In this document: positions 1 through 35,240 of the stretch, in pieces
Layout of the letters: each line of letters begins with the position of its first letter
Numbering within the stretch: position 1 is the stretch's first letter
From: a virus
Length of the DNA stretch: 35,240 nucleotides
Virus genome (UHGV): UHGV-0174372
Reading direction: 5' to 3' (one strand)
Notes under the pieces: model-generated
Database searches by the model: none
Told to the model about the DNA's origin: nothing
The model's input: the letters and a program-made list of their open reading frames with translations, nothing else
Position numbers and translations under genes: made by a program

Positions 1-1236
1 GCTGCGAATATTGATGGGAACGACTATCGCGAGAAACTGGAAGAGAAGTTGGCCGATGCTCCTTTCACAGAGCGCCTGAAAACAACCGTACTGAAAGAAG
101 TTTATCTGGTACTGTCAAAAGGTTTGAAAGACAGCGAGTTAAGTAACCTGGAGTTATCTCTTTCGCTGGCTGACGACGTTTTTGTGAACATGGAAGCTGA
201 AGAGTTTCTAAATAAACTCGCCGCTGCGTTAGGTAAATCGCCGTTTATCGATACGTTTAAGAACCATCTTAAACGTCGGCAGAATGAGTTGCAGGTTATT
301 CAGGATCTGCTCGATACGCTGCTTCGGACGAATATCGGTTACGGTGTATTTGACTTCGGGGTTGCTGAGGAAGTCTATAACGGTTTGCCGCCTGATGTGA
401 AACGTGCCGGTGTGAACATTCCGTCAGATATTCAGTTCAACTTAATGAGCACGCTTCTTGACAGTTTTGCCGGTGCGCTTCAGGACTTAGACCAGTCGCT
501 GAAAGACATCAAAACGTATTACCTGTCGAATAATCCGAAGGTAGGCACGCCGCAAGAGAACCAAGTCGCCGCTGTGCATCTGGTTCGTGCGTTAGGCGAG
601 ATCAATGGCCGAATTGAATATACTGCCACGGAATTTGGACGACAGAAAGGTAGTCCTGGTCCAATTTTGCGTGTAAAAGACAAGGTTGAGCTCCTCGGCT
701 ATACCACACGTGAATTAGACAACGGTTGGATGATTGCATCAATCGGTGCTAACTCTTTCTTTGGCTCCACAACAAACCTGGAGATGATGCGCCAGGAGTT
801 GAGCTTAAGTAACGGGGATTACCGTGAGCTGTTGGCATGTCTGATTACACTGGCACGTAGTGGTATCTCGGATGGCGTAGCGAATACTGCGCTAGACAAG
901 TATAAGGTGTTGGAGAAACGTGTCGATCAGGTTGTAAAAACCCTGAAAGAGATGGCACGCCAATCACGTTCTGGCGTCGACAGTCAGAAATGGCAGGCGA
1001 TGGAACAGGCGTTTAAAGACCAGGTGACGCGAGGGGAGAACTTTAACCTTCATGGTCGTGAGCTGACCACGATGATGGTGTTAAACCCTGACCGTAATGT
1101 CTGGGATTCTGTTGCGCACAGTGCAAACATGATTAACATGTGGTGCAAGGCCGCAGGGTCTATGGCAACGGTGTTGAAGCGTGCCAAGTCCAACCCACTT
1201 GTGAAAGGTGGGAAGTTCAATAAACTGATTGATTAA
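1..1236 (+). CDS. hypothetical phage protein, 5'-partial (start outside window)
   Basis: Frame 1 is open from the window edge with no stop before TAA 1234-1236; the ORF-track start at 49 is a TTG. Followed immediately by a strong hairpin plus T-run. Confidence 0.65.
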   Translation, partial: AANIDGNDYREKLEEKLADAPFTERLKTTVLKEVYLVLSKGLKDSELSNLELSLSLADDVFVNMEAEEFLNKLAAALGKSPFIDTFKNHLKRRQNELQVIQDLLDTLLRTNIGYGVFDFGVAEEVYNGLPPDVKRAGVNIPSDIQFNLMSTLLDSFAGALQDLDQSLKDIKTYYLSNNPKVGTPQENQVAAVHLVRALGEINGRIEYTATEFGRQKGSPGPILRVKDKVELLGYTTRELDNGWMIASIGANSFFGSTTNLEMMRQELSLSNGDYRELLACLITLARSGISDGVANTALDKYKVLEKRVDQVVKTLKEMARQSRSGVDSQKWQAMEQAFKDQVTRGENFNLHGRELTTMMVLNPDRNVWDSVAHSANMINMWCKAAGSMATVLKRAKSNPLVKGGKFNKLID

Positions 1237-1243
1237 AAAAGAT

Positions 1244-1286
1244 TACCCTACTCCTCCGGGAGTAGGGTAACTTTTATTATTTTTTC
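1244..1286. terminator. bidirectional intrinsic terminator between convergent genes
   Basis: 11-bp perfect stem taccctactcc/ggagtagggta (1244-1269) with an A-run upstream and acttttattattttttc downstream; lies between the + gene stop (1236) and the - gene stop (1287). Confidence 0.65.
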
Positions 1287-4241
1287 TTAATCGGCGGTAG
1301 TATCGTGACGGTTATAGACAATAACGATATCGTCTTTAAGTCCGATGTCGCCGCTGGCCTCAATGTCCAGCTTTTTACCTATAGTTGCTCTTGATGCTTC
1401 GGAGACAACGGTAAAGAGACGCATGTCTTTATCTGGCCCCATGGCATCGAGTTCAACACCGATAATAGACGCATCGAGGGTTTCACTCAACGCATTACCG
1501 ATTTCTGTTGCAGAGATTGTTAGATGATTACCCAAGTAATCATTGATAACCTGAGACGTTTTCTTACGAATCTGCGTTAAGAGCTCGGTGTTATTACGGT
1601 TAGCAGCTGTTAGGTAATAACGCACGGTGAACTGGTTTTCCGCAGGGACAGGTGTCACTACCCCGTCCTCGGTACGGGCGTCGATATACCCCATTGTTGT
1701 AATCGGCACAAAGTAACCTTCGGTACGTTCTAACAGCATAGGCTTCAAAGTCGGTAGTATTACTGTAACGTAGTTAACGATGTTTTCGATAACTTCATTC
1801 AGATACGATTTTGCAGAAGGCGTCGTCGCGAATTTATATCGCGCATCGAATACCGCCATCTCACTACGGAATTTGATAGAACGCGATTTCGCAATTTTCG
1901 GATTGCCGAACTCGTCTTTAACTAAGTCTCCCTCACGATGTAGGACGATCTGTTCTCCAGCCTCGTCGAGTTTAGGATCACCTTTACGATGCTCGTACGT
2001 AATCTGAAGTGGCGGCGTGCGACCTGCGTCGTAGGTGTAGATTGGTACACCGTTCTCATCGCGTTTAACCACATCGATTTCCCACGTTGCCATCACGTCT
2101 TTTTCGTAATACTGGTAGTTAATGCTGTCAGTAACAGCACGCGCTTTACGCCAGTAGTACGTCATTGCTTTACCCAATTCGATTTTGAAAATCTCGTGAG
2201 TAATACCAATAGCATCGCGTGACGGGGCAGTGATTAACGCATCCATTTCCGCACGTTCGTAATTACCAGGATAATAACCGGTGCAGCCGTAGAACAGGTT
2301 GAAGTCCGTTGTCAGCGGTACAGGCGTTTCCGTGGGTGTGCTACTACTAATGCGTGTATTCGTTAGCATTAGTTCGTCGTTACGGTCAACGTCTAGGTTG
2401 GTTTCCAGCAGGAATTCCCATACGCGTTCACTACCCTGTTTACCGACTAACGTACCGTTGATATACGCTAAAGTGTTGTCTGCATTACGTGGACGGAACG
2501 ATAGCTGTGCAAAAACTTGATCGTCAGTCAGTGCTTGATAAGGTGCCTCTGACTTCGTTACGGTGCGCAATACATAACCGGCTTCGGTCTTTTCGATAGT
2601 GTAGTCGGCTGTTACCACACTGAGTTCCGTGCTTACGTTAGTGGCAATAAAGCGTTTGGAGTTTAACGTCGGTTTATCTAATTGATAAATACGAACGTCA
2701 ATGGCTTTATTGTTGATATCCACAACGTAATGGAATGGTGTAAAGAGATAACGATTAGCGTTGGCCGCGTTAATCAAATCTTCTTTACGCATGGTTTTTG
2801 CCAAGACCGTCATTTCCGCATCAACCGTCAAGCTGGTGTCGGTGAACCGATAAAGTGTGTCAGGAAGAATCGTCAGGCGATTACCGTTAACCTTTACCGT
2901 CGGTAGATTAACCAATTCATTCCAGGAGAAATAGAACGGTGCCGTGATCGTCCCGATGGGAGAACTGACATTGGGAATTGTCGATTCGAGCATCGGTGCC
3001 GTTAAGAAGTATGTACGGCTAGTAACATAGTCGTTTGGTTTCGACAACGTTAGATCGTAGTCAGAAACCGTTGCTTCTAATTGTTTCTCCGTTACAGGGA
3101 GTTTTCGTGCACCTACCGCGTTATTGACCACACGTGTACGCAAATCTTCGAACGTGAGCTGGCTACGACCACCTGACAACATTTTACCTGCTTTTGCAGC
3201 CATCTGTTTGATGGAAAAACTCTTAATCGGGTTAACGTAGTTTTCGTCGTATTCACCGTTTAAATCACGCAATGTAAACGTGTATTCGTCAGACGGATAA
3301 GCTGAGATATCGACACTTAAAGGCCCTAAGGTCGTGTAGATATCCATACGAATTTCGCCGCTGACCAAATTCTTTGCCATGTAGATCGAGGGGATAGTAC
3401 ACCGTATAACACCGTCACCGACCTGGATTAACGCGGTTGGGGTGTTGGGGTCGTAAACGTCACGACTGTGCGTATGCTGAATTTCAACCCACTTGTTATC
3501 GTTGGTTGATTTCATCCACACCCTTACGTAGAAAAATTTGTTAGTGTAATGGCGGGTCATGACAAAGGTATTTTTCCCCGCAACGGTGTCACTTTCGTTC
3601 TTCACCGCATACTGCATAACTGGGATATGGATTGCCAGTAGTTGCGAGGCCGTGGTGTTAGACGATGTCAATTCCCAATCCAGCGCATTCGTCGATACAG
3701 GAGAAATAGGTGACTGCGTTTCGGTAATCCAAAGAACCTGAAATGCCGGGTTTTCATTGGTGCCGTAAGGAAGTACCCTGATTTCAATCGGGTACTGGAT
3801 GGCAAAGGTGTAACCTGACACCGTGAAAACTGTGTCACGTGGGATAACAACCTTACGCACACCCGCTATTTGTAAAGGGTACGCCTTGGAGATTAAGCTA
3901 TCAACATCGATTAATAACAACAACTCGGTGGTTGAAGGTTGGGCGAACACATCAACGTAGTCCACATCGGACATATGTCGGAACAGGTCATCGTACGTTT
4001 GCGCCATCGATGGAAATGTTTTTGGCACTGATTCTTGCAACCCCATAAGCGTTGCATGGCCCAACATTGTCCCCATTTCCGCCAAATAAACAACAGGGTC
4101 TGTTGGGTCACGTAACACTATTTGGCCTTCGGCGTCTTCTACATCCAGAAGCTGATTCAAGAGCAGTGTTTGCATCGCTGCCGGATGGTGGGCAAACAAC
4201 AATATGTTCTTTGCCAAAGTATCGTAAGTCGTAGAACTCAT
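1287..4241 (-). CDS. hypothetical large phage protein (984 aa), probably virion-associated
   Basis: Long uninterrupted ORF; its ATG (4239-4241) shares one nucleotide with the upstream gene's TGA (TGATG overlap), implying translational coupling. No motif recognised by eye. Confidence 0.8.
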   Translation of the reverse strand: MSSTTYDTLAKNILLFAHHPAAMQTLLLNQLLDVEDAEGQIVLRDPTDPVVYLAEMGTMLGHATLMGLQESVPKTFPSMAQTYDDLFRHMSDVDYVDVFAQPSTTELLLLIDVDSLISKAYPLQIAGVRKVVIPRDTVFTVSGYTFAIQYPIEIRVLPYGTNENPAFQVLWITETQSPISPVSTNALDWELTSSNTTASQLLAIHIPVMQYAVKNESDTVAGKNTFVMTRHYTNKFFYVRVWMKSTNDNKWVEIQHTHSRDVYDPNTPTALIQVGDGVIRCTIPSIYMAKNLVSGEIRMDIYTTLGPLSVDISAYPSDEYTFTLRDLNGEYDENYVNPIKSFSIKQMAAKAGKMLSGGRSQLTFEDLRTRVVNNAVGARKLPVTEKQLEATVSDYDLTLSKPNDYVTSRTYFLTAPMLESTIPNVSSPIGTITAPFYFSWNELVNLPTVKVNGNRLTILPDTLYRFTDTSLTVDAEMTVLAKTMRKEDLINAANANRYLFTPFHYVVDINNKAIDVRIYQLDKPTLNSKRFIATNVSTELSVVTADYTIEKTEAGYVLRTVTKSEAPYQALTDDQVFAQLSFRPRNADNTLAYINGTLVGKQGSERVWEFLLETNLDVDRNDELMLTNTRISSSTPTETPVPLTTDFNLFYGCTGYYPGNYERAEMDALITAPSRDAIGITHEIFKIELGKAMTYYWRKARAVTDSINYQYYEKDVMATWEIDVVKRDENGVPIYTYDAGRTPPLQITYEHRKGDPKLDEAGEQIVLHREGDLVKDEFGNPKIAKSRSIKFRSEMAVFDARYKFATTPSAKSYLNEVIENIVNYVTVILPTLKPMLLERTEGYFVPITTMGYIDARTEDGVVTPVPAENQFTVRYYLTAANRNNTELLTQIRKKTSQVINDYLGNHLTISATEIGNALSETLDASIIGVELDAMGPDKDMRLFTVVSEASRATIGKKLDIEASGDIGLKDDIVIVYNRHDTTAD

Positions 4242-5539
4242 CAGTTATTACCCGTCGGTAGTGAAGCGGCATTAGCGTTATCTAGTAATCCCGCTTTCTT
4301 GAGAATATGTTGGTAGTCTGCTTGGTAAACATACCAGGTAAGTTTGCGTCGTACGGAATCGATGTGTGGATAACCGTAATAGTTGAATAACGGCAGCAAT
4401 TGTGGTGCGATGGGGACTAATTGATCACTAGCAATCGGGATGAAGTTGCCCGATTGAATAGAGCCTGGCTGCGGGAGCATATCGGGATTAAAAATGGAAA
4501 CGGTGCGGTTAAACATTTCCATGTATAACGGATCGTTAAACCGCGCACCGATAGCTTGCCAGTTAATAGTAATCGTAACATCATCGTTTAACTGCGGTTT
4601 GGAGTTATCAACGTTCGCCATTTGACCCGCGTTATCGTTCATTGGCCACGCGACACAAATCGTCCAGAAACGGGTGATGTTTCCCAGAGCATCGTAACGC
4701 ATCCCGTAAATTCGTGACTGATAATCGATTCTGCGTCGAATGGAGTTACGCATTTTCGGACGGAACTTACCCATCTTCACACCAGACATATACTCCAGCC
4801 ACACCCCCATCATTTTCATTAATGGGTCGCCATAGGGGTTGTTTAATGACATGCTGATGGAAAAGCTGTTGTTAACTTCGTGGGTAGAGTCAACCATCCC
4901 CCACTGTTCACGCATTAAACCTTCACTTGCCATCCAGTTATCAATAGACTGATCGGGTGCACCACTAAGGCTAATCAGCTGCGTACTGAGTATTGGTATG
5001 AACGCTTGTAGATTATCGAATTTTACTTGAGGCATAAACGGCGTACCTAAGCGATTCTTCCGCCTACCGTTTTCCATAGGTGCGTCCGTAAATCCGAGTT
5101 CAAAATCGGGGTCAAGCGCAGCTAAAATCGAATAATCTATGGAGTCCTTTGGCTGCATTGCCATGTTCGACATTTTACGAGACTTAGCAATGTTGTCGTA
5201 GCACAGGTTAAAATCGGGCCGGGTAATAAAAGTTAGTCCACCGTATTCTCGGTTGATTGGCGTGGGGTTAGACGCCATCATATGGTTGAACCCCATGTAG
5301 GGGTTGGTCAAACGCTGCGCAGCAAGACCCAAACCTACAGTAAGACGGATACGATCGTTCCATGCCGTAAGTTCAGTATTAGCGTCGTAAGGCGTCGGGG
5401 GGTTAGCATTACTAATCCTTCCGTCGAAATACCCTGCGACCGAAGGCACTGCGTCCGCATTATTCGGATTGTGGAGAGAATCGTCGTAATCAGTATTCGG
5501 GTCATACCCCGGATCGTTCTTATCTGTCTCGTCACTCAT
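4241..5539 (-). CDS. hypothetical phage protein (432 aa)
   Basis: Long ORF; GGAG Shine-Dalgarno inside the palindrome aactccggagtt about 6 nt upstream of the ATG (5537-5539); stop overlaps the start of the 984-aa gene. Confidence 0.8.
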   Translation of the reverse strand: MSDETDKNDPGYDPNTDYDDSLHNPNNADAVPSVAGYFDGRISNANPPTPYDANTELTAWNDRIRLTVGLGLAAQRLTNPYMGFNHMMASNPTPINREYGGLTFITRPDFNLCYDNIAKSRKMSNMAMQPKDSIDYSILAALDPDFELGFTDAPMENGRRKNRLGTPFMPQVKFDNLQAFIPILSTQLISLSGAPDQSIDNWMASEGLMREQWGMVDSTHEVNNSFSISMSLNNPYGDPLMKMMGVWLEYMSGVKMGKFRPKMRNSIRRRIDYQSRIYGMRYDALGNITRFWTICVAWPMNDNAGQMANVDNSKPQLNDDVTITINWQAIGARFNDPLYMEMFNRTVSIFNPDMLPQPGSIQSGNFIPIASDQLVPIAPQLLPLFNYYGYPHIDSVRRKLTWYVYQADYQHILKKAGLLDNANAASLPTGNN

Positions 5540-5565
5540 CTTTAACTCCGGAGTTCATTAGGAAA

Positions 5566-6672
5566 ATGTTAGAAAAAACGTTTGAGACAAGCGTTGTCTC
5601 TTTCCTCTCCAGACTTCCCATGCTGTTTCGTTCACGTGCGGAGTCGATGGAGGAATTTAACTCGGTGCTCTATAACGAGCACATTACCTTAGTCGAACAA
5701 AGCCTGCTGGGTTTAGATTACCTTCCGGGAATTCTGGAGAAAATCCAAATTTTGCTGGCAGGAAACCAACTAACGGCTATCTCCCTGTTAACTGGTGTAC
5801 CGGATGTCGATATTATCGGTACACTGGATCAGGTCAGCACACGTCGTAGTGCGCTCGATAATGCAGTCCGCAGCGGTTCCCGCTTAGCAGCGCTTGCGGT
5901 CGGCGAATCTGCCCGTTATGGTTTACCGTCATACGATAAAATCGGCATTGCGGTCGGCGAATCTGCTCGTCGCGTTGCCCAAGAATCAAAAGGTTCGGTC
6001 AGTGGCGGGAAAGGTGATCCGATTAAACAGCTTTTCGATCAAGAAGGGTTGTCCAACGGGAAAATGTTCTCAGTAACATTCGAACGTGACGGTAATAAAG
6101 TCGAACTCCCAATGCGTTTACGTTTGGATGTGAAATCCTTACCGACCGAACAAATTGAAACACTGATTGCGTTCAGTGACCAGACGAAAACATTCTGGGA
6201 ACGTTGGCTGCGTGCACGCGTTGGCGCGTTGAGTTACGTAAAAGACATTGCGTTCTGTAACGACCTGGTAGAAGAATATCGTAAGAACCGTTATCGCGAT
6301 AAGTCCGGTTATTACCGTAAGATGATGGAGAAGAAGAACGGTAACTGGTTGTCTGGTCTGCTGTCTTTGGCACCGTCTATCAATAACGCTTCTTCCGTTA
6401 TGGTGGTTTCTCAAGACACCATCGACGGTTTGACCGCACAGCTAGGTGGCGAATTTGACGATTTCAATATCCGTCAGCGTGTGTTCAAAGACACCTTGAC
6501 CGTCTACTATGTTGTTGTGGACACCACCTGGAATCGTGTCACTATTTATACCCGTGGTCAGAACGGCTCTCAGGAACTCGATAAATCTGACTTTAGTAAA
6601 TCGAAGTCTGGTAGCGCCGATGTAAATAAAATCATCGAAGCGTATCGCTCTGGCGCTCAGCCAGTTCTTTAA
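5566..6672 (+). CDS. hypothetical virion protein (368 aa) with duplicated AVGESAR motif
   Basis: ATG 5566 with upstream aggaaa; contains a 19-bp in-frame direct repeat encoding AVGESAR twice, plus AQES; these are candidate prohead-protease sites. Confidence 0.8.
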   Translation: MLEKTFETSVVSFLSRLPMLFRSRAESMEEFNSVLYNEHITLVEQSLLGLDYLPGILEKIQILLAGNQLTAISLLTGVPDVDIIGTLDQVSTRRSALDNAVRSGSRLAALAVGESARYGLPSYDKIGIAVGESARRVAQESKGSVSGGKGDPIKQLFDQEGLSNGKMFSVTFERDGNKVELPMRLRLDVKSLPTEQIETLIAFSDQTKTFWERWLRARVGALSYVKDIAFCNDLVEEYRKNRYRDKSGYYRKMMEKKNGNWLSGLLSLAPSINNASSVMVVSQDTIDGLTAQLGGEFDDFNIRQRVFKDTLTVYYVVVDTTWNRVTIYTRGQNGSQELDKSDFSKSKSGSADVNKIIEAYRSGAQPVL

Positions 6673-6682
6673 GGGGTAAGGC

Positions 6683-7618
6683 ATGGCAATCCCGAATATG
6701 CTCGCTATGTTGTTGCCGAGCTTTGAAGCAACAAACTTGAAAAACCAACTCTCATCAAACTGCGATGCGATTGGTGAACAACTTTTACCGCGTTTCCAGT
6801 CTCTGCAAGAGCTGGTAGCGTCGAAAGAAGGCAAGCCGTTTAAATCGAAAACGGTGCAGGACATGTCGGATGATTTGGTTAAATACCTGCGGAATTCCGG
6901 TCTGGAAGCCAAAGGTCTCCGTAATCCTTCGATGCTGGAATACATCGTTGCCTCGATGGAAAACACGCTACAATTGCGTTCTTTCTTAGACCAATGTATT
7001 ACGCGTGACATTGGTAAAGCGTTAGTCACGTCTTCAATGACGTTTAATAAATTAACGGTGCTCAGACTGCTTGACCTGATTGACTTCTTTACAGGTTACA
7101 GTGCCACCTTACTTAACTACGTAACCGCAGAAGAAATAGCCGCCGTAGAAGGCTCGAATATTGAAGTAAAAGGCGTCGGTCCGAATGACCTTCAATACCT
7201 CAATACTCGTTCTATTTCTTACTGCATTGCTGTCCGTGTGTTGGCAACGCCGCTGAATAAACTGAAAGCGGATTATGCGGAAATTCCTGAAGCGATCTTT
7301 AACGACGAAACTTACGGTGAGTTGGCGCAACAGTTCGGTTCGAGCTCCGTTGACCCACTGGGAATGAGCAGTGTACCGTTCCCAATCTCGCTGATATTGC
7401 GCGTACGTTTGAATATCGCTGAACGGCAGATGGATAAGTACGACGAGTGTGTAGAAGCGGCGAAAGCGGCGGAACTGCGTATCTTACTTTACAAAAAGCA
7501 AGTCGCAGAAGGTAAGGGTGATGCCCACATTGAGAAACTGATTGAAATCAGTGAAAAGCATCTGATGGAACTCAAGCACAAGCGTGAGCGTCTTGAAAAG
7601 AAATACGGTTTAGCGTAA
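6683..7618 (+). CDS. hypothetical phage protein (311 aa)
   Basis: ATG 6683 preceded by aagggg at 6-nt spacing; lies 10 nt after the previous stop, so same operon. Confidence 0.8.
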   Translation: MAIPNMLAMLLPSFEATNLKNQLSSNCDAIGEQLLPRFQSLQELVASKEGKPFKSKTVQDMSDDLVKYLRNSGLEAKGLRNPSMLEYIVASMENTLQLRSFLDQCITRDIGKALVTSSMTFNKLTVLRLLDLIDFFTGYSATLLNYVTAEEIAAVEGSNIEVKGVGPNDLQYLNTRSISYCIAVRVLATPLNKLKADYAEIPEAIFNDETYGELAQQFGSSSVDPLGMSSVPFPISLILRVRLNIAERQMDKYDECVEAAKAAELRILLYKKQVAEGKGDAHIEKLIEISEKHLMELKHKRERLEKKYGLA

Positions 7619-7635
7619 ACCGTTAGGAGAGGCGA

Positions 7636-8196
7636 ATGTTTGAGCACGATAGTCCTGAATTTAATGTTGCTGTAGAGCGCATTAAATCCTACATGTCGAT
7701 TTTATCGAAAAACCCAATCGACACACACGATGACGAGGTTATTCACAAAACACTGGAAGCCGCCGCCGTTATTTTACCGTACTTTCGTCTGATGGCTGCT
7801 GATTCTTTGCAGCAAGTATTATATGACGAATATCCGCAGGTCGGATTTACCTTTAATACGTTTTATAACGAAAGTGTAGATTTCTTGCTGGATGGTAAGC
7901 GACGTAATGTGACGTTAGGGCAGTGGTCGACTTTGCTGTCGTCGTATATGAACGATGTTCGTAACACGAAGAATGTTGAACAGACGGGTGCATTAGGCTC
8001 GCGTCTATTAGCTGCTGCGTTTGGTCGCCGAGGTACTGTACGTAATATGGGCTCTGCTCACCAATCTGTTGAGTGTAGCAAACGTCTTTTATCTTATGCA
8101 GACCATGAACTGCTGGCACGCTGGATGACGCGCCCGAACGGGTTGTCCGACATGATCTCGTCGTTAGCAGTGTTTTTGAAAATCGCACGTCCCTAA
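7636..8196 (+). CDS. hypothetical phage protein (186 aa)
   Basis: ATG 7636 preceded by aggagagg; ORF ends at 8196. Confidence 0.75.
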   Translation: MFEHDSPEFNVAVERIKSYMSILSKNPIDTHDDEVIHKTLEAAAVILPYFRLMAADSLQQVLYDEYPQVGFTFNTFYNESVDFLLDGKRRNVTLGQWSTLLSSYMNDVRNTKNVEQTGALGSRLLAAAFGRRGTVRNMGSAHQSVECSKRLLSYADHELLARWMTRPNGLSDMISSLAVFLKIARP

Positions 8197-8255
8197 GGGG
8201 GCCCCTCATTCTAGGGGCGTGTAATTGGGTTATATAACCAAAGGAAATAAACGAA

Positions 8256-9527
8256 ATGGCAAATTTCGCAAAAACTCGCGCCGCTCGTGAATCGATGGAA
8301 GCGGCCGATGAAGTAATCGACGGTATCAGCAACGTTGAACCGGCAGAAGAGAACCTGGACGTCCAACTTGCGGACGTAGCATCTATCGACGGTCAGCTCG
8401 ATCAGCTGGAAACCGACGGTGAAACCCTGGCTGCCGATACCGAGCGTACTGAAGACGCTATCGAACAGGCGGAAGAAGCCGTTGCTAACGGTGAAGAAAT
8501 GCCGGAAGAAGCGGTTGCCCTGCACGAAGTGGCACAGGAATCCATCGCACGTCGTTGGTGCCTGGAACGTACTAAACTGGCTCGCGAATCCTATCGTCGT
8601 GGCCGTGGTATGACTGCTGCTGCCCAGGAAGGTTGGAAAGAAACCCTGAAAGATCTTTACGATCGTTTCATTCAGTTCTGTAAAGAAGTGATTGCGAAGA
8701 TCAAAGACCTGAAACTGAAATATTTCAATGTCGGTAAGACCGCACAGAAACGTGCGAAGAAATATCAGGAAATGCTGCGTAAGCTGGGCAAACAGAAGAA
8801 AGATGAAATCTCTGGTGGCTTTATCACCAAGCTGTCTATCGAAGGTAAATTCGATGCTGCTGGCTCTATCGCTATTGCGAAAGAAGTTACCGCCGGTAAA
8901 GCTAAAGGTTCCATCGGTGCTCTGGAAAAACAAGCTGGTGAAGCTGTGACTGCCGTTACCAAAGGTGACGATGACGCATTCAAGGCAATGCGTGGTGATC
9001 AGCCGGTAGAACTGTTTGGTAAAGCTGCTTCTAAACTGCACACTCTGCCGAACTTTGAAAAAGGCGATGCGTCTAAACTGCTGGCGCTGCCGGGCAACGC
9101 TTACATTCAGGCTGGTACTAAAGAACTGGCTGGCGGTCACAAGTTCACTGCAATCGCGTTCATGAGCACCGGCGACGCTTCTGACGATAAAGACGTGAAA
9201 ACTCCGTCTGTTTCTGAAATGGCTGGCGCTGCTTCTGCTCTGGAAGCGATCGGTAAAGGCTTCGAAGCCGTACTGAAAGATTTCCGTGCCTACGATTCTG
9301 AAATCGTGAAGCTGCAACAGGCTGCTGAGAATGCTGCTAAGGCGCTGAACAACGAAAAAGACGATAGCAAGTGGGATGGCCTGCGTAACGCACGTCAAGC
9401 TGCCGATTGGTCTGTTAAGAACTACCAGACCCTGAACCGCGCAGTTAGCTATGTTGCTAACACCGTTATTAGCGGTCTGAATGGCTACCTGGGTGCTGGT
9501 ATCGGTGCTTACGAAAAATCTAAATAA
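8256..9527 (+). CDS. high-abundance virion protein, paralog A (423 aa); candidate protease-processed internal head protein
   Basis: ATG 8256 with aaggaaa Shine-Dalgarno; strongly biased codon usage (ctg/cgt/ggt/aaa/gaa); N-terminus MANFAKTRAARES; internal AQESIARRW and ARESY; C-terminus GLNGYLGAGIGAYEKSK shared with the next gene. Confidence 0.85.
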   Translation: MANFAKTRAARESMEAADEVIDGISNVEPAEENLDVQLADVASIDGQLDQLETDGETLAADTERTEDAIEQAEEAVANGEEMPEEAVALHEVAQESIARRWCLERTKLARESYRRGRGMTAAAQEGWKETLKDLYDRFIQFCKEVIAKIKDLKLKYFNVGKTAQKRAKKYQEMLRKLGKQKKDEISGGFITKLSIEGKFDAAGSIAIAKEVTAGKAKGSIGALEKQAGEAVTAVTKGDDDAFKAMRGDQPVELFGKAASKLHTLPNFEKGDASKLLALPGNAYIQAGTKELAGGHKFTAIAFMSTGDASDDKDVKTPSVSEMAGAASALEAIGKGFEAVLKDFRAYDSEIVKLQQAAENAAKALNNEKDDSKWDGLRNARQAADWSVKNYQTLNRAVSYVANTVISGLNGYLGAGIGAYEKSK

Positions 9528-9571
9528 TCGTTTAGATTCGTAGTTCCGTACAGTTCTTGAAATAAATCATC

Positions 9572-9592
9572 AGGGGAACGTATTGTTCCCCT
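9572..9592 (+). other. GC hairpin without U-tract between paralog genes (possible attenuator or RNA processing site)
   Basis: 8-bp stem aggggaac/gttcccct with a 5-nt loop, sited in the spacer just upstream of the paralog B ribosome-binding site; no T-run follows. Confidence 0.3.
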
Positions 9593-9609
9593 TAGAGGAA
9601 AAGCTTAAA

Positions 9610-10875
9610 ATGGCGAATTTCTACAAAAACAAAATTGCTCGTGAGTCTATGGAGTCTACTTCTACTGTAGTTCCAGACGGCATCGAACTGCCAGCAGAAT
9701 CCGTAGAAGGCACTCTGGCCGATATCGAGCATGACACCAAACCGATCGAAGCTCTGGACGCTGACGCTGAACTGCTGGCAGAAGACGGTGACGAAACTGA
9801 CGCTCAGCTGGATGTTCTGGACGAAGCTCAGGCTGCTGCTGACGGTGAAGGTGCTGGCGAAGACGGTGAAGAACCGATGGACGCCGAAGAAGATATGCCG
9901 GACGACGCTGCGACTGCGCTGGACGTTGCTCAGGAATCTATCCGTTCTCGTTGGAACTTCGAACACCGTTCTTCTGTTGCTCACGAATCCTACGGTTCTC
10001 GTAACCGTCGTCAGGTTGCTCGTGAATCCCTGTGGGAAGACATCAAAGCCTTCCTGGGCCGTATTCTCGATTGGCTGAAAGAACAAGGCCGCAAACTGAA
10101 AGATCGCTGGCTGAAATTCCACAACCAGGGTAAATCTATTCAGGCACGTGCTAAGAAATACGATGAAGTTATTCGTAAGCTGGGCAAACAGAAGAAAGAT
10201 GAAATCTCTGGTGGTTTCATCAAGTCTCTGTCTATCGACGGCAAGTTCGTCGGTGATAATATTCCGAAACTGAAAGGTATCCTTAACCAGGTCTCCTCGT
10301 TCTATAGCGCTAAGATGCCTGCCATGGCCGCTAAAGCTGCTGAAGTGGTTTCCGATGTTACCAAAGGTAATGGCGTTAAAGTTGAAAAACTGAAAGCCGA
10401 CTTTACCGAACTGTCCAAACAAGACAGTCTCCAAAACTTCAAGCTCGGTAACATGGCGGTGAAAACCGAGTATGACAACGAAGGCGGCTTCAGCTCCACC
10501 TTTGTTGAAGCTGAAAACAGCGTTGAAACTAGCGTGAAAACTCCGTCTGTTGGCGAACTGGCCAAAATCAATGCTCTCTTCAACGAAGTGGGTAAACAGA
10601 TTGAGAAGAACGTTCAGGATTACCGTAAAGTCGAAAGCGCGCGGAAAACCTTTGAAGATAATATCGATAAGCTCCTGAAAGAAGTCGATAAAGTTAAGAT
10701 CGACGAAAAACCGGAACTGACCGAAGGTGTACGTGCTGCCCGTCGTTTCATCACCAGCGTTAACCAGGGTCTGTCTCTGGGTGAGAAGGTTATTGCTTCT
10801 ACTCAGAAACACCTGGCCGGTGGTCTGAATGGCTACCTGGGTGCTGGTATCGGCGCTTACGAAAAATCTAAATAA
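9610..10875 (+). CDS. high-abundance virion protein, paralog B (421 aa)
   Basis: ATG 9610 (the track start at 9583 is a TTG) with gaggaaa Shine-Dalgarno; N-terminus MANFYKNKIARES; AQESIRSRW, AHESY, ARESL; a 41-nt tract identical to paralog A (10174-10214 vs 8778-8818) and a near-identical 54-nt 3' end. Confidence 0.85.
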   Translation: MANFYKNKIARESMESTSTVVPDGIELPAESVEGTLADIEHDTKPIEALDADAELLAEDGDETDAQLDVLDEAQAAADGEGAGEDGEEPMDAEEDMPDDAATALDVAQESIRSRWNFEHRSSVAHESYGSRNRRQVARESLWEDIKAFLGRILDWLKEQGRKLKDRWLKFHNQGKSIQARAKKYDEVIRKLGKQKKDEISGGFIKSLSIDGKFVGDNIPKLKGILNQVSSFYSAKMPAMAAKAAEVVSDVTKGNGVKVEKLKADFTELSKQDSLQNFKLGNMAVKTEYDNEGGFSSTFVEAENSVETSVKTPSVGELAKINALFNEVGKQIEKNVQDYRKVESARKTFEDNIDKLLKEVDKVKIDEKPELTEGVRAARRFITSVNQGLSLGEKVIASTQKHLAGGLNGYLGAGIGAYEKSK

Positions 10876-10893
10876 TCCCTGATTGTTTAGTAA

Positions 10894-10940
10894 GAGAACC
10901 ACCCTGTAATGGGGTGGTTCTCTCTTTTCTTTTTTTTTCG
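10894..10940 (+). terminator. intrinsic terminator
   Basis: 11-bp stem gagaaccaccc/gggtggttctc followed by a long T-run (ttttctttttttttcg). Confidence 0.7.
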
Positions 10941-10950
10941 ATTAAAATAA

Positions 10951-10978
10951 TTTTCAGATATATATTACCTAGGTGAGA
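10951..10978 (+). promoter_or_regulatory. candidate phage early promoter (TATATTAC core), copy 1
   Basis: ttttcagatatatattacctaggtgaga; a 27-nt tract identical to 19206-19232, placed just after a terminator and about 50 nt upstream of the next ATG. Confidence 0.45.
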
Positions 10979-11028
10979 ATACTGTGTAATCTCTTTACGA
11001 CTTGTTTATTACGTTTAGGAGAAATATC

Positions 11029-11670
11029 ATGAGCCGCATTAATTTAACCGATTTTGTTGATGGTGTTGTGTCTATGGATAAAGGTGTCGTTACGATGGTG
11101 GCACCGAATAGTAAAGTTGTTACTTTAAATCCGGTAGAACTGATTTCTATTTCTACCTGGTTGCGCTTACTTTCTGGTAAGAAACCTAAAGACCAAGCGA
11201 AGGGTGGCTTATTAGTTGGTACACGTGAGTTTGTTTTCAAAGACATAACCCAAGATAAACTGGACAGCATTGCTAAAGAACTGAACGGCAAGCATAAAAC
11301 TCGCGACATCGGGAGTGCCGAACATGACGGTGTAACGTACCATGCATTTCTTGATAGTCACGTAGCATTGCGTGAAAAAGAAAATGGGTTGTACGAATCA
11401 GTTAGTTTCTTTCATTTAATCGCACCAACAGAAAACGAAGCTGTGTATGAAACCGTTGAAAAATCGGCGGAAGCTGTTATGGAAACGGTGTCAGAACTTA
11501 TAGAAGGGATGAAAAGAATCCCACGTGTGTTGAAAGTTACTGATGGGGCTTTCGATTGTTTTAAATTATTACCCCTAATAGCTAGTAAAGAATACGAAGA
11601 TGAGAACACCTTCGGACTATTCGAAATTAGTCTTTCGGAAGCAGTTGTTACTTTCTTTGAAGATTTATGA
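11029..11670 (+). CDS. hypothetical early protein (213 aa)
   Basis: ATG 11029 with aggag at 7-nt spacing (the track start at 11002 is a TTG); more AT-rich codon usage than the structural genes; followed by a terminator. Confidence 0.75.
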   Translation: MSRINLTDFVDGVVSMDKGVVTMVAPNSKVVTLNPVELISISTWLRLLSGKKPKDQAKGGLLVGTREFVFKDITQDKLDSIAKELNGKHKTRDIGSAEHDGVTYHAFLDSHVALREKENGLYESVSFFHLIAPTENEAVYETVEKSAEAVMETVSELIEGMKRIPRVLKVTDGAFDCFKLLPLIASKEYEDENTFGLFEISLSEAVVTFFEDL

Positions 11671-11674
11671 GATA

Positions 11675-11705
11675 AAAACCCTCTACGGAGGGTTTTATTT
11701 TTTCG
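11675..11705 (+). terminator. intrinsic terminator
   Basis: Stem aaccctc/gagggtt with tacg loop followed by ttattttttcg. Confidence 0.6.
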
Positions 11706-11723
11706 ACCTTTAGGAGAATAGAA

Positions 11724-12275
11724 ATGAACAAATTTAATATTTTAGACGCTGAAGTCGTATCTGAAACCAGTTTACAGCAGGAAATCTTTCGCATTCAGTT
11801 TGGCGATAAAACCCTTATCGTCCCACGCCCGGTAATGATTGGACTGGCTATTTTTATTAACTGTGCGCATTGTAATGGTTCTCAACTCTCCACGCTCACT
11901 TACAACAATTACGAATTCTATATTCCGGAACACCTGGAATATAATCGCTTCATTGCTTTACGCCCGTTCTACAAGTTTATGTTAGACGCAGGTTATTCTA
12001 CACTGACGAAAACGTACATTCGTGATTATTCGAAGCTGGAAACGTTCTATCGTCGTCGCGGTTATCGTGTTCCTGAGCCTATTGACGGTTTTCAAACACG
12101 CGTTGTATTACTTAAACCGCTAGAAAAAGAACTGGCTTGCTATAAACTTGATATTGAGCAGAAGTTACTGCGTGAGGATTTGTTGAATTTATACAATCAG
12201 CTTTCAGTTGTACCGAAAGCCACAGTAGAAAACATTCTACCTGATTACGGAATTAGACAATATCAGGAAGGTTAA
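11724..12275 (+). CDS. hypothetical early protein (183 aa)
   Basis: ATG 11724 preceded by taggagaa. Confidence 0.75.
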   Translation: MNKFNILDAEVVSETSLQQEIFRIQFGDKTLIVPRPVMIGLAIFINCAHCNGSQLSTLTYNNYEFYIPEHLEYNRFIALRPFYKFMLDAGYSTLTKTYIRDYSKLETFYRRRGYRVPEPIDGFQTRVVLLKPLEKELACYKLDIEQKLLREDLLNLYNQLSVVPKATVENILPDYGIRQYQEG

Positions 12276-12276
12276 A

Positions 12277-12582
12277 ATGAAACTCAAAGCCGATGCGATA
12301 TGTGTTGTTAAGTTGCCGGAAAGTAATGTGGTGTACTGCGTAAAACGGCTAGACATTCGATTACTGATACCGAGACTTAATGAACCTGGTTGGAATGGGG
12401 ATTTGATGATTCCACTGATCAGGCCACTCCCTACGAACGATGGCAATATAACGCATTTGCATATGGAAGCCAAAGGGCGGTACATCACCGTTTATCATTT
12501 AGCCGATCAGTACAAAACGACCCGGTATACCCGAAAAGATTTTATACGCCATTTAAGAGGCTCACTGGAGATAAAGAAATGA
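12277..12582 (+). CDS. hypothetical protein (101 aa)
   Basis: ATG 12277 with aggaagg Shine-Dalgarno, 1 nt after the previous stop; its TGA overlaps the DHFR start (ATGA). Confidence 0.6.
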   Translation: MKLKADAICVVKLPESNVVYCVKRLDIRLLIPRLNEPGWNGDLMIPLIRPLPTNDGNITHLHMEAKGRYITVYHLADQYKTTRYTRKDFIRHLRGSLEIKK

Positions 12583-13115
12583 CAATTACAGTTTCGATGA
12601 TAGCTGCTGCTGGGTTGAATAACGAAATTGGGAAAGACAATAAACTGCCGTGGCGTATTCCCGATGACTTAAAGAATTTTAAGGCTCTTACGTCAGGTAA
12701 AGTTATTGTGATGGGAAGCAAGACATGGGAATCGTTAGGGTTTAAACCCCTGCCTAATCGTCACCATGTCGTGTTGACGAGAAGACCTGGTGGTGTGCCT
12801 GAAATCGATGGGGTGCTTAACCTTAAGGGTGAAATGGGGTCGATTATTGAATTCCTCAAAACCGAGGTTGAGAAAAAGGGTTATCCTAAGGAAATCTTTA
12901 TTATCGGCGGCGCAGAAATTTACCATCAGGCGTTACCTTACGTGGATAAGATTTACTTGTCACGCGTAGAAGTTAAAGTCGATGGTGCAGATGCGTTCTT
13001 TCCTGAAATCGATCGTAACAAGTTTAGACTGGTTTATAACTTAACGCACGCTTCCAAACCGGATAGTGATGTTCCACGTTGGCATTATCAGATTTGGAAA
13101 AGAGATGGGCACTGA
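12579..13115 (+). CDS. folA: dihydrofolate reductase (178 aa)
   Basis: Translation carries the DHFR fingerprints as I recall them from E. coli FolA: MIAAAG..IG..LPW..P.DL..FK near the N-terminus, VIMGSKTWESLG, PLPNR, IIGGAEIY and YLS..EVKVDGDAFFP. GGAG lies 8 nt upstream of ATG 12579. Confidence 0.9.
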   Translation: MTITVSMIAAAGLNNEIGKDNKLPWRIPDDLKNFKALTSGKVIVMGSKTWESLGFKPLPNRHHVVLTRRPGGVPEIDGVLNLKGEMGSIIEFLKTEVEKKGYPKEIFIIGGAEIYHQALPYVDKIYLSRVEVKVDGADAFFPEIDRNKFRLVYNLTHASKPDSDVPRWHYQIWKRDGH

Positions 13116-13401
13116 GTTTGTAACCTTAGAAAAGCTCTTTTTAGGTAGAGTTGCGAAAGGGAAAATAGCGCGCTTCACCTGGTATCCTTCCTCTGTAAAG
13201 CACGCCTTTATACGTCGTTTACATCAAGAGAAAAGCGTCAGGTTGATCTTGATAGTGTTGTTTGAAAACAACCGTGGACTGTTGATTAACAATCAGCGTT
13301 TTGCGGCAGAGATTTGGGCAACCACCTCTGGGGGCGAGGAAGCGTCTGTTGGCTTCGCTAACGACGAGATTATCTTTGAAGGTATACCTTATCTGTTATA
13401 G
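13105..13401 (+). CDS. hypothetical protein (98 aa), start uncertain
   Basis: ATG 13105 preceded by ggaaaagag; overlaps the last 11 nt of DHFR; ends at TAG 13399-13401 just before a terminator. Confidence 0.45.
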   Translation: MGTEFVTLEKLFLGRVAKGKIARFTWYPSSVKHAFIRRLHQEKSVRLILIVLFENNRGLLINNQRFAAEIWATTSGGEEASVGFANDEIIFEGIPYLL

Positions 13402-13414
13402 GTAGGATAAACGT

Positions 13415-13450
13415 AAAAGGGGACTTCGGTTCCCTTTTATTTTTTTTTCA
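13415..13450 (+). terminator. intrinsic terminator
   Basis: Stem aaaaggggac/gttccctttt (one G-U pair) with ttcg loop, followed by a T-run of at least nine. Confidence 0.7.
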
Positions 13451-13490
13451 TTTCGCGCCTGTGATATGACTATAACGAAGGAACAAGCCA

Positions 13491-14999
13491 ATGCAACAGT
13501 ATTTTGAAATTCCGTCGTTAGACGCGACCATTCGCAAACCAATAATCGATGGTGTTATACAACGTGTACTTAATGAGTCTGGTATTGATACAGCAGCGGT
13601 TGTTTTCCTCGATGAATTCAATAGCGCCCATCAGCCGGATTCTACTTTAGGTGATGGTACAGAAGTAGAGTACAGTTCACCTGAAAAGGTTTACGTTGAA
13701 GTAGAAGAAGAACGTGATGAGTGGGCAAGAATCAACCGTCAGGTTGGTCAGCAGGCTGAACCGTACTTCTTCGAGAATTCCGTCGATCAGGTACGCGCCT
13801 GGCCCGTTAGAACGATGTATAACGTAACGGTAACGTTACGACGTACCAGTGCCTCACGTGATGAGTTATTGCGCTGGACAAACCGTTTAGACTCGTTAGT
13901 GGACATGGGTCGTTATTCGACCATGACAGAGTCAGAAGCGTTCTATTATATCCCTAAACCCGCGTTAAAGTTGTTGAATGCCTGCTACGTTGCTGCAGGA
14001 ACACGAGTACCAGCGTTTGACGATTTTAAAGCCTATTTGAAAGCGTATTTTACGCCCGACGTATTTCGTGCGGCCAATGTTGCCGGGGGGCAGGAAACCA
14101 TTGCGGTACGTTACGCACCTACGCGTTTAGAAACGGTATATGACGTTCAAACACCGGCCTGGGATAAAGATGAAAACCACTGGGAAGCAACGTTCGTTAT
14201 TCGTTTCTCTTATCAGCGCCCTGAAGAGATTGTGGTTTCGTATCCGTATATCATCAATCAGACACCACTGCCTGATGAATATTGGCCAGAGATAGACCCA
14301 CCGTGGGTATCTAACGAAGAACTGGTGTATCGTCATCCGCAACAAAAGAATCTCGATTCAACCTGGTGGATTAACGAAACTCGTCAGTATATTCGTCTCC
14401 CGTATTTGTTATCTCCCACGGAACAGTTCCATCGTACGCACTCCCCGTTTAAAGATAAACTCTTACCGATTTTCGGTACAGATGTTGTTTTTGAACCGGA
14501 CAACATGTTATCGCCGAAGGTGATGTCTACGGAAGATTTACCTTACGAATGGAACGAAGCGTTGCTACCGTATATCGAACATTGTCGTGCGATCGACCCG
14601 ACAGGACAGACGGGCGTTTTCCGTATCGAGTTGTTCGAAGAGGGGCAGATTATCGAACCGCGTTTCTACCATTGGGAAGGAAATACGTTTTCGCTTAAAG
14701 GTCGTGACCTGAAAGTAAATAAGGGTTATTACTTAACCGAGTCGGTCATGTTTGACTGGCGTGGAATGAACCTCTGGCCATTACAGTTATATCCGCAGGC
14801 AGCGAAAGTATTAATTGAGTGGTTGTTCCCGAAATGGGACGTTCCTGATTGGTGGTGGGATAAGCCGGTGTTACCGCCGAGTGTTATCGATGACATTAAT
14901 AAACTGATTCCGAACGTAGAAGCCCGTGTGTTATTGACGGTGCTGAACTCGACCATTATTACCATGCGAGGAACAGAGAATGCTCAAAGCAAAGCGTGA
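13491..14999 (+). CDS. hypothetical phage protein (502 aa), probably structural
   Basis: ATG 13491 with aagga at 8-nt spacing; long ORF. Confidence 0.8.
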   Translation: MQQYFEIPSLDATIRKPIIDGVIQRVLNESGIDTAAVVFLDEFNSAHQPDSTLGDGTEVEYSSPEKVYVEVEEERDEWARINRQVGQQAEPYFFENSVDQVRAWPVRTMYNVTVTLRRTSASRDELLRWTNRLDSLVDMGRYSTMTESEAFYYIPKPALKLLNACYVAAGTRVPAFDDFKAYLKAYFTPDVFRAANVAGGQETIAVRYAPTRLETVYDVQTPAWDKDENHWEATFVIRFSYQRPEEIVVSYPYIINQTPLPDEYWPEIDPPWVSNEELVYRHPQQKNLDSTWWINETRQYIRLPYLLSPTEQFHRTHSPFKDKLLPIFGTDVVFEPDNMLSPKVMSTEDLPYEWNEALLPYIEHCRAIDPTGQTGVFRIELFEEGQIIEPRFYHWEGNTFSLKGRDLKVNKGYYLTESVMFDWRGMNLWPLQLYPQAAKVLIEWLFPKWDVPDWWWDKPVLPPSVIDDINKLIPNVEARVLLTVLNSTIITMRGTENAQSKA

Positions 15000-16350
15000 T
15001 AAACCGTCTTCTTTCGAACCGGTGGAACGCCCGATACCTGAGTTGAATAAACCGCAAGACGGTGTGAAGGAAACCACGAACGTGGTGACACAACCGACAC
15101 GTACAACGGTGACGGATTTAGAGCGTATACCGAAACAGTATCTGATGAAGTACCTGGAAGGGTCTTCCTGGACAGTGGATTTCTTTAATTTCCTGAAAGG
15201 GCGTAACGACGCGAAGAAATTCTTCGATTCGAAGGTACTTACACCTGACCAGCAAGTAGAGAAAATCATCGGGTTAGAATTGCGTGTCACCACGCCGTTA
15301 GATCGTTCTCAGGACACGACAAACAAAACATTCACCATGTCCGGTGCCGCAACAATGGCGAACTCGGTGATTCCCAACGAAGGGTGTTTTTTCGTTGCAC
15401 CGATTGGAGACGGACGGTTCGCGTTGTTCAACGTCACGAACGTTGTGCGGATGTCCAATAACAAAATTGCAACGTATAACATTGAGTATACATTGCTGTT
15501 TGAAGTTGATCCAGAAGTTGCAGAAACCATTCGTCGTTGTACGGTTCGTGAGTATTATTACGTTTCTGAACGTGCCTGGACGGGCGGTGATACGTTACTG
15601 ACACCGAAAGAATACCGTGCGTTTTTGAAGGTCGTTGATGCGATTGCGGATATTGAACAGACTTACGTAAAACGGTTTTACGATGGGGAAACGGCAACGT
15701 TGCTTTTCCCGCACGATCGTCACAGCGATGGGTTGCGTGGTCGCGCGTACTACGATGTGTTCTTAGCACAGTTTGTACGTTCTGTAGGCTTACGCACCGT
15801 TGGTAAAGATATTCAAATTTATCCGCATCCACCAATGCGTGTGGAGGATATTGAAACGGTCTGGACAGCGTTGTTAAATCAATCGCCAACGTTCTTAGCG
15901 GATTACAAACGTGATTCCAGTGTCTGGCAGGTAAAAACCTTCCGTACGATGCAGCATCGAAATTCTGTGACCTGGTCATTAATTTCGGATACCCGATTCT
16001 TTACCGATGAATTAAAACCGGGCTATGGGATGGCGCAACGTTTCCCTGGACAGTGGCCGAAGTGGACGGAGTTTGAACCGGTTGAAGTGGAGAACTATCG
16101 GGGTAATGAAGGTGAATCAATCCCTGCATTTCTACCACTGACTTACGAACCGTATTTGTTAAGCCCAACGTTCTACGAGGGCTCGTACAGTTCGTTATTA
16201 GAATACGGTTTATATCTCTATCTGAATAAACGCCCACTGTCAACGGTAATTGCATTACGGTTGTTTGAAGAAGTTTACCGTTTGCCGAAGGATGCGCAAT
16301 TCTATTACATTCCGATGGTGTATTTGTTGTTACGGTATGCGAGGGATTAA
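14980..16350 (+). CDS. hypothetical phage protein (456 aa)
   Basis: ATG 14980 with gaggaa Shine-Dalgarno; overlaps the previous gene by 20 nt. Confidence 0.8.
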   Translation: MLKAKRDKPSSFEPVERPIPELNKPQDGVKETTNVVTQPTRTTVTDLERIPKQYLMKYLEGSSWTVDFFNFLKGRNDAKKFFDSKVLTPDQQVEKIIGLELRVTTPLDRSQDTTNKTFTMSGAATMANSVIPNEGCFFVAPIGDGRFALFNVTNVVRMSNNKIATYNIEYTLLFEVDPEVAETIRRCTVREYYYVSERAWTGGDTLLTPKEYRAFLKVVDAIADIEQTYVKRFYDGETATLLFPHDRHSDGLRGRAYYDVFLAQFVRSVGLRTVGKDIQIYPHPPMRVEDIETVWTALLNQSPTFLADYKRDSSVWQVKTFRTMQHRNSVTWSLISDTRFFTDELKPGYGMAQRFPGQWPKWTEFEPVEVENYRGNEGESIPAFLPLTYEPYLLSPTFYEGSYSSLLEYGLYLYLNKRPLSTVIALRLFEEVYRLPKDAQFYYIPMVYLLLRYARD

Positions 16351-16351
16351 C

Positions 16352-16891
16352 GTGGCTGAAAAACGTAGCGCAGCATTTATGCTGTTTCACAAGTGGGTGG
16401 GATGGCGTGTCCCTGAATGGACGACGATTTCAACGTACATGTCTCAGGAACATGGATTGTTCTTACCGGAAGACGAGAAAAAAGCACGCGCGATACTGCT
16501 TAATAAAAAGACTGTATACATGCGACCTTTCGAAGTTGCGGTTTATGCAGAATCGGGCGCGGCGTTAGACGTCCACGACCCACATGACGGGATCATCGTG
16601 TACGGGTATATCATGGAACACTTAGCTGATTGGCTAAATTACATGCAGACCCCACACCTGACAACACGTAAAGTCCCTATGGAGGGCTTGCGTCAGTTTA
16701 ATGCGTTAGCGCGTAAACTGTTCCCGGTAGCGAACCGTTACGGTTACTTTAAGAAACCTGAAGTAACAATGGCGGTTTCCGTACAAGCGTTATTTGGCGA
16801 AGTCCGGTTGGAAACAGAACGGCATCAGTTCAACGATACGATTATGCACCGTATTGAACAGATATACCGTAGACGTGGAGGAATTCTGTAA
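16352..16891 (+). CDS. hypothetical phage protein (about 179 aa); GTG start inferred
   Basis: GTG 16352 lies 6 nt after gaggga and 1 nt after the upstream stop; the first in-frame ATG (16379) has no Shine-Dalgarno. The track ORF is open from 16250. Confidence 0.55.
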   Translation: MAEKRSAAFMLFHKWVGWRVPEWTTISTYMSQEHGLFLPEDEKKARAILLNKKTVYMRPFEVAVYAESGAALDVHDPHDGIIVYGYIMEHLADWLNYMQTPHLTTRKVPMEGLRQFNALARKLFPVANRYGYFKKPEVTMAVSVQALFGEVRLETERHQFNDTIMHRIEQIYRRRGGIL

Positions 16892-18210
16892 TGTCGTTTG
16901 GTCGGTTACAGAACATAGCAAACGTGCACATTGCACAAGCGGCGGGATTACCGGCCATCGACTACGTACCCCTTATCACGGTTCGTGGGGTGACGATTGA
17001 CGTTTACAAAACCATGTCGATAATCCATGCCAGTAATTTCGCTCAGGATTTAACGACCATCACGCACCTCAGTGTGGTGATTCCACTGAGCCAGCAACGT
17101 ATTCTTACGTCGTCGGCAGAAGGGGATTTATCAGTTAAAATCCTGATGCGGACAATGAACAAGAAAACCGTAGCGCAACTGAACTACCGAGGAATTGTGG
17201 TTAACAACCACGATCCTGATATGGAATCACCTACAATGTTTTTGGGTGAATCTGACCAAAAAGGGTTGGGTGTGGTAACGTTGGAACTGATGGATGAATC
17301 GATGTGGTTCCTTCGTTGTCGTCAGGTAGGTGGGATTTACCACGAAACAGATGGATTAAGTGTCGTTCGTGCATTACTTGCTGACACATTACCTACCGGG
17401 GATGCACCAGAAGGTCAGTTGGTTGGTGTGGAATACGAGGAAGAAGAACAACAGCCTTATCGTGACATTTTGATTCCCGATTCGCAAAGTTTTCTTTCGG
17501 TTTTCGATTTCATTCAGAACCGCTACGGTGTGTATAGTCAAGGATTAGGTGTCTTCCTGTATAAACACCGTTGGCATATCTTTCAACCGTGGGATTCTAA
17601 GAAATTCTCTACGGCAAAAAAGAAACTGGTGGTGATTAACCTTCCCAGAGAGAAAGTTGCCTATTTAGATAAAACGTGTCACATTGCAGGTGACGTCATT
17701 TATCTGATTTGTGGTGGCGATGTTCACACCTTCGAAGACAAAGACGCCCTCGCGTTAAATCAGGGAACGGGTTATCGCGTGGGTTCAATCCGTGCCTTAG
17801 ATGGACGTGCAAGTTCTTTCTCTCCAGGCGACGTTTCAGCAACGACGTCAGATTCGTTTGTTTCGGCAGCAGACCCTACACAGTACCCCGGTGGTGTTGT
17901 TAATGCACCTATTGATCCAAACGAGCACTTCAGCGACACGGATAAACCTCGTCGTTCTAAGTTGGCTGCCGCCAGAGGGACACTGACCGCAACGACCTGG
18001 AACCGTTCAGCGTACGGTTTATTGCAGCCGGGTATGGCAGTAAAATATCTGTATGCGAATAATTACGGTGTATACACTCGTTATGGGACGTTGGTTGGTG
18101 AAGTTTTCCAAGCTGCCGTTGACGGTGGTTCGATGGCGTCCCCACAATTTAATACCATTAGTCAATTGACGTTGTGGTTGACTAATGAAAAATTTACAAC
18201 CGCTACGTAA
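16891..18210 (+). CDS. hypothetical phage protein (439 aa), possible virion protein
   Basis: ATG overlaps the upstream TAA (TAATG); contains LGES and SAEG motifs. Confidence 0.8.
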   Translation: MSFGRLQNIANVHIAQAAGLPAIDYVPLITVRGVTIDVYKTMSIIHASNFAQDLTTITHLSVVIPLSQQRILTSSAEGDLSVKILMRTMNKKTVAQLNYRGIVVNNHDPDMESPTMFLGESDQKGLGVVTLELMDESMWFLRCRQVGGIYHETDGLSVVRALLADTLPTGDAPEGQLVGVEYEEEEQQPYRDILIPDSQSFLSVFDFIQNRYGVYSQGLGVFLYKHRWHIFQPWDSKKFSTAKKKLVVINLPREKVAYLDKTCHIAGDVIYLICGGDVHTFEDKDALALNQGTGYRVGSIRALDGRASSFSPGDVSATTSDSFVSAADPTQYPGGVVNAPIDPNEHFSDTDKPRRSKLAAARGTLTATTWNRSAYGLLQPGMAVKYLYANNYGVYTRYGTLVGEVFQAAVDGGSMASPQFNTISQLTLWLTNEKFTTAT

Positions 18211-18242
18211 ATTATGTCGTCCGTAACCTAAAGGATTTGTTA

Positions 18243-19043
18243 ATGAGTAATCTACTTACTTTCAGAATGTCTGGCCAAACGTTAATCCAAATCGACAAGT
18301 TCGAAGAAGAGAATTTTTCGAAACCGTCGAAGTTGTTAGAACGTTGCCTTAATGTTATTCCTGGTGGTGAACAACGCCAGTTGGATTACATCATGGCGTC
18401 CAGTGCTGACAAAACGATTTCTGTTATTTATACCGTAGACGGTGTACAGAATTGTCGCTTATTACCAATCGAAGAAAAAGGGACGTTAGGTCATTTGTTG
18501 TTCCTGCACGCGATCACAACTGCCGTGGTGTCTGGTGCTTTAGAAGCGCAATACGGCTTTGCTTATTGTTACTTCTATGCTCAGAAATTAGCTGCAGCGG
18601 TTATTCCAGGGCAACAAGAAACCTATCCTCAGTATATTGAACGTATTCTACCCTCACACTTTAGTGAGTCGGAAGACTATGACTTCAATGCGTTTCGTTT
18701 TACCGTAGTGGGTGAAGCCCGCGATCCTGAATATACCACGGCGGTGCGTGCGGTGGTGCGCTATTCTGTTATTTCTACAGACAGTGGCACATCAAATAAC
18801 TTTAATGAAGTGTACCCGGTCTTGCAGTTAGGTCCTTATGTGACCTTCAACAGCTATGTACCTTTCAGTTGCCAGCTTGTGGGTCCGCAGGATAACGATT
18901 CTATTCTCCCTGTTGCGGAAGAAAAGTCATTGTTTATTCGCGAATCCGTAGAGGCTATTAGCGATAAGCGCTTTATGATTTCTTCGAAGACGGGCATTAG
19001 CGATCCTGAAATCGCTGTAATGGATAAGATGCAAGGTCTGTAA
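18243..19043 (+). CDS. hypothetical phage protein (266 aa)
   Basis: ATG 18243 with aaagga at about 7-nt spacing (the track start at 18237 is a TTG). Confidence 0.75.
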   Translation: MSNLLTFRMSGQTLIQIDKFEEENFSKPSKLLERCLNVIPGGEQRQLDYIMASSADKTISVIYTVDGVQNCRLLPIEEKGTLGHLLFLHAITTAVVSGALEAQYGFAYCYFYAQKLAAAVIPGQQETYPQYIERILPSHFSESEDYDFNAFRFTVVGEARDPEYTTAVRAVVRYSVISTDSGTSNNFNEVYPVLQLGPYVTFNSYVPFSCQLVGPQDNDSILPVAEEKSLFIRESVEAISDKRFMISSKTGISDPEIAVMDKMQGL

Positions 19044-19049
19044 AAACTT

Positions 19050-19090
19050 CCCGTTACCTCTGTGGGTAACGGGAATACCTTTTATTTATC
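19050..19090 (+). terminator. probable intrinsic terminator
   Basis: 9-bp stem cccgttacc/ggtaacggg followed by T-rich aataccttttatttat. Confidence 0.55.
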
Positions 19091-19205
19091 CCTAAACGCC
19101 ACACAGAAGTCATTTCTCCATTAAGACGACTAATTACCCTTCAAAAAGAAAATTGCGTCAGAATGCGTTTTAGAGCGTTCTAGAGGGTATATGGATTCAA
19201 AAAGA

Positions 19206-19232
19206 TTTCAGATATATATTACCTAGGTGAGA
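19206..19232 (+). promoter_or_regulatory. candidate phage early promoter (TATATTAC core), copy 2
   Basis: tttcagatatatattacctaggtgaga, identical to 10952-10978; 47 nt upstream of ATG 19279. Confidence 0.45.
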
Positions 19233-19278
19233 GTTTACGTAATACTCATTTATCGAATACCTAATTAGGAGTTATATC

Positions 19279-19392
19279 ATGATTTCTGTAAAACACAAAA
19301 AAGCTATCTTCGCTGTTGTTATCGCTGTTGTTCTGGGTTGCCTGTACCTGGATATCGACAAAGGCTACGACACTTGCATCGACAACGGTAAT
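19279..19392 (+). CDS. small membrane peptide (37 aa), not in ORF track
   Basis: aggag lies 7 nt upstream of ATG 19279. Hand translation gives MISVKHKKAIFAVVIAVVLGCLYLDIDKGYDTCIRQR: a basic N-terminus then a 16-residue hydrophobic helix. Flanked by the promoter-like element and a terminator. Confidence 0.4.
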
Positions 19393-19430
19393 TCCGTTGC
19401 ACAGTGCACTGGTCGTGGTTAATGTATAAG

Positions 19431-19460
19431 GCACCTTCGGGTGCCCTTAATTTTTTTATT
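19431..19460 (+). terminator. intrinsic terminator
   Basis: Stem ggcacc/ggtgcc with a tight loop, followed by cttaatttttttatt. Confidence 0.6.
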
Positions 19461-19476
19461 AATTGGAGCATAAAAG

Positions 19477-20292
19477 ATGATTACTATTAAAGATTATTTT
19501 CCGCGTGGGCTGAGCAATGAAAACTTCGTTCCAACTGAAGACATTGCCATCGTTGCAGAGTCTAACGATAAGTCTTTTAAACTCTACTTGAGTACGGCAG
19601 CAGGAAAATCCACTCTTATTCTTCGCGAACCTGAAGTGATAAGCATCTGCTCGTTTGGGGGCGGTGTAGAAGGAACGATTAATTGGTTGAAATCCAGAAT
19701 GCATCGTTTACTTATCGTGAACACCGATCCTACGATTCGATTACAGCAATTGAAATCGTTGAATGAAGTTATCGTCGGATTATTGGAACACGAAACGTTC
19801 GGTAATGCTGAGATTGCGGAAGCGATTAAATCTGTAGAACTAATCGAGTGGAGTGATATCGAATACGAACGTGCTGCGTTATTCGCAATGCATGGTGACG
19901 ATAATCCCGTTGTGTTTGCACAAACGTTGGATAATGTTACGGTAACGGCGCGCGTATTGTTTGGTTTACAGCGTGTTGAGTTTGAACTGAAACACGTTTA
20001 TGTAAGTAATACTCCAGAGATGGTGGAAACGTTGACTCGTGCGTTCGCTTACCCATTAGACGGAGAATGGGAACAGCAGATTAATGAAGCGTTAGGCGCA
20101 ATGCTGTTCTTAGCAGGCACACTAAGGAAAGAAGAGAAATTAGAAGGTCGTGTTTATCCAGAATACGATTTTGTTTGTGAAGAATGTGGAACACAGTACC
20201 AAATACGTGTTCCTTTAACCGGCCTGACAATCCCGAGAGCCAACGTGGAATGTAAGGAATGTGGCCATGTTCAATACGTAGCGACTAAATAA
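19477..20292 (+). CDS. hypothetical protein (271 aa) with C-terminal CxxC...CxxC zinc-ribbon-like motif
   Basis: ATG 19477 with GGAG at 8-nt spacing; the C-terminus reads ...FVCEECGTQYQIRVPLTGLTIPRANVECKECGHVQYVATK. Confidence 0.8.
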   Translation: MITIKDYFPRGLSNENFVPTEDIAIVAESNDKSFKLYLSTAAGKSTLILREPEVISICSFGGGVEGTINWLKSRMHRLLIVNTDPTIRLQQLKSLNEVIVGLLEHETFGNAEIAEAIKSVELIEWSDIEYERAALFAMHGDDNPVVFAQTLDNVTVTARVLFGLQRVEFELKHVYVSNTPEMVETLTRAFAYPLDGEWEQQINEALGAMLFLAGTLRKEEKLEGRVYPEYDFVCEECGTQYQIRVPLTGLTIPRANVECKECGHVQYVATK

Positions 20293-20298
20293 AAGCAA

Positions 20299-20340
20299 CC
20301 CCTAATCCTTTTCGGGATTAGGGGTACACTTTATTTATTT
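20299..20340 (+). terminator. intrinsic terminator
   Basis: 10-bp stem cccctaatcc/gggattagggg with ttttc loop, followed by tacactttatttattttcg. Confidence 0.7.
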
Positions 20341-20403
20341 TCGCAAATTCAACAACTTGGATTAAATAAAAGGCTTAAAGCCTCTAACAATCTTCGAGTA
20401 CAG

Positions 20404-20433
20404 ATCTTCACCGAAAGGAGAAGTAACTACTAA
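20404..20433 (+). pseudogene. truncated remnant of a small-ORF paralog (3' end only, no start codon)
   Basis: cag atc ttc acc gaa agg aga agt aac tac taa is about 80% identical to the 3' end of the small ORF at 20590-20763 (..QIFTEKRSEHY*); the same frame is open back to 20293 but holds no ATG, GTG or TTG. Confidence 0.3.
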
Positions 20434-20469
20434 ATAAAATAAAGGGGTGTGACAGCACCCCTTATCAAA

Positions 20470-20556
20470 GCTTTAACTTTTCGAAAAGAGAAGTTAAAGC
20501 AGGGTACGCTGGTGCTACAGCGTACCCTTTACAACACCACTACGTTTCCGTAGTGG
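20470..20556 (+). other. cluster of three consecutive perfect hairpins (candidate structured RNA or regulatory element)
   Basis: gctttaactt/aagttaaagc (10 bp), agggtacgctg/cagcgtaccct (11 bp) and ccactacg/cgtagtgg (8 bp) back to back, ending about 30 nt before ATG 20590. Confidence 0.35.
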
Positions 20557-20589
20557 ATTTCTTTAATCACCCTACAAAGAGGGCTTACC

Positions 20590-20763
20590 ATGAACAATGG
20601 TTACTACTTTACCGACAAAATGCTTGCAGAACAGAGTGCAGCAAAGACCAATTTACAGCAACGTATCTACAAGTATAGTCAGCTCGGCATGGATAAACGG
20701 TTAAAACCGTCTACCAACCGTTTCACGCAGATATTCACTGAAAAGAGGAGTGAACACTACTAA
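20590..20763 (+). CDS. small hypothetical protein (57 aa), ORF-a; not in ORF track
   Basis: ATG 20590 with aagaggg about 6 nt upstream. Translation MNNGYYFTDKMLAEQSAAKTNLQQRIYKYSQLGMDKRLKPSTNRFTQIFTEKRSEHY shares the pattern QQRIYKYSQLG / NQRMDEYVRLG with the next small ORF. Confidence 0.45.
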   Translation: MNNGYYFTDKMLAEQSAAKTNLQQRIYKYSQLGMDKRLKPSTNRFTQIFTEKRSEHY

Positions 20764-20843
20764 CAAATAAAGGAGAGGCGTGTCAGCGCCTCTCCTCCTC
20801 GTACAGTAACCTGCCGAGATGGTGGTCGTAGGTATAATAAAAA

Positions 20844-20958
20844 AGGGGGTGGTGAAGCACCCCTTTTCATAGCTTTAACTTTTCCAAAGAGAAGTTAAAG
20901 CAGTAGAGACTGGCGAAACAGTCTCTACTGTACGGTGTCAACACATAAAGTTGTTGAC
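20844..20958 (+). other. second hairpin cluster (variant copy of 20443-20556)
   Basis: ggggtg/cacccc hairpin with T-run, then gctttaactt/aagttaaagc, gtagagactg/cagtctctac (10 bp) and gtcaaca/tgttgac (7 bp), all before ATG 20990. Confidence 0.35.
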
Positions 20959-20989
20959 GTTTTTTACAACATTACGAAAGGTAATGAAA

Positions 20990-21151
20990 ATGAACGATTA
21001 TCAAATACAGCTGTTCAATACCGCGATGCGAAATCGTGAAAAACAAATTCAGTTTAACCAACGCATGGACGAATATGTTCGTCTCGGCCTCGTTGCGGCA
21101 CCGAAAACGGTTAACAACCACAATATTCACCAACCACCTGTAAGGAGGTAA
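20990..21151 (+). CDS. small hypothetical protein (53 aa), ORF-b, diverged paralog of ORF-a
   Basis: ATG 20990 with gaaagg at 8-nt spacing (the track start at 20951 is a TTG). Translation MNDYQIQLFNTAMRNREKQIQFNQRMDEYVRLGLVAAPKTVNNHNIHQPPVRR. Confidence 0.45.
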   Translation: MNDYQIQLFNTAMRNREKQIQFNQRMDEYVRLGLVAAPKTVNNHNIHQPPVRR

Positions 21152-21291
21152 GTTACTAACTAATAAAGGGGGTGTCGCCACACCCCCTACTTAGTTCAGT
21201 AGTTATCTTCCGTTCATAATTAATAAGCCTTCTGTTTTTTTGCTTTTCGGGACGCATAAGGGGTCGTAGGGGGAGCCGAAGCTCCCCAGAC

Positions 21292-22854
21292 TCAAAAGAG
21301 TTCGTCACCCATACCGCCTGTAAAGACGTTAATCGACGATGCAGTCACTGTTTCTTCTTTATCACAATCCCATGGCAAAATGCCAACATCACGGAAAGGT
21401 ATTACAGTATAATGATAAGCTTCTTTGGTATCGATAATGGTACGGTGTTTACCGCGTTGTACTTCTAAATAGCTGTGACCGTTGACGACACGTTTGTTAA
21501 AATACATCTCACCGTCAGCTTCGTTGTCTAAGCTAGAGCAGTTGTCGTAAAGACCACGACCAGGTAAGCTCTTACAGAAACTTGCTGGGTCGAGTGCTTT
21601 TAATTTTTTGCCTTCTGGTGAGATTTGGTGTGGTGCTAATAGGAAACCACGATTACGTACCACTTGGATGTTTCGCGCGATACGATAAATTTCTTTAATG
21701 TCACTACCCGCAATACCGTTACCGTGCCCTGCTTTGCTGATAGTACCGAAATAGTCTCCGCGTATTCCAGCTACATGATAACCTCGACGTTTTAAATCTA
21801 AAATCAAATCATTCAAATAGTGAATTTTAAAATCGGAGTTTGTGTGTTTTTGGAAAATATACTCCCAACCGTTTGCCCGCATTTTACTACAGAGGTAATC
21901 TGACATTTGTGCATTGTGTAGCGCTTTTTCTTCGTCAGTTGCCGTTTCAGGTGCAACCATTACCGGAGCTGTACCTTCAAAGTGTCCGTAAAGTGCTTGA
22001 TACGCGTAAGCCAAGTTAACATCTAATTCGTTTTCTAAACTTAAATCCAGAATAACCGGTTGTAAGTCACCTTTAACATTCGCCATCACCTTTTCTGGGG
22101 TGTTGAATACAGGAATGCTAATAGAGAGCAATAAACTGAATAATGACTTACAGTTAAAGGGTAGTGCAGGCATTAGCCAGAGTTCTTCGGTGATCCCTTT
22201 GTTACAGCCAAGCATTTGGTTAATTGCTTTCCACCCCGTACGCAACCCGTTCCCTGCCGCTTTCTTACTGATAGAGTCGAATACATGTACGAAGGGTGCT
22301 TTATTGTCAGTAATCAATTCCCCTACCAGAGAAGGAATCTTATTATGAGAGCGTTCACTGAACGTGGATAAGGTATCCTTAAGGTCGTTGAGCGCCGTTT
22401 GTAAATCAACACGCGTTTCAGTGCCGTTCAGTGCGCCTAACGTACGACCCAATTTTTGTTTCAGTTGTACGCCTTGAATAGCTTGACGTAACTGAAAGTA
22501 GTATTGTGCTACTTGGCGATTAAGATGCTCGATGCGTGCTTCTGGTTCTTCTGGAATATCATCTTCCAGGAATTTGGTAATCGTATCGTATAGAGGACGT
22601 ATTTGCGTAGTGGCCAGTTTCAAACGTTTCATGACGTTTGTGTGGTCGTAAGGCATACCGCCGTCTATGATGGATGTGATGATATCCTTGATTTCGACGA
22701 GGGCGGCACGTTCGTCACCTTCTTCTGCGTAATCAGGAAGCTTAGCCTCTAACAGCACTTTTCTTATGATGTCGTGGTCCTTTTCAGGATCGGTCAGAAG
22801 ACTTTCAGCGTATAATGTGGCTAAGGCGGTTATCAACATCATTTTGTTATTCAT
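21292..22854 (-). CDS. hypothetical phage protein (520 aa)
   Basis: Long ORF with aagga 8 nt upstream of the ATG on the minus strand; a GC hairpin (21269-21287) abuts the stop; Gly-rich segment GDYFGTISKAGHGNGIAGSD. No motif recognised. Confidence 0.8.
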   Translation of the reverse strand: MNNKMMLITALATLYAESLLTDPEKDHDIIRKVLLEAKLPDYAEEGDERAALVEIKDIITSIIDGGMPYDHTNVMKRLKLATTQIRPLYDTITKFLEDDIPEEPEARIEHLNRQVAQYYFQLRQAIQGVQLKQKLGRTLGALNGTETRVDLQTALNDLKDTLSTFSERSHNKIPSLVGELITDNKAPFVHVFDSISKKAAGNGLRTGWKAINQMLGCNKGITEELWLMPALPFNCKSLFSLLLSISIPVFNTPEKVMANVKGDLQPVILDLSLENELDVNLAYAYQALYGHFEGTAPVMVAPETATDEEKALHNAQMSDYLCSKMRANGWEYIFQKHTNSDFKIHYLNDLILDLKRRGYHVAGIRGDYFGTISKAGHGNGIAGSDIKEIYRIARNIQVVRNRGFLLAPHQISPEGKKLKALDPASFCKSLPGRGLYDNCSSLDNEADGEMYFNKRVVNGHSYLEVQRGKHRTIIDTKEAYHYTVIPFRDVGILPWDCDKEETVTASSINVFTGGMGDELF

Positions 22855-22867
22855 GGAGCATCCTTAA

Positions 22868-23392
22868 ATGCAAATTCGTTTTAGTCCACCGTGGGAAGTT
22901 CAACCTAACATAGATAAAGGCGCTGCCGTTAAAAGTATAGAATTGCTCCAGGCAGGGTTCTTTAACTGGTTATATGACTGTCCGAATGGTTTCAGTTCTA
23001 TTATCTTACCTGAAGTAAGTCGTTCTGCTATTTATAAAGCACTGATGGCTCCGCCTGTGCTTCCAGGTAAATATTATGATCAGGTGTTACGTCTGGTCGA
23101 ATCAGGCGAAAAGGTTTCCCTTGACGATTTATATGGGGAAACAATTCCTTGTCGCGTACGTTGGGTGTTTACTCAACGTGGTGATACGATTGTGGCGTCA
23201 TTTGCAGAAGCGAAGTCCGGTTCGGGTTTTTCTTCGGGTGAAGACCACGCTGCGAAAAAGATGTTCTGCGCAGAACTTTTTAAATATATGCGTACCAAGA
23301 CTCGCGTCGTGGATGACTGCTTCAGTACCTCAACGCAGTTTGCCGCTAACGAAGTGCTGACGCAATTATACGCATGTCATTTATCTCATTAA
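22868..23392 (+). CDS. hypothetical phage protein (174 aa)
   Basis: ATG 22868 with GGAG 9 nt upstream; divergent from the 520-aa gene across a 13-bp spacer. Confidence 0.7.
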   Translation: MQIRFSPPWEVQPNIDKGAAVKSIELLQAGFFNWLYDCPNGFSSIILPEVSRSAIYKALMAPPVLPGKYYDQVLRLVESGEKVSLDDLYGETIPCRVRWVFTQRGDTIVASFAEAKSGSGFSSGEDHAAKKMFCAELFKYMRTKTRVVDDCFSTSTQFAANEVLTQLYACHLSH

Positions 23393-23404
23393 GGTATTAA
23401 ACAA

Positions 23405-25699
23405 ATGAAAGATACCCGAATCTCTAATCTGGAGAAACTCGTACAAGCTGGTAACTCGCTGGTACAAAGCGTCATTAGTAACAACAGTGCTGGCGAAATG
23501 TGGAACACCATCGTTGCTGGTGAGTCTGTACGTAGCAACACGAAAGTTTTTGGTACCCTGCGTGACGATGCTGCACAGCACTACGCAAACGCGTTTGCTG
23601 GCGGTAAGAAAATGTCCCACGCTGCGGAAGTTGCTTCTGCAATGATTCTGGGTGCTGCTGGTCACGGTATGGACCTGCAAGAAAAAGTAGCGCAAGAATA
23701 CGCTAAGCCAGAATTCCATAGCCGTTTTAACCTGGACGTTGCGATTCCTGGTTCCCAAGCTGGTAACGGCGACTGGGGCAAAGAGCGTATGGTTGTTGCT
23801 CAGGAATACTACACCAACAAAGATTACGACAAAAACCTGGGTCTGACCTGGACGCTGAACGTACGTGCTCTGGAAACTCAGTCTCGTTTCGCTGAGACTC
23901 TGTTCCCGACCATCACCGTTGACACCAACGATGTTGGTATTACCGTACGTACCAAAGTGACCACCGTTTCTCGTGGTGTCATGCACGCGTTACTGACCAA
24001 AGACGTTGTTGAAGATCATCGTCGTAACCTGCACGAAGCGCTGACTGACCACACCGTTCTTCAGGACGAAGCGATCAACATCGTTCCTTACGTAATGGAA
24101 ACCGGTGAAAATGCTGAATACTTCGTAAGCGAAGAACTGGTACCGAACGAATCTGTTCGCCTGGGTCGTGTACCTCCGTACCCGACTAACTACCTGAGCT
24201 TTGCTAAAGACACTCTGAACCTGTTCCAGCTGTCTGCGCATCCGGGTATCGTTCAGGAAGGTTACGACGAAACTGATGAAATCGCACCGGGTTGTGCTCT
24301 GGGCAGCCTGCTGATTTCTGTACGTAAACCGACCGAAGAAGCGAAAGCAGGTAAATTCATTAAACTGCACGTTCGTGACATGCAGTTCGCAACCTTCCAG
24401 CGTCCTGCTGAAGGTGATGGCCGTGAGCTGGTACTGCAATTCCGTCGTACTGCGTTCTCTCTGAATGCGAAAACCACCGACTGGAAAGGCGAAGCTATTC
24501 CGGCACTGAAATCACTGGAACAGAACTCCTACACCCTGCGTTATGTGATCACCATCAACATGTCTCTGTTCACTACCGGTCAGTTCGGTGGTAAAGTTGA
24601 CATCGCTGGTCACAAACTGGAAATCGAAGGTCTGTACGACGCTACCGGTAACAAAGTTGATACCAAATCTGGTACCGGCAAAGTTATCCTGGACGGTCTG
24701 AAACTTGAACTGATGGGCTGGCGCTTCGATGGTACTCGTACCAACGAAAACCGTCGTACCCAGGGTCTGCTGCTTGACCCAATCTGGGAACAAGAAAACT
24801 ACAAACTGCAATACGGTTCTCCGATCCTGACCAAGTCTCCGGTTGGCGTTGAATACGACGATACCGAACGTCTGGACGACCTGATTTCCGCAGTTAACAT
24901 CCGTAACGAACAGCTGGCTATCACTCAGACGCTGTCTTACACCGAAGCGGTACGTAACGCTGCTGCAAGCATGATCACTCCGTGGGACAAACCGGCCATT
25001 CGTGGTCTGGGCCGTCACTGGGTTGCTCCGTGGTTCAAAGAGTCTGACTACAACGTTGATGAAGTTGTACAGTCCCTGGATACCAAAGATGCACTGATCA
25101 ACGCTCGTCAGGGCCTGGTACAGCGTATCGGTAATCAGGTAACTCAGGCTATCCAGGAATCTCGCTTCATTCCTGCGCTGCGTCTGTACACTGCCGATCC
25201 GGACATTCTGCCGAAAGTTGTTATTGCAACTGACGAACCGACTGCATCTATGCTGCTGCTGGTACAGGGCGACCAACGTCTGCTGGGCGATCGCTACGAA
25301 TACGAAGTGATCACCACCAACGATGACCGCTGGCGTATCTACAACGCAGCTGACGGTTCCTGGACTCGTCGTCTGCAATGGTTCCTGAAAGTTCCGACTG
25401 CGGACGATGGTTCCTACAACGTGCTGAACTGGGGTAACCACTTCTGGTCTCCGATCATGGTTACCAATATCAACATTCAGCGTAACGGTTCTACCTCTAA
25501 AGAGCTGGCCGTACAGCCGCGCAACGCGCACATCTGCCACTGCCCGATCACCGGTCTGATCTGGGTTAAAGGCATCACCAAACTGGTTGAAGAAAAACTG
25601 GCTTACAATGTTTCTGTTGAACAGAACGGTCAGAAACAAACCGAAGGTGGTGTAGCAGGTAACGTTGCTGGCGAAGGCAAAGCTGCTGCTGGTAAGTAA
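23405..25699 (+). CDS. candidate major capsid protein (764 aa); product assignment tentative
   Basis: The most strongly codon-optimised ORF in the window; size is in the range I recall for phiKZ-type major capsid proteins; N-terminal SAGE and AGES motifs; strong terminator downstream. Confidence 0.8.
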   Translation: MKDTRISNLEKLVQAGNSLVQSVISNNSAGEMWNTIVAGESVRSNTKVFGTLRDDAAQHYANAFAGGKKMSHAAEVASAMILGAAGHGMDLQEKVAQEYAKPEFHSRFNLDVAIPGSQAGNGDWGKERMVVAQEYYTNKDYDKNLGLTWTLNVRALETQSRFAETLFPTITVDTNDVGITVRTKVTTVSRGVMHALLTKDVVEDHRRNLHEALTDHTVLQDEAINIVPYVMETGENAEYFVSEELVPNESVRLGRVPPYPTNYLSFAKDTLNLFQLSAHPGIVQEGYDETDEIAPGCALGSLLISVRKPTEEAKAGKFIKLHVRDMQFATFQRPAEGDGRELVLQFRRTAFSLNAKTTDWKGEAIPALKSLEQNSYTLRYVITINMSLFTTGQFGGKVDIAGHKLEIEGLYDATGNKVDTKSGTGKVILDGLKLELMGWRFDGTRTNENRRTQGLLLDPIWEQENYKLQYGSPILTKSPVGVEYDDTERLDDLISAVNIRNEQLAITQTLSYTEAVRNAAASMITPWDKPAIRGLGRHWVAPWFKESDYNVDEVVQSLDTKDALINARQGLVQRIGNQVTQAIQESRFIPALRLYTADPDILPKVVIATDEPTASMLLLVQGDQRLLGDRYEYEVITTNDDRWRIYNAADGSWTRRLQWFLKVPTADDGSYNVLNWGNHFWSPIMVTNINIQRNGSTSKELAVQPRNAHICHCPITGLIWVKGITKLVEEKLAYNVSVEQNGQKQTEGGVAGNVAGEGKAAAGK

Positions 25700-25714
25700 T
25701 CTTGCTTAAAAAGA

Positions 25715-25752
25715 GTCTAAGCCCTTCGGGGCTTAGACCTTTTATTTTTTTC
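25715..25752 (+). terminator. intrinsic terminator
   Basis: 10-bp stem gtctaagccc/gggcttagac with ttcg loop, followed by cttttattttttt. Confidence 0.75.
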
Positions 25753-25817
25753 TTTCTATTATTTTTTGGATAGATATTATTAAAGGGAGACGGCCAGTTG
25801 GTTTTAAAGGAGTATGT

Positions 25818-25868
25818 ATGGAAAAAATACAGTTTAAACTAAAGATATGTGTCATCATTAAAATTTAG
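25818..25868 (+). CDS. possible 16-codon upstream ORF or leader peptide (MEKIQFKLKICVIIKI)
   Basis: aaaggag lies 5 nt upstream of ATG 25818; its TAG ends 11 nt before ATG 25880, which has no obvious Shine-Dalgarno of its own. Confidence 0.25.
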   Translation: MEKIQFKLKICVIIKI

Positions 25869-25879
25869 CTTGGGTTCCC

Positions 25880-26890
25880 ATGAAACGTCTTGATATTGAT
25901 GTGGTGCCCAGTATCTCTGAACGCTCGTTATGTCAAACGTCTGGATTGAGGAAACTTGTTACGTTTGAAAATAACACTGGCGTGCCTATCCACGTCACTG
26001 AAACCAGTGGCGGTAGCTTTATTTTAAATGCCTCGAAAAACCCCGCTGATGAGCATGGGGTTATCGTTTACGTGACGTATCAATCATACGGAAGATGCGC
26101 GAATCTCAATGGGTTTGCTGAACTGATGCCGGGAAAACAGTTTTCTCGCTTTTGCGACCAATTGAAAGAAAAAGGGGAGGTAACGTTAGAGTATGCAGTA
26201 AACGATGTTGGTGCGTTGCTGCGAGGAGATTTAGTTGTACTAAAGCAATTAGGCTTTGCTTTCTCAACAACACCGATACGCTTAGATAGTAAACCCCCAA
26301 CTATGCGCCCTGGAGGTGAGCGCACTGAATTTACATTGGGTGTTGTTGTTGTGCAACGCTACGACGAGCCTGACAATTATCGGTGGCTACGTTTCTACGG
26401 TACGAAAATGAAAATCGAACCAATAACGTCACGCTATTATGAACCGGGCGTTTACATGATAATAGGAGGTGGAACGAGGGTGGAAGGGAGTCGAATGATT
26501 CATTTTGAATTTGACGACATTACCTCACCGTTTAGATTATTTAAGGATGAGGCAGCGGCGGACGCGTTTCGATGGCAAGAAGCAGTTCCCGGCCTCTTTG
26601 AGATTAAGCAACGTTTAGAGGAGCAGTACAAAGAAAAATTAGAAAGCTTGGATTCGGCAAAAGACAAGCTGGAATTGGAACACAAGAAACAACTACAGAG
26701 CATGGCTTTAGAAAAGGAGCGATTGACTTTAGCATTCAAGCAACAGGAATTGGAAGCGAAGTCACGGGCTGAGGCGCGTAAAGAATTCTACGAGACGCGT
26801 TCTTACATTCGTAAGGACGGCTCAGACCTATTTAAATCTGTCCCTGCGTATTTGGCGGCGGGTGTCGCATTTATAGGGATGCTAACGTAA
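25880..26890 (+). CDS. hypothetical protein (336 aa) with coiled-coil region and C-terminal hydrophobic anchor
   Basis: ATG 25880; E/K/L-rich heptad-like stretch (..EQYKEKLESLDSAKDKLELEHKKQLQSMALEKERLTLAFKQQELEAKSRAEARKE..); the last 16 residues VPAYLAAGVAFIGMLT are hydrophobic. Confidence 0.75.
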   Translation: MKRLDIDVVPSISERSLCQTSGLRKLVTFENNTGVPIHVTETSGGSFILNASKNPADEHGVIVYVTYQSYGRCANLNGFAELMPGKQFSRFCDQLKEKGEVTLEYAVNDVGALLRGDLVVLKQLGFAFSTTPIRLDSKPPTMRPGGERTEFTLGVVVVQRYDEPDNYRWLRFYGTKMKIEPITSRYYEPGVYMIIGGGTRVEGSRMIHFEFDDITSPFRLFKDEAAADAFRWQEAVPGLFEIKQRLEEQYKEKLESLDSAKDKLELEHKKQLQSMALEKERLTLAFKQQELEAKSRAEARKEFYETRSYIRKDGSDLFKSVPAYLAAGVAFIGMLT

Positions 26891-26900
26891 GGAGCATGGC

Positions 26901-28676
26901 GTGTTTAAAGATGCAATCAAAAAGCTTAAAGAGAGTGGTAAAATAGTACCCTTTAACCGTGCGATTGCGGAAGGAGTCGGTTATACGCAAGCCAAAGATG
27001 GTATTCATGATCGCGTTCATCGAATCTTGAAACGTGAGCTAGATTACCATCCTGTAGAGAACCCTCGTGTTCCTGAAGGCTTGGCCGTGTTGGGTGTTCG
27101 TTTAATGTCGCCGTTCGAAACTTTTATCTATAAGCTGTCTCGCTCAGAGAGCAGCAGAATGGATAAACGTCGTGGGGTGATGTCTATCGCGAATACCGAT
27201 GCGTATATGGTCATGTCGTCGTTCCGTATTCCTGGAGACTCAAGACCAATCTCAAGACCGATTAACTTGCCATTCATTCGTCGCGGTGGGTTGATGAACT
27301 ATTACGGAACAACGTATCACGTTGCGCCTGTCATTCATCAGCCGGGTATCTGTCGTGAGCACGGCGGGGTGTTTGTTAATTTTGACTTTAAACGTAAAGC
27401 GTCATTAAAATTCTGTAAGCATCCAGTACGTATTTTAGTGAATGGGAAGAAAGAAGAGTTGTTCTTGCCCGGAACAAACAATTTGTTTAAAGCCAAAAAC
27501 GCCACACATCCTGACACGGACGAAAAGCCGTTAATGTACTGGCTATTCGGACGTTATGGATTTAAGGAAGCCATCAAACGTTATACTGGCGTGGATGTGG
27601 AGATATACCCTGCATTCAAAGTACCTGAAATCGATCTCGATAAAAAAGTAGTAATCAGTTCAGGTGAGCCTAAACATAATCGGTCGATTATGTACGTAGT
27701 GACGGTTCCTGCAGAGGCTTTACCAAATCTCGATAAAGCGGGATGGGATCAAAACGAGCACTTATTACTCGTGGCGATTTCTGCATTCTTTAAAGCAGCG
27801 CACTATTATTGCGGAAAGCAAGCGATTAAAAACGGCAACGTTGTTCCTTTACCGCCGTTGTTTACCGCGATTAACGAACTTGCAATGGAGGACGATGTTG
27901 TAAACCTGAATTCCTCCGCAATTTGGCGGGAGATTTTGGGGAGAAGTATTGTTGGACTTAAACCGTCCGATATTGAACTGGCACACAGCATGACGAAACA
28001 CTATACGGAGTGTGAACGCTACGTTAACTCAACATTCCGTGGTGAGTTAATGATGTCAGATCCCGATATCCCGGACGATATGGATATGTTTGATTTCTTC
28101 TGGTACGCGACGAAATTGATGGTGAGAACGCGCCTTACGAAACAAGGTGATATTCCGTCAATGTATGGAAAACGTCTGACCGTAACAGATTACCTGTTAT
28201 TGGGTGAACGTGGCTTTACACCTACCATCGCTGCGATTCGTTTCCACTTGGGACAAACGGAAAATCGAACACCGGAGTCTTGTGCGAACATGATACGCAG
28301 TGCGTTGAATAAAGACATTGTAACCAGCCTGGTATTACGCAACATTACCGGCAATGGCGGTGTAAGTTATTTCAACGCTTCTACTGAGTCTATGGTGCTG
28401 GGGGTTTCAACCCATGCTATCAGCCAGACAGAAACAGAATCAAAACGTAACAGCAAGGGCGGTAAGACGGTTAACCTTAATGACCGGACAAAACATGCCT
28501 CTGCATCTCATCTGGAATGTGGTAACGTGTATTACATTCCGAAGTCATCACCGTTCAAATCGGGTATTCTCAATCCGTATATGAAGACGAACACCCAACT
28601 GGTGATGATACGTAATCCAAAACTCAACGAGTTGATCCAAGCAACCGAAGAAGACATTGCGAAGATTGGCCGTTAA
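26901..28676 (+). CDS. hypothetical phage protein (591 aa), GTG start
   Basis: aaggag lies 6 nt upstream of GTG 26901; the nearby ATG at 26896 is in another frame and gives only a 16-aa peptide. Confidence 0.8.
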   Translation: MFKDAIKKLKESGKIVPFNRAIAEGVGYTQAKDGIHDRVHRILKRELDYHPVENPRVPEGLAVLGVRLMSPFETFIYKLSRSESSRMDKRRGVMSIANTDAYMVMSSFRIPGDSRPISRPINLPFIRRGGLMNYYGTTYHVAPVIHQPGICREHGGVFVNFDFKRKASLKFCKHPVRILVNGKKEELFLPGTNNLFKAKNATHPDTDEKPLMYWLFGRYGFKEAIKRYTGVDVEIYPAFKVPEIDLDKKVVISSGEPKHNRSIMYVVTVPAEALPNLDKAGWDQNEHLLLVAISAFFKAAHYYCGKQAIKNGNVVPLPPLFTAINELAMEDDVVNLNSSAIWREILGRSIVGLKPSDIELAHSMTKHYTECERYVNSTFRGELMMSDPDIPDDMDMFDFFWYATKLMVRTRLTKQGDIPSMYGKRLTVTDYLLLGERGFTPTIAAIRFHLGQTENRTPESCANMIRSALNKDIVTSLVLRNITGNGGVSYFNASTESMVLGVSTHAISQTETESKRNSKGGKTVNLNDRTKHASASHLECGNVYYIPKSSPFKSGILNPYMKTNTQLVMIRNPKLNELIQATEEDIAKIGR

Positions 28677-28715
28677 CGAATTAAATTATAGAAAAGACGT
28701 AACAGGAGTATAATA

Positions 28716-30368
28716 ATGGCAACTGTCAATAAAGACGTAATTCGTAACCACATTTATAACACGATCTCCAGTGGTCGTGATGAACTTTTATCGTATCTTT
28801 GTAATCAAGCACGTGCTGCTGGATTGAATGACGACAAATACATGGATAATGCCGTTACTGTCGCCACGTGGTTTGTATACAACCGTCGTCCAGATAACGA
28901 AACTGCATCGGCGATTCTGGCAACTTTTAAATCGACGCTGTATAGTGACTTACTGGGACGTGGTATGCAGCCACTGGACCCGCGTATTCACAGCCAGCTG
29001 GAACAGGAATTCCGTACGACGAATCAGTATGCGGTGCAAGCTAAACAGCTTATGGCGCAATCGAGCACTTTTGGTGGCCCAGCAATGGGTGGGTCTCCGA
29101 GCTTAGCGATGCCTGCGTCTGGCTTCCCAGGCAGCGGCTATGGTAGTCCACAACCAGCACCAGCGGTACAAGGGGGTTCTATCCCAATGTCAACTTACGA
29201 TCCGCGCACAGCGGCACAGAAGCAATCACCGCAACCGCAAGGTAACTTCGGCCAGCCTGCACAACAACCTGCACAGCAACCCGTGCAACAGGCACAGCCT
29301 AAACCAACTGTTTCGCAGTCTATGGTGGAAGCTAACAAGCCGCGTGAGCTCGACGAGAAAACTATCGAAGAACTTGTCGAACGTTACAATAAACCTATCA
29401 TCGACCATTTCCGGGTAGAAATTGTGGAAGACTATTTAGATCACGAACTTAGAGAACAGATTAAGAAAAATATTCTTACGCCGAAAGAACTCAATGAACG
29501 CATCAAAAATTCACCGTATTCTAGCCATCACAATTGGTCAGAAAAGGTTGACGAAATCATCGATAATGAAGACGTCGATTATTGCGTTTATGATGAAGCG
29601 GATGTGATGGTGAAAACCGAAAGCGAGTATAAATTGTTCCCGATGGTGAGTACGGATTCGAGCAAAACTTACCTTCAAGAATTTTATACTGCCACCCGCC
29701 AGGCAATCGATGGTATCGAAGATATTCGCGATATTGACGATCCGGAAGAAATGCTGAAGCGTACGATCGATGAGGTGTTCCGCATCCGTAAAATGTCTGA
29801 GCGCCTACTGCAATATTTCAATACTCAGGCAGAGGAGCCGGATACACTGAAACAAAGCTGTGTGGAGTTCTGTCAGCAGTTTAACGCAACACTCACTGTT
29901 TTGGTTCATAACGCGATTGCTGTTGCGACAAACTACGGTAAAGGAATTCCAGGTACGAAATTTGTACAATTCGATTGTAACTTAAGCGATCTCGAATACT
30001 TCCGTGACACGCTGTTCCCGCGCACTATCGGTGAAAATGGTGTAACCACGGCTGCGGATTTCTTCCGCGAACTGTGCTTGCTGGTTGCACGTTCTGTTCG
30101 TAAACTGCACTTCCGTCTGAAATCTAACGATCGTGCTATTGAAATTTGCCGCGTAACTTACACCATTCAGCTGCCTGCGGATTACCCGTCTGCAAAAGGA
30201 CGCAATATCGTAGAGATTTCCTCCTTCGGTAATGCGTTTGAACCTATTGTCGGTATCTATGAAGCAATTAACCAACGCGCACCTGAAGCTATTGTGAAGC
30301 TGGCTACCCCGTCGGCATCGTATACACTGCTTAGCAATGGTGAAATTACCGCACCGGTGCGTTACTAA
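28716..30368 (+). CDS. hypothetical phage protein (550 aa) with Q/P/A/G-rich low-complexity linker
   Basis: ATG 28716 with aggag at 7-nt spacing; residues about 114-200 are low complexity (..GSPQPAPAVQGG..PAQQPAQQPVQQAQPKP..). Confidence 0.8.
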   Translation: MATVNKDVIRNHIYNTISSGRDELLSYLCNQARAAGLNDDKYMDNAVTVATWFVYNRRPDNETASAILATFKSTLYSDLLGRGMQPLDPRIHSQLEQEFRTTNQYAVQAKQLMAQSSTFGGPAMGGSPSLAMPASGFPGSGYGSPQPAPAVQGGSIPMSTYDPRTAAQKQSPQPQGNFGQPAQQPAQQPVQQAQPKPTVSQSMVEANKPRELDEKTIEELVERYNKPIIDHFRVEIVEDYLDHELREQIKKNILTPKELNERIKNSPYSSHHNWSEKVDEIIDNEDVDYCVYDEADVMVKTESEYKLFPMVSTDSSKTYLQEFYTATRQAIDGIEDIRDIDDPEEMLKRTIDEVFRIRKMSERLLQYFNTQAEEPDTLKQSCVEFCQQFNATLTVLVHNAIAVATNYGKGIPGTKFVQFDCNLSDLEYFRDTLFPRTIGENGVTTAADFFRELCLLVARSVRKLHFRLKSNDRAIEICRVTYTIQLPADYPSAKGRNIVEISSFGNAFEPIVGIYEAINQRAPEAIVKLATPSASYTLLSNGEITAPVRY

Positions 30369-30412
30369 GGGGCTTCGTGCCCCCTAATCTATAGACACCA
30401 CAGGACAGTATC

Positions 30413-30661
30413 ATGGCAGCCTATGTTGATTACAGTAATACAAAAATTGAGTTAAAGGAGATTGATACCGCCGCTCGTTTAAAGCAACAGCTTAATCTGG
30501 AGTTATACCAACTCCAAGTTCGGATGCACGAACGCGAACAGTTCATTGAAAAACGCCCAATTTTCATTGACGAACGCCAAGTGAAACTGATCACTGCGGA
30601 ACTGGAGGTAATGGCCGCAGAGAAATTGTTGTTAGAAGAACGCATTGCCGCTATTGTCTAA
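30413..30661 (+). CDS. small coiled-coil protein (82 aa)
   Basis: ATG 30413 with agga upstream; heptad-like sequence (LKQQLNLELYQLQVRMHEREQFIEKR..); followed by a terminator. Confidence 0.6.
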   Translation: MAAYVDYSNTKIELKEIDTAARLKQQLNLELYQLQVRMHEREQFIEKRPIFIDERQVKLITAELEVMAAEKLLLEERIAAIV

Positions 30662-30670
30662 TCGCCCCAC

Positions 30671-30705
30671 AGGAGAGCTTCGGCTCTCCTCCTTTATTTT
30701 TATTC
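30671..30705 (+). terminator. intrinsic terminator
   Basis: 8-bp stem aggagagc/gctctcct with ttcg loop, followed by cctttatttttatt. Confidence 0.7.
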
Positions 30706-30748
30706 CCCAATTTATTATAGCCGCCCACTATAGTGAGGGAATGAGGAA

Positions 30749-31048
30749 ATGATTAAATATGTCGTTATTAATGTAGACTACGAACGTAGCCCACGTTTTC
30801 GTTTTGAGTTACCTGAAACCAAAGCAACCATGGAGTTTAATCGCTACTTATTAGAGCATTCAAACACAAAAATCAATCACGGTAGATACTGGCTTATCTA
30901 CTATAATGCCCGCAATGAGCTACTGAAAGCCGTCAAGAAATCAGGTCAGTCGGAACTGTTAGTGAAACTGACGGCGTACGATAACGATCCATTAGCAATA
31001 GGAGTGATGCTAGACCTTGCTATTAAGAAAGACGAGATAGCGTGGTGA
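30749..31048 (+). CDS. hypothetical protein (99 aa)
   Basis: ATG 30749 with gaggga at 8-nt spacing; ends at the bidirectional terminator. Confidence 0.6.
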   Translation: MIKYVVINVDYERSPRFRFELPETKATMEFNRYLLEHSNTKINHGRYWLIYYNARNELLKAVKKSGQSELLVKLTAYDNDPLAIGVMLDLAIKKDEIAW

Positions 31049-31062
31049 AAAAAAAGAAAAGC

Positions 31063-31110
31063 TACTCCGACCCCAGAAGGGTCGGAGTAAGCTCGAATTA
31101 TTTTTTTTTG
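31063..31110. terminator. bidirectional intrinsic terminator between convergent genes
   Basis: 10-bp stem tactccgacc/ggtcggagta flanked by an A-run (31048-31062) and a T-run (31098-31109). Confidence 0.7.
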
Positions 31111-31114
31111 CTAC

Positions 31115-33832
31115 TTAGAGAGTTTCATCGGCGTTGTCGTCTGTACCGGTATCCGTCTCGTCTGTGTCTTCAGCAGAAACGTCTTCTTCCGCTGCCGTAT
31201 CGGTTTCCGTCGTTTCATCATCAGACATGTCCAAGTCTTCATCACCGCCCATATCGTCACCACCTAAGTCCTCATCGCCCCCTAAGCCACCGTCGTCTTC
31301 AGAGCCGCCCCCGAAGTCGCTACCGCCGCCGAAGTTATTGGCGTCCTCAGGATTCAAATCAGCCGCTTTTGCTAAGGTTTCAACTTTACCTGTTGTGCGC
31401 TTAGCTAACTGAATCAGCGTCTTCGATGCTGCTGCGATTTCATCAGAAATCATCTTGACGTTTTCACCACGTTTATCTTCGTCGTAGATCAAATCAAACA
31501 GATCGGTTTCGATACCTTGATTACGCAGCCAGTTACGCGTATAGAACGATTTAATCATCGTCTTGAGATCATCAGGCTGCATTTCGATACCTTCGTTCTG
31601 AAGCATATTCGAAATGTCGTCGGTAACAACTAGGTCCGCCAGTTTCTCAATGAACTCATAGCGTTTATCAAACAGATCCGCTTGTGAAGAAGAAGCTGAT
31701 GTGTCTGGTGGTGGTAAGGTGACTTTCATGCCATTGATGAACTTCGCCAGATACTCTGACGTTTGTTTGGTCAAGTCTTCACCTGTTACATTAGGATTTT
31801 GATTGCGAATATATTCAACGATAACACGAATCAGCTCTGCTTGTAACTTAGGAGAAGCTTGCAAACTGTTTGTCACGTAGCGTGTTAACGGCGTAGACAG
31901 GATTTCTTGTTTCTTCACGATTTGTTGAGTCACCAGCAGTGACTTGGAATAAATCTGCGAGGCAAATTCCAGGTTTTCCGGCGTCAAAACAAGATCCGGG
32001 TCTACACACGCGATGTGACAAGTACGACGGAGTAAGTTTTCATCGATTTGTTGATCGGGCACTTTATACTCAGGTGTTGTGTCCGAAACCGACACTTTAT
32101 GACTGGCGTAGTATTCGTTACCCGTCACGTTAAATGCAATCCCGGCATTAGCCCCCATTGACCAAGCGTCATTGATATCACCCCACATCGGTAAACGACG
32201 ATTATAGGAGTTGAGGATATCTGATTTAACCTGGTCAACCGTTTTCTGACCGTTCATATCGTCCGGCGATAACTCGATGTCGTATTGCATGTGACGTGCT
32301 GAGTTCAACACTGAAGAGTTCATCGTTGCGAACAACAGCGCCATCCTGACCGTAGAGATGATAAAGGAACGTTCAGTGATAGACACCCCAATACCATCTT
32401 CGTTAAAGTCCGTTGCAAAGTAGCACAAGTTATTAGCCGGGATATAGACAACCTGTGTGTGACGTTTTGCGAGGTGACGTGCCAGCAGAATACGACCGAA
32501 AGTTTCGGTAATTTTCATGCTGATTTCAGCTCCACCCAATGCCTGGCTTAACGCACGGGTAAATTCGTTCTCAGCAATCTCGCTACAACGGGCACTTAAA
32601 CGGTTGGCGATCTCTGGCGTTATACGAGAGGTATTACCCAAACCCAAATTAGAGCGGTTGATAATACTGTCTGTCATGCCATCGTTGTTAAGGTAGTTCA
32701 TAAAGTTCGCGTCCCCGTAAAGTGAAGAACGTGAGTTGATGAAGTTACCCATATCGTCAATAATGGTCAGAAACCCAATAGGGTTGCGAACGTCGTCGCC
32801 GATAACCAACGGTGCGGTAGACTCAGCAGGCAATAGGCATTCGAAATATTCGATTTGGTTGTTTTCATTCATCGAAATAATCGGAATATCGCCATAAGTC
32901 TGAGTTTTTGGTGTACCTCTGTACGCTTCGTTCAGATCGCCTAAGTTAATGAAGCCTTTTTCAGCCGCATCACGCTGACGATCGTTAAACTGTTGATTAA
33001 CTTCATACGGTGTAGCACCTGTCGGTGTGGCAGGCTTTTCATATGCGGCTTGCTCTAATTGGCCGTAGAGACCAGTACGTGCGTTCTCATGAGCGATTCG
33101 ACGATAAGCATGGGGTAGTAACGTGATACGTGGGTTGTCGGTGATCGAGATGTCCATTTCGAACTTATCTGAGAACATCTTATCATGGTTACTGAAATTG
33201 ATTTTCAGCGACTGCGGTCCTTTAACAGGCCCACGGACACGACTCAGAATAGATTCCACACCCACCCGTTGCCCGTCTTCTTGCCCGTTGATTGGACCGA
33301 GAATACCGAGCTGTTCTTCGAAATAGGCAGCTTGAGAACGACGTACGGATTCGGTAGCGACTTTGGCGTCTAAACCGAACAGCTGGTCAAATCCGTTGTC
33401 CGAGATTATCATCACTGGACTTGCGCCTTTTGTTTTTAACGCGTCGTAAATCCACTGATATAATTTCTTAGGTAATTGACGTACGTTATCATGATAATCA
33501 CGCGTTGGTGCCAGTAGGTCATTACGTAGGTCAATTGGAATGTCTGCGATGTTGTCGTAAATCAACGTGGTGTTGATTAAGTCTTTTGTCGACAGCAAGC
33601 TCGAAGTTGCAATGGTAACAATCGTTTCGAGTTCAGGTAACGCATCAAAGATACGTTCCGCATTTTTGATAGTACGAATACGCGAACTTACAATTCCTGC
33701 AAGTTCCTGACGTGTTGGCGTAGAACCACCCTCGCTACGCGTACCGCGTTGTTGCTGGGGTGCTGGGCCCGTAGTTTTACGAAGAATTGCAGCTACGGCG
33801 GGGTCGCCCGTTAATTTACTAATATCGTCCAT
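31115..33832 (-). CDS. large virion-associated protein (905 aa) with acidic Gly/Asp/Glu-rich C-terminal tail; portal candidate is pure speculation
   Basis: Long ORF with GGAG about 7 nt upstream of the ATG on the minus strand; the C-terminal 70-odd residues read GGGSDFGGGSEDDGGLGGDEDLGGDDMGGDEDLDMSDDETTETDTAAEEDVSAEDTDETDTGTDDNADETL. Confidence 0.85.
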   Translation of the reverse strand: MDDISKLTGDPAVAAILRKTTGPAPQQQRGTRSEGGSTPTRQELAGIVSSRIRTIKNAERIFDALPELETIVTIATSSLLSTKDLINTTLIYDNIADIPIDLRNDLLAPTRDYHDNVRQLPKKLYQWIYDALKTKGASPVMIISDNGFDQLFGLDAKVATESVRRSQAAYFEEQLGILGPINGQEDGQRVGVESILSRVRGPVKGPQSLKINFSNHDKMFSDKFEMDISITDNPRITLLPHAYRRIAHENARTGLYGQLEQAAYEKPATPTGATPYEVNQQFNDRQRDAAEKGFINLGDLNEAYRGTPKTQTYGDIPIISMNENNQIEYFECLLPAESTAPLVIGDDVRNPIGFLTIIDDMGNFINSRSSLYGDANFMNYLNNDGMTDSIINRSNLGLGNTSRITPEIANRLSARCSEIAENEFTRALSQALGGAEISMKITETFGRILLARHLAKRHTQVVYIPANNLCYFATDFNEDGIGVSITERSFIISTVRMALLFATMNSSVLNSARHMQYDIELSPDDMNGQKTVDQVKSDILNSYNRRLPMWGDINDAWSMGANAGIAFNVTGNEYYASHKVSVSDTTPEYKVPDQQIDENLLRRTCHIACVDPDLVLTPENLEFASQIYSKSLLVTQQIVKKQEILSTPLTRYVTNSLQASPKLQAELIRVIVEYIRNQNPNVTGEDLTKQTSEYLAKFINGMKVTLPPPDTSASSSQADLFDKRYEFIEKLADLVVTDDISNMLQNEGIEMQPDDLKTMIKSFYTRNWLRNQGIETDLFDLIYDEDKRGENVKMISDEIAAASKTLIQLAKRTTGKVETLAKAADLNPEDANNFGGGSDFGGGSEDDGGLGGDEDLGGDDMGGDEDLDMSDDETTETDTAAEEDVSAEDTDETDTGTDDNADETL

Positions 33833-33843
33833 TGGGGTCTCCG

Positions 33844-35240
33844 ATGCAGAGATTTAACATATTTCGTGATCAGAACATCGCGTTGGCGAAATCGCTGATT
33901 ATTAAATCAGAATCAATCGCACAACAGATGAATCTGGCAATAACCGAGAACGGCGGTTTCGTTTCCGATAACCGTAGTACGTGGCGATACTACCTGCATT
34001 TAGCAGGACAACGTCACGAAATGGATAAACCCATTTACATCACGTCGCTCGACACGCAAGAGCAGATAGAATTAACGACAGCCAACCTGTCCCGTCATAA
34101 AAAGACCTCTAACGTTTTTCGTTCGAATGTCGAGTATATCGAGGCGTTGATCGCAACTTATCCTGAATACGCGGTTTATATTCGCGGCGTCTTTACGCCA
34201 ATCGATTTAAATTACGCGCTACGTGTAGACGATTGTTCTATTTTGTACTACGACAGTTCGTTAGTAGAATCACAAGAGACGTCATTGATTAGCCGACTGG
34301 AAGCGAGAATTCGTGCAGCCCACGTCCGGTACATGGCTGAGGGTTGGAAGGTCCACAACGATGCGTTTGTGTTAGCTTTCTATTGCATGTTGTTTCCGCA
34401 GCTACCGGGTATAATTGGTTATATTCGTTCTTCTTTACAACATACGACAGAAACACACTCTTTCTTCGTTACCGAGTTTTTAGCTTCGCATCAGGAACTG
34501 CATGAGTTTATGCCGTACCTGACTCAGAAACAAAAATTCATTCTTTATCGAAATATTCGATACTGGGAACGTAACTCAGGGAAAGAGGAGATCTTCGATT
34601 GGCAAATCGATGCGCTACTGACAGGCTGGGGAATGCCTGCGGTTGGGTATAATGTTGCGCAGCAGATTCACGAACCGAAAGATGATGACGATTCAACCTT
34701 AACACCGTTGCCTATCGGTTATCAGCAATCTTTAAACTACACAGAGAAAGACTCTGGACGCGATTTGGATATTGTTACCACTACGGACATAATCCAAAAA
34801 GAGGTGGGGTTAGCGTATAACAACCCGGCGTACGAACCAGAGTACCAAGAAGACTTAGACACGCGACTGAGTCTGACACAATACCCCAACTTAACGACGA
34901 AACTCGTAGAAGTAACCGCCGTTGACCCAGAAGCTATTGAGCGTTTTGAATACACACATAACCTCTTTAATGAATGGGTACATTTGGTGGCGAAAGGAAA
35001 GTATAACATCTACCACGAGATTCTTAACCCGACAAACGGCGATACATTAAAGTTAAGTTCGAAAGAACTGTTGGCACTGTTTTTGTACGCGGCGTATAAA
35101 GGTTACTCCGATGTTGCCCTTGAAGAAATCCCCGTATTTAACGTTTTTGATGTGTTGATTAAACGATGGGTTTCGTTCGATGAAATGGAACAACATCTTA
35201 TCCCGAGTTGGGAGCACCGTTTCGACGCGCTGATTAACTA
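33844..35240 (+). CDS. hypothetical phage protein, 3'-partial (at least 465 aa); not in ORF track
   Basis: ATG 33844; frame checked codon by codon to the window end with no stop; divergent from the 905-aa gene across an 11-bp spacer; in-frame TAA upstream at 33820-33822. Confidence 0.7.
   Translation, partial: MQRFNIFRDQNIALAKSLIIKSESIAQQMNLAITENGGFVSDNRSTWRYYLHLAGQRHEMDKPIYITSLDTQEQIELTTANLSRHKKTSNVFRSNVEYIEALIATYPEYAVYIRGVFTPIDLNYALRVDDCSILYYDSSLVESQETSLISRLEARIRAAHVRYMAEGWKVHNDAFVLAFYCMLFPQLPGIIGYIRSSLQHTTETHSFFVTEFLASHQELHEFMPYLTQKQKFILYRNIRYWERNSGKEEIFDWQIDALLTGWGMPAVGYNVAQQIHEPKDDDDSTLTPLPIGYQQSLNYTEKDSGRDLDIVTTTDIIQKEVGLAYNNPAYEPEYQEDLDTRLSLTQYPNLTTKLVEVTAVDPEAIERFEYTHNLFNEWVHLVAKGKYNIYHEILNPTNGDTLKLSSKELLALFLYAAYKGYSDVALEEIPVFNVFDVLIKRWVSFDEMEQHLIPSWEHRFDALIN

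Follow-up and report, generated by a model that had tools for sequence, protein, structure and literature searches.

Do the short motifs that recur near the N-termini of several proteins in viral genome UHGV-0174372 mark the places where a prohead protease cuts? The initial annotation had noted [A/G]-x-E-S strings across presumptive virion proteins encoded between positions 5566 and 25699 and had matched them to the specificity of phiKZ/SPN3US-type prohead proteases. The window analyzed here is the whole 35,240-nt stretch of that genome, and by sequence comparison it belongs to a giant phage, not yet cultured, that is a relative of Salmonella phage SPN3US. Nucleotide identity to SPN3US is ~77% across about half of the region, gene order follows SPN3US gp47 to gp81, and the gp50, gp53, gp54, gp75 and gp81 orthologues are 62-82% identical at the protein level. 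The major capsid protein (MCP) is at most 81% identical to that of any phage in the collection searched.

In SPN3US, the prohead protease gp245 recognizes an A-X-E motif, and its substrates include gp50, gp53, gp54, gp75 (MCP) and gp81 (portal) (PMC5694885, PMC7411985, PMC10052503). Five proteins of the window are orthologous to these substrates, which were proven by mass spectrometry (MS); identities to the SPN3US proteins and predicted processing products are as follows.

5566..6672, + strand: gp50-like head protein precursor, 368 aa, 82% identical to gp50; propeptide 1-140, mature protein 141-368 (25.8 kDa)
8256..9527, + strand: gp53-like internal head (ejection) protein precursor, 423 aa, PF12699, 68% identical to gp53; propeptide 1-125, mature protein 126-423 (32.0 kDa)
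9610..10875, + strand: gp54-like internal head (ejection) protein precursor, 421 aa, PF12699, 61.5% identical to gp54; propeptide 1-139, mature protein 140-421 (31.3 kDa)
23405..25699, + strand: MCP precursor (gp75 orthologue), 764 aa, PF25620 PhiKZ_MCP, 77% identical to gp75 and 77-81% identical to the SPN3US and Asesino MCPs; propeptide 1-134, mature protein 135-764 (70.6 kDa)
31115..33832, - strand: portal protein precursor, 905 aa, 71% identical to gp81; propeptide 1-249, mature protein 250-905 (72.5 kDa)

The 764-aa protein is a phiKZ-type MCP. The PF25620 match for its exact sequence is a precomputed record, and tblastn matched MCPs in 227 phage records, phiKZ gp120 included, although distant phiKZ-like MCPs are alignable only from about residue 114-159 onward. 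The gp53-like and gp54-like proteins are phiKZ-like internal head proteins of SPN3US paralogue family A; they match PF12699 (phiKZ_IP) at 243.6 bits (8256-9527) and 195.1 bits (9610-10875) against a cutoff of 27, and belong to PHROG 2497 (internal head protein). Both begin with MANF...ARES, and the true start of the gp54-like gene is the ATG at 9610, not the TTG at 9583. SPN3US gp81 is the portal (PMC5694885).

Every string listed in the initial annotation was found in the sequence, and its observation of recurring motifs was partly confirmed. A.ES occurs ten times in the five substrate orthologues versus 1.3 expected from shuffles (z 7.5), far above chance, and all ten copies sit in N-terminal propeptides. 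The motif did not occur in the mature parts of the same proteins (0 versus 0.71 expected) or in the other 22 proteins of the window (0 versus 2.1 expected), and VA.E was similarly overrepresented in the substrate orthologues (10 versus 1.2 expected). The VGES and LGES strings do not match the [A/G]-x-E-S pattern: they carry Gly at P2 rather than P3, the x-G-E-S class was not enriched (5 versus 2.8, P = 0.15), and the Glu of LGES occurs in only 4/9 genomes.

Such recurrence could arise from Ala/Glu/Ser-rich, acidic helical N-termini and from gp53/gp54 paralogy rather than from a selected signal. The gp53 and gp54 propeptides are indeed strongly acidic (net charge -19 and -27), and seven of the ten A.ES motifs lie in these paralogues, at four homologous positions. 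However, shuffling within propeptides, which controls for local composition, gave an expectation of 0.68 for the ten observed, and 0/5000 shuffles reached ten; without the paralogue gp54, six remained versus 0.44. Acidic-tract A/G-x-E strings lacking Ser (such as AADE-19 and AGE-84) are poorly conserved, whereas [AG]xE is retained at propeptide A-x-E-S sites in 92% of relatives, with A-x-E control values of 28% among the non-substrate proteins and 36% within mature regions. On the strength of the shuffles within propeptides and of this comparison of conservation, we reject the explanation by composition and paralogy, which is extremely improbable.

In alignments of the relatives, P2 is free to vary (H/Q/R; Q/T/A/R) while P3, P1 and P1' are fixed. 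A logo built from the window and its relatives (P4 V69%, P3 A87/G10%, P1 E99%, P1' S78%) equals the published gp245 logo, in which A-X-E is preceded by V at P4 and followed by S at P1' (PMC10052503); sites were pre-selected for conservation, which makes the low P3 and P1 entropy circular in part, but not the free P2 or the P4 and P1' preferences. Furthermore, all nine MS-mapped SPN3US sites in genes present here project by alignment onto [V/A]-A-x-E in the window (PMC10052503 Table 2), and they are retained as [AG]xE in 6-9 of 8-9 relatives. These sites are listed below, with a slash marking the bond after Glu.

5977..5985, + strand: gp50-like A-Q-E-140 (VAQE/S), predicted maturation cleavage, aligned with the mapped SPN3US site; VA-x-ES in 6/8 relatives, P2 Q/T/A/R
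8283..8291, + strand: gp53-like A-R-E-12/S, homologue of mapped ARE-12; ARES in 9/9 genomes
8532..8540, + strand: gp53-like A-Q-E-95/S, homologue of mapped AQE-95; A-x-E-S in 9/9 genomes
8622..8630, + strand: gp53-like A-Q-E-125/G, predicted maturation cleavage, homologue of SPN3US AQE-125 (mature protein there begins GWKETLK); A-x-E in 9/9 genomes
9979..9987, + strand: gp54-like A-H-E-126/S, homologue of mapped AQE-124; VA-x-ES in 9/9 genomes, P2 H/Q/R
10018..10026, + strand: gp54-like A-R-E-139/S, predicted maturation cleavage, homologue of mapped ARE-137, where the SPN3US mature N-terminus is SLWDDIK; VARES in 8/9 relatives, AVRES in EarlPhillipIV
23798..23806, + strand: MCP A-Q-E-134/Y, predicted maturation cleavage, homologue of mapped ATE-130; [AG]-x-E/YY in 17/17 relatives
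33350..33358, - strand: portal A-T-E-161/S, homologue of mapped ATE-161; [AG]-x-E-S in 9/9 genomes
33086..33094, - strand: portal A-H-E-249/N, predicted maturation cleavage, homologue of mapped AQE-254; A-x-E in 9/9 genomes, P2 H/Q/R/T

The SPN3US gp50 cut at VATE/S corresponds to GenBank E-145, given in the papers as ATE-127 counted from Met19. The portal sites (33086-33358, - strand) lie beyond the range covered by the initial annotation and were missed there.

A pattern with Ser fixed at P1' gives the wrong mature N-termini for the MCP (predicted cut VAQE-134/Y, not AGES-40) and the gp53-like protein (AAQE-125/G). AGES-40, ARE-12, AQE-95 and AQE-109 are internal propeptide sites rather than maturation sites. 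The remaining candidates are the following.

5899..5907, + strand: gp50-like V-G-E-114 (AVGE/S), non-canonical candidate; Glu in 8/8 relatives, P3 V/I/M, or A
5953..5961, + strand: gp50-like V-G-E-132 (AVGE/S), second non-canonical candidate; AVGES in nearly all relatives, AAGES in L070
8580..8588, + strand: gp53-like A-R-E-111/S, conserved candidate, paralogous to mapped gp54 AQE-124; ARES in 9/9 genomes
9637..9645, + strand: gp54-like A-R-E-12/S, paralogous to mapped gp53 ARE-12; ARES in 9/9 genomes
9928..9936, + strand: gp54-like A-Q-E-109/S, paralogous to mapped gp53 AQE-95; VAQES in 9/9 genomes
23516..23524, + strand: MCP A-G-E-40/S, conserved internal propeptide candidate; x-E-S invariant in 17/17 distinct relatives, as VAGES, VARES, VGRES, or AVGES (SPN3US, Huxley)
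23690..23698, + strand: MCP A-Q-E-98/Y, conserved internal propeptide candidate; A-x-E in 17/17 relatives, P1' Ser throughout except in this clade (Tyr)
33254..33262, - strand: portal G-V-E-193/S, conserved candidate; VG-[VIL]-ES in 9/9 genomes

Some of these conserved motifs could instead serve a role other than cleavage, such as capsid targeting, docking of scaffold or protease, or propeptide folding, with only the nine mapped sites being cut. This would apply to both gp50 AVGES copies, MCP VAGE-40/S and VAQE-98, portal VGVE-193/S, gp53 ARE-111 and gp54 AQE-109, none of which is among the 14 sites reported by SPN3US mass spectrometry; gp54 E-12 has likewise never been seen cleaved there. The SPN3US authors compared the MANF..ARES N-terminus, identical in gp53 and gp54, to T4 capsid-targeting sequences, and in gp50 the GES string does not vary even at P2, a constancy that a pure A-x-E rule does not need. 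Nevertheless, the same authors stated that sites internal to propeptides are under-detected and that additional conforming motifs occur there. The unmapped sites share the P4/P3/P1/P1' logo of the mapped ones, several correspond to mapped sites in the paralogue (gp53 E-111 to gp54 AQE-124, gp54 E-109 to gp53 AQE-95), and targeting is compatible with cleavage, ARE-12 being both. We consider a purely non-cleavage role possible though rather unlikely, and we infer that cleavage takes place in this phage and extends to the unmapped conserved sites. The two gp50-like AVGES copies have Val at P3, not Ala or Gly, but in relatives canonical VA-x-ES or AA-x-ES can take their place (E-114 is canonical as AAGES in the Asesino-like L064, L070 and EarlPhillipIV); they may therefore still be cleaved despite their non-canonical form.

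The LGES string of the 439-aa protein, which had been counted among the virion-protein substrates, falls outside this system.

17242..17250, + strand: L-G-E-120/S of the 439-aa gp64-like protein, probable chance match outside the protease system

This protein is the orthologue of gp64, a head-tail joining factor whose knockout yields DNA-full heads (PMC7411985). LGES/MGES occurs in the window, Asesino, Caitlin and Wellington, as might be expected of a genuine site in an extra substrate of this phage. At the same position, Gln replaces Glu (LSQS/SGQS) in SPN3US (LSQS), SPAsTU, SNUABM29, Huxley and EarlPhillipIV, P3 is Leu, residue 120 belongs to a well-conserved stretch, not to a divergent propeptide, and gp64 acts on DNA-filled heads, i.e., after proteolysis (PMC7411985). 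A genuine site here is thus highly unlikely, and the string appears to be a chance match given its poorly conserved Glu, the Leu at P3 and the head-tail joining role of gp64.

Nor is the 5566-25699 region a pure head-morphogenesis module. Head assembly and structural genes do not predominate in it; evidence for head proteins is confined to gp50, gp52 (PhiKZ_gp91-like), gp53, gp54 and the MCP, and the content is mosaic, with about eight genes of unknown function, small ones included, as well as the following.

Inside 5566..25699: DHFR gene (PF00186)
Inside 5566..25699: DnaB-like helicase gene (PF20307)
Inside 5566..25699: head-tail joining genes gp61/62/64 (PF24214/PF24215; PMC7411985)

The protease gene, which had been expected elsewhere in the genome, is absent from the 35,240-nt window and was found on a sibling. 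IMG/VR contig 3300029126_000001 (225 kb) shares 99.2% nucleotide identity with the window over 4.3 kb and encodes identical MCP and gp50 proteins; it is a sibling strain, not the source molecule. It encodes a PF20034 Peptidase_S80 protein that is 81% identical to gp245 and retains VAQE-203/S, ATE-234/S and AQE-246/Y, with the autocleavage site intact as in gp245. In SPN3US, the propeptides of these substrates stay intact in gp245 amber mutants (PMC7411985). We conclude that the motifs are very probably recognition sites of the phage's own prohead serine protease; the protease interpretation of the initial annotation was right in its core, with several details in need of correction.

The system resembles that of SPN3US in gene order and in the position and motif of all nine mapped sites, and propeptide lengths (window/SPN3US, in residues) are close: gp53 125/125, gp54 139/137, MCP 134/130, portal 249/254 and gp50 140/145. 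Unlike in SPN3US, P2 differs at most window sites (AHE for AQE, AQE for ATE), MCP E-98 is followed by Tyr rather than Ser, and the phage is uncultured and known from sequence. The prohead proteases of phiKZ (gp175) and 201phi2-1 recognize S/A/G-X-E and S/A/G/T-X-E in phiKZ_IP internal head proteins, MCP and portal, and the proposed system shares with them the protease family, cutting after Glu, PF12699 and PhiKZ_MCP substrates and long portal and MCP propeptides. Gly at P3 is also phiKZ-like (portal VGVE-193/S; MCP VG-x-E in Wellington and EarlPhillipIV), whereas Ser at P3 is absent from the window's conserved sites. PhiKZ is far more distant, with an MCP ~24% identical and alignable only from about residue 155, and cleaves ~19 head proteins versus nine in SPN3US. 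T4 gp21 likewise cuts after Glu, removes short N-terminal leaders from internal and ejected proteins (IPI-III and Alt, which bear capsid-targeting sequences) and removes the MCP propeptide before expansion, but T4 has much shorter propeptides (~10-65 residues) and does not process its portal. The T4 protease prefers Leu/Ile at P3.

In the proposed pathway, a Peptidase_S80 enzyme encoded outside the window, the orthologue of SPN3US gp245 and a relative of T4 gp21, would act in the assembled prohead, cutting after the Glu of [V/A]-[A/G]-x-E, in most cases before a Ser. Long N-terminal propeptides would be removed and fragmented in five window-encoded proteins, including the putatively abundant gp53-like and gp54-like proteins, with maturation cuts at MCP E-134, portal E-249, internal/ejection proteins E-125 and E-139, and gp50-like E-140. 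Cleavage at upstream propeptide motifs would yield pieces of 12-160 residues, small enough to exit before the capsid expands and DNA is packaged. The findings thus represent known biology, that of the well-understood SPN3US-type system, in a new uncultured relative.

The window covers part of the genome of a giant myovirus, a relative of Salmonella phage SPN3US, and its head-protein precursors carry A-x-E-S motifs that are enriched, restricted to propeptides, homologous to cleavage sites mapped in SPN3US and conserved among relatives; the protease gene is present in a sibling genome. Megablast returned ~77% identity to SPN3US-group Salmonella and Erwinia phages over approximately half of 5566-25699, and the 764-aa protein shares 77-81% identity with the major capsid proteins (MCPs) of Asesino, phiEaH2 and SPN3US. 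Gene order follows that of SPN3US from gp47 (a C-terminal fragment at the left edge) to gp81. Contigs encoding this exact MCP turned up in 46 blocks of public assemblies, scaffolds of ~224-225 kb among them; the phage is common and widespread, although uncultured.

Every motif string named in the initial annotation was located in the sequence, and the proteins bearing them are listed here with the portal protein, which lies beyond the range that annotation covered. P1 is the Glu preceding the cut, which is marked by a slash.

Motif-bearing proteins of the window
5566-6672: 368-aa protein, SPN3US gp50 orthologue; AVGE-114/S, AVGE-132/S, VAQE-140/S
8256-9527: paralogue 1, gp53 orthologue; ARE-12/S, AQE-95/S, ARE-111/S
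9610-10875 (+): paralogue 2, gp54 orthologue, true start ATG 9610 (MANFYKNK), not TTG 9583; ARE-12/S, AQE-109/S, AHE-126/S, ARE-139/S
16891-18210: 439-aa protein, gp64 orthologue; LGE-120/S
23405-25699: 764-aa MCP, gp75 orthologue; VAGE-40/S
31115-33832 (-): portal protein, gp81 orthologue; three sites

The proposal that 5566-25699 constitutes a head-morphogenesis module needs correction. The interval contains the head genes gp50, gp52, gp53, gp54 and MCP, the gp52-like protein being PhiKZ_gp91 vertex-binding-like and gp53 and gp54 both matching PF12699, but it is a mosaic that also encodes DHFR, a DnaB-like helicase, neck proteins and several proteins of unknown function. The ~1 kb (20300-21290) that separates the gp70-like gene from the helicase holds only very short ORFs (42-57 aa, as called on sibling contigs), and its content differs among contigs that are otherwise 97-98% identical. 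At 4241-5539 (-), a gp49-like "virion structural protein" scores 584 bits against Pfam PF23971 ("putative phage tail tube protein"), whereas the SPN3US tail tube is assigned to gp255. The gp77-like protein at 26901-28676 (+) has no Pfam match; it is probably a non-virion RNA polymerase subunit, since its orthologues in Asesino, Caitlin and Wellington are annotated "putative RNA polymerase beta subunit" or "polymerase". A gp78-like protein has a Gln/Pro/Ala-rich low-complexity linker (…QPQGNFGQPAQQPAQQPVQQAQPKP…) at 29100-29300.

The SPN3US prohead protease, gp245, recognizes A-X-E and cuts behind the Glu, with Val favored at P4 and Ser at P1', and 14 sites in nine proteins have been mapped via semi-tryptic or chymotryptic peptides (PMC5694885; PMC10052503). 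Propeptides stay intact in gp245 amber mutants (PMC7411985). Internal propeptide sites are, according to the SPN3US authors, under-detected. The reading of the window's motifs as prohead protease sites is borne out by the alignment of all nine mapped sites in genes of the window to A-x-E.

Mapped SPN3US sites and their counterparts in the window
gp53: ARE-12, window ARE-12/S
gp53: AQE-95, window AQE-95/S
gp53: AQE-125, window AQE-125/G
gp54: AQE-124, window AHE-126/S
gp54: ARE-137, window ARE-139/S
MCP (gp75): ATE-130, window VAQE-134/Y
Portal (gp81): ATE-161, window ATE-161/S
Portal (gp81): AQE-254, window AHE-249/N
gp50: VATE/S, window VAQE-140/S

The gp50 cleavage was published as "ATE-127", numbered from Met19, with a 39.4-kDa precursor (PMC5694885). 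Residue 127 of the GenBank protein (AEP83883.1; 5908-7026 of the SPN3US locus, L001) is Gly, and its sole A-x-E is at E-145. Because the papers count from Met19, "ATE-127" corresponds to E-145; a cut at GenBank residue 127 was rejected, as the published 15.8- and 25.6-kDa fragments fit 145 instead. The 2023 table combines the 41.5-kDa mass of full-length gp50 with the Met19-based residue number. The open frame at 1-1236 (+), truncated by the left edge, encodes the C-terminal part of a gp47 orthologue. In SPN3US, gp47 is among the protease substrates (AVE-75, ALE-111), and the propeptide sites of the orthologue would fall just upstream of the window.

For motif statistics, the substrate group (gp50-, gp53-, gp54-, MCP and portal orthologues) was set a priori from SPN3US proteomics rather than by motif counts. 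A-x-E-S occurs 10 times in these five proteins versus 1.3 expected from whole-protein shuffles (z 7.5), and in the other 22 window proteins 0 times versus 2.1 expected. N-terminal propeptides, which account for 27% of substrate residues, hold 10/10 motifs, and the mature parts hold none (0.71 expected). When residues were shuffled within each propeptide, 0.68 motifs were expected and none of 5000 shuffles reached the observed 10; with gp54 left out, 6 were observed versus 0.44 expected. Chance or composition as the origin of the motifs is therefore ruled out by the whole-protein, within-propeptide and paralogue-removed tests. VA-x-E is likewise overrepresented in the substrate orthologues (10 versus 1.2 expected). 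A search for further substrates among the other 22 proteins yielded only gp51 KAAE-264 as [AG]-x-E in all relatives, and this C-terminal motif, which lacks Ser at P1', is not convincing as a cleavage site. Conservation of an N-terminal VAVE-14 in the gp52-like protein is incomplete among relatives.

The orthologue alignment spanned five genera, represented by eight annotated relatives (SPN3US, SPAsTU, pEa_SNUABM_29, Asesino, Huxley, Caitlin, Wellington and EarlPhillipIV). Mapped sites remain [AG]-x-E in 8-9 of nine genomes (six of eight for gp50), while P2 varies freely: H/Q/R at gp54-126, Q/T/A/R at gp50-140 and MCP-134, and H/Q/R/T at portal-249. P2 entropy (0.85 bits) exceeds the propeptide background (0.75). 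In the pooled logo, P4 is Val in 69%, P3 Ala in 87% or Gly in 10%, P1 Glu in 99% and P1' Ser in 78%; the low entropy of P3 and P1 is partly circular because sites were pre-selected for conservation, but this does not apply to the free P2 or to the preferences at P4 and P1', which match the published logo. As a control, we determined how frequently A-x-E motifs remain [AG]-x-E in relatives. Mean retention was 28% in non-substrate proteins (1/18 fully conserved) and 36% in mature parts of substrates (1/13), versus 92% for propeptide A-x-E-S sites (7/10). Six more sites are as well conserved and have no reported cleavage in SPN3US; three of these candidates are paralogous to mapped sites of the sister protein.

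Candidate cleavage sites
gp53 ARE-111/S: 9/9 genomes
gp54 ARE-12/S: 9/9 genomes
gp54 VAQE-109/S: 9/9 genomes
MCP E-40: x-E-S in 17/17 distinct sequences
MCP VAQE-98: A-x-E in 17/17
Portal VG-[VIL]-E-193/S: 9/9 genomes

At MCP E-98 (23690-23701), P1' is Tyr in this clade (the window and two compared sequences, L019 and L020), and Ser in all other relatives.

The protease gene, expected elsewhere in the genome, is absent from the window but was found on a sibling contig; in SPN3US it lies ~150 kb away. Exact-protein look-ups of the protease (representatives P0005 and P0003) led to contigs whose samples differ from the ones in which the window MCP occurs. Protease and window-type MCP were then found together on IMG/VR contig 3300029126_000001 (225 kb), which shares 99.2% identity with the window across a 4.3-kb stretch surrounding the MCP and encodes identical MCP and gp50 proteins. 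Its 267-aa Peptidase_S80 (PF20034) protein is 81% identical to gp245 and keeps the autocleavage site VAQE-203/S and two downstream motifs, ATE-234/S and AQE-246/Y, all conserved in 17/17 SPN3US-like proteases examined.

AVGES does occur twice in gp50, as initially annotated, but Val at P3 places both copies outside A-x-E, and they are candidate sites only. The x-G-E-S class as a whole is not enriched (5 observed versus 2.8 expected, P = 0.15). The GES core of the gp50 pair is nearly invariant, and the pair could alternatively be a conserved docking or targeting element instead of cut sites. In the gp50 orthologues of Erskinevirus, phiEaH2, Asesino and Huxley, no canonical site is present and the xGES pair alone remains, an Asn-rich insertion replacing the canonical third site. 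At the first site, P3 is V, I, M or A, with canonical AAGES in EarlPhillipIV and in loci L064 (Asesino-like) and L070; the second is AAGES in L070. VA and AV are also swapped at homologous cleavage positions (window 5896-5985; gp50 orthologues of loci L063, L064, L066 and L070). The mapped gp50 site, VATE/S, is AVGE/S in IMG/VR 3300011741, and L070 has KAVGE/S where others have VA-x-E/S; the mapped gp54 maturation site, VARE/S, is AVRE/S in EarlPhillipIV; and VAGES and AVGES alternate at MCP site 40, where SPN3US has AVGES. These swaps suggest that the protease accepts VA and AV alike at P4-P3. Cleavage at the AVGES sites is a tentative proposal, to which we give slightly less than even weight. 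It is about as plausible that the protease may take Ala at either P3 or P4, the other position being filled by a small aliphatic residue (VA-x-E/S or AV-x-E/S), with the gp50 pair and SPN3US MCP AVGES-40 being real, undetected sites; if true, its specificity would be broader than the published A-X-E.

Motifs requiring Ser had been expected to predict mature N-termini, which proved incorrect. By homology, the MCP matures after VAQE-134/Y, not AGES-40, and gp53 after AAQE-125/G. Maturation is predicted, also by homology, after ARE-139 in gp54, AQE-140 in gp50 and AHE-249 in the portal.

Predicted mature products
MCP: 135-764, 70.6 kDa
Portal: 250-905, 72.5 kDa
Internal proteins: 126-423 and 140-421
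gp50-like protein: 141-368

Distant phiKZ-like MCPs align solely from about residue 114-159 on, which fits a lineage-specific MCP propeptide. The last 20-30 MCP residues (25610-25699; …GGVAGNVAGEGKAAAGK, Gly/Ala-rich) are unmatched in relatives, with alignments ending at residues 736-746. The portal C-terminus (31115-31330, -) is a long acidic tail rich in Asp, Glu and Gly (GGGSDFGGGSEDDGGLGGDEDLGGDDMGGDEDLDMSDDETTETD…).

LGES in the 439-aa protein, also taken for a cleavage site, is a chance match, its Glu being Gln in 5/9 genomes. This protein is the orthologue of gp64, which acts with gp61 and gp62 in head-tail joining and whose knockout gives DNA-full heads (PMC7411985). In addition, gp62 matches PF24214/PF24215, Pfam families of head-tail joining proteins. 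Nothing on gp64, gp62 or gp50-52 was found in the PMC10052503 supplement.

The precursors would co-assemble into the prohead, where the S80 protease would activate by cutting off its own C-terminal tail and then cut after Glu in [V/A]-[A/G]-x-E(-S). Propeptides would be chopped into pieces of 12-161 residues that exit the shell, making expansion and DNA packaging possible, and the mature gp53- and gp54-like proteins would remain inside as ejection proteins. The mechanism, motif, substrates and site positions are already published for SPN3US, and the understanding of giant-phage head maturation is unchanged; an uncultured member and a comparative refinement are new here. Five head-protein precursors of a widespread uncultured giant phage are confidently annotated, and the cross-genus comparison enlarges the SPN3US site list by six conserved candidates so far unseen by mass spectrometry and raises the possibility that the P4/P3 rule is relaxed.

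Follow-up and report, generated by a model that had tools for sequence, protein, structure and literature searches.

Two adjacent genes of the window, i.e., the whole analysed stretch of 35,240 nucleotides of the virus genome UHGV-0174372, are very probably this giant phage's versions of gp53 and gp54 of Salmonella phage SPN3US, and the short tracts of identical DNA that they share very probably arose by repeated short gene conversion in both directions. Gene A (8256..9527, plus strand) encodes 423 aa (45.7 kDa) and is the predicted ortholog of gp53, a phiKZ-like internal head or ejection protein. Gene B (9610..10875, plus strand), its tandem paralog and the predicted gp54 ortholog, encodes 421 aa from its ATG (46.3 kDa). 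Gene conversion between A and B as the probable explanation of the tracts is strongly supported by the conflict between the tract and flank trees, the comparison with 15 other genomes, the permutation and codon tests and the intermediate states of close relatives. The nucleotide identity is the footprint of ectopic gene conversion and not a functional DNA or RNA element, since short patches would have been copied repeatedly between the tandem genes. The genes themselves are ordinary new members of PF12699, and the novelty is a modest evolutionary detail concerning recombination.

Genes A and B as predicted internal head protein genes

Membership of the phiKZ_IP family (PF12699) was judged by whether a protein matches the family HMM over its full length with a score exceeding the gathering threshold of 27 bits. 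Gene A scored 243.6 bits, its residues 44-414 aligning to positions 2-387 of the 387-position profile, and gene B scored 195.1 bits with residues 42-410. The two proteins are 36% identical in BLASTP (E 1e-56), the overall A-B dS of about 1.3 is saturated, DNA identity is only about 50%, and the pairwise dN/dS of 0.02-0.24, a comparison proposed in the initial annotation, indicates strong purifying selection on both genes. That annotation had described adjacent paralogous virion genes encoding proteins of about 420 aa with diverged middle regions, and its description agrees with these values, with the PF12699 matches and with the synteny and SPN3US orthology given below.

In SPN3US, gp53 and gp54 ("paralog family A", high-abundance ejection proteins) are among the three most abundant head proteins by mass spectrometry (PMC5694885, PMC10052503), and by homology to them A and B would likewise be present in the virion. 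Gene A is 68% identical in amino acids to gp53 and gene B 62% to gp54, with the same lengths, the leader motif, A-X-E sites and the extreme codon bias to be expected of proteins whose copy number per head exceeds 600 (PMC5694885); A is also 73% identical to Asesino gp70. The pair occupies the same tandem site, between a gp52-like gene and small genes upstream of DHFR, and the gene order around it is common to SPN3US, Asesino and 13 other phages. A groups with the gp53 class and B with the gp54 class, and the A/B split has a bootstrap of 100% across 16 genomes. On the other hand, the window is only about 75% identical to SPN3US in nucleotides and so represents another species or genus, gene A ends without the terminal Ala codon present in gp53, and the window phage is known here from its sequence whereas gp53/gp54 are known from experiment. 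On the basis of the PF12699 matches, synteny, gp53/gp54 identity, conserved cleavage sites, codon bias and the acidic and basic parts, A and B can confidently be annotated as internal head or ejection proteins of the gp53-like and gp54-like type, respectively, with predicted maturation sites. The TTG at 9583, given as the start of B in the list of open reading frames, was rejected; it lies inside a hairpin and is used by no ortholog.

The inner-body proteins of phiKZ (gp93, gp95, gp97, gp162 and others) belong to PF12699 like A and B. They are multi-paralog, processed by the prohead protease, high in copy number, packaged with the DNA and partly injected (bioRxiv 10.1101/2024.03.24.586471; PMC5694885). 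Their identity to A and B is too low for tblastn at E < 1e-5. In phiKZ there are 5-7 paralogs, and the inner body is visible as a cylinder, whereas two paralogs are present in SPN3US-like phages; the protease of phiKZ recognises S/A/G-X-E, whereas the sites in the window are A-X-E. The AlphaFold2 model, built from the alignment of A and B only, was mostly helical with a mean pLDDT of 45.7, too poor for a fold search, and a sequence search of the PDB found no relatives with a solved structure. The phiKZ inner body is unresolved in a structural atlas of 2026 (PMC13250141). The T4 internal proteins IPI-IPIII are abundant, basic, DNA-associated and ejected into the host, as A and B would be, and carry a short conserved N-terminal peptide that the prohead protease removes after Glu. 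They are probably dissimilar in sequence to A and B, which fall in a different Pfam family (PF12699), and the protease family and cleavage motif differ. The capsid-targeting sequence (CTS) of T4, with 10-20 residues, is the whole propeptide and is sufficient for targeting, whereas the 12-residue leader of A and B heads a predicted propeptide of 125-139 residues. The idea that a gp53/gp54-type leader may be a capsid-targeting peptide comes from this likeness to the T4 internal proteins, and the analogy was published in 2017 (PMC5694885).

The leader of A, by translation, is MANFAKTRAARE (8256..8291, plus strand) and that of B is MANFYKNKIARE (9610..9645, plus strand); both end at the A-X-E site ARE-12, and four of the 12 residues differ. 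The N-terminal peptide MANFxKxxxARESME, pointed out in the initial annotation, is indeed common to both proteins, but 15 of its 45 nucleotides differ and the leader is therefore not among the identical nucleotide tracts. The other open reading frames of the window were also searched for a MANF...ARES.E leader, and A and B alone carry it. The ARE-12 motif is kept in each of the 42 A and B genes of the comparison, i.e., 32 from the 16-genome set and ten from L016-L019 and L021, the last being a second SPN3US copy. In SPN3US, the gp245 cleavage sites of gp53 were mapped by mass spectrometry to ARE-12, AQE-95 and AQE-125, and those of gp54 to AQE-124 and to ARE-137 before SLWDDIK (PMC10052503, Table 2). 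All five mapped sites are kept as motifs in the window, the three of gp53 at identical residue numbers and the two of gp54 shifted by two residues; AHE-126 and ARE-139 of B match AQE-124 and ARE-137 in this motif comparison.

The predicted propeptide of A covers residues 1-125 (8256..8630, plus strand; pI 4.2) and contains ARE-12, AQE-95, ARE-111 and the candidate maturation site AQE-125 before GWKETLK. That of B covers residues 1-139 (9610..10026, plus strand; pI 4.1) and contains ARE-12, AQE-109, AHE-126 and the candidate maturation site ARE-139 before SLWEDIK. Both propeptides are acidic and both mature parts are basic, with predicted mature masses of 32.0 kDa for A and 31.3 kDa for B. A short N-terminal propeptide had been proposed initially, and its protease-type end stands, as ARE-12 is present in both proteins and SPN3US gp53 is cut there (PMC10052503); its extent has been revised, the leader being the predicted first piece of a propeptide of 125 or 139 residues with several A-X-E sites. 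A C-terminal site, between AYE and KSK, was rejected, as its Glu is not kept (orthologs have AYG, AYA, AYK or AYD) and cleavage there is unreported for SPN3US.

By homology, A and B would be made late and in very large amounts, and their precursors would enter the prohead with a long acidic propeptide (pI ~4.1-4.2) headed by the 12-residue leader. The prohead protease, which the window does not encode, would cut A after ARE-12, AQE-95 and AQE-125, and B after ARE-12, AQE-109, AHE-126 and ARE-139. The propeptide fragments would exit the head, and the mature protein, basic (pI about 9.3-9.4) and some 31-32 kDa in mass, would remain with the DNA and be ejected into the host.

The strong codon optimisation noted initially was also evident in our analysis. 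The Nc was 31.7 for A and 35.2 for B as compared to 44-59 for the other open reading frames, save the major capsid gene (23405-25699, Nc 32.3), and these three are the most codon-biased genes of the window. The same trio in SPN3US encodes the three most abundant head proteins (PMC5694885, PMC7552025). Long antisense open reading frames over A and B were rejected as genes, being due to the absence of TTA, CTA and TCA codons.

Identical tracts and their origin

The central tract of A (RKLGKQKKDEISGG, 8778..8818, plus strand) and that of B (10174..10214, plus strand) are an exact match over 41 nt, as first reported. The C-terminal stretch with one mismatch was also recovered, and it extends over 56 nt between 9474..9529 in A (GLNGYLGAGIGAYEKSK, the stop codon and TC) and 10822..10877 in B (both plus strand), so that it takes in the final 17 codons together with the stop codon and 2 nt past it. 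A third exact tract, absent from the initial annotation, is a patch of 19 nt (VKTPSV) at 9194..9212 in A and 10533..10551 in B (both plus strand).

Trees of the flanks and of the tracts are in conflict. In the flanks tree of 16 phages, all A genes stand apart from all B genes with a bootstrap of 100%, whereas in the tree of the tracts only, A and B of the window are sisters, also with a bootstrap of 100%. Within the window, A and B differ at 2 of 48 positions in the central tract, at none of 18 in the VKTPSV patch and at 1 of 51 coding nucleotides in the C-terminal tract; the corresponding within-genome differences in the 15 other genomes are 12-25, 4-13 and 7-21, respectively. The peptides of A and B in the relatives are unlike each other as well (KENIS vs KDTVS, IATPAI vs VSTPSA and YIGAGIG vs YISAGIG). 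A GENECONV test had been suggested in the initial annotation, and in a Sawyer/GENECONV-style permutation of the polymorphic sites the runs of 32, 24 and 16 sites each had P < 1/2000; this null ignores rate variation along the gene, and the same columns in other genomes are the control relied on.

Purifying selection on the proteins together with strong shared codon bias, acting alone and without recombination, is highly unlikely to account for the tracts. It is true that the tracts fall within the blocks of greatest A-B similarity in the family as a whole, that codon bias is extreme and that about 58% of the amino acid-identical columns outside the tracts use the same codon (57 of 98), but inside the tracts the count is 36 of 39 (Fisher P = 8e-5). 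When both proteins were held fixed and the codons were redrawn from the usage of A and B themselves, the longest run reached 41 nt or more in 0.26% of 5000 trials (P = 0.0026), the second longest reached 32 nt or more in none of them (P = 0) and the third longest reached 19 nt or more in 0.24% (P = 0.0024). Moreover, the peptides were homogenised in the window lineage alone, derived states are common to both window copies (Leu in GYLG, AAA in place of AAG, and a missing terminal Ala codon), and close relatives show intermediate states. A recent duplication with a fast-diverged middle, of which the tracts would be remnants, fits the tandem arrangement and the equal length of the genes, but it has practically no probability. 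As judged from the tree it is refuted, A and B forming two clades (bootstrap 100%) in 16 phages of Seoulvirus, Erskinevirus, Machinavirus, Wellingtonvirus and Derbicusvirus, and both the saturated dS and the strong purifying selection given above also stand against it.

The initial annotation had left the choice between gene conversion and nucleotide-level constraint; the former was upheld by the tree discordance, the 15 genomes and the four close relatives, and the latter was opposed by codon entropy, Rfam and folding. There is a very small probability that the tracts are DNA or RNA elements kept under exact-sequence constraint, such as a structure, a site for a regulator or small RNA, or a packaging or recombination signal. 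Exact identity does reach synonymous positions and 2 nt beyond the stop codon, and around the central tract of B the RNA folds somewhat better than shuffles (z = -2.28), but the central copy of A has z = +0.71, and when the two copies of every tract were folded as RNA, no predicted structure was common to them. No Rfam match was obtained for 8000-11100 with E up to 1. Synonymous sites in the tracts vary in the 15 phages, even among relatives that are 93-99% identical (GAA/GAG, TCT/TCC, AAT/AAC and AAA/AAG), 7-25 positions of these tracts separate the paralogs in other genomes, and codon entropy is 0.62/0.77 bits in the tracts as compared to 0.76/0.71 outside. Nucleotide-level functional constraint is thus not supported and is largely refuted. 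Separate import of the tracts into A and B from co-infecting phages has only a slight chance of being the explanation. Inter-phage exchange does occur, as dS to L018 and L019 is 0.54 for gene B vs 0.21-0.25 for gene A, and GAA/GAG at 8807/10203 departs from the simple tree of the close relatives. But an outside donor must itself have homogenised the A and B tracts, no phage beyond the small clade was found in GenBank or IMG/VR to carry the tract, the exact 41-mer being present in just a single further contig, which has one copy of it, and a window-specific patch copies AAT (10830), which is derived in the window's own gene A.

Gene conversion between A and B would have acted on an old duplication, in which a few blocks were kept alike by selection on the proteins and shared codon bias. 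These blocks are the leader, the AQESI site, the central LGK..K..ISGGFI, the TPS patch and the C-terminal GLNGY.GAGIGAY. Their residual DNA identity would seed homologous recombination between the tandem copies, by which patches of ~10-50 nt would be copied repeatedly, in both directions and in blocks that vary between lineages. Systems of short-patch conversion likewise show patches of identity in diverged paralogs, conflict between patch and flank trees, and homogenised synonymous sites; A and B differ from them in that the patches are 10-50 nt long, DNA identity is ~50%, and only four or five conserved protein blocks contain patches. A familiar example is tufA/tufB in Salmonella, where duplicated genes evolve in concert by short-patch conversion. 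In T4-type phages, conserved cassettes mediate shuffling (PMC2839356). Micro-conversion among PF12699 paralogs is a small new detail, and in the literature searched no earlier report of gene conversion in these paralogs was found.

Direction and timing in close relatives

Direction was called by parsimony from five closely related sequences, four of which (L016-L019) are metagenome-assembled contigs; these show differing conversion states, including intermediates, and one patch is specific to the window. For the central tract, all five B copies have KQKKDEIS and gene A of L019 retains the older A-type KQDKDNIS, which by parsimony indicates that the tract moved from B as donor to A as recipient after the split from L019. 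The opposite direction had at first been drawn from distances to SPN3US and was discarded in view of L019. Gene A of L019 has VATPSV at the small patch, for which the best explanation is a movement from B (donor) to A (recipient) in the window lineage.

The C-terminal tract seems to have gone the other way, with A as donor and B as recipient. The B copies read YISAGIAAY in L018 and L019 and YLSAGIGAY in L016 and L017, and B of the window reads YLGAGIGAY as in A; parsimony suggests a stepwise conversion in two or more steps, of which the most recent took place once a 99%-identical relative had split off. The window B and its ortholog L016_B are 98.9% identical with 14 differences, four of which fall at 10830..10845 (plus strand), and all four carry the gene A base (clustering P = 0.003-0.005), including the AAT at 10830. 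This stretch would be a window-specific A-to-B micro-conversion within the tract. Gene B of L019 bears an A-type leader, which points to a leader conversion from A to B in that phage.

Parallel synonymous changes occur in both paralogs at 8582/9981 and 8807/10203. As a sign of conversion they are suggestive only, with P = 0.19 in a column-coincidence test that is conservative and was made before requiring the same base change. Co-infecting phages also recombine at this locus, as the dS of gene B indicates, so that some of the shared tract states could have originated in a different genome and come in by import.

Leader identity and flanking elements

Different blocks are alike in different phages. 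In SPN3US it is the two leaders that are identical, and the paralogs differ over the central and C-terminal tracts; the window shows the reverse pattern. Leader conversions of 23-47 nt were found in SPN3US, phage 1252, SNUABM_29, STsAS, Caitlin and L019, with one of 20 nt in SNUABM_8, and conversions of the AQESI block, of 20-29 nt, in SPN3US and 1252. The identical leaders of gp53 and gp54 were read in 2017 as functionally important (PMC5694885). Because leader identity comes and goes between lineages and reaches synonymous sites and rare codons, much of it is probably a footprint of gene conversion. The truly constrained leader positions appear to be only N3, F4, A10, R11, E12, S13 and E15, which narrow the targets for testing a targeting function. 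The pair A/B also offers a clean, time-resolved case of very short-patch conversion between phage paralogs of ~50% DNA identity, and it calls for caution with phylogenies and dN/dS of paralog families in jumbo phages.

It is conceivable, though rather unlikely, that the micro-conversions are functional in themselves, i.e., concerted evolution of assembly signals, recombination linkers for co-infecting jumbo phages, or both. If so, conversion would keep the assembly and processing modules of A and B, as proteins that assemble together and are equally abundant, matched to the protease, a gp243-like loading factor and the inner surface of the capsid, a change in one copy would spread fast to the other, and the homogenised module would show the adaptation of the lineage. 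Conserved DNA blocks would also let co-infecting jumbo phages swap segments of internal-protein genes, and a hint of such swapping via linkers is that gene B has twice the dS to L018 and L019.

A sigma-70 scan gave one weak match, fewer than in shuffles; this consensus is uninformative here, as these phages use their own RNA polymerases. An intergenic hairpin, (A)GGGGAAC-N5-GTTCCCC(T) by folding, lies at 9572..9592 (plus strand), 17 nt upstream of the B start and with no T-run. Its stem is invariant in L016-L019 and its loop differs in three of the four (L017 and L018 share AACGC). An intrinsic terminator at 10893..10938 (plus strand), with a 14-bp stem followed by a T-run (-24.2 kcal/mol, z = -5.35), closes the A-B pair and is kept in L016-L019.

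Internal head proteins and their predicted propeptides

Genes A and B are adjoining plus-strand paralogs at 8256-9527 (423 aa) and 9610-10875 (421 aa counted from ATG), and their proteins are 36% identical over full length (E 1e-56). The source is an SPN3US/Asesino-like jumbo phage that is not in GenBank, where the top megablast matches are ~75-76% identical. Both proteins matched PF12699 (phiKZ-like internal head proteins), with 243.6 bits for A and 195.1 bits for B at a cut-off of 27 bits. Their tandem position is that of SPN3US gp53/gp54 and Asesino gp70/gp71, and the identity to SPN3US gp53/gp54 is 68% for A and 62% for B, so that A and B are additional members of a known, well-studied family. 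In SPN3US, gp53 and gp54 form "paralog family A", are present in >600 copies of each per head and, along with the capsid protein, make up the top three head proteins by abundance (PMC5694885). They are also the main components of the T=1 inner shell of protease-deficient SPN3US capsids and are regarded as ejection proteins (PMC7552025), and phiKZ gp93, gp95 and gp97, which also belong to PF12699, are injected along with the genome (bioRxiv 10.1101/2024.03.24.586471). By homology, we infer that A and B are present in the virion, cleaved and ejected. The initial annotation, which proposed virion paralogs with a T4-like targeting peptide, was right overall, and much of its content is already in the literature.

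The prohead protease gp245 of SPN3US cuts after A-X-E; its sites are ARE-12, AQE-95 and AQE-125 for gp53, and AQE-124 and ARE-137 for gp54 (PMC10052503, Table 2). Every one of these mapped sites is conserved in the window proteins, whose predicted sites are ARE-12, AQE-95 and AQE-125 (followed by GWKETLK) in A, and ARE-12, AQE-109, AHE-126 and ARE-139 (followed by SLWEDIK) in B; the protease gene itself is located outside the window. The common N-terminal peptide MANFxKxxxARESME is indeed present in both proteins, and the protease-type site noticed in it is ARE-12, which is kept in A and B and cleaved in SPN3US gp53 (PMC10052503). This leader makes up the first 12 residues only of a predicted propeptide of 125-139 residues. 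Its likeness to the T4 capsid targeting sequence, which was pointed out for gp53/gp54 already in 2017 (PMC5694885), gives it a putative targeting role. The predicted propeptides are strongly acidic (pI 4.2 in A, 4.1 in B) and the predicted mature parts are basic (A, pI 9.3, 32.0 kDa; B, pI 9.4, 31.3 kDa), which fits proteins finally packed with DNA. No solved structure was found for any relative of A or B, and the structure model built from the two window sequences (pLDDT 45.7) was too poor for use.

Identical tracts and gene conversion

The identical tracts reported between the two genes proved exact: 8778-8818 equals 10174-10214 over 41 nt, and the C-terminal tracts 9474-9529 and 10822-10877 are mismatched at one of 56 positions. 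An additional tract of 19 nt without mismatch, encoding VKTPSV, joins 9194-9212 to 10533-10551. The strong codon bias was likewise confirmed, with Nc of 31.7 (A) and 35.2 (B) as compared to 44-59 for other window ORFs; the sole other window gene biased like A and B (Nc 32.3) is that of the phiKZ-type major capsid protein at 23405-25699 (PF25620, 696 bits).

The pair of the window was set against the pairs of 15 GenBank phages, including SPN3US, Asesino, phiEaH2, 1252, STsAS, five pEa_SNUABM phages, Caitlin, Wellington, ChrisDB and Machina. In the tree built without the tracts, A genes and B genes fell into two separate groups without exception (100% bootstrap), showing that the duplication is older than these genera, whereas the tract columns alone made window A and window B sisters, also with 100% bootstrap. 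Within-genome differences between A and B numbered 2 in the central tract (48 nt), 0 in the VKTPSV patch (18 nt) and 1 in the C-terminal tract (51 nt) of the window, as against 12-25, 4-13 and 7-21 in the 15 other genomes. The A and B peptides of the relatives are unlike each other at these places (KENIS/KDTVS, IATPAI/VSTPSA and YIGAGIG...KSKA/YISAGIG...KSK), and both window copies have derived states in common: Leu in GYLG, AAA instead of AAG, and the absence of the terminal Ala. In a permutation test of the GENECONV type, the window had runs of 32, 24 and 16 polymorphic sites (P < 1/2000 for each), against maxima of 6-18 in other genomes; the null of this test ignores rate variation, and the same columns in the other genomes served as control. 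When codons were redrawn from each gene's own usage with the proteins fixed, the observed run lengths had P = 0.0026, 0 and 0.0024, and the same codon was used at 36 of 39 identical residues within the tracts versus 57 of 98 outside (P = 8e-5). Between the conversion and the constraint that the initial annotation had offered as explanations, tree discordance, run tests and the states of the relatives strongly favour conversion, and constraint is not supported.

Converted patches fall always within the few blocks of highest A/B likeness across the family. The longest A-B runs of distant phages (20-29 nt) lie at the leader in SPN3US, 1252, SNUABM_29, STsAS, Caitlin and SNUABM_8, and runs of the same length occur at the AQESI cleavage-site block in SPN3US and 1252. 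This suggests that the leader identity of SPN3US is largely a conversion footprint; in the window, 15 of 45 nt of leader DNA differ between A and B. The leader residues truly constrained are N3, F4, A10, R11, E12, S13 and E15. We found no earlier report, in the literature searched, of gene conversion between gp53/gp54-type paralogs, and the new element here is the demonstration of ongoing short-patch conversion between them, a finding of modest interest.

Direction of transfer and alternative explanations

Four IMG/VR contigs, L016 to L019, which are metagenome assemblies and mutually consistent, carry close orthologs with DNA identities to the window of 98.2-92.8% in gene A and 98.9-82.3% in gene B. 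In the central tract, gene A of L019 keeps the older A-type KQDKDNIS (11 nt different) and all five B genes encode KQKKDEIS, so the transfer here went from B to A and is later than the split from L019. The VKTPSV patch, for which L019 gene A reads VATPSV, was transferred in the same direction. The C-terminal tract of gene B reads YISAGIAAY in L018 and L019, YLSAGIGAY in L016 and L017, and YLGAGIGAY in the window, the last being an exact match to window A; this series points to conversion from A to B in steps. The latest C-terminal step is specific to the window: its gene B differs from that of L016 at 14 of 1266 positions, four of which lie within 16 nt at 10830-10845 (P = 0.003-0.005 for the clustering), and at all four window B bears the gene A base. 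An independent conversion, at another block than those of the window, is seen in L019, where gene B has the A-type leader (MANFAKTRAARESME) and the first 47 nt from ATG are identical between A and B (2501-2547 and 3849-3895) while the upstream regions differ. Two parallel synonymous changes relative to L016 were also observed in both paralogs, the same in A and B: at 8582/9981 T becomes A in the codon for Ala of the ARE/AHE site, and at 8807/10203, in the central tract, GAA becomes GAG; they are suggestive of ongoing homogenisation and alone not significant.

The overall picture is that patches of ~10-50 nt are copied repeatedly between A and B in both directions, starting at places where selection on the protein, together with codon bias, keeps the DNA alike. 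Such selection and bias alone fail to explain the identical DNA, because the codon-resampling test rejected them and the lineage-specific homogenisation of the peptides is left unexplained. A functional DNA or RNA element keeping the tracts identical is not supported either: orthologs vary in synonymous codon use no less within the tracts (0.62/0.77 bits) than beyond them (0.76/0.71 bits), synonymous variants occur within the tracts in close relatives, an Rfam search gave no match, and no predicted fold is common to both copies. The view that the tracts are remains of a young duplication is excluded by the A/B tree split and by an A-B dS of ~1.3.

Import from other phages may contribute, since the dS of gene B to L018 and L019 is 0.54 compared with 0.21-0.25 for gene A, and this jump means that inter-phage exchange does occur at the locus. 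Gene B is only 82-87% identical at the nucleotide level to L018 (3855-5120) and L019 (3849-5111), as compared to 93-94% for gene A, and its dN/dS, a check that the initial annotation had asked for, stays low (0.11-0.24), which points to replacement of all or part of gene B through recombination with a more distant phage and not to positive selection. As a source of the tracts, import is opposed by the presence of the exact 41-mer in only one other IMG/VR contig, and by the window-specific patch, in which a copied base is a derived state of window gene A itself.

Flanking features

Two antisense ORFs, at 8211-9398 (395 aa) and 9592-10902 (436 aa) on the minus strand, are in codon register with A and B and were rejected as genes; A and B are without TTA, CTA and TCA codons, which leaves the complementary frame stop-free, and the ORFs are a by-product of codon bias. 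Between the genes, a hairpin (A)GGGGAAC-N5-GTTCCCC(T) at 9572-9592 lies 17 nt upstream of the gene B ATG, with no T-run after it. Its stem is invariant in L016-L019, and three of the four have a loop unlike that of the window; L017 and L018 have AACGC in common, and otherwise these loops are unlike one another. Such a pattern is suggestive of a hairpin conserved at the RNA or DNA level, perhaps with a role in transcript processing, stability or partial termination. The pair ends with an intrinsic terminator at 10893-10938 (14-bp stem plus T-run, z = -5.35) that is conserved across L016-L019. The small genes directly downstream, 11029-11670, which had no match in a Pfam scan, and 11724-12275, have a GC content of 0.39-0.40 compared with ~0.46 elsewhere, and gene content in this region (11000-12300) varies among relatives too. 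The gene directly upstream of A, at 7636-8196, has a weak match to PF25618 (phiKZ gp91 vertex-binding protein; 29.8 bits, cut-off 27).

Follow-up and report, generated by a model that had tools for sequence, protein, structure and literature searches.

Two identical AT-rich repeats stand in front of small gene groups in the 35,240-nt stretch of phage DNA analysed here (the window), which raises the question whether they are promoters and, if so, by which RNA polymerase they would be read. The window derives from a phiKZ-like jumbo phage: it is syntenic with gp48-gp81 of Salmonella phage SPN3US, and a 225-kb uncultivated phage contig is 98% identical to it.

Repeated elements and adjoining gene units

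The original observation of two identical 27-bp elements was borne out as an exact repeat. Within the whole window TTTCAGATATATATTACCTAGGTGAGA matched exactly twice, at 10952-10978 and 19206-19232 of the + strand; no further match with up to three mismatches was found there, and none of 100 shuffles gave any match. The similarity of the copies extends beyond the 27 bp to 39 nt (10940-10978 and 19194-19232, 90%). The 8-mer TATATTAC occurs in the window only at 10961-10968 and 19215-19222, which is not significant for the bare 8-mer alone (0.94 expected; two or more in 24 of 100 shuffles). Both sites, designated P1 and P2, show the same promoter-like anatomy of about 36 bp, composed of an A/T-rich block ending in TTTCA, GATATATATTAC, CTAGGT and a G. 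The upstream block with TTTCA is located at 10940-10956 in P1 (GATTAAAATAATTTTCA) and at 19194-19210 in P2 (GATTCAAAAAGATTTCA), and the common core GATATATATTACCTAGGTG follows at 10957-10975 and 19211-19229. The P1 block, supported by the information content of the upstream positions, corresponds to the TBYAWWWWWTTTCA part of the consensus of phages OBP and N1M2. Only P2 is preceded by a further conserved block with direct repeats of about 10 nt (GCGTcagaatGCGTtttagaGCGTtctagagGGT, 19140-19190, + strand).

Each copy had been described as following a terminator, and terminator-like hairpins of the + strand are indeed present upstream of both. The first, intrinsic-terminator-like with a 14-bp stem and a T-run (10893-10923), ends the internal-head-protein gene 9583-10875; the second (19048-19075) ends the gene 18237-19043, but is not adjacent to its copy, lying 130 nt upstream. 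The gaps between element and start codon are 50 nt (ATG 11029) and 46 nt (ATG 19279), in agreement with the earlier figures of 51 and 47, which count to the A, and the Shine-Dalgarno contexts at the two starts (TTAGGAGAAATATCATG and TTAGGAGTTATATCATG) are similar, as had been stated.

The likely early unit behind P1 (11029-13401, + strand) is syntenic with SPN3US gp55-gp59. It comprises a gene for a 213-aa protein for which no family was found (11029-11670), the genes 11724-12275 (phrog_12369) and 12277-12582 (phrog_9893), a dihydrofolate reductase (DHFR) gene (12579-13115; PF00186, 8.7e-46) and a last gene at 13105-13401. A weak terminator-like site lies inside the unit (11675-11696), and a hairpin with T9 (13413-13440) is its probable end, before the head genes 13491-19043, homologs of SPN3US gp61-gp65. 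P2 is followed on the same strand by a gene for a hydrophobic peptide (19279-19422; phrog_8574, homolog of SPN3US gp66), which had been given as 37 aa and in fact has 47 aa, with a terminator-like hairpin behind it (19430-19445). Then follows the gene of a 271-aa protein whose C-terminal part has a zinc-ribbon-like CxxC...CxxC motif (19477-20292; Pfam matches below the curated cut-offs), with another such hairpin at 20298-20325. Because of the terminators at these positions, the early units are likely confined to 11029-13401 and 19279-20292. Transcription from P1 would cover DHFR, a small protein and three proteins of unknown kind and be closed at 13413-13440, and transcription from P2 would yield the 47-aa peptide and, by partial terminator read-through, the zinc-ribbon-like protein. 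The small-ORF array, which had been counted among the early genes, is set apart from the second copy by the two terminators at 19430-19445 and 20298-20325; the promoter reading is supported, but not all of the genes listed originally are likely to be co-transcribed.

Relationship to early promoters of phiKZ-like phages

The two repeats are very probably the cores of early-class promoters as in phiKZ-like (Chimalliviridae) jumbo phages, judging from sequence comparison. The phiKZ promoters of this class are attributed to a multisubunit RNA polymerase that travels inside the virion and enters the cell together with the DNA. The consensus of the phiKZ early promoters, TATATTAC, ascribed to the virion RNA polymerase at 28-32 sites, had been put forward originally and was confirmed in print (PMC7058600, Table 2) as well as in phiKZ DNA, where TTTAAR-N3-TATATTAC-N5-T-G occurs at seven forward intergenic sites of the first 50 kb, with the G exactly 6 nt downstream in each. 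Beyond the identical 8-bp core, the window shares with phiKZ the T-G at the sixth and seventh downstream positions (G six nt past the core), a TTTAA/TTTCA element about 3-5 nt upstream of the core, the placement of sites in intergenic DNA, in the direction of the gene that follows and often behind terminators, and a DHFR gene in a promoter-proximal early-type cluster, which is the first annotated gene cluster in phiKZ. In the clade of the window, however, the conserved block extends further and varies less, with 19-27 invariant nt, and the spacer between core and predicted start is fixed (CYTAGGT).

The promoter predicted for Pseudomonas phage 201phi2-1, TTAWTAVAA_HYWTTTRARR_BTATATTACDWHDGTG (PMC7058600), agrees in register with an A/T-rich block, TTTRARR, TATATTAC, four N and GTG; it belongs to another genus and host, and the C in TTTCA and the C after TATATTAC of the window fall outside its degenerate code. 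The early promoters of AR9, mapped by dRNA-seq as AAATATATATTAT-(6N)-G+1, have ATATATATTA in common with the window and start with a G 6 nt past the block, but the genome of AR9 contains uracil, the phage is not one of the nucleus-forming chimalliviruses, and its last core position is T instead of C. The window element aligns in register with the published consensuses of phiKZ, 201phi2-1, OBP, N1M2 and AR9. As this alignment includes the G six bases after TATATTAC, and by homology with the mapped promoters of phiKZ, phiR1-37 and AR9, whose starts lie 6 nt past the AT-rich consensus, we infer that transcription would start at G10975 and G19229, with predicted leaders of 54 nt (P1) and 50 nt (P2); the corresponding SPN3US positions are G56313 and G65432.

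That the motif might be confined to the two sites, as had been considered originally, is contradicted by its distribution. The 19-mer core was found at 25 IMG/VR loci, several per genome of about 240 kb, and a one-base variant at 20 additional loci, among them a third site in the near-identical relative of the window. Cultured phages contributed 293 matching places across 65 records, almost none of them under an annotated feature. In an alignment of six genomes the core is invariant, the mean column identity of the aligned stretch being 62%. Orthologous positions carry the 19-bp core in jumbo phages of the SPN3US-like and Erwinia groups, in the orientation of the gene downstream, in SPN3US before gp55 and gp66, and a related subclass precedes non-virion RNA polymerase genes. 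A weight-matrix search of SPN3US gave 23 + strand sites with scores of at least 17.8 and one - strand match (11.2), compared with about zero in shuffled genomes; apart from the one at 25227 within gp30, each + strand site (22 of 23) falls between annotated genes, with a + strand gene 40-150 nt further downstream.

Short, near-identical repeats dispersed in intergenic DNA could also represent another signal, such as a recombination hotspot, the scar of a homing or mobile element, a signal for replication or packaging, or a portion of the upstream terminators. We regard this as highly improbable, the least probable of the readings considered: 23 of the 24 SPN3US matrix matches are co-oriented with a downstream + strand gene, most being followed by a Shine-Dalgarno sequence and an ATG at about 30-100 nt, the orthologous positions are kept across genera, and neither flanking target duplications, associated mobile genes, an Rfam family nor a tRNA was found.

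In many phages the early genes are transcribed by the host polymerase, and P1 and P2 might accordingly be sigma-70 promoters, with TATATT, which matches TATAAT at five of six positions, as -10 box and the A/T-rich upstream region as UP-like element. Infections by RSL2 and RSF1 are rifampicin-sensitive according to the AR9 paper. Nevertheless, early transcription of these sites by host RNA polymerase seems very unlikely. A sigma-70 scan reported neither P1 nor P2, the region shows no excess of sigma-70-like sites (19, against 27 expected), and TCGATT, 17 bp upstream, agrees with TTGACA at only three of six positions. The strongest conservation concerns positions which sigma-70 does not read (CCTAGGTG), the 19-mer being invariant across genera; moreover, the homologous phiKZ motif is described as an early promoter of the virion polymerase, and phiKZ development as independent of host RNA polymerase. 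As to the favored reading, transcription by a virion polymerase, the window itself lacks the respective genes; they were seen in two places only, SPN3US and the 98%-identical contig. The contig has a homolog of SPN3US gp241, which is annotated as an RNA polymerase beta subunit, with 76% identity.

A probable second promoter subclass

The family weight matrix detected one additional site in the window, the class B core GATAGATATTATTAAAGGG at 25769-25787 (+ strand, predicted start G25787), which scored 27.8, compared with 49.8 and 54.6 for the full copies. It had been reported as a degenerate third copy at about 25768-25782; the site is real, but it belongs to a distinct subclass of the GATAGATATTATCT type, whereas P1 and P2 represent class A (TATATTAC type). 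The consensus of the early promoters predicted for OBP and Klebsiella phage N1M2, TTTCARRYAKATATTATYWAAGTGWA (31 sites in N1M2; PMC7058600), is fitted almost base for base by the class B sites of the window and SPN3US, and its TTTCA-GA-TA prefix is common to class A too. A single motif was reported for those phages, whereas here OBP-type and phiKZ-type cores occur together in one genome, with different leaders: long with a hairpin in class A, short and without one in class B.

The class B site follows a terminator-like hairpin (25715-25738) behind the major capsid protein gene 23405-25699. Directly behind the site lies a 16-aa ORF (MEKIQFKLKICVIIKI, 25818-25868) with a Shine-Dalgarno sequence; a short unannotated ATG-initiated reading frame is likewise found behind the SPN3US counterpart at 72487. 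The genes 25880-26890 (phrog_7286) and 26901-28676, the gp77 equivalent and a homolog of PHIKZ123 (E = 1.1e-17), come next, all on the + strand. PHIKZ123 belongs to the non-virion RNA polymerase of phiKZ as one of its subunits, and the class B site probably drives an operon containing such a subunit gene. Class B sites of SPN3US (GATAGATATTATCTnnGTG) precede gp22/23 and gp34/35, all annotated as RNA polymerase subunit genes, and the gp76/77 operon. The AR9 paper describes an early promoter prediction that had just one mismatch and proved silent, so that a sequence match alone does not guarantee activity, notably for the site at 25769 as the weakest match.

The occurrence of both subclasses with differing leaders in one genome, together with the separate early, middle and late motifs of phiKZ, could mean that one subclass is a middle promoter of a non-virion or modified polymerase and is not read by the virion enzyme. 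To us this is improbable. Class B precedes the very genes of non-virion polymerase subunits, and these genes cannot rely on what they themselves encode; it is also identical to the motif of OBP and N1M2, for which an assignment to early operons was made. Class A contains the exact phiKZ early core. The phiKZ middle (TACT, centred about 22-24 nt upstream) and late (TATG) motifs look different, and the frame GATA-ATATTA-N6/7-G is common to both subclasses.

A hairpin at the predicted transcript start

Predicted class A transcripts carry a hairpin in the first 17-21 bases from the predicted +1, which is kept by compensatory changes. At P1 it is formed by the inverted repeat GAGAAUAC-UGU-GUAAUCUC (10975-10993, + strand), has its anchor at the predicted +1, contains one A.A mismatch and folds with -4.3 kcal/mol; at P2 a weak hairpin begins at +3, with GAGU...ACUC around UUACGUAA (19231-19247, + strand; -2.7 kcal/mol). 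Both are weaker than the family mean of -5.6 kcal/mol. Of 31 unique class A sites, 27 have a fold that begins at +1, and the mean uninterrupted stem measures 6.35 bp versus 3.80 in shuffles (maximum 4.68). The covariation score was 0.291 versus 0.192 +/- 0.022 in shuffles, none of 500 reaching it, and at most 0.192 when the 3' partner was slid by 1-3 columns; in the structure-guided alignment only 66.5% of the cells are paired. At class B sites stems were found at background level only.

The inverted repeat could also act as DNA rather than as an RNA stem-loop, either as an operator through which a phage protein would shut off early transcription or as an N4-like extruded hairpin aiding the polymerase. 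Half-sites (AGATTA/TAATCT or AGAGTTA/TAACTCT) are common to many copies, relatives with 96-98% identity have the P1 hairpin loop in the opposite orientation, an indication that the DNA can form the hairpin, and the N4 virion RNA polymerase uses hairpin promoters (PMC4496689). We consider a role at the DNA level unlikely, however, as stem sequences diverge widely with pairing kept (GAUAGA/UCUAUC, GAACUUGC/GUAAGUUU, GAGCAUUGA/UCAAUGCUU) and loops range from 3 to 7 nt, a variation which fits a structure and not a sequence-specific dimer site. Furthermore, G.U pairs are frequent, 18 of the 29 sites having one at stem level 1; they work in same-strand RNA and would mismatch in the complementary DNA strand. 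Finally, the N4 promoter hairpin sits upstream of the start, whereas the window hairpin is downstream of the predicted one.

For the RNA stem-loop a comparison with E. coli offers a tentative function. There, 5'-terminal stem-loops of the ompA type stabilise mRNAs, and few unpaired 5' nucleotides hinder the 5'-end-dependent action of RNase E/RppH. The hairpins of the window's clade leave between zero and two nucleotides unpaired at the 5' end, which is predicted here, and differ from the ompA type in their short, A/U-rich stems. The likeliest role of the stem-loop would be to shield the early mRNAs against host RNases whose attack depends on the 5' end, a stabilising role to which we give slightly less than even chances. 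As most phiKZ leaders have no such hairpin, it would not be a general requirement of the promoter class. The early-promoter signal of the phiKZ-like giant phages was already known; here it is accompanied by a conserved hairpin anchored at the predicted start.

The repeated element and the phage that carries it

An exact search confirmed that the 27-mer TTTCAGATATATATTACCTAGGTGAGA is present in two identical copies in the window, at 10952-10978 (P1) and 19206-19232 (P2), both on the + strand. A search allowing up to three mismatches added no site in the window and 100 shuffles gave 0 matches, while the similarity between P1 and P2 reaches upstream to a total of 39 nt at 90% identity. The 8-mer TATATTAC occurs only within the two copies (10961-10968 and 19215-19222) which, with 0.94 occurrences expected, is not significant by itself; the non-random part is the long exact repeat and the bare 8-mer alone is insufficient. 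Terminator-like hairpins lie upstream of the copies (10893-10923 for P1, 19048-19075 for P2), and AGGAG and ATG follow downstream of both (ATG at 11029 and 19279, respectively). The proposed arrangement of a terminator before and a start codon after each copy holds for both, with the restriction that the terminator of the second copy is 130 nt upstream and a conserved block is located between them. This block (19140-19190) comprises three direct repeats of ~10 nt (cagaatGCGTT / ttagaGCGTT / ctagagGGTa), and several of its columns are invariant in six genomes (window, SPN3US and Erwinia-type phages). The block, which has no counterpart upstream of P1, could serve as an array of regulator binding sites. 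With the family weight matrix exactly three sites were found in the window, at 19211 (score 54.6), 10957 (49.8) and 25769 (27.8), a density of three in 35 kb.

Megablast of the window retrieved only distant DNA relatives (~72% identical), which are Salmonella SPN3US-like and Erwinia jumbo phages, and the synteny corresponds to the SPN3US gp48-gp81 gene order. Genes for virion proteins and for two paralogous internal-head proteins come before P1, and small genes including DHFR and the gp61-65 homologs (head genes) after it; P2 then precedes small genes, a helicase gene in the opposite orientation, the major capsid protein gene and the gp76-78 homologs. The genes at 8256-9527 and 9583-10875 are tandem paralogs homologous to SPN3US gp53 and gp54, and their last 56 nt including the stop codon are 98% identical; a gp53/gp54-type homolog in a related Erwinia phage record is named phiKZ-like internal head protein. 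The window is 98% identical to the uncultivated contig IMGVR_UViG_3300029126_000001 (225 kb) and 96% identical to a second contig. Virion RNAP genes are absent from the window itself. The protein encoded at 26901-28676 matches PHIKZ123 (E = 1.1e-17), a subunit of the solved phiKZ non-virion RNA polymerase, and the 98%-identical contig encodes a homolog (76% identity) of SPN3US gp241, annotated as RNAP beta subunit. According to the literature the RNAP-like proteins of SPN3US are virion components. Taken together, the PHIKZ123 homolog, the gp241 homolog and the virion RNAPs of SPN3US therefore indicate a phiKZ-type phage with split multisubunit polymerases.

For every RNAP-encoding jumbo phage an AT-rich motif of ~10 nt near -10, upstream of presumed early operons, has been stated in a review, and in the transcript-profiled jumbo phages the conserved AT-rich motif is the early promoter (PMC7598289). 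The early consensus of AR9 is AAATATATATTAT-(6N)-G+1, and transcription in phiKZ and phiR1-37 starts 6 nt after the consensus (PMC5312081). Predicted promoters are published for phiKZ (TATATTAC), 201phi2-1 (TTAWTAVAA_HYWTTTRARR_BTATATTACDWHDGTG), OBP (BSHAWWWWWTTTYARRYAKATATTATYWWADTG) and N1M2 (TBYAWWWWWTTTCARRYAKATATTATYWAAGTGWA) (PMC7058600 Table 2), and the window element, GATTAAAATAATTTTCA-GA-TA-T-ATATTA-C-C-T-A-G-GTG-A, is in register with all of them. P1 and P2 contain both the conserved AT-rich block of ~10 nt (TATATTAC / ATATTAY) and the upstream A/T tract with TTTCA (GATTAAAATAATTTTCA and GATTCAAAAAGATTTCA, cf. the published TBYAWWWWWTTTCARR and WTTTRARR). The phiKZ early consensus named in the original prediction is found in print (PMC7058600 Table 2) and directly in phiKZ DNA, where the first 50 kb harbor seven forward TATATTAC sites, all of them intergenic (7/7), with TTTAAR-N3 before and N5-T-G after the core. 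A G is located 6 nt after TATATTAC in both window copies (G10975 and G19229), and this position is occupied by G at all 39 unique sites of the P1/P2 type (class A, see below), all 19 sites of a second type (class B) and all seven phiKZ sites. From this register we infer G10975 and G19229 as the predicted transcription starts (+1). A host sigma-70 promoter with -35 and -10 elements at 16-18 bp spacing is very unlikely: the -35 position agrees in only 3/6 bases, a sigma-70 consensus scan reported neither P1 nor P2, and sigma-70-like sites are not enriched in the region.

The element is widely distributed. Exact copies of the 19-mer GATATATATTACCTAGGTG were identified in 25 IMG/VR loci, with three to five copies per genome in several genomes of 220-245 kb, SPN3US among them, and the one-base variant ...ACTTAGGTG in 20 additional IMG/VR loci, one of which is a third site elsewhere in the near-identical relative of the window. 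A 57-nt query around P2 matched 293 places in 65 cultured phage records with the hosts Salmonella (33), Erwinia (24), Escherichia (4, including Goslar) and Pseudomonas (2). Among the matches listed most lie under no annotated feature, and none of the cultured-phage records listed annotates the elements as promoters. In SPN3US the identical core is present at orthologous positions, at 56295 before gp55 and at 65414 before gp66, where G56313 and G65432 correspond to G10975 and G19229 of the window. When the P2 regions of six genomes were aligned, the core showed no variation, against a mean column identity of 62% overall. A weight matrix built from 14 SPN3US sites detected 23 + strand sites with scores of at least 17.8 in this genome and one - strand site at 11.2, compared to ~0 sites in shuffled genomes. 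A check against the annotation placed 22/23 of the + strand sites in intergenic regions, 40-150 nt 5' of a + strand gene, the exception being the site at 25227 inside gp30. Confinement of the motif to two sites, which had been named as the outcome speaking against early promoters, did not hold; it is multi-copy in SPN3US, in IMG/VR loci and in cultured phages. The predicted early promoters are strongly conserved across phages of Salmonella, Erwinia, Escherichia and Proteus.

Text searches of the literature for the literal TATATTAC and TATATTACC returned hundreds of unrelated papers, and no usable start-site sequences were found in the accessible part of the Goslar RNA-seq preprint. Among the matches listed for the relaxed pattern ATATATTACNTAGGTG in viral contigs, most were an unrelated conserved coding sequence of small marine-phage contigs, and these matches were discarded. 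Dozens of small marine viral contigs from IMG/VR (loci L031-L144) contain the string GATATATATTACGTAGGTGAAGT as part of the conserved coding sequence ...FEDIYYVGEVK..., which has no relation to the jumbo-phage promoter; this recurrence is a trap for searches by pattern only.

At the level of sequence, the consensus register, the multi-copy family and the multisubunit RNAP homologs support the early-promoter interpretation, with P1 and P2 of this uncultivated SPN3US-like phage as new members of the phiKZ-type early promoter family. This kind of promoter is already known; with such a motif stated in the literature for every RNAP-encoding jumbo phage, the finding is expected for the family.

Two subclasses of the predicted promoters

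The SPN3US sites fall into two subclasses: class A, GATATATATTACYTAGGTG, with seven sites of the phiKZ/201phi2-1 type, to which P1 and P2 belong, and class B, GATAGATATTATCTnnGTG, with 16 sites of the OBP/N1M2 type. The third window site (25769-25787), formerly taken for a degenerate copy of the element, is a real family site, but it belongs to class B and is orthologous to the SPN3US site 72487 just after the capsid gene. Directly behind it, at 25818-25868 and ahead of the gene at 25880, lies an ORF of 16 aa that has a separate Shine-Dalgarno sequence; in SPN3US, site 72487 is likewise followed by a short reading frame that begins with ATG and is unannotated (~72540). A second SPN3US class B site at 72685 has no equivalent in the window.

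Behind class A sites are small genes without a known function, a DHFR operon and a gene annotated as putative transcriptional regulator. Class B sites precede SPN3US gp22/gp23 and gp34/gp35, among which gp23, gp34 and gp35 are annotated RNAP subunits, and also gp76/gp77, gp77 being the counterpart of the PHIKZ123 homolog of the window. SPN3US gp22 may be the counterpart of PHIKZ054, to judge from its size and from the RNAP subunit gene that follows it. As the non-virion polymerase is unable to make its own first transcripts, class B requires a reader that is already on hand when the DNA is injected, in agreement with a role of the virion enzyme.

A hairpin at the predicted 5' end of class A transcripts

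In minimum free energy folds of +1 to +32, pairing begins at the predicted +1 in 27 of the 31 unique class A sites, with a mean energy of -5.6 kcal/mol and a mean z of -2.1 (n=31). Uninterrupted stems anchored at +1 to +3 have a mean length of 6.35 bp vs 3.80 bp in shuffles (maximum 4.68 in 300), and stems of at least 6 bp are present at 21/31 sites; class B stems correspond to background (3.9-4.3 bp). MAFFT gave an ungapped alignment with the 3' arms out of register, so that anchored stems were counted per sequence and a covariance-model alignment was used, which is imperfect with 66.5% of cells paired. Compensatory changes of pair type occur at stem levels 3, 4, 5, 7, and 8, examples of stems being GAGAUUAC/GUAAUCUC, GAUAGA/UCUAUC, GAACUUGC/GUAAGUUU, GAGCGUUA/UAACGCUU and GAGCAUUGA/UCAAUGCUU. 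The covariation score of 41 distinct sequences was 0.291 vs 0.192 +/- 0.022 in shuffles, none of which (0/500) reached 0.291, and with the 3' partner slid by 1-3 columns it was at most 0.192.

The frequent G.U pairs and the variation in loop length (3-7 nt) favor a structure in the RNA over an operator bound by a protein, and a palindromic protein site at ACCTAGGT was rejected because the palindrome is broken by the common variant CTTAGGTG. The virion-RNAP promoter of coliphage N4 is a DNA hairpin (5-7 bp stem, 3-nt loop) 5' of the start which is read by a single-subunit RNAP. A promoter of this type is contradicted by the inverted repeat, which here lies downstream of the core and the predicted start and has loops of 3-7 nt, and by the multisubunit RNAP genes of the phage. 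Rfam at gathering threshold and a tRNA scan found nothing in the whole window. For the RNA stem-loop, the most economical function would be to shield early mRNAs from 5'-end-dependent decay, by analogy with mRNA decay in E. coli.

The class A leaders analyzed here differ from those of phiKZ, in which the hairpin is mostly absent. The phiKZ site before PHIKZ054 (locus L172, 45568-45648) is the only one of seven with a strong hairpin from the predicted +1 (-8.8 kcal/mol). Within the window, the P1 hairpin (GAGAAUAC-UGU-GUAAUCUC, one A.A mismatch, -4.3) and the P2 hairpin (pairs from +3, -2.7) are both weaker than the family average. In comparison with the 96-98%-identical relatives (L004, L019) the P1 hairpin differs at 4/19 positions (at 10979-10987) in an otherwise 2%-diverged background. 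The loop segment CACAG is exchanged for CTGTG, its reverse complement (TTACACAGTAA versus ATACTGTGTAA), a pattern suggestive of an inverted hairpin loop together with a single mismatch in the stem. Many class A leaders (SPN3US L026-L030) carry a box (A)ATCGACTAT between hairpin and Shine-Dalgarno sequence. In SPN3US, 6/25 forward copies of CGACTAT are located within 90 nt 3' of predicted starts, which is 0.86% of the genome. The window contains only degenerate versions of this box, CGACTT (10998-11003) and ATCGAAT (19252-19258).

Probable early transcription units and their meaning

Further terminator-like hairpins on the + strand are located at 11675-11696 (weak), 13413-13440, 19430-19445, 20298-20325, and 25715-25738. 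From the terminator positions, 11029-13401 is the most likely extent of the transcription unit behind P1 (unit 1), with genes encoding a 213-aa unknown protein, phrog_12369, phrog_9893, DHFR (PF00186, 8.7e-46) and a 98-aa unknown protein. The following region (13491-19043) encodes homologs of SPN3US gp61-gp65, including two annotated virion structural proteins, and for gp61, gp62 and gp64 roles in head assembly are described (PMC7411985); these genes are probably outside the early unit. Unit 2, behind P2, encodes a peptide (phrog_8574), which is 47 aa long and not 37 aa as originally given, and a 271-aa protein with a C-terminal CxxC...CxxC whose Pfam zinc-ribbon matches are below the curated cut-offs. 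The 47-aa product (19279-19422) corresponds to SPN3US gp66; its N-terminus is a hydrophobic stretch that runs up to VLGC and is similar to a lipoprotein signal (lipobox).

Of the genes proposed to be early, those of units 1 and 2 would be early, but the motif does not support this for the small-ORF array (20590-21151), which is preceded by two terminators and contains no site of the family. In the surrounding sequence (20436-21190) a unit of ~400 bp, made up of several strong hairpins (e.g., GGGGTG...CACCCC, GCTTTAACTT...AAGTTAAAGC and AGGGTACGCTG...CAGCGTACCCT), is repeated two and a half times, and the clusters of hairpins are separated by two short ORFs similar in size (20590-20763 and 20951-21151). 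The repeats showed no Rfam match, tRNA match or promoter-family site.

Three features may be new: two core subclasses that coexist and differ in their leaders, a hairpin at the predicted +1 that is specific to class A, and the CGACTAT leader box. It is conceivable, if rather doubtful at present, that in SPN3US-like and Erwinia jumbo phages the two promoter subclasses serve two separate programmes of the virion polymerase. The TATATTAC subclass would then have a leader module to itself, which consists of the hairpin at +1 and, in many copies, the CGACTAT box behind it. This module would single out some of the immediate-early mRNAs, most of them encoding small unknown proteins, to survive or be handled in the cytoplasm of the host, for example by protection from RNase E/RppH or by help with the exit from the early infection vesicle. 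The GATAGATATTATCT subclass would drive short-leader mRNAs for nuclear-shell and non-virion polymerase genes. To our knowledge, no promoter-linked 5' RNA module of such a type has been described for chimalliviruses.

A direct experimental test, both of the start 6 nt after TATATTAC and of distinct roles of the +1 hairpin and the two subclasses, is possible in SPN3US, which can be cultivated and manipulated genetically and has the identical 19-mer at the orthologous positions. The elements allow the annotation of early transcription units in an uncultivated SPN3US-like jumbo phage and flag the small genes in 11029-13401 and 19279-20292 as candidate host-takeover factors.

What the first reader, a model, noticed from the sequence alone, without database searches (positions are those of the whole stretch)
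19279..19392. Unannotated 37-aa membrane peptide gene between promoter-like element and terminator
The ORF falls below the track's length cut-off but has all the signals of a gene: promoter-like element at 19206-19232, aggag Shine-Dalgarno, ATG, one predicted transmembrane helix with a basic N-terminus (KHKK) and two C-terminal Cys, and its own terminator at 19431-19460. Small early membrane peptides in phages often act in superinfection exclusion, lysis timing or host takeover.
Basis: seen in the sequence. Interest (0 to 1): 0.55.

Follow-up and report, generated by a model that had tools for sequence, protein, structure and literature searches.

The report
Conserved early membrane microprotein gene
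This is a real, strongly conserved 47-codon gene (not 37) of a giant "phiKZ-like" phage; it sits behind an early-type phage promoter and encodes a tiny membrane-anchored protein whose tail should face the periplasm, and because it is the orthologue of an annotated but uncharacterised SPN3US gene, the gene is ordinary while its function remains open.

Summary
It runs 19279-19422 and encodes 47 aa with three Cys; the "stop" at 19390-92 is AAT. It is the syntenic orthologue of Salmonella phage SPN3US gp66 (PHROG 8574, "hypothetical protein").

The family has about 38 distinct members of 45-51 aa. Those with a named source are Salmonella/Erwinia jumbo phages; the tblastn hit records also include Escherichia and Proteus phages. 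Purifying selection is strong: in the last 20 codons pS is 0.56-0.84 and pN 0.11-0.21.

All members share the same layout:
- a basic N-terminus (net +2 to +4);
- a variable apolar helix;
- a nearly invariant tail, DY-x-x-C-x2-NGNS-x3-C-TGRG-COOH.

AlphaFold predicts a helix, an NGNS turn and a short helix, with the two invariant Cys flanking the turn. The lipobox-like Cys21 occurs in only 16 of 33 members, so lipidation is not a family trait.

The upstream "promoter-like element" is a ~40-nt phage-specific motif. It has two exact copies in the window and 10 in SPN3US, all intergenic and co-oriented with the next gene. This matches virion-RNA-polymerase early promoters of chimalliviruses. The terminator is confirmed.

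Function is untested. The best guess is an early N-in/C-out inner-membrane microprotein whose periplasmic loop binds a conserved partner (superinfection exclusion, like T4 Spackle). It resembles MgrB in architecture but is not homologous. Interest is modest.

The parts
19192..19233 (+). Conserved ~40-nt phage-specific promoter motif (TGGATTCAAAAAGATTTCAGATATATATTACCTAGGTGAGAG). It is inferred to be an early promoter for the virion RNA polymerase, with a TSS expected around 19228-19233.
   Evidence: The exact 25-mer occurs twice in the window against 0 expected. A 45-nt query finds 290 places in 63 relatives. Aligned copies share about 40 nt and lie 48-56 nt before the first ATG in 7 of the 8 copies aligned; the eighth is in the scrambled SPFM7 record. 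All 10 copies in SPN3US are intergenic and co-oriented with the next gene, with 0 in shuffles. The literature describes chimallivirus early promoters of this kind. The TSS and timing are not measured.
19234..19278 (+). 5' UTR with a Shine-Dalgarno AGGAG at 19267-19271, 7 nt before the ATG. In relatives the UTR carries a conserved CGACTAT...AGGAG element (TCGAATAC in this copy).
19279..19422 (+). Protein-coding gene, 47 codons plus TAA. It is the orthologue of SPN3US gp66 and a member of PHROG 8574.
19279..19302 (+). Residues 1-8 (MISVKHKK), a basic N-terminus with net charge +3. It is inferred to be cytoplasmic.
   Evidence: Net N-terminal charge across the family is +2 to +4 while the tail is about 0, which fits the positive-inside rule.
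19303..19350 (+). Residues 9-24 (AIFAVVIAVVLGCLYL), the apolar helix that acts as the membrane anchor. It contains the variable Cys21 (19339-19341) within a lipobox-like VLG|C.
   Evidence: These columns are 99% apolar or uncharged but variable in sequence (entropy 2.0 bits). AlphaFold gives one helix over residues 4-35. Cys21 is present in 16 of 33 members.
19351..19419 (+). Residues 25-47, the tail, inferred to be periplasmic. It holds invariant C33 (19375-19377), G37, S39, C43 (19405-19407) and T44-G45-R46, plus the nearly invariant C-terminal G47.
   Evidence: Column entropy is 0.59 bits for residues 33-47. pN is 0.11-0.21 against pS 0.56-0.84. AlphaFold places a turn at 36-39 and a short helix at 40-44.
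19428..19457 (+). Intrinsic terminator: stem GGCACC/GGUGCC with a UUCG loop (19430-19445), flanked by AA/CUU, then T7 (19451-19457).
   Evidence: The stem is unchanged in the 89%-identical relative L008.
10938..10979 (+). Second copy of the same promoter motif in the window. It follows a terminator hairpin and lies 53 nt before the ATG at 11030. It belongs to the same regulatory family, not to this gene.

Best explanation
SHOWN: 19279-19422 is a bona fide 47-codon gene and the orthologue of SPN3US gp66. It lies directly behind a conserved phage-specific promoter motif and ahead of an intrinsic terminator.

INFERRED, about 0.7-0.85 each:
- The motif is an early promoter read by the injected virion RNA polymerase, so the peptide is made in the first minutes of infection.
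- The peptide inserts into the inner membrane N-in/C-out. The variable apolar helix is only an anchor.
- The 23-residue tail lies in the periplasm, where C33 and C43 form a disulfide. The disulfide staples a helix-NGNS turn-helix hairpin ending in the invariant TGRG carboxy-terminus.

INFERRED, about 0.3-0.4, my committed guess: this stapled loop binds a partner that is conserved across SPN3US-like phages, most plausibly a component of the incoming phage's own cell-wall-penetrating or DNA-delivery apparatus. That would protect the already infected cell from superinfection or 'lysis from without'. T4 Spackle, an early periplasmic protein, does this by inhibiting the tail lysozyme gp5.
For: Gene reality:
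- PHROG 8574 matches over the full length, E=3.4e-23.
- tblastn hits occur in 61 jumbo-phage records.
- Synteny gp64-gp65-gp66 is kept.
- The family has 33 aligned members of 45-51 aa.
- pS is much greater than pN.
- The close relative shows 3 synonymous and 1 non-synonymous change with no indels.
- Each alternative frame carries stops in at least two of the relatives.

Early promoter:
- In all 10 SPN3US copies the motif is intergenic and co-oriented with the next gene.
- The literature says early vRNAP promoters of phiKZ-like phages are highly conserved AT-rich motifs about 10 bp upstream of the TSS, preceding hypothetical genes (PMC7598289; PMC11512511; PMC10914365).
- The window is phiKZ-like: it has a PhiKZ-type MCP.

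Topology:
- N-terminal charge is +2 to +4, the tail is about 0, and the apolar stretch is 13-22 residues.
- AlphaFold mean pLDDT is 86, with helix 4-35, a turn, and helix 40-44.
- The two Cys are invariant.

Tail as the functional part: entropy is 0.59 bits for the tail against 2.0 for the helix. The last 15 residues are 14/15 identical to SPN3US, whereas the neighbouring gp65 is 57% identical.

Spackle analogy: T4 Spackle is an early, periplasmic inhibitor of gp5 (PMC7677548).

Core status: gp66 is the only gene of the variable small-gene cluster after gp65 (SPN3US gp66-72 and its counterparts in ChrisDB, Wellington and Stratton) that is still detectable in this window by tblastn.
Against: - There is no experimental datum for any family member. 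The literature searches found nothing on gp66. A 2026 jumbo-phage review does not mention superinfection exclusion, holins or membrane proteins at all.
- There is no homology to any known exclusion or defence protein: PADLOC, Pfam, NCBIfam and PDB were all negative.
- TSS and timing are not measured for any SPN3US-like phage. The motif also has a weak sigma-70-like layout (TTGATT, 17 nt, TATATT in some copies). That would still mean early expression, but by a different polymerase.
- Exclusion genes are usually accessory and fast-evolving, whereas this one is core and slow-evolving.
- The disulfide and the topology are predictions. The helix in this phage is only 16 residues long.
- Cys21 could instead make this a lipoprotein.
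Confidence: 0.4

Rival explanations
1. Host-takeover regulator of the MgrB/SafA/MzrA type. The membrane-anchored peptide binds the periplasmic or transmembrane part of a conserved host inner-membrane protein (a sensor kinase, transporter, division protein or cell-wall enzyme) and switches it off or on early in infection.
For: The layout is almost the same as MgrB. MgrB is 47 aa and bitopic with N-in, has a ~22-residue periplasmic region with two essential conserved Cys (C28, C39), a conserved Gly between them and an important C-terminal residue (PMC8404706). The phage family has C33/C43, G37 and the invariant TGRG end. Extreme tail conservation across phages of Salmonella, Erwinia, Escherichia and Proteus fits a target conserved in Enterobacterales.
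Against: There is no sequence relationship. The Pfam MgrB model does not hit, and hhalign gives 23% probability with only the helix aligned. In MgrB the helix sequence matters, whereas here it is free to vary. No candidate target is known.
Confidence: 0.2
2. In this phage, and in the other Cys21-bearing members, the product is a lipoprotein. Signal peptidase II would cleave before Cys21 and the 27-residue lipopeptide (+2 = Leu) would be sorted to the outer membrane. There it would mask a receptor or channel, as T5 Llp does on FhuA.
For: VVLG|C passes my transcription of the permissive PROSITE-type lipobox pattern, with Cys at position 21 and K/R in the first 7 residues; 14 of 33 members pass. 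UniRef labels the Kwan orthologue 'Lipoprotein'. The -1 residue is A or G in 15 of 16 Cys21 members, and +2 is S, A, G or L. T5 Llp is an early exclusion lipoprotein (PMC9586334).
Against: None of the 33 members fits the strict lipobox [LVI][ASTVI][GAS]C. Cys21 is replaced by V, S, A, T, W, I or L in 17 of 33 members, SPN3US included, while the tail stays invariant, so the family's function cannot depend on lipidation. Small residues at -1 are also common in Cys-less members. MgrB likewise has a VLAC inside its helix. There is no homology to Llp or Cor.
Confidence: 0.15
3. Lysis-timing factor: a holin, antiholin or spanin-like component.
For: It is a small single-helix membrane protein with a periplasmic tail. 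There is a weak hit to an Rz-like spanin PHROG (phrog_4297, E=0.042).
Against: That hit covers only the hydrophobic N-terminus and is sub-threshold. A 23-residue tail cannot span the periplasm. There is no partner gene and no adjacent endolysin; in SPN3US the endolysin gp198 is about 110 kb away. The gene sits in an early-type operon.
Confidence: 0.07
4. Secreted periplasmic peptide. The N-terminal helix would be a cleavable Sec signal (AxA-like sites such as AFA|V in SPN3US), releasing a free disulfide-looped peptide of about 27 residues.
For: Small residues lie at -1 and -3 in most members, and the N-region and H-region lengths are typical of signal peptides.
Against: The apolar stretch usually continues 4-6 residues past the putative site, for 18-20 residues in total. 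AlphaFold models one continuous helix from 4 to 35. No signal-peptide predictor was available here.
Confidence: 0.08
5. Not a functional protein: a chance ORF, or a leader peptide / attenuator (promoter, short ORF, terminator) that controls the downstream 271-aa gene.
For: The arrangement of promoter, short ORF, terminator and next gene looks superficially like an attenuator.
Against: Amino-acid-level purifying selection is strong, and length and motif are kept across genera. In relatives the ORF is followed directly by other genes without a terminator, and it sits as the 1st to 4th gene of the operon.
Confidence: 0.02

Closest known systems
SPN3US gp66 (SPN3US_0066, AEP83899.1) and its orthologues; PHROG 8574
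   Same: The length is the same (47 aa). The gene holds the same position after the gp64 (virion protein) and gp65 orthologues and behind the same promoter motif. It has the same basic N-terminus, single helix and C-x9-C-TGRG end, with 53% identity overall and 14/15 in the last 15 residues.
   Different: Here the gene is monocistronic with its own terminator, whereas in SPN3US its stop overlaps the start of gp67 (TAATG). This copy has Cys21 (VLG|C) where SPN3US has AFA|V. The gp67-69 counterparts are absent from the window. The family has no known function.
MgrB (E. coli/Salmonella 47-aa inhibitor of the sensor kinase PhoQ)
   Same: Both are 47 aa and N-in/C-out bitopic. Both have a ~22-residue periplasmic region with two conserved Cys 10-11 residues apart, a conserved Gly between them, a functionally important C-terminal residue, and a Cys inside the helix in a lipobox-like context (one search compared).
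   Different: No homology is detectable. The MgrB helix is sequence-specific, whereas here the helix is variable. MgrB is a host feedback regulator, not a phage early gene.
T4 Spackle (gp61.3), early periplasmic superinfection-exclusion protein
   Same: Both are small early phage proteins with an N-terminal hydrophobic segment that act, or are predicted to act, in the periplasm. Both are conserved together with the phage lineage (my own knowledge for the 97-aa precursor size).
   Different: Spackle is about twice as large and is a multi-helix globular domain. There is no sequence similarity; the only PHROG hit of note is 8574. The target here is unknown.
T5 Llp / Cor-type exclusion lipoproteins
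   Same: Both are small early phage envelope proteins. This copy has a lipobox-like VLG|C, and UniRef auto-labels one orthologue 'Lipoprotein'.
   Different: The lipobox is non-canonical and the Cys is absent from half of the family. The mature part would be only 27 residues. There is no homology.

Membership tests
PHROG 8574 / SPN3US gp66-like microproteins | Full-length match to the family profile | tested here: met
   E=3.4e-23, residues 1-47 against profile positions 1-47 of 47
PHROG 8574 / SPN3US gp66-like microproteins | Invariant C-x9-C-T-G-R-[GS] carboxy-terminus, basic N-terminus and one apolar helix | tested here: met
PHROG 8574 / SPN3US gp66-like microproteins | Synteny: located downstream of the gp64/gp65 orthologues, behind the conserved promoter motif and upstream of the helicase | tested here: met
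Chimallivirus early (virion-RNAP) promoters | Highly conserved AT-rich motif repeated in intergenic regions and co-oriented with downstream operons | tested here: met
   definition taken
Chimallivirus early (virion-RNAP) promoters | TSS about 10 nt downstream of the motif core, with transcripts appearing first in infection independently of host RNAP | not testable with these tools
   No transcript data were found for this phage or for SPN3US-like phages.
Bacterial lipoproteins (signal peptidase II substrates), including Llp/Cor-type phage lipoproteins | Lipobox [LVI][ASTVI][GAS]C after an n-region and h-region | tested here: inconclusive
   VLG|C fails the strict pattern at -2 (Leu) but passes the permissive PROSITE-type pattern. 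Across the family, 0 of 33 pass the strict pattern and 14 of 33 the permissive one. Both patterns were written from memory.
Bacterial lipoproteins (signal peptidase II substrates), including Llp/Cor-type phage lipoproteins | The acylated Cys is conserved in the family | tested here: not met
   Cys21 is present in 16 of 33 members and absent in SPN3US and others.
MgrB family | Sequence or profile homology to MgrB | tested here: not met
   No Pfam hit at E<=1. hhalign probability is 22.7%, with the helix only aligned.
MgrB family | Binding and inhibition of PhoQ | not testable with these tools
   This needs reporter or FRET assays.
Spanins (Rz/Rz1) | i-spanin with a long periplasmic coiled coil, or o-spanin lipoprotein with a partner gene, located in a lysis cassette | tested here: not met
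   There is only a sub-threshold hit on the hydrophobic segment (E=0.042). The tail is 23 residues. There is no partner gene, and the SPN3US endolysin is about 110 kb away.
Known anti-phage / superinfection-exclusion protein families (PADLOC-DB) | Profile match | tested here: not met
   0 families at E<=10 for four family members.
Entericidin-type small lipoproteins (considered from memory because of size and a GNS[IV] motif) | Match to the Pfam Entericidin profile | tested here: not met
   No such hit at E<=1.

The most novel reading that the evidence does not exclude
The peptide could be a lineage-wide core early factor that acts on the membrane events special to nucleus-forming jumbo phages. 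Among the small genes that follow gp65 in the four relatives tested, it is the only one still detectable in this window. If the promoter inference holds, it would be made from the very first transcripts and would insert into the inner membrane. It might help to seal, shape or later open the membrane-bound early-infection (EPI) vesicle or the injection site, rather than being a conventional exclusion protein. The Cys21 <-> Val/Ser toggling would then be a natural swap between a lipid anchor and a helix anchor for the same periplasmic or luminal loop.
Probability: 0.06. Interest if true: 0.8.

Novelty: new member of a known kind. Interest (0 to 1): 0.33.

Why it matters
The literature searches here found no characterised envelope-acting protein of nucleus-forming jumbo phages. 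The 2026 review that was searched does not mention superinfection exclusion, holins, spanins or membrane proteins.

This family is well suited to experiment:
- It is tiny (47 aa).
- It was found in 61 of the related Salmonella/Erwinia/Escherichia/Proteus jumbo-phage records searched.
- It probably belongs to the earliest gene class.
- It has an unusually sharp functional signature: a disulfide-stapled loop and an invariant TGRG end.

It can be handled by peptide synthesis, point mutants and expression in trans. If it blocks superinfection or reprograms a host membrane protein, it would be a new microprotein effector and a handle on early envelope events.

For annotation, the case shows that length cut-offs hide conserved genes and that the ~40-nt motif can be used to map early operons in this lineage.

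Tried and rejected
- **Profile libraries.** Pfam, NCBIfam, PADLOC and PDB-sequence searches of several family members gave nothing above noise. The CRF-receptor, thionin and melan-A hits are sub-threshold and were rejected.
- **Single-sequence search.** The word-indexed search found only one near-identical protein. The exhaustive phmmer and the profile search were needed to recover the family.
- **MgrB homology.** Tested and rejected.
- **Spanin, holin and leader-peptide readings.** Rejected on tail length, missing partner or endolysin, and amino-acid-level selection.
- **Apparent second copy in SPFM7.** This variant (H50) is a locally scrambled record and probably an assembly artefact.
- **Literature.** A full-text search for 'TATATTAC' returned only irrelevant papers. 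Ceyssens et al. 2014 is not held, so the phiKZ consensus could not be compared base by base. 'SPN3US gp66' gave no relevant paper.
- **RNA genes.** tRNA and Rfam scans of the window were negative.
- **Structure.** No fold search was run, because a 47-residue helix hairpin gives meaningless matches.
- **Disulfide geometry.** The Cys-Cys distance could not be measured because model coordinates are not exposed.

Full report
**1. What is in the sequence**

The region reads: AGGAG (19267-19271), 7 nt, ATG (19279), then an open frame to TAA at 19420-19422. The product is 47 aa: MISVKHKKAIFAVVIAVVLGCLYLDIDKGYDTCIDNGNSVAQCTGRG.

Eight bases after the stop codon lies the hairpin GGCACC-UUCG-GGUGCC (19430-19445). 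It is followed by CTTAA and seven T (19451-19457), folds at -11.6 kcal/mol, and was picked up by the terminator scan. The sigma-70 scan finds nothing upstream of the ORF.

**2. Genomic setting**

The window belongs to a phiKZ-like (nucleus-forming, Chimalliviridae-type) jumbo phage.
- It encodes a PhiKZ-type major capsid protein, a DnaB-like helicase, a polymerase and many virion proteins.
- At the DNA level it matches no GenBank phage, apart from a ~40-90-nt stretch just upstream of the ORF.
- At the protein level it is collinear with Salmonella phage SPN3US and the Erwinia jumbo phages. Window 16891-18210 corresponds to SPN3US gp64 (virion protein) and 18237-19043 to gp65 (57% identity). The small ORF corresponds to SPN3US_0066, an annotated 47-aa 'hypothetical protein'.
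- SPN3US carries the split multisubunit RNA polymerase genes typical of this group. The literature reports that it forms a phage nucleus and early vesicles.

**3. Is it a gene?**

Yes, on five lines of evidence.
- The peptide matches PHROG 8574 end to end at E=3.4e-23.
- tblastn finds it in 61 jumbo-phage records: Salmonella 30, Erwinia 27, Escherichia 2, 'Enterobacteria' 1, Proteus 1.
- An exhaustive phmmer search of 1.84 billion representatives and a profile search of 5.8 billion proteins recover only 45-51-aa proteins. Where the contig is long enough to judge, it is of jumbo-phage size. All that carry a name are called 'hypothetical', apart from one automatic UniRef 'Lipoprotein' label.
- Across eight orthologues with DNA in hand, ORF length is 46-47 codons. 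Each alternative frame carries stops in at least two of the relatives. In the last 20 codons, synonymous sites are saturated (pS 0.56-0.84 against the window) while pN is 0.11-0.21.
- The closest relative is a 26-kb Logan contig, 88.7% identical overall. It differs in the ORF at only 4 of 144 positions: three third-position synonymous changes and one T32I, with no indels. The adjacent 271-aa gene is about 78% identical and riddled with indels.

**4. Anatomy of the protein family**

These features come from the 33-sequence alignment.
- N-terminus: net charge +2 to +4, often H-K-R/K.
- Apolar stretch: 13-22 residues, mostly 16-20. It is 99% uncharged but free to vary in sequence (mean column entropy 2.0 bits).
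- Tail: D-Y-[ND]-x-C-x-x-N-G-N-S-x-A-x-C-T-G-R-G-COOH, entropy 0.59 bits. C33, G37, S39, C43, T44, G45 and R46 are invariant. Net tail charge is about 0.
- The positive-inside rule therefore places the N-terminus in the cytoplasm and the tail in the periplasm.
- AlphaFold2 with this alignment gives mean pLDDT 86. It predicts one helix (4-35), an NGNS turn (36-39) and a short helix (40-44), so the two invariant Cys face each other across the turn. A disulfide is the obvious inference for a periplasmic tail, but it is not shown.

The helix behaves as an anchor and the tail as the business end. The last 15 residues are 14/15 identical between this phage and SPN3US, although the neighbouring gp65 is only 57% identical.

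**5. The lipobox question**

In this phage the helix ends in V-L-G-C21-L. This passes a permissive PROSITE-style lipoprotein pattern, and UniRef auto-labels the Kwan orthologue 'Lipoprotein'.

Against a lipoprotein reading:
- No member fits the strict lipobox [LVI][ASTVI][GAS]C.
- Cys21 is present in only 16 of 33 members and is V, S, A, T, W, I or L in the rest, SPN3US included.
- The presence or absence of Cys21 does not follow host genus.

Lipidation cannot be what the family needs. For this particular copy it remains possible. Either anchor leaves the conserved tail in the periplasm.

**6. The promoter-like element**

- The 25-mer TTTCAGATATATATTACCTAGGTGA occurs twice exactly in the window (10952 and 19206), against 0 in 100 shuffles.
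- A 45-nt query finds 290 places in 63 related phage records; in nearly all of the 40 best places listed, nothing is annotated under the match.
- Aligned copies share about 40 nt (TTGATTAAAAA..ATTTCAGATATATATTACCTAGGTGAGA). They lie 48-56 nt upstream of the first ATG of an operon, followed by a conserved CGACTAT...AGGAG leader.
- In the complete SPN3US genome I found 10 copies with at most 5 mismatches, against 0 in five shuffles. All are on the + strand, all intergenic, and all co-oriented with the next gene (gp5, 22, 55, 66, 76, 101, 125, 135, 180, 249).

This is what the literature describes for early promoters of RNAP-encoding jumbo phages. These are a highly conserved AT-rich motif about 10 bp upstream of the TSS, found upstream of early operons that mostly encode hypothetical proteins, and read by the injected virion RNA polymerase (PMC7598289; PMC11512511; PMC10914365).

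No transcript map was found for an SPN3US-like phage, so 'early' is an inference. A weak sigma-70-like layout in some copies (TTGATT, 17 nt, TATATT) would also give early expression.

In the relatives examined, the gp66-like gene lies downstream of a copy of this motif as the 1st to 4th gene of the run of same-strand genes. Here it is the first gene and is closed off by its own terminator.

**7. What it probably does**

No library gives a functional hint, and nothing has been published on gp66.

The anatomy points to a membrane-tethered periplasmic ligand made at the very start of infection. Two precedents fit.
- **T4 Spackle.** This is an early periplasmic protein that binds and inhibits the tail lysozyme gp5 of superinfecting phage (PMC7677548). 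If the partner here is the phage's own penetration machinery, that would explain why the tail is conserved with the phage lineage across host genera.
- **MgrB.** This host protein is 47 aa and N-in bitopic. It has two essential periplasmic Cys, a conserved Gly between them and an important C-terminal residue, and it inhibits the sensor kinase PhoQ (PMC8404706). The resemblance in layout is striking, but there is no homology, and unlike MgrB the helix here is not sequence-constrained.

I commit to the Spackle-like exclusion/protection model at about 0.3-0.4 and to a host-membrane-protein modulator at about 0.2.

Lysis roles are unlikely. The tail is too short for a spanin, there is no partner gene, the SPN3US orthologue is about 110 kb from the endolysin, and the operon is of the early type. 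A leader-peptide or attenuator reading is excluded by the amino-acid-level selection and by the absence of the terminator in relatives.

**8. Verdict**

- The gene is a new member of a known but uncharacterised family (SPN3US gp66 / PHROG 8574), so it is not a discovery of a new kind of element.
- Its value is as a compact, sharply defined candidate for the first envelope-acting effector of SPN3US-like nucleus-forming phages.

Noticed in passing
window 20436-20530 and 20838-20930 (plus 21161-21186): There are two copies, 402 nt apart, of a ~95-nt module made of three consecutive hairpins. The third stem has a different sequence in the two copies but keeps its pairing, and hairpin 1 has a third copy. 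Each module precedes a small + strand ORF (57 aa at 20590-20763; 66 aa at 20951-21151, the latter with a QxQFNQR motif like the SPN3US gp71/gp72 paralogues). The scan calls these '-' strand terminators: 18 terminator-like sites in 17.5-21.5 kb against 3.7 expected. Indels relative to the close relative L008 fall within this hairpin-rich stretch (20355-20917). There was no Rfam or tRNA hit. This could be a structured regulatory RNA or a mobile palindromic element.
   Followed up: partly
window 19165-19195: A block of TAGAG/CTCTA-type repeats (gcgttttagagcgttctagagggta) lies between the gp65 terminator and the promoter motif. It is conserved at the same place in SPN3US, ChrisDB and Caitlin but is absent from the other promoter copy at 10952. 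It may be a locus-specific regulator site.
   Followed up: no
window 10938-10979: A second exact copy of the early-type promoter motif follows a strong terminator hairpin (10898-10921) and lies 53 nt before the ATG at 11030. It corresponds to the SPN3US copy upstream of gp55.
   Followed up: partly
window 19477-20292: The 271-aa gene after the terminator has a C-terminal CxxC...CxxC zinc-ribbon (sub-threshold Pfam Zn_ribbon hits) and a weak hit to phrog_10180. It evolves much faster than the peptide gene: it is about 78% identical to L008, with many indels.
   Followed up: no
P0007 (381-aa metagenomic protein, not in the window): This protein carries four tandem copies of a Y-x-x-C-I-G-N-G-x-S-x-x-Q-C-x-x-A-Y unit, similar to the peptide's C-x9-C loop, after N-terminal hydrophobic helices. 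That suggests the loop is a portable mini-module. No Pfam or NCBIfam family matches.
   Followed up: partly
L007 (Salmonella phage SPFM7, LR535904.1 175.8-176.6 kb): The gp65-gp68 region of this public record appears to be cut into short blocks (tens of nt) and reordered. The gp66 tail, helix and N-terminus appear in permuted order in one frame. This is probably an assembly artefact, and it explains the odd tblastn hits for several SPFM records.
   Followed up: partly
L002 3078-3085 and equivalents in L003, L004, L006: In most relatives the gp66 stop overlaps or abuts the start of a conserved ~60-aa soluble protein (gp67-like, MxFSDAQFxEFLxxPRIKREWDNL...), which suggests translational coupling. 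That gene is missing from this window.
   Followed up: partly

Follow-up and report, generated by a model that had tools for sequence, protein, structure and literature searches.

A probable accessory-gene slot built from small-gene cassettes and reiterated hairpin modules beside the helicase gene of an SPN3US-related jumbo phage

What occupies the kilobase between a gp70-like gene and the convergent gene of a DnaB-like helicase in a jumbo phage? The question is raised by a 35,240-nt stretch of phage DNA, referred to here as the window, which comes from an SPN3US-related (phiKZ-related) jumbo phage of E. coli/Shigella. The interval concerned, positions 20293-21291, lies between the gp70-like gene on the plus strand and the helicase gene on the minus strand. 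A first-pass annotation, made from the sequence, found no long open reading frame there, which the ORF listing bore out; the minus strand of the array holds just short antisense ORFs, none of them conserved. The same annotation described a tandem array of small paralogous ORFs ending in a repeated hairpin module, and took the conserved unit to be an RNA or DNA element as much as a protein tail. Our preferred answer, with a probability of about 0.72, is that the region is a hyperplastic accessory-gene slot built from cassettes, reaching from the gp70-like gene to the convergent helicase gene. Each cassette would consist of one small protein gene flanked by a reiterated non-coding module. This module would comprise H1, a GC hairpin with A-tract and T-tract that resembles an intrinsic terminator, either bidirectional or directed at the helicase gene; H2, a palindrome, AT-rich and invariant, in which T- and A-tracts face each other; and H3/H4, one or two perfect GC hairpins forming the leader of the next gene.

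The array in the window is arranged in the order [ΔD][A][ΔE][B] (Table 1). The non-coding element directly behind the helicase stop codon is also found in relatives without small genes and is for this reason not counted as part of the cassettes. At the other border, SPN3US gp70 is known as an essential, non-virion protein, and gp71 and gp72 go unmentioned in the same paper on essential SPN3US genes (PMC5105663).

Table 1. Features of the small-gene array and its surroundings (positions in the window)
Feature	Position	Strand	Remarks
Early-type (virion RNA polymerase-like) promoter consensus TCAAAAAGATTTCAGATATATATTACCTAGGTGAGA	19197..19238	+	PWM score 45.8
271-aa gene, SPN3US gp70 homologue	19477..20292	+	Left border of slot
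T0: 12-bp GC hairpin (20298-20325), then T-tract CTTTATTTATTTTCGC	20298..20345		Terminator-like, both strands
D-type small gene remnant, 5'-truncated, no start codon	20348..20434	+	Reads …IQQLGLNKRLKASNNLRVQIFTERRSNY, then stop
H1 copy 1, AAGGGGTG-tgacag-CACCCCTT, A-tract AAATAAAATAAA before	20442..20463		Predicted terminator: canonical on -, weak on +
H2 copy 1, AT-rich palindrome GCTTTAACTTTTC-gaaaa-GAGAAGTTAAAGC	20470..20500	+	Array only
H3 hairpin, 11-bp perfect stem, adjoins H2	20501..20528		7/11 pairs compensatory
H4 hairpin, CCACTACG-tttc-CGTAGTGG	20537..20556	+	ORF-a leader
ORF-a, A-type small gene, 57 aa	20590..20763	+	Ribosome-binding site AGAGGG 7 nt upstream
Hairpin after ORF-a, GGAGAGGCG-tgtca-GCGCCTCTCC	20769..20798		
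E-type small gene 3'-end remnant (…SYSNLPRWWS, then stop)	20799..20831	+	Equals L004/L032 gene end
H1 copy 2, GGGGGTG-gtgaag-CACCCC	20844..20866		A-tract and T-tract flanks; looks bidirectional
H2 copy 2, GCTTTAACTTTTC-caaa-GAGAAGTTAAAGC	20872..20901	+	
H3 (20901-20930) and H4 (20937-20958)	20901..20958		ORF-b leader
ORF-b, B-type small gene, 53 aa	20990..21151	+	In 18/18 close relatives; always last in array
Displaced ancestral tail of ORF-b (gttactaactaataaa)	21152..21166	+	Former tac-taa 21154-21159; compared with B alleles of L006, L028 and others
Hairpin AGGGGGTGT-cgcc-ACACCCCCT, common to convergent ORF-b and helicase genes	21167..21188		Terminator-like on -
Conserved non-coding element, directly 3' of helicase stop	21235..21291	-	UUCG-loop hairpin, TTATGCGTCC, A-run
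DnaB-like replicative helicase gene	21292..22854	-	Right border of slot; PF20307

The coordinates first given for the two complete small genes, ORF-a and ORF-b, were confirmed, and the start codon of ORF-b (ATG 20990) is common to relatives. Direct similarity of the two proteins is weak (BLASTP E 0.024, 5/11 identities); profiles that include orthologues of each match one another (hhalign probability 79%, E 1.5e-5, 38 columns), which supports their description as diverged paralogs in tandem. A start-less remnant of a third gene had been placed at 20404-20433. It is real, as a family HMM built without it matches at E 1.2e-7, but it is longer than claimed and extends over 20348-20434. D-type genes, to which it belongs, are full-length in relatives (L006 ORF2, P0068), and its deletion junction falls in a TTCAACA microhomology. 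The single remnant claimed was joined by one that had been overlooked, bringing the total to two: positions 20799-20831 repeat without change the final 10 codons and the stop of the E-type gene (61 aa) found in L004/L032.

The small genes, each preceded by a ribosome-binding site, encode proteins of 48-61 aa that probably form a single clade-restricted family, one that would include SPN3US gp71/gp72 (phrog_18219). Their tails are conserved as protein, with the pattern hydrophobic-hydrophobic-x-E/N-K/R-K/R, and types C and F bridge the family tails. ORF-b reaches E 0.075 against the phrog_18219 model and ORF-a gives no match; in profile-profile comparisons the B type is matched to the SPN3US type with a probability of 81% (E 1.2e-5), the A/D types with 19%. 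The link of ORF-a to phrog_18219 is weak. A joint profile retrieves all types at E <= 1e-7, but it was built from those very types. SPN3US gp71/gp72 (RefSeq ACQ60_gp195/gp194) share with the window genes the position between gp70 and helicase on the strand opposite the helicase, equal size, an (F/Y)xQR(V/L/M)xE helix motif, the basic C-terminus, and the same AT palindrome and GC hairpin upstream. They differ in their invariant KGLGG(D/E)I motif, which the window types lack, and the clade of the window has diversified into six types.

A search with the family profile gave 67 clusters, all of 44-87 aa and all on phage contigs of about 220-250 kb. Among 1.84 billion proteins the profile retrieved 15 family representatives only and, beyond the clade, one repetitive eukaryote-like protein; in the window and SPN3US, matches of the family HMM are confined to the small-gene array. 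None of the databases searched (Pfam, PHROGs, PDB profiles and the 1.84-billion-protein set) offered a functional hint: Pfam returned nothing beyond sub-threshold noise, the PHROGs search returned only phrog_18219, a family of no assigned function, and the best PDB profile match was ribosomal protein bL34 at E 0.45. Comparison of ORF-a and ORF-b with phage genomes by tblastn yielded chance matches only. Structure prediction gives a long helix at the N-terminus and a disordered, basic tail behind it; in ORF-b the helix covers residues 3-31 with pLDDT > 90. That these proteins are dispensable, fast-turnover accessory factors which would bind a host or phage partner via the helix is a guess, and a doubtful one.

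The small genes are real and constrained. The 32 variable sites of ORF-b are distributed 7/4/21 over the codon positions, and values of pS 0.565 and pN 0.105 (pN/pS 0.19) point to purifying selection; it is for ORF-b only that selection is well measured, since types A, C, D and F show 1-3 differences each. This selection argues against the alternative that the array is a recent neutral local duplication without function. Two truncated remnants, many deletions, and the fact that some members were not called by PGAP would suit such an origin. The paralogs, however, are only about 19% identical to one another and therefore old, and the family sits at the same locus in phages of Salmonella, Escherichia and Erwinia, with helicases 74-85% identical. 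A functionless duplication is thereby largely excluded, and we hold it to be extremely improbable.

The array varies among relatives. The 18 close relatives carry 1-4 small genes each; these belong to six paralog types and are combined in at least nine ways. SPN3US carries two genes and phiEaH2 none. The locus comparison proposed in the first-pass annotation thus did reveal copy-number variation, from 0 to 4 genes, and the flanking genes stand 540 to 1371 nt apart. Nine arrangements occur among genomes whose helicases are 97-100% identical. Relatives differ by gains, losses, fusions and truncations of whole cassettes, with junctions in the repeated modules or in 5-8-nt microhomologies; TTCAACA, AGGAGAA, AGTAAC and TCG are the junction microhomologies observed. 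Recombinant forms include a hybrid H3 hairpin (L006), fused tails (P0019) and a frameshifted tail (P0054), and an F-type gene of L028 has a non-coding B-tail behind it. Hairpin number rises and falls with gene number, and phiEaH2 and L008, both without small genes, also lack the AT palindrome and the GC hairpin downstream of it. By analogy with T4-type phages and their PeSL cassettes, the repeated perfect palindromes may serve as the recombination substrate that shuffles the cassettes. A replication origin beside the helicase was considered as well and rejected: the element is missing from phiEaH2 and L008 and variable in other relatives, and the skew profile contains nothing specific.

Folding and covariation both bear out the reiterated hairpin module and show that its stems have been preserved. 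The three copies of a gene tail followed by aataaagg and a GC hairpin, as first described, are present, GGGGTG-N6-CACCCC occurring three times in the window, always in the array, against 0.04 expected. These hairpins begin 8-19 nt past each stop codon, with A-tracts before them. H1 and H2 are repeated two to three times in the window and up to three times in relatives. Across 16 distinct units the sequence of H2 is invariant while adjoining hairpins change; all 13 of its positions are paired, with one compensatory swap. H3 differs in sequence between cassettes and retains its structure: at 7 of its 11 pairs both partners differ, and pairing holds in 98.9% of cells. H3/H4 sequences of different cassettes are unrelated, and exact loop inversions were found at seven hairpins. 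Stems are thus maintained despite changing hairpin sequences and loop orientations, although the compensatory changes could stem from template-switch mutation at DNA palindromes and not from selection on RNA. In silico, the spacers fold very strongly on both strands (z-scores of -10 and -10.8 on the plus strand), and the hairpin shared by ORF-b and the helicase gene has imperfect extended arms reaching out to 21144-21211. With permissive E-values, the best of the Rfam 15 covariance models was ylbH (23.4 bits against a threshold of 50), the others being weaker, and ARAGORN detected no tRNA or tmRNA genes.

Is the selected unit then an RNA or DNA element, that is a non-coding RNA, an antisense or a cis-regulatory device, with the ORFs secondary? 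The very strong folding of the spacers on both strands and the covarying stems would be expected of it. All arginines of the gene tails are written with AGR codons (8/8, against 6.6% in long genes), from which SD-like purine tracts result, and in L028 and in the window the B-tail module stands in non-coding position. We still judge this reading very unlikely. The third-position bias and the low pN/pS indicate constraint on protein, and no Rfam family comes near threshold. Loops are free to flip and H3/H4 of different cassettes have unrelated sequences, so that only stems matter, as with terminators or stabilisers. Neither the E and F types nor pEa29 have the AGGAG tract, and the genomes with persistent tails share a flanking helicase protein of about 97-100% identity.

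The displaced tail of ORF-b illustrates this last point. It had been remarked that the ancestral tail persists past the stop although the frame has shifted, and comparison with the B alleles of relatives proves this correct: their ORF-b ends in VRRTGY or RRNGY with the stop at tac-taa, whereas in the lineage of the window a premature taa lies 6-9 nt upstream of the old stop, which is still visible at 21157-21159. A recent premature-stop mutation in near-identical genomes accounts for the ctactaa behind the ORF-b stop. Its persistence is hence no evidence for an RNA or DNA function, and the displaced tail need not be functional. The ctactaa, taken by the first-pass annotation as part of such an element, is a coding Tyr-stop shared by descent, and the aataaagg with its hairpin is instead a predicted terminator seen on the opposite strand. 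The SD-like AGGAG tract by the stop codon, recurring in different frames, was also considered as a frameshift or pausing signal. This was rejected: in the protein alignment the tract coincides with the conserved basic E-K/R-K/R-S tail, pEa29 has only a degenerate form of it (GGGGGT) and the E and F types have none, and there is neither a downstream ORF nor an in-frame slippery site nearby.

A scan for terminator-like sites returned 14 in 4 kb against 3.4 expected. Within 20293-21291, eight were on the minus strand and two on the plus strand; hairpins with terminator traits number 8-10 in this 1 kb, as against about eight strong ones in the remaining 34 kb of the window. Across SPN3US, genes end in a hairpin followed by the motif TTTATTTT(C), and the supposed 3' module of stop codon, A-tract and GC hairpin looks like this group-standard terminator (hairpin plus TTTATTTT) on the opposite strand. 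T0, whose T-tract matches SPN3US terminators and whose loop is inverted relative to all 16 relatives, presumably terminates the 271-aa gene; with an A-tract upstream it is terminator-like on both strands. The hairpin behind ORF-a is terminator-like on the minus strand only, because CAAATAAA precedes it. GC-rich perfect stems with an A-tract upstream and a T-tract downstream, placed between convergent genes, recall bidirectional intrinsic terminators, from which the array differs by a density of 8-10 per 1 kb and by several hairpins with a one-sided T-tract.

Most array hairpins are therefore terminator-like for the minus strand and not for the strand that bears the genes, which counts against our main reading. 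One could see the region as a stack of minus-strand terminators, in effect a long 3' region of the helicase gene insulating the early operon, with the genes as minor hitch-hikers. Eight of the ten terminator-like array sites face the helicase, modules of A-tract plus hairpin match the canonical T-tract on the minus strand, and phiEaH2 and L008 get by on one bidirectional hairpin. Yet where one hairpin suffices in relatives, eight exceed what the task needs; moreover, hairpin number follows gene number, and ORF-b is retained in 18/18 close genomes under purifying selection. We regard such a stack as unlikely. In the cassette reading that we prefer, the modules would act as transcription stops or insulators between the early operon and the convergent helicase gene, and they may additionally stabilise mRNA ends.

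The small genes are presumably expressed from the plus strand, and two sources of transcription appear roughly even: read-through from the early-type site at 19197, or initiation within H2, whose T-rich arm would hold a promoter not yet recognised. An early-promoter PWM built from 25 SPN3US sites identified three early-type consensus sites in the window (10943, 19197 and 25755) and no site scoring >= 8 inside 20293-21291. The nearest recognisable one, at 19197-19238, lies 1.1 kb upstream of the array and resembles the AR9 early promoter AAATATATATTAT-N6-G (PMC5312081). The early-promoter-like element that was said to precede the locus did not hold up: the AT-rich run after the first hairpin is off the early consensus and, as the TTTATTTTC motif follows hairpins at SPN3US gene ends, is a terminator T-tract. 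Sigma-70-type sites total six against a shuffled mean of 8.2. Two lie on the plus strand of the array, one inside ORF-a and the other overlapping the start of ORF-b, and none in any inter-ORF module. Taken together, the two scans reveal no promoter of a known class inside the array that would serve the cassettes. As a genome-wide promoter, H2 or the AT-rich run after T0 was rejected, TTTATTTTCG being at chance frequency in the window and H2 being confined to the array.

A promoter specific to the cassettes is another matter. Each cassette may be an autonomous transcription unit, in which H2, or its T-rich left arm, would be a promoter for phage RNA polymerase, H3/H4 stabilisers of the 5'-UTR and H1 the terminator; we place this somewhat below even odds. 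H2 is the sole part of the module with invariant sequence, next to hairpins that vary, and a mere pair of T- and A-tracts does not explain this invariance. An AT palindrome and a GC hairpin precede the small gene in each lineage that carries one (SPN3US, pEa29, L010, L011 and L013), the palindrome arms differing between lineages yet remaining complementary, and both are missing where the genes are missing. Strong terminator-like hairpins stand between the genes, the T-rich left arm of H2 also follows T0, and middle and late promoters of these phages are almost without consensus (PMC7598289). On the other hand, H2 is present nowhere else in these genomes, it matches neither the early consensus nor sigma-70, its left arm cannot be told from an ordinary terminator T-tract, and in arrays that begin with a C or F gene the first cassette retains the left arm only.

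The closest analogue of the cassettes as we read them is the PeSL (promoter-early stem-loop) cassette of T4-like phages (Arbiol et al. 2010, PMC2839356; Comeau et al. 2014, PMC4122927). By definition a PeSL joins a promoter and a polyG/polyC stem-loop to a stop codon embedded in AT-rich DNA; PeSLs lie between the ORFans of hyperplastic regions, where they mediate indels (PMC2839356). In the array, too, stop codons in AT-rich DNA are followed by a G-run/C-run stem-loop, predicted to be of terminator type, an SD and the start of the next small ORF; H1 and H2 are reiterated nearly identically between small genes of a hyperplastic region, and indels and replacements among close relatives are bounded by cassettes. 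The array modules differ in having no -35/-10 promoter of sigma-70 type. phiKZ-like phages are independent of host RNA polymerase (PMC7598289), and since SPN3US-like phages transcribe with RNA polymerases of their own, the regulatory content of the module must differ from that of PeSL. Further differences are the grouping of three or four hairpins, with an AT palindrome that is invariant; the genes, which are paralogs of one family and not unrelated ORFans; and the restriction to a single locus, as compared with about 50 PeSL sites per genome.

More speculatively, and in our opinion quite unlikely, the module could be a cis-element dedicated to cassette exchange in jumbo phages that form a phage nucleus, with H2 as a cassette-specific promoter or recombination site and the proteins as inhibitors of host factors or defence. 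H2 might then be used in hairpin or cruciform form, which would fit the frequent loop inversions and a phage-encoded SbcCD-like palindrome nuclease; single cassettes would be excised, inverted and exchanged between co-infecting phages, and the helix-plus-basic-tail proteins would be a diversifying family.

If the cassette reading is true, SPN3US-like jumbo phages diversify accessory small genes as T4-type phages do, and composite stop/start modules double as recombination handles. The locus is a compact natural experiment on the gain and loss of cassettes, with nine architectures in near-identical genomes, and supplies putative terminators and 5' elements in phages whose transcription signals are still poorly defined. 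The small proteins, a family of about 50 aa confined to the clade, are cheap to test for effects on host range or anti-defence, and SPN3US has a genetic system. We consider the immediate value of the locus to be moderate.

Minute inversions of hairpin loops at inverted repeats are known from chloroplast non-coding DNA. Alleles of the array likewise differ by exact reverse-complementation of loops between perfect inverted-repeat arms, here in a phage genome and at seven hairpins within 1 kb of near-identical genomes.

The array fills an intergenic gap (20293-21291) between a 271-aa gene and a convergent gene for a DnaB-like helicase. The 271-aa gene corresponds to gp70 of SPN3US, an essential, non-virion protein (PMC5105663). 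The same gap of SPN3US contains a pair of hypothetical genes, each annotated at 48 aa (originally numbered gp71 and gp72), and that of Erwinia phage pEa_SNUABM_29 a single such small gene. The helicase end of the region shares ~77% DNA identity with SPN3US-like (Seoulvirus) jumbo phages of Salmonella, Escherichia, Erwinia and Proteus; elsewhere the query had no match in the phage collection. Close relatives of the window were found in IMG/VR, ENA and Logan assemblies, and also as contigs of ~220 kb labelled E. coli or Shigella. A "plasmid" recorded for a urinary isolate of E. coli, circular and 221.9 kb long (NZ_CP173450.1, 87248-92242; locus L045), is a genome of the same phage, and the 52-aa gene at 2469-2627 of this locus, the C-type member of a C-B array, was missed by RefSeq annotation.

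Coordinates of the array, its components and neighbouring features in the window
Feature	Position	Strand	Remark
Early-type promoter site	10943-10984	+	
Early-type promoter site	19197-19238	+	
Conserved 47-aa ORF	19279-19422		
gp70-like gene, 271 aa	19477-20292	+	left border of the array
Hairpin T0	20298-20325		loop flipped; matching hairpins in L003-L035
ΔD remnant	20348-20434		reads IQQLGLNKRLKASNNLRVQIFTERRSNY, then stop
Hairpin	20442-20463		loop flipped; matching hairpins in L003-L035
Hairpin	20501-20528		loop flipped; matching hairpins in L003-L035
ORF-a (type A)	20590-20763		57 aa
AGA/AGG codons, gene tail	20740-20751		
ΔE remnant	20799-20831		
ORF-b (type B)	20990-21151		53 aa
AGA/AGG codons, gene tail	21143-21148		
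Last hairpin	21144-21211		imperfect outer arms
Former end of B	21152-21166		
Post-helicase element	21235-21291	-	directly 3' of the helicase stop
DnaB-like helicase gene	21292-22854	-	right border of the array
Early-type promoter site	25755-25796	+	

The gp70-like gene, whose product carries a C-terminal CxxC…CxxC zinc-ribbon-like motif, occurs in the window and its relatives (homologues in L003-L035) in two allelic classes, with a protein identity of only 67-70% between them. The helicases of the phages carrying them are 97% identical, so the hypervariable zone starts upstream of the array. The conserved 47-aa ORF lies 3' of an early-type promoter. Its product has a hydrophobic segment and, towards the C terminus, a motif containing Cys; SPN3US (RefSeq gp200) and relatives L015, L017 and L018 have counterparts.

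Both intact small genes of the window, ORF-a and ORF-b, lie exactly where the first-pass annotation had placed them. Taken alone, their products are barely alike (BLASTP E 0.024); profiles that include their orthologues give a 38-column alignment (hhalign probability 79%, E 1.5e-5), and the ORF-b profile is alignable with that of the SPN3US type (probability 81%, E 1.2e-5). The start-less remnant of a third gene, reported in the same annotation, is real and longer than was described; it matches a family HMM built without its sequence (E 1.2e-7), and full-length versions of this D type, 55-56 aa, are present in relatives (L006 ORF2, P0068). A second remnant, ΔE, had gone unnoticed. It is identical to the stop, and the ten codons before it, of a 61-aa paralog carried by L004 and L032-L035. 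With both remnants included, the architecture of the window becomes [ΔD][A][ΔE][B].

The comparison set consisted of 17 loci whose helicase protein is 97-100% identical to that of the window, together with the E. coli "plasmid". Across this set the gap measures 540-1371 nt and contains one to four small genes of six paralog types: A (57 aa), B (53-56 aa), C (52 aa), D (55 aa), E (61 aa) and F (51 aa). The types are combined in at least nine arrangements (B; C-B; F-B; F'-D-B; x-D-B; C-D-B; ΔA-E-B; ΔD-A-ΔE-B; C-E-D-ΔA-B), type B being present in all compared genomes and always adjoining the helicase gene. More distant relatives have two small genes (SPN3US), one (pEa29, L010, L011, L013) or none (phiEaH2, L008, L012, L014-L019). 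Rearrangement junctions fall into two classes. The first is represented by repeated non-coding modules, as in the hybrid H3 stem of L006, the second by short microhomologies: TTCAACA at ΔD and TCG at ΔE of the window, AGGAGAA between a genuine ribosome-binding site and a gene tail in L020, and AGTAAC in the C/E tail fusion of P0019.

The array is real, variable and composed of constrained genes. Every small gene has a plausible ribosome-binding site 7-10 nt 5' of its ATG. The most divergent allele pair of type B yields pS 0.565 and pN 0.105 (ratio 0.19); in the first 150 nt of its 11 alleles, 32 variable sites are distributed 7/4/21 by codon position, and codons 12-29 carry synonymous changes only. 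The pN/pS ratio of type E is 0.32, and the remaining types show too few differences for an estimate. With varying certainty, the small genes are members of the SPN3US gp71/gp72 family (phrog_18219), on which we found no published work. A profile search with all types returned 67 protein clusters, all of 44-87 aa, almost all on phage-sized contigs and none with an informative name. A filter-free search of 1.84 billion representatives found only 15, of the same clade except for one repetitive outlier, and matches of the family profile within SPN3US and within the window are confined to the array locus. Family members are recognized by a hydrophobic helix stripe with (F/Y)xQR(V/L/M)xE, a linker containing proline, and a short end of the form hydrophobic-hydrophobic-x-(E/N)-(K/R)-(K/R). 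From the family alignment, AlphaFold2 predicts a single helix at residues 3-31 (pLDDT >90) and a disordered stretch of 20 C-terminal residues. Pfam, PHROGs, tblastn against phages and PDB gave no functional lead, the only PHROG being phrog_18219 of unknown function.

Arginine codons in the gene tails (last 10 codons) are AGA or AGG in 8/8 cases, compared with 9/26 in small-gene bodies and 6.6% (30/454) in the long genes of the window. This bias produces SD-like purine tracts, GAAAGGAGAAG and GTAAGGAGGT, and in L020 one SD-like tail tract has recombined with a genuine ribosome-binding site.

From gene stop to next start, the non-coding module keeps a constant order: H1, a GC hairpin; H2, an AT-rich palindrome of 30-31 nt (GCTTTAACTTTTC-N4-5-GAGAAGTTAAAGC); H3, a perfect hairpin of 11-12 bp abutting H2; H4, a hairpin of 7-8 bp; and finally the ribosome-binding site and start. 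The repeated hairpin reported at first pass is borne out, as GGGGTG-N6-CACCCC has three copies against 0.04 expected, only in the array kilobase. On the + strand the spacers fold far more stably than shuffles (z -10 and -10.8), as they do on the - strand (z -7.3 and -9.3). Among 16 distinct units, H3 is paired in 98.9% of cells, yet 7/11 pairs have changed on both sides, and the only departures of H2 from invariance are a fixed U·G and a single compensatory swap (A:U to U:A); covariation of this extent was reached by no shuffle and at no slid register. H2 is absent from the remainder of the four IMG/VR genomes that carry it. The SPN3US group follows the same plan, in which an upstream terminator is succeeded by an AT palindrome, a GC hairpin and a small gene. 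The palindrome arms vary by lineage with complementarity kept (TTTATTTTC/GAAAATAAA, TTATTTTTC/GAAAAATAA, TTTATTTTTTC/GAAAAAATAAA), and relatives without small genes have neither the palindrome nor the GC hairpin that follows it. The hairpins are genuine cis-elements.

Among near-identical genomes, the dominant polymorphism of the array hairpins is flipping of the loop. Seven hairpins have close-relative alleles with exactly reverse-complementary loops (T0 TTTTCG/CGAAAA; H1 TGACAG/CTGTCA; H3 GTGCTA/TAGCAC; other flips TTGTAG/CTACAA, ACCGA/TCGGT and CGCTAC/GTAGCG). These flips point to DNA-level events at perfect palindromes, template switching or between-arm recombination, which can be a source of "compensatory" changes without selection on RNA. 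They show that the loop sequence is unimportant and that the palindromes are recombinogenic, which fits their role as junctions of cassette rearrangement.

In SPN3US, TTTATTTT(C) recurs on both strands immediately 3' of GC-rich hairpins with a tetraloop that lie where genes end, and by its sequence context it reads as the T-tract of intrinsic-type terminators. The "aataaagg + GC hairpin" of the first-pass annotation is this terminator-like element seen from the opposite strand. A consensus scan of 19000-23000 detected 14 terminator-like sites against 3.4 expected; those inside the array are divided 8 to 2 between the - and + strands. The other 34 kb of the window hold only ~8 hairpins of comparable strength. 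Some copies are flanked by an A-tract as well as a T-tract and seem bidirectional, for example the second H1 in the window and the H1 3' of E, F and D genes in relatives. H2 may represent two facing tracts, the T-tract of the left hairpin (+ strand) and that of the right hairpin (- strand); its sequence invariance, unexplained by facing tracts, leaves room for a specific role, for example as a promoter or binding site.

The repeated "ctactaa" is the Tyr-stop (tac taa) ending A (…EHY), B of relatives (…TGY or …NGY) and the D remnant of the window (…SNY). In B of the window lineage, a taa has arisen two to three codons upstream of the old stop through one substitution and a deletion of 1 nt, and the former end was left behind. 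Because genomes differing there are nearly identical elsewhere, the persisting tail needs no functional explanation, and family tails are generally labile (fused variant P0019, frameshifted variant P0054). The original observation is confirmed and extended, and its interpretation is supported in part, for the array, the variability and the hairpins as cis-elements; the argument for the tail as an RNA or DNA element fails, and the suggested anti-defence role is conjectural. In the last hairpin, the ORF-b tail GGAGGTAAGTTACTAACTAA pairs with an inverted downstream copy, TTAGTTCAGTAGTTATCTTCC, so that in + strand RNA the ORF-b stop region would be buried in a ~27-bp stem.

The AT-rich tract previously taken for an early-promoter-like element is a terminator T-tract. 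A k-mer survey of the whole SPN3US genome revealed one clearly over-represented AT-rich motif, TCnAAnAAnTTTCAG-ATAGATATTATCT-AnGTGAGA (also given as TCnAAnAAnTTTCAGATAGATATTATCTAnGTGAGA), with 25 sites, 22 of them on the + strand and most pointing in the direction of the genes 3' of them. The motif is similar to the AR9 early promoter as determined by experiment, AAATATATATTAT-N6-G, recognised by virion RNA polymerase (PMC5312081), and fits the general description of phiKZ-related early promoters (PMC7598289). SPN3US-like phages probably use it as their early promoter consensus. None of the three such sites in the window is inside the array; the middle one is followed in turn by the 47-aa gene, the gp70-like gene and the array. 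The array would accordingly come last in an early-type transcription unit, past a strong terminator-like hairpin, and we infer expression either by read-through or from promoters of a class not recognisable so far.

The nearest described system is the PeSL cassette of T4-type phages, in which a stop codon surrounded by AT-rich DNA is followed by a terminator stem-loop of polyG and polyC, then by a strong early promoter of the sigma-70 type, and lastly by the SD and start that belong to a small ORFan; PeSLs are reiterated in hyperplastic regions and mediate indels and mini-circles (PMC2839356). The array shares three defining features with PeSL but lacks the promoter, sigma-70-like sites being found in no array spacer. 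The locus thus seems to work like a PeSL region without being a PeSL, and presents a clean case of cassette shuffling in a phage group with poorly known transcription signals.

The conserved non-coding post-helicase element is also present in L003-L012 and L016 and relatives that lack small genes keep it too. In it, a GC hairpin (UUCG-type loop, covarying stem) is followed by a near-invariant TTATG(C/T)GT, in most cases by CC, and then by an A-run; the element includes TATG, which forms the core of phiKZ late promoters.

Follow-up and report, generated by a model that had tools for sequence, protein, structure and literature searches.

The window, i.e. the whole stretch of 35,240 nucleotides that we analysed, is part of a jumbo phage genome, kin of SPN3US and phiEaH2. 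Between a 271-aa gene (19477-20292) and a convergent DnaB-like helicase gene lies a zone (20298-21188) of tandem paralogous mini-genes of about 50-60 codons, with three to five back-to-back hairpins separating neighbours (Table 1). The earlier note had described hairpin clusters between 20443 and 20958, among them a recurring palindrome, gctttaacttttc(g/c)..gagaagttaaagc. The clusters and both copies of the palindrome (20470-20500 and 20872-20901) are indeed present, but the interval holds only part of the cluster: the 35-kb window has 25 perfect hairpins with stems of 8 bp or more, and 8 of them fall within the 891 nt of 20298-21188 (about 0.6 expected, by our own arithmetic), so that the feature is wider. 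The MFE folds consisted of consecutive hairpins, at 20442-63, 20470-500, 20501-28, 20537-56 and 20570-83 in spacer 1 and at 20771-96, 20842-67, 20872-901, 20902-29, 20937-58 and 20970-86 in spacer 2. These folds are non-random (z = -9.8 and -11.7, respectively, on the + strand; 0 of 200 dinucleotide shuffles folded equally well), and in 12 of 16 spacers the + strand gave the better fold of the two (mononucleotide shuffles). No tRNA or tmRNA was found, no DNA match to sequenced phages emerged when 1.1 kb was searched in distant mode, tblastn with mini-gene B returned chance matches only, and in Rfam 15 nothing scored higher than the ylbH leader, whose 23.4 bits compare with a gathering score of 50.

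Table 1. Features of the mini-gene array and its borders. Hairpins are given as left arm-loop-right arm; 'either' stands where no strand is assigned; L numbers designate individual sequences used for comparison.
Feature	Positions	Strand	Sequence	Remarks
Early-promoter-like motif	19206-19230	+	TTTCAGATATATATTACCTAGGTGA	Upstream of the transcription unit running into the array
H0	20298-20325	either	ACCCCTAATCC-N6-GGATTAGGGGT then TTTATTTATTTT	11-bp GC-rich stem
3' remnant of mini-gene type W	20345-20433	+	..QQLGLNKRLKASNNLRVQIFTERRSNY, stop	Aligns to full-length ORF W, L011 and L020
H1 copy 1	20442-20463	either	AAGGGGTG-TGACAG-CACCCCTT	A-run before, TTAT after
H2 copy 1	20470-20500	+	GCTTTAACTTTTC-GAAAA-GAGAAGTTAAAGC	13-bp stem including the U.G wobble
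H3a	20501-20528	either	AGGGTACGCTG-GTGCTA-CAGCGTACCCT	Abuts H2, no linker
H4a	20537-20556	either	CCACTACG-TTTC-CGTAGTGG	
H5a	20570-20583	+	CCCT-ACAAAG-AGGG	Weak, 4 bp; overlaps the mini-gene A ribosome-binding site
Mini-gene A	20590-20763	+		57 aa
Hairpin after gene A	20771-20796	either	AGGAGAGGCG-TGTCAG-CGCCTCTCCT	Holds the place of H1 for gene A
3' remnant of mini-gene type Y	20799-20831	+	..SYSNLPRWWS, stop	Matches the end of ORF Y in L008, L030, L035
H1 copy 2	20842-20867	either	AAAAGGGGGTG-GTGAAG-CACCCCTTTT	
H2 copy 2	20872-20901	+	GCTTTAACTTTTC-CAAA-GAGAAGTTAAAGC	
H3b	20901-20930	either	CAGTAGAGACTG-GCGAAA-CAGTCTCTACTG	
H4b	20937-20958	either	GTCAACA-CATAAAGT-TGTTGAC	
H5b	20970-20986	+	CATTAC-GAAAG-GTAATG	Ribosome-binding site in the loop
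Mini-gene B	20990-21151	+		53 aa, or 55 aa if started at the upstream ATG (20984)
Last H1	21167-21188	either	AGGGGGTGT-CGCC-ACACCCCCT	Faces the helicase gene
UUCG hairpin	21270-21287	-	GGGGAGC-UUCG-GCUCCCC	Directly after the helicase stop codon; zone boundary

The mini-genes are real coding genes. Their pN/pS lies between 0.1 and 0.3 for types A (over 19 orthologues), Y, W and X, and ribosome-binding sites are present. Mini-gene B is paralogous to A, X, Y, Z and W and to gp71/gp72 of SPN3US, on which we found no paper in the literature; the 63 protein clusters that the mini-genes form were found only in the SPN3US-like phage group. The family of mini-gene A has no Pfam match and is confined to this jumbo-phage group, and the structure model of its product is a single 29-residue helix followed by a disordered tail (pLDDT 68.5). 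Types W and Y survive in the window as 3' remnants: W lost its 5' part through a deletion at a TTCAACA microhomology (junction read from alignments), and the remainder of Y has been deleted together with its leader.

Among the hairpins, H1 has a stem of 6-10 pairs built on a GGGGTG/CACCCC core; in 24 distinct copies, the 8 nt before it contain 5.7 A on average and the 8 nt after it 4.7 T. By its sequence it looks like a bidirectional intrinsic terminator, and H0 is likewise predicted to be the terminator of the 271-aa gene. A terminator scan returned 13 terminator-like sites against 3.3 in shuffles. The features of an intrinsic terminator (a GC-rich 5-12-bp stem, a 3-8-nt loop and a T-run directly downstream) are present in H0, in H1 and in the hairpin that follows gene A, and partly so in H3a (TTTAC). 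The T-run is missing from H2, H3b, H3y, H3w and H4, and termination would therefore account for only H0, H1 and perhaps H3a. The proposal of a terminator series fits the GC-rich first hairpin of each spacer, with its A-run before and T-run after, but not H2, H3b or H4. Processing by RNase III, also proposed earlier, is unlikely, as sites of the T7 R-site type need a stem of about 20 bp (two helical turns), usually with an internal loop, and the single stems here measure 8-13 bp, though H2 stacked on H3 could conceivably make a helix of 24 bp. The ordinary terminators of the phage are single hairpins with UUCG loops, and the one that follows the helicase gene has a fixed loop orientation in 21 copies.

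H2 behaves differently from its neighbours. Its sequence is invariant except for the loop in 14 of 14 copies, its junction of zero nucleotides with H3 is kept in all 14, and none of 52 copies is inverted. A U.G wobble, which pairs only on the + strand, sits at a fixed position in every copy, and variants of H2 add further G.U pairs on the same strand. The loop has 4 or 5 nt, and a symmetric swap from A-U to U-A is tolerated, being found as a one-sided A.A intermediate in 10 copies and completed in 7. The palindrome nested in the loop, cttttcgaaaag, was taken to be conserved, and it is not: it is confined to the first copy, in the window, L007 and the L067 group. Because it depends on one extra loop A, and because other copies read ..TTTTCCAAAGAG.., ..TTTTCGAAAGAG.. 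or ..TTTTCCGAAGAG.. in the loop region, the nested palindrome is incidental. AT-rich hairpins with a related loop-proximal core (TTTTC..GAAAA) occupy the equivalent place in SPN3US and Machinavirus.

Outside the array, H2 has no match anywhere else in the window, and an exact-match scan gave one locus only in each related 220-225-kb IMG/VR contig. Most matches in our pattern scans of viral, metagenome and genome collections were chance palindromes or terminators, and only contigs similar to the window were retained; those in L004, L005 and L029 (31% GC, no similarity) were set aside as unrelated. Among 185,579 species genomes the exact-stem pattern was found at 17 isolated single sites and in no arrays, and all 17 are unrelated chance palindromes or terminators. 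Mimicry of a CRISPR repeat by H2 (a solitary repeat or RNA anti-CRISPR) is not supported, H2 forming no repeat arrays in these genomes. A dispersed repeat of the REP/BIME or MITE type, with many copies over the intergenic regions, does not fit, as H2 was found at one locus in the window and in each of these contigs and the SPN3US cluster is unique in its genome.

Differences per site amount to 0.05-0.07 in stems, in linkers and in the 31 nt ahead of the start codon, the neighbouring gene having a pS of 0.24 and a pN of 0.04; the loops are hypervariable (0.30-0.58). Before the ATG of mini-gene A the leader has 0.055 differences per site against the pS of 0.24 and is, to judge from these sequences, under purifying selection. 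Pairing is kept while the sequence changes, as had been noticed from the two spacers: over 14 spacer copies 99.1% of cells pair, against 42-59% in slid controls, a control that does not amount to a probability since the sequences are related, and 7 of the 11 pairs of H3 have changed on both sides. Thus H3a, the constant partner upstream of mini-gene A, has the stem variants AAGGTACGCTG and AAGGTGAGCTG, each with a matching right arm; H3b, the constant partner upstream of mini-gene B, has a two-sided change in L008 (CAGCAGAGACTG/CAGTCTCTGCTG), and so has H4a in its variant CCATTACG/CGTAATGG, with a loop of either TTTC or GAAA. Apart from the H2 wobble, imperfect stems comprise about 6 G.U on the + strand versus 2 A.C, a ratio which suggests that the + strand is favoured.

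The loops tell of another process. Hexaloops are repeatedly reverse-complemented between near-identical genomes, with loop inversion in 9 of 18 hairpin groups. The loop of H0, TTTTCG here, is CGAAAA, its exact reverse complement, in L006, L007, L008 and L011 (a census found three forms, in 14, 7 and 6 copies); the loop is also inverted in H3a of L007 (TAGCAC), in H3b of L006 (TTTCGC) and in the hairpin after gene A of L026 (CTGACA), and the last H1 has seven loop variants among relatives, including two flip pairs. These inversions are recurrent and not congruent with relatedness, and one-step conversion from arm to arm was also observed. Whereas the hexaloop hairpins flip freely, H2 and the UUCG terminators are orientation-locked. 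The loop flips are active palindrome dynamics at the DNA level, behind which we infer template switching. As loops flip between near-identical genomes, compensatory change can arise mechanically and is not clean evidence for selection on RNA; the two-sided changes that the earlier note suspected do exist in related phages, but the flips weaken them as proof of such selection. Non-coding chloroplast DNA is known for small inversions in hairpin loops, and bacteria for template-switch mutation at quasi-palindromes; the likeness lies in the exact reverse-complementing of a loop between perfect inverted-repeat arms. Unlike those cases, ours concerns a phage, with stems of 8-12 bp and many hairpins at one locus beside hairpins that do not flip, and our literature search found no report of loop inversion in phages. 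There is a lesson for method here, namely that loop inversion and arm-to-arm copying in DNA palindromes can mimic RNA covariation.

The array is rearranged among relatives, with 11 gene orders in 28 related contigs whose flanks are 85-98% identical. H3 and H4 usually travel with the downstream gene; no tie to either neighbouring gene holds for the H1 loops, the T-run variant or the H2 loop variant, which reassort independently. Breakpoints are dispersed over H1, H2 and H3, with some inside ORFs, and the deletion junctions seen in the window are at microhomologies within ORFs (TTCAACA, TCG), not at hairpins. Seoulvirus is plastic in the same way: the number of mini-genes per genome is one or two, and SPFM4 has a hybrid one. 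The 101 perfect hairpins of SPN3US comprise 94 solitary ones, 4 in two pairs and 3 in one triple, and this sole triple lies in the gp70-gp71 spacer, the homologous locus; the top two matches of a covariance model run over the whole SPN3US genome were the two mini-gene spacers. The same layout of mini-genes and hairpins is found in Machinavirus, the triple-hairpin layout being kept across three genera despite replaced sequences, and both mini-genes and cluster are absent from Erskinevirus, Caitlin, Kwan and CR5. The hairpin cluster co-occurs with the mini-genes and is restricted to one locus. It had been overlooked in the earlier note that the small ORFs are real paralogous genes in a shuffled cassette array of variable copy number, of which the hairpins are the common linkers.

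The 25-mer motif upstream of the array (C or T at position 18) has 6 copies in the SPN3US genome, each upstream of a block of genes; its core, CAGATATATATTAC, has exact matches in the window at 19209 and 10955, and a scan of the window found no copy in the spacers. The predicted vRNAP early promoters of jumbo phages are AT-rich conserved motifs of this kind (PMC7598289). H2 itself is ruled out as an early-promoter consensus, the motif of the SPN3US group being TTTCAGATATATATTACYTAGGTGA, sited upstream at 19206 and not in the spacers. A scan for sigma-70 promoters between 19000 and 22500 gave 6 sites versus 6.8 in shuffles, hence no enrichment, with one weak 9/12 match inside a spacer (20963-20991). 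We found no paper on transcript mapping in the SPN3US group.

On balance, we consider it probable that the hairpins are terminator/leader linkers, similar to the PeSL elements of T4-type phages, in a rearranging array of mini-genes, and that they double as recombination joints. The array would form the end of an early transcription unit facing the convergent helicase gene. H1 would serve as a bidirectional terminator and 3'-end protector, insulating each mini-gene and blocking antisense read-through coming from the helicase side, and H2 to H5 would constitute the structured 5' leader of the next mini-gene, protecting its 5' end and shaping access to its ribosome-binding site. The block formed by H1 and H2 (about 60 bp, nearly identical), and to a lesser extent H3, would offer homology between otherwise diverged cassettes, and recombination within it could delete, duplicate or re-order mini-genes. 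Template switching may keep the stems perfect and invert the loops because the elements are DNA palindromes.

Some observations count against the linker model. As seen above, H2, H3b, H3y and H4 carry no T-run, and the deletion junctions visible in the window fall at microhomologies within ORFs. The 4-5 hairpins per spacer are more than termination plus one 5' stabiliser would require, and a near-invariant H2 of fixed orientation suggests a sequence-specific role that the model leaves unnamed. Template switching, moreover, can produce two-sided changes in palindromes without selection.

A structured-RNA or protein-binding role of H2 is possible. In one such reading, which could coexist with the linker model and which we hold to be rather unlikely, H2, alone or stacked on H3, would be an RNA hairpin recognised in a sequence-specific way by an RNA-binding protein of phage or host (maybe the basic mini-proteins) or a processing site for a defined endonuclease, the other hairpins being accessory. 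This would agree with the near invariance of H2 in spacers between genes that are only about 12-38% identical at the amino-acid level, with its never being inverted whereas hexaloop hairpins flip, and with the fixed wobble, the G.U pairs that variants add on the + strand, the tolerance of both loop lengths and of the A-U to U-A swap, the constant abutment on H3 and the related AT-rich hairpins at the same place in SPN3US and Machinavirus. However, the single helix of the mini-protein model is no recognisable RNA-binding fold, H2 has no Rfam match, a 13-bp stem is short by RNase III standards, and the identity of the copies is equally explicable by recombination or gene conversion among spacers. 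One might speculate further, at the price of a distinctly lower probability, that H2 and H3 together are the recognition element for a phage factor, possibly the basic single-helix mini-proteins of their own cassettes, in a system of hairpin-plus-mini-protein modules. If this were true, the modules would be units regulated, or even mobilised, via the hairpin, and thus an integrase-free counterpart of integron cassettes in giant phages. It is very unlikely, on the other hand, that the palindromes are functionless, duplicated with the cassettes and kept perfect by template-switch correction of quasi-palindromes. The loop inversions, the almost always perfect stems with few G.U pairs, as copying of arms predicts, and the dispensability of the entire array in several genera would all suit such an origin; yet conservation of the unpaired linkers and of the 31-nt leader (0.055-0.057 differences per site versus a pS of 0.24) equals that of the stems and is beyond what template switching can explain, the triple-hairpin layout persists in three genera although its sequences have been replaced, and H2, whose copies are all imperfect and none of them inverted, shows the reverse of what correction would predict.

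We give even less credence to H2 as a duplex DNA site, be it the operator of a dimeric protein or part of a middle/late promoter for the non-virion RNA polymerase, which would imply a regulated promoter for each mini-gene. The half-sites of H2 (GCTTTAACTT/AAGTTAAAGC) are perfect over 10 bp, AT-rich and highly conserved; the spacers are devoid of the early-promoter-like motif, so that the mini-genes need either read-through or another promoter, and the late promoters of these phages are too short for prediction (PMC7598289). But the spacing of the half-sites varies (10 or 11 bp), the A/T and the swapped T/A versions coexist in one genome (L030, L035), which fits pairing better than base-specific contacts, and neither the confinement of the motif to one locus, in the window as in each 220-225-kb IMG/VR contig, nor the result of the sigma-70 scan speaks for promoters. 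Less probable again is a dedicated exchange of cassettes, with attC-like or IS200/REP-like hairpins of single-stranded DNA on which a structure-specific enzyme would act, or a selfish palindromic element spreading between spacers. The cassettes do lack a recognisable promoter motif, share one orientation and are each flanked by imperfect palindromes, and their order is shuffled among close relatives; the ends of H2 (GCTTTAAC..GTTAAAGC) even loosely resemble the attC cores RYYYAAC/GTTRRRY. Against this, no integrase, recombinase or transposase is annotated in SPN3US or was seen near the array, H2 is far below the length of an attC, the element sits at one locus rather than being dispersed, and breakpoints spread over H1, H2, H3 and the ORFs fit general homologous and microhomology recombination. 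The least probable reading of all, in our view, takes the cluster for a structural signal in the DNA, used in replication or packaging (for example as an origin, priming site or pac-like site) beside the replicative helicase gene. It is the sole multi-hairpin cluster in a 240-kb genome, its elements are AT-rich and it lies directly downstream of the DnaB-like helicase gene, but we reject such a signal since related genera (phiEaH2, Asesino, Caitlin, Kwan and CR5) keep the helicase neighbourhood and yet have no array. Copy number and order also vary freely, the hairpins track the mini-genes rather than the helicase, and there is no site-specific skew switch.

Giant phages of the phiKZ/SPN3US type use their own RNA polymerases, and little is known about how these phages end, insulate and stabilise their transcripts or about the way in which they gain and lose their many small accessory genes. 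With 11 rearranged versions of one array, and with freely flipping hairpins, orientation-locked ones and one invariant hairpin side by side, the locus is a compact natural test bed for such questions.

Set against known systems, H0, H1 and the hairpin after gene A resemble bidirectional intrinsic terminators in being GC-rich, with short loops, an A-tract and a T-tract, in a convergent zone; H2, H3b, H3y and H4 differ from these by having no T-run, and the freely invertible hexaloops of the array contrast with the orientation-locked UUCG tetraloops of the phage's certain single-direction terminators. In phiKZ and 201phi2-1, conserved hairpin terminator motifs and small RNAs derived from 5' UTRs have been mapped (PMC11512511). 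These too are giant phages with RNA polymerases of their own; some of their terminators follow immediately on promoters, and their 5' UTRs are structured and conserved (PMC11512511), but their motifs are genome-wide, whereas the array hairpins occur at one locus. Integron cassettes share with the array small ORFs in one orientation without a recognisable promoter of their own, boundaries made of imperfect palindromes and a variable order. An attC site, however, goes with an adjacent tyrosine-recombinase integrase, R''/L''-L'/R' boxes and one fixed crossover position; here there is no integrase, H2 has 30-31 nt as against about 57-141 nt, and crossovers do not fall at one point.

The closest parallel is with the PeSL cassettes of T4-type phages, in which a GGGG..CCCC stem-loop terminator is combined with linker-mediated shuffling of small ORFs, a strong early promoter resembling those of sigma-70 (-35, -10, AT-rich region upstream) is part of the composite element, and mini-circles are excised when neighbouring elements recombine (Arbiol, Comeau & Krisch 2010, PMC2839356; Comeau et al. 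2014, PMC4122927). Both systems have short conserved intergenic elements with a stem-loop of the GGGG..CCCC type (here GGGGTG-N6-CACCCC, a likeness of sequence features), repeated between small non-essential ORFs in a hyperplastic region where close relatives differ by indel or replacement, and in both the elements are proposed to insulate transcription and to provide homology for modular shuffling. The differences are that the spacers of the array have neither a sigma-70-type promoter nor the phage's own early-promoter-like motif, that each linker holds three to five hairpins instead of one, including the extra, invariant and AT-rich H2, that the cassettes are paralogues of one family instead of unrelated ORFans, and that the host is an SPN3US-like jumbo phage encoding its own RNA polymerases. 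The linkers of the array are most likely the jumbo-phage version of something known in T4-like phages. If the linker model is right, the PeSL idea, that regulatory stem-loops are also recombination joints, would extend to an unrelated lineage without the sigma-70 promoter part.

The hairpin clusters that the earlier note described in the spacers between the small ORFs are real, and wider than it reported: perfect hairpins are concentrated in 20298-21188, which holds 8 of the 25 (at least 8 bp) found in the 35-kb window. The sequence agrees with the earlier description, and a repeat finder recovered both copies of the recurring palindrome H2 (GCTTTAACTTTTC..GAGAAGTTAAAGC) and its perfect neighbours; the 31-nt H2 pattern matches nowhere else in the window, nor in shuffles. 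By folding, spacer 1 (before mini-gene A) contains five consecutive hairpins and spacer 2 (before mini-gene B) six, with z-scores of -9.8 and -11.7; the minus strand folds too, less well (z = -8.9). The claim that H2 is a conserved nested palindrome does not hold, as this form hinges on one extra A in copy 1, which most other copies lack. Candidate outer helices, TCGTAC/GTACGG around H1-H3 in the window and GTGACAGCGT/ACGCTGTTAC around H2-H3 in the first spacer of the related loci L073 and L081, make a multi-branch fold possible; they are not kept in every arrangement.

This 1-kb zone lies between a 271-aa gene on the plus strand and the convergent gene of a DnaB-like helicase (520 aa). The helicase protein shares 83-85% identity with its counterparts in Erwinia phage phiEaH2 and Salmonella phage SPN3US, and the window thus belongs to a jumbo phage of that group; a DNA-level search of sequenced phages with the region gave no match. 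The hairpin directly 3' of the helicase stop codon keeps its position across genera with differing stems, has no U-run after it on the minus strand, and may be a 3'-end stabiliser rather than a terminator.

Features of the hairpin zone and its surroundings (window positions unless another genome or locus is named)
Feature	Position	Strand	Description
Early-promoter-like motif, full 25-mer	19206-19230		core at 19209
Early-promoter-like motif, second site	10952-10976		core at 10955
Early-promoter-like motif, SPN3US	56290, 65409, 94235, 113982, 165685, 223277		six copies
271-aa gene	19477-20292	+	zinc-ribbon-like motif, C-terminal; zinc-ribbon matches weak, sub-threshold
Flipped loop	20309-20314		TTTTCG in window, CGAAAA elsewhere
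Left half of Machinavirus-type AT-rich hairpin	20328-20346		3' of H0, the hairpin after the 271-aa gene
Type-W gene remnant	20345-20433		3' end
H1			GGGGTG-N6-CACCCC; A-run 5', T-run 3'
H2	20470-20500, 20872-20901		recurring AT-rich hairpin; 13 bp including U.G wobble
H3			11-12 bp; adjoins H2, zero linker
H4			7-8 bp
H5			weak; ribosome-binding site inside
Flipped loop	20512-20517		GTGCTA in window, TAGCAC elsewhere
ORF A	20590-20763		paralogue of B and of SPN3US gp71/gp72
Flipped loop	20781-20786		
Type-Y gene remnant	20799-20831		3' end
Candidate outer helix	20799-20804 with 20930-20935		around H1-H3
Flipped loop	20913-20918		GCGAAA in window, TTTCGC elsewhere
ORF B	20990-21151		paralogue of A and of SPN3US gp71/gp72
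AGGAG(G/A) sites	20413-20433, 20741-20763, 21137-21151		
AGGAG(G/A) sites, SPN3US locus (L002)	5990-5960, 5735-5705		gp71/gp72 3' ends
Helicase 3' hairpin	21270-21287	-	GGGGAGC-UUCG-GCUCCCC
DnaB-like helicase	21292-22854	-	520-aa ORF
Major head protein	23405-25699		
(GA)GATAGATATTATCT-like site	25769-25782		12/14 match
(GA)GATAGATATTATCT, SPN3US	4427, 7392, 23810, 25226, 28969, 72486, 72684, 92541, 184044		

The small ORFs are real genes. Among orthologues pN/pS is 0.1-0.3, and the family comprises 63 clusters, all annotated hypothetical and found only on ~220-244-kb contigs of this phage group; a Pfam search of it gave no match, and the predicted structure is a single long helix with a disordered basic tail. 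A Shine-Dalgarno-like AGGAG(G/A) lies 5-25 nt 5' of the stop codon in all mini-genes. In the window's clade it encodes Arg-Arg through the rare codons AGG/AGA, whereas SPN3US and Machinavirus translate it as Gly-Gly; the nucleotide motif has thus been retained despite the change of reading frame.

Scanning for patterns and looking up proteins gave 27 related contigs whose flanks are 85-98% identical; they contain 11 orders (AB, XB, YB, XA, XYA, ZWA, YWA, X'WA, WY, YA, WA) of six mini-gene types (X, Y, Z, W, A, B). H3 and H4 mostly track the gene that follows them. Variants of three elements reassort without regard to either neighbour, namely the loop of H1, the T-run 3' of H1 and the loop of H2; one H3 type is paired with either of two H4 types. 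Recombination inside the spacer has therefore made it a mosaic, and further breakpoints lie at microhomologies within ORFs. Remnants of types W and Y show that these cassettes were lately lost from this genome via deletions at 3-7-bp microhomologies (TTCAACA, TCG). Seoulvirus genomes have one or two mini-genes, that of SPFM4 being a hybrid joined at a shared AGGAGGTGA motif; its crossover point is the AGGAG(G/A) motif. Frameshifted, read-through and chimeric mini-proteins in public assemblies (clusters P0004, P0006, P0008, P0035 and P0047; X joined to the Y C-terminus, for example) agree with recombination being frequent and the C-terminal tails weakly constrained. In the Salmonella phage SPFM1 record (LR535901.1 175675-176934), consecutive 60-nt blocks match SPN3US in reversed order, each block forward, as in other SPFM records at ~172-176 kb; this looks like a deposition artefact (file lines reversed), not biology, and the reversed segments of the SPFM20 protein P0063 would fit it.

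The hairpin cluster is not a general genome feature: of 101 perfect hairpins in the complete SPN3US genome, 94 are single, 4 form two pairs and 3 the sole triple (67345-67425), in the gp70-gp71 spacer. The two best SPN3US matches to an H1-H2-H3 covariance model are both mini-gene spacers, weak (E ~0.04-0.05) and at the homologous locus. The Machinavirus phages Huxley and pSal-SNUABM-04 share the arrangement, with, in order, a terminator, an AT-rich hairpin (TTTATTTTC-GCAAA-GAAAATAAA), a GC hairpin, a 47-aa gene and an H1-like hairpin; the left half of the AT-rich hairpin persists in the window. Neither mini-gene nor hairpin cluster was found in phiEaH2, Asesino, Caitlin, Kwan or CR5. The hairpins are thus dispensable parts of the mini-gene cassettes, which argues against a replication origin or packaging signal.

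That stems are kept while their sequence differs, as first proposed, was confirmed over 14 spacer copies, in which 99.1% of cells pair (42-59% in slid controls); 7 of 11 H3 pairs, and one H2 pair, are changed on both sides. The H2 swap is seen as a one-sided intermediate in 10 copies and completed in 7. To the earlier note such changes looked compensatory. Hairpin loops are hypervariable: in the gene A leader of 19 genomes they show 0.30-0.58 differences per site, exceeding the synonymous value for gene A (pS 0.24; pN 0.04), against 0.05-0.07 in stems, 0.057 in the H3a-H4a linker and 0.055 in the 31 nt before the ATG. Since linker and 31-nt leader are as low as the stems, the constraint is on the whole leader, not on stems alone. 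Comparison of the same hairpins in L006-L008, L011, L020, L026, L035 and L067-L085 revealed hexaloops exactly reverse-complemented between near-identical genomes (95-98%); of 18 hairpin groups, 9 show both orientations, recurring without regard to relatedness. Judged from the sequences, these flips appear to be the mark of DNA palindromes undergoing inversion or template switching, a process well established in the hairpins of chloroplasts and in bacterial quasi-palindromes. Template switching may copy a mutation from arm to arm, and two-sided changes alone are therefore no proof of selection on RNA. UUCG-tetraloop terminators are never flipped (18 of 18 copies of 19430-45 and 21 copies of the helicase 3' hairpin share one orientation), nor is H2, which remains imperfect (U.G), contrary to what palindrome correction would lead one to expect; its fixed orientation and retained wobble argue for an orientation-specific constraint on the plus strand.

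A 25-nt AT-rich motif present six times in SPN3US, TTTCAGATATATATTACYTAGGTGA, probably serves this group as early promoter for the virion RNA polymerase; it fits the motifs, likewise AT-rich, that have been predicted as early promoters in every such phage (PMC7598289). The full 25-mer is read at one window site only, and its 14-nt core CAGATATATATTAC matches exactly at two. Downstream of 19206-19230 follow a 47-aa membrane-type gene, a UUCG terminator, the 271-aa gene, H0 and the array. No early-promoter-like motif was found in the spacers, nor did a scan find enrichment of sigma-70-like sites; most simply, then, transcription starting at the early promoter would read through into the mini-genes, or they would be driven by a promoter of a kind that is not predictable. 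A second repeated motif, (GA)GATAGATATTATCT, may be a further promoter class; two of its SPN3US copies lie just 3' of the major capsid gene, and the corresponding position of the window has a 12/14 match.

The candidates first offered (a structured small RNA, an RNase processing site, a terminator series or a protein-binding site) find support in part, and the best-supported reading, by analogy, is that the spacers are linkers resembling PeSL, the promoter-early stem-loop cassettes of T4-type phages. H1 would serve as bidirectional terminator and 3' protector in the convergent zone, H2-H5 as a structured 5' leader under selection, and the conserved H1-H2 block as homology for cassette recombination. 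One might also suppose that H2 has a specific RNA-recognition role, a separate hypothesis compatible with the linker reading; that it is invariant and keeps both its orientation and its wobble suggests a specific partner, and we hold such a role to be possible though rather unlikely. The promoter is a feature of PeSL that this locus lacks, and the linkers are thus a functional analogue rather than a member of PeSL.
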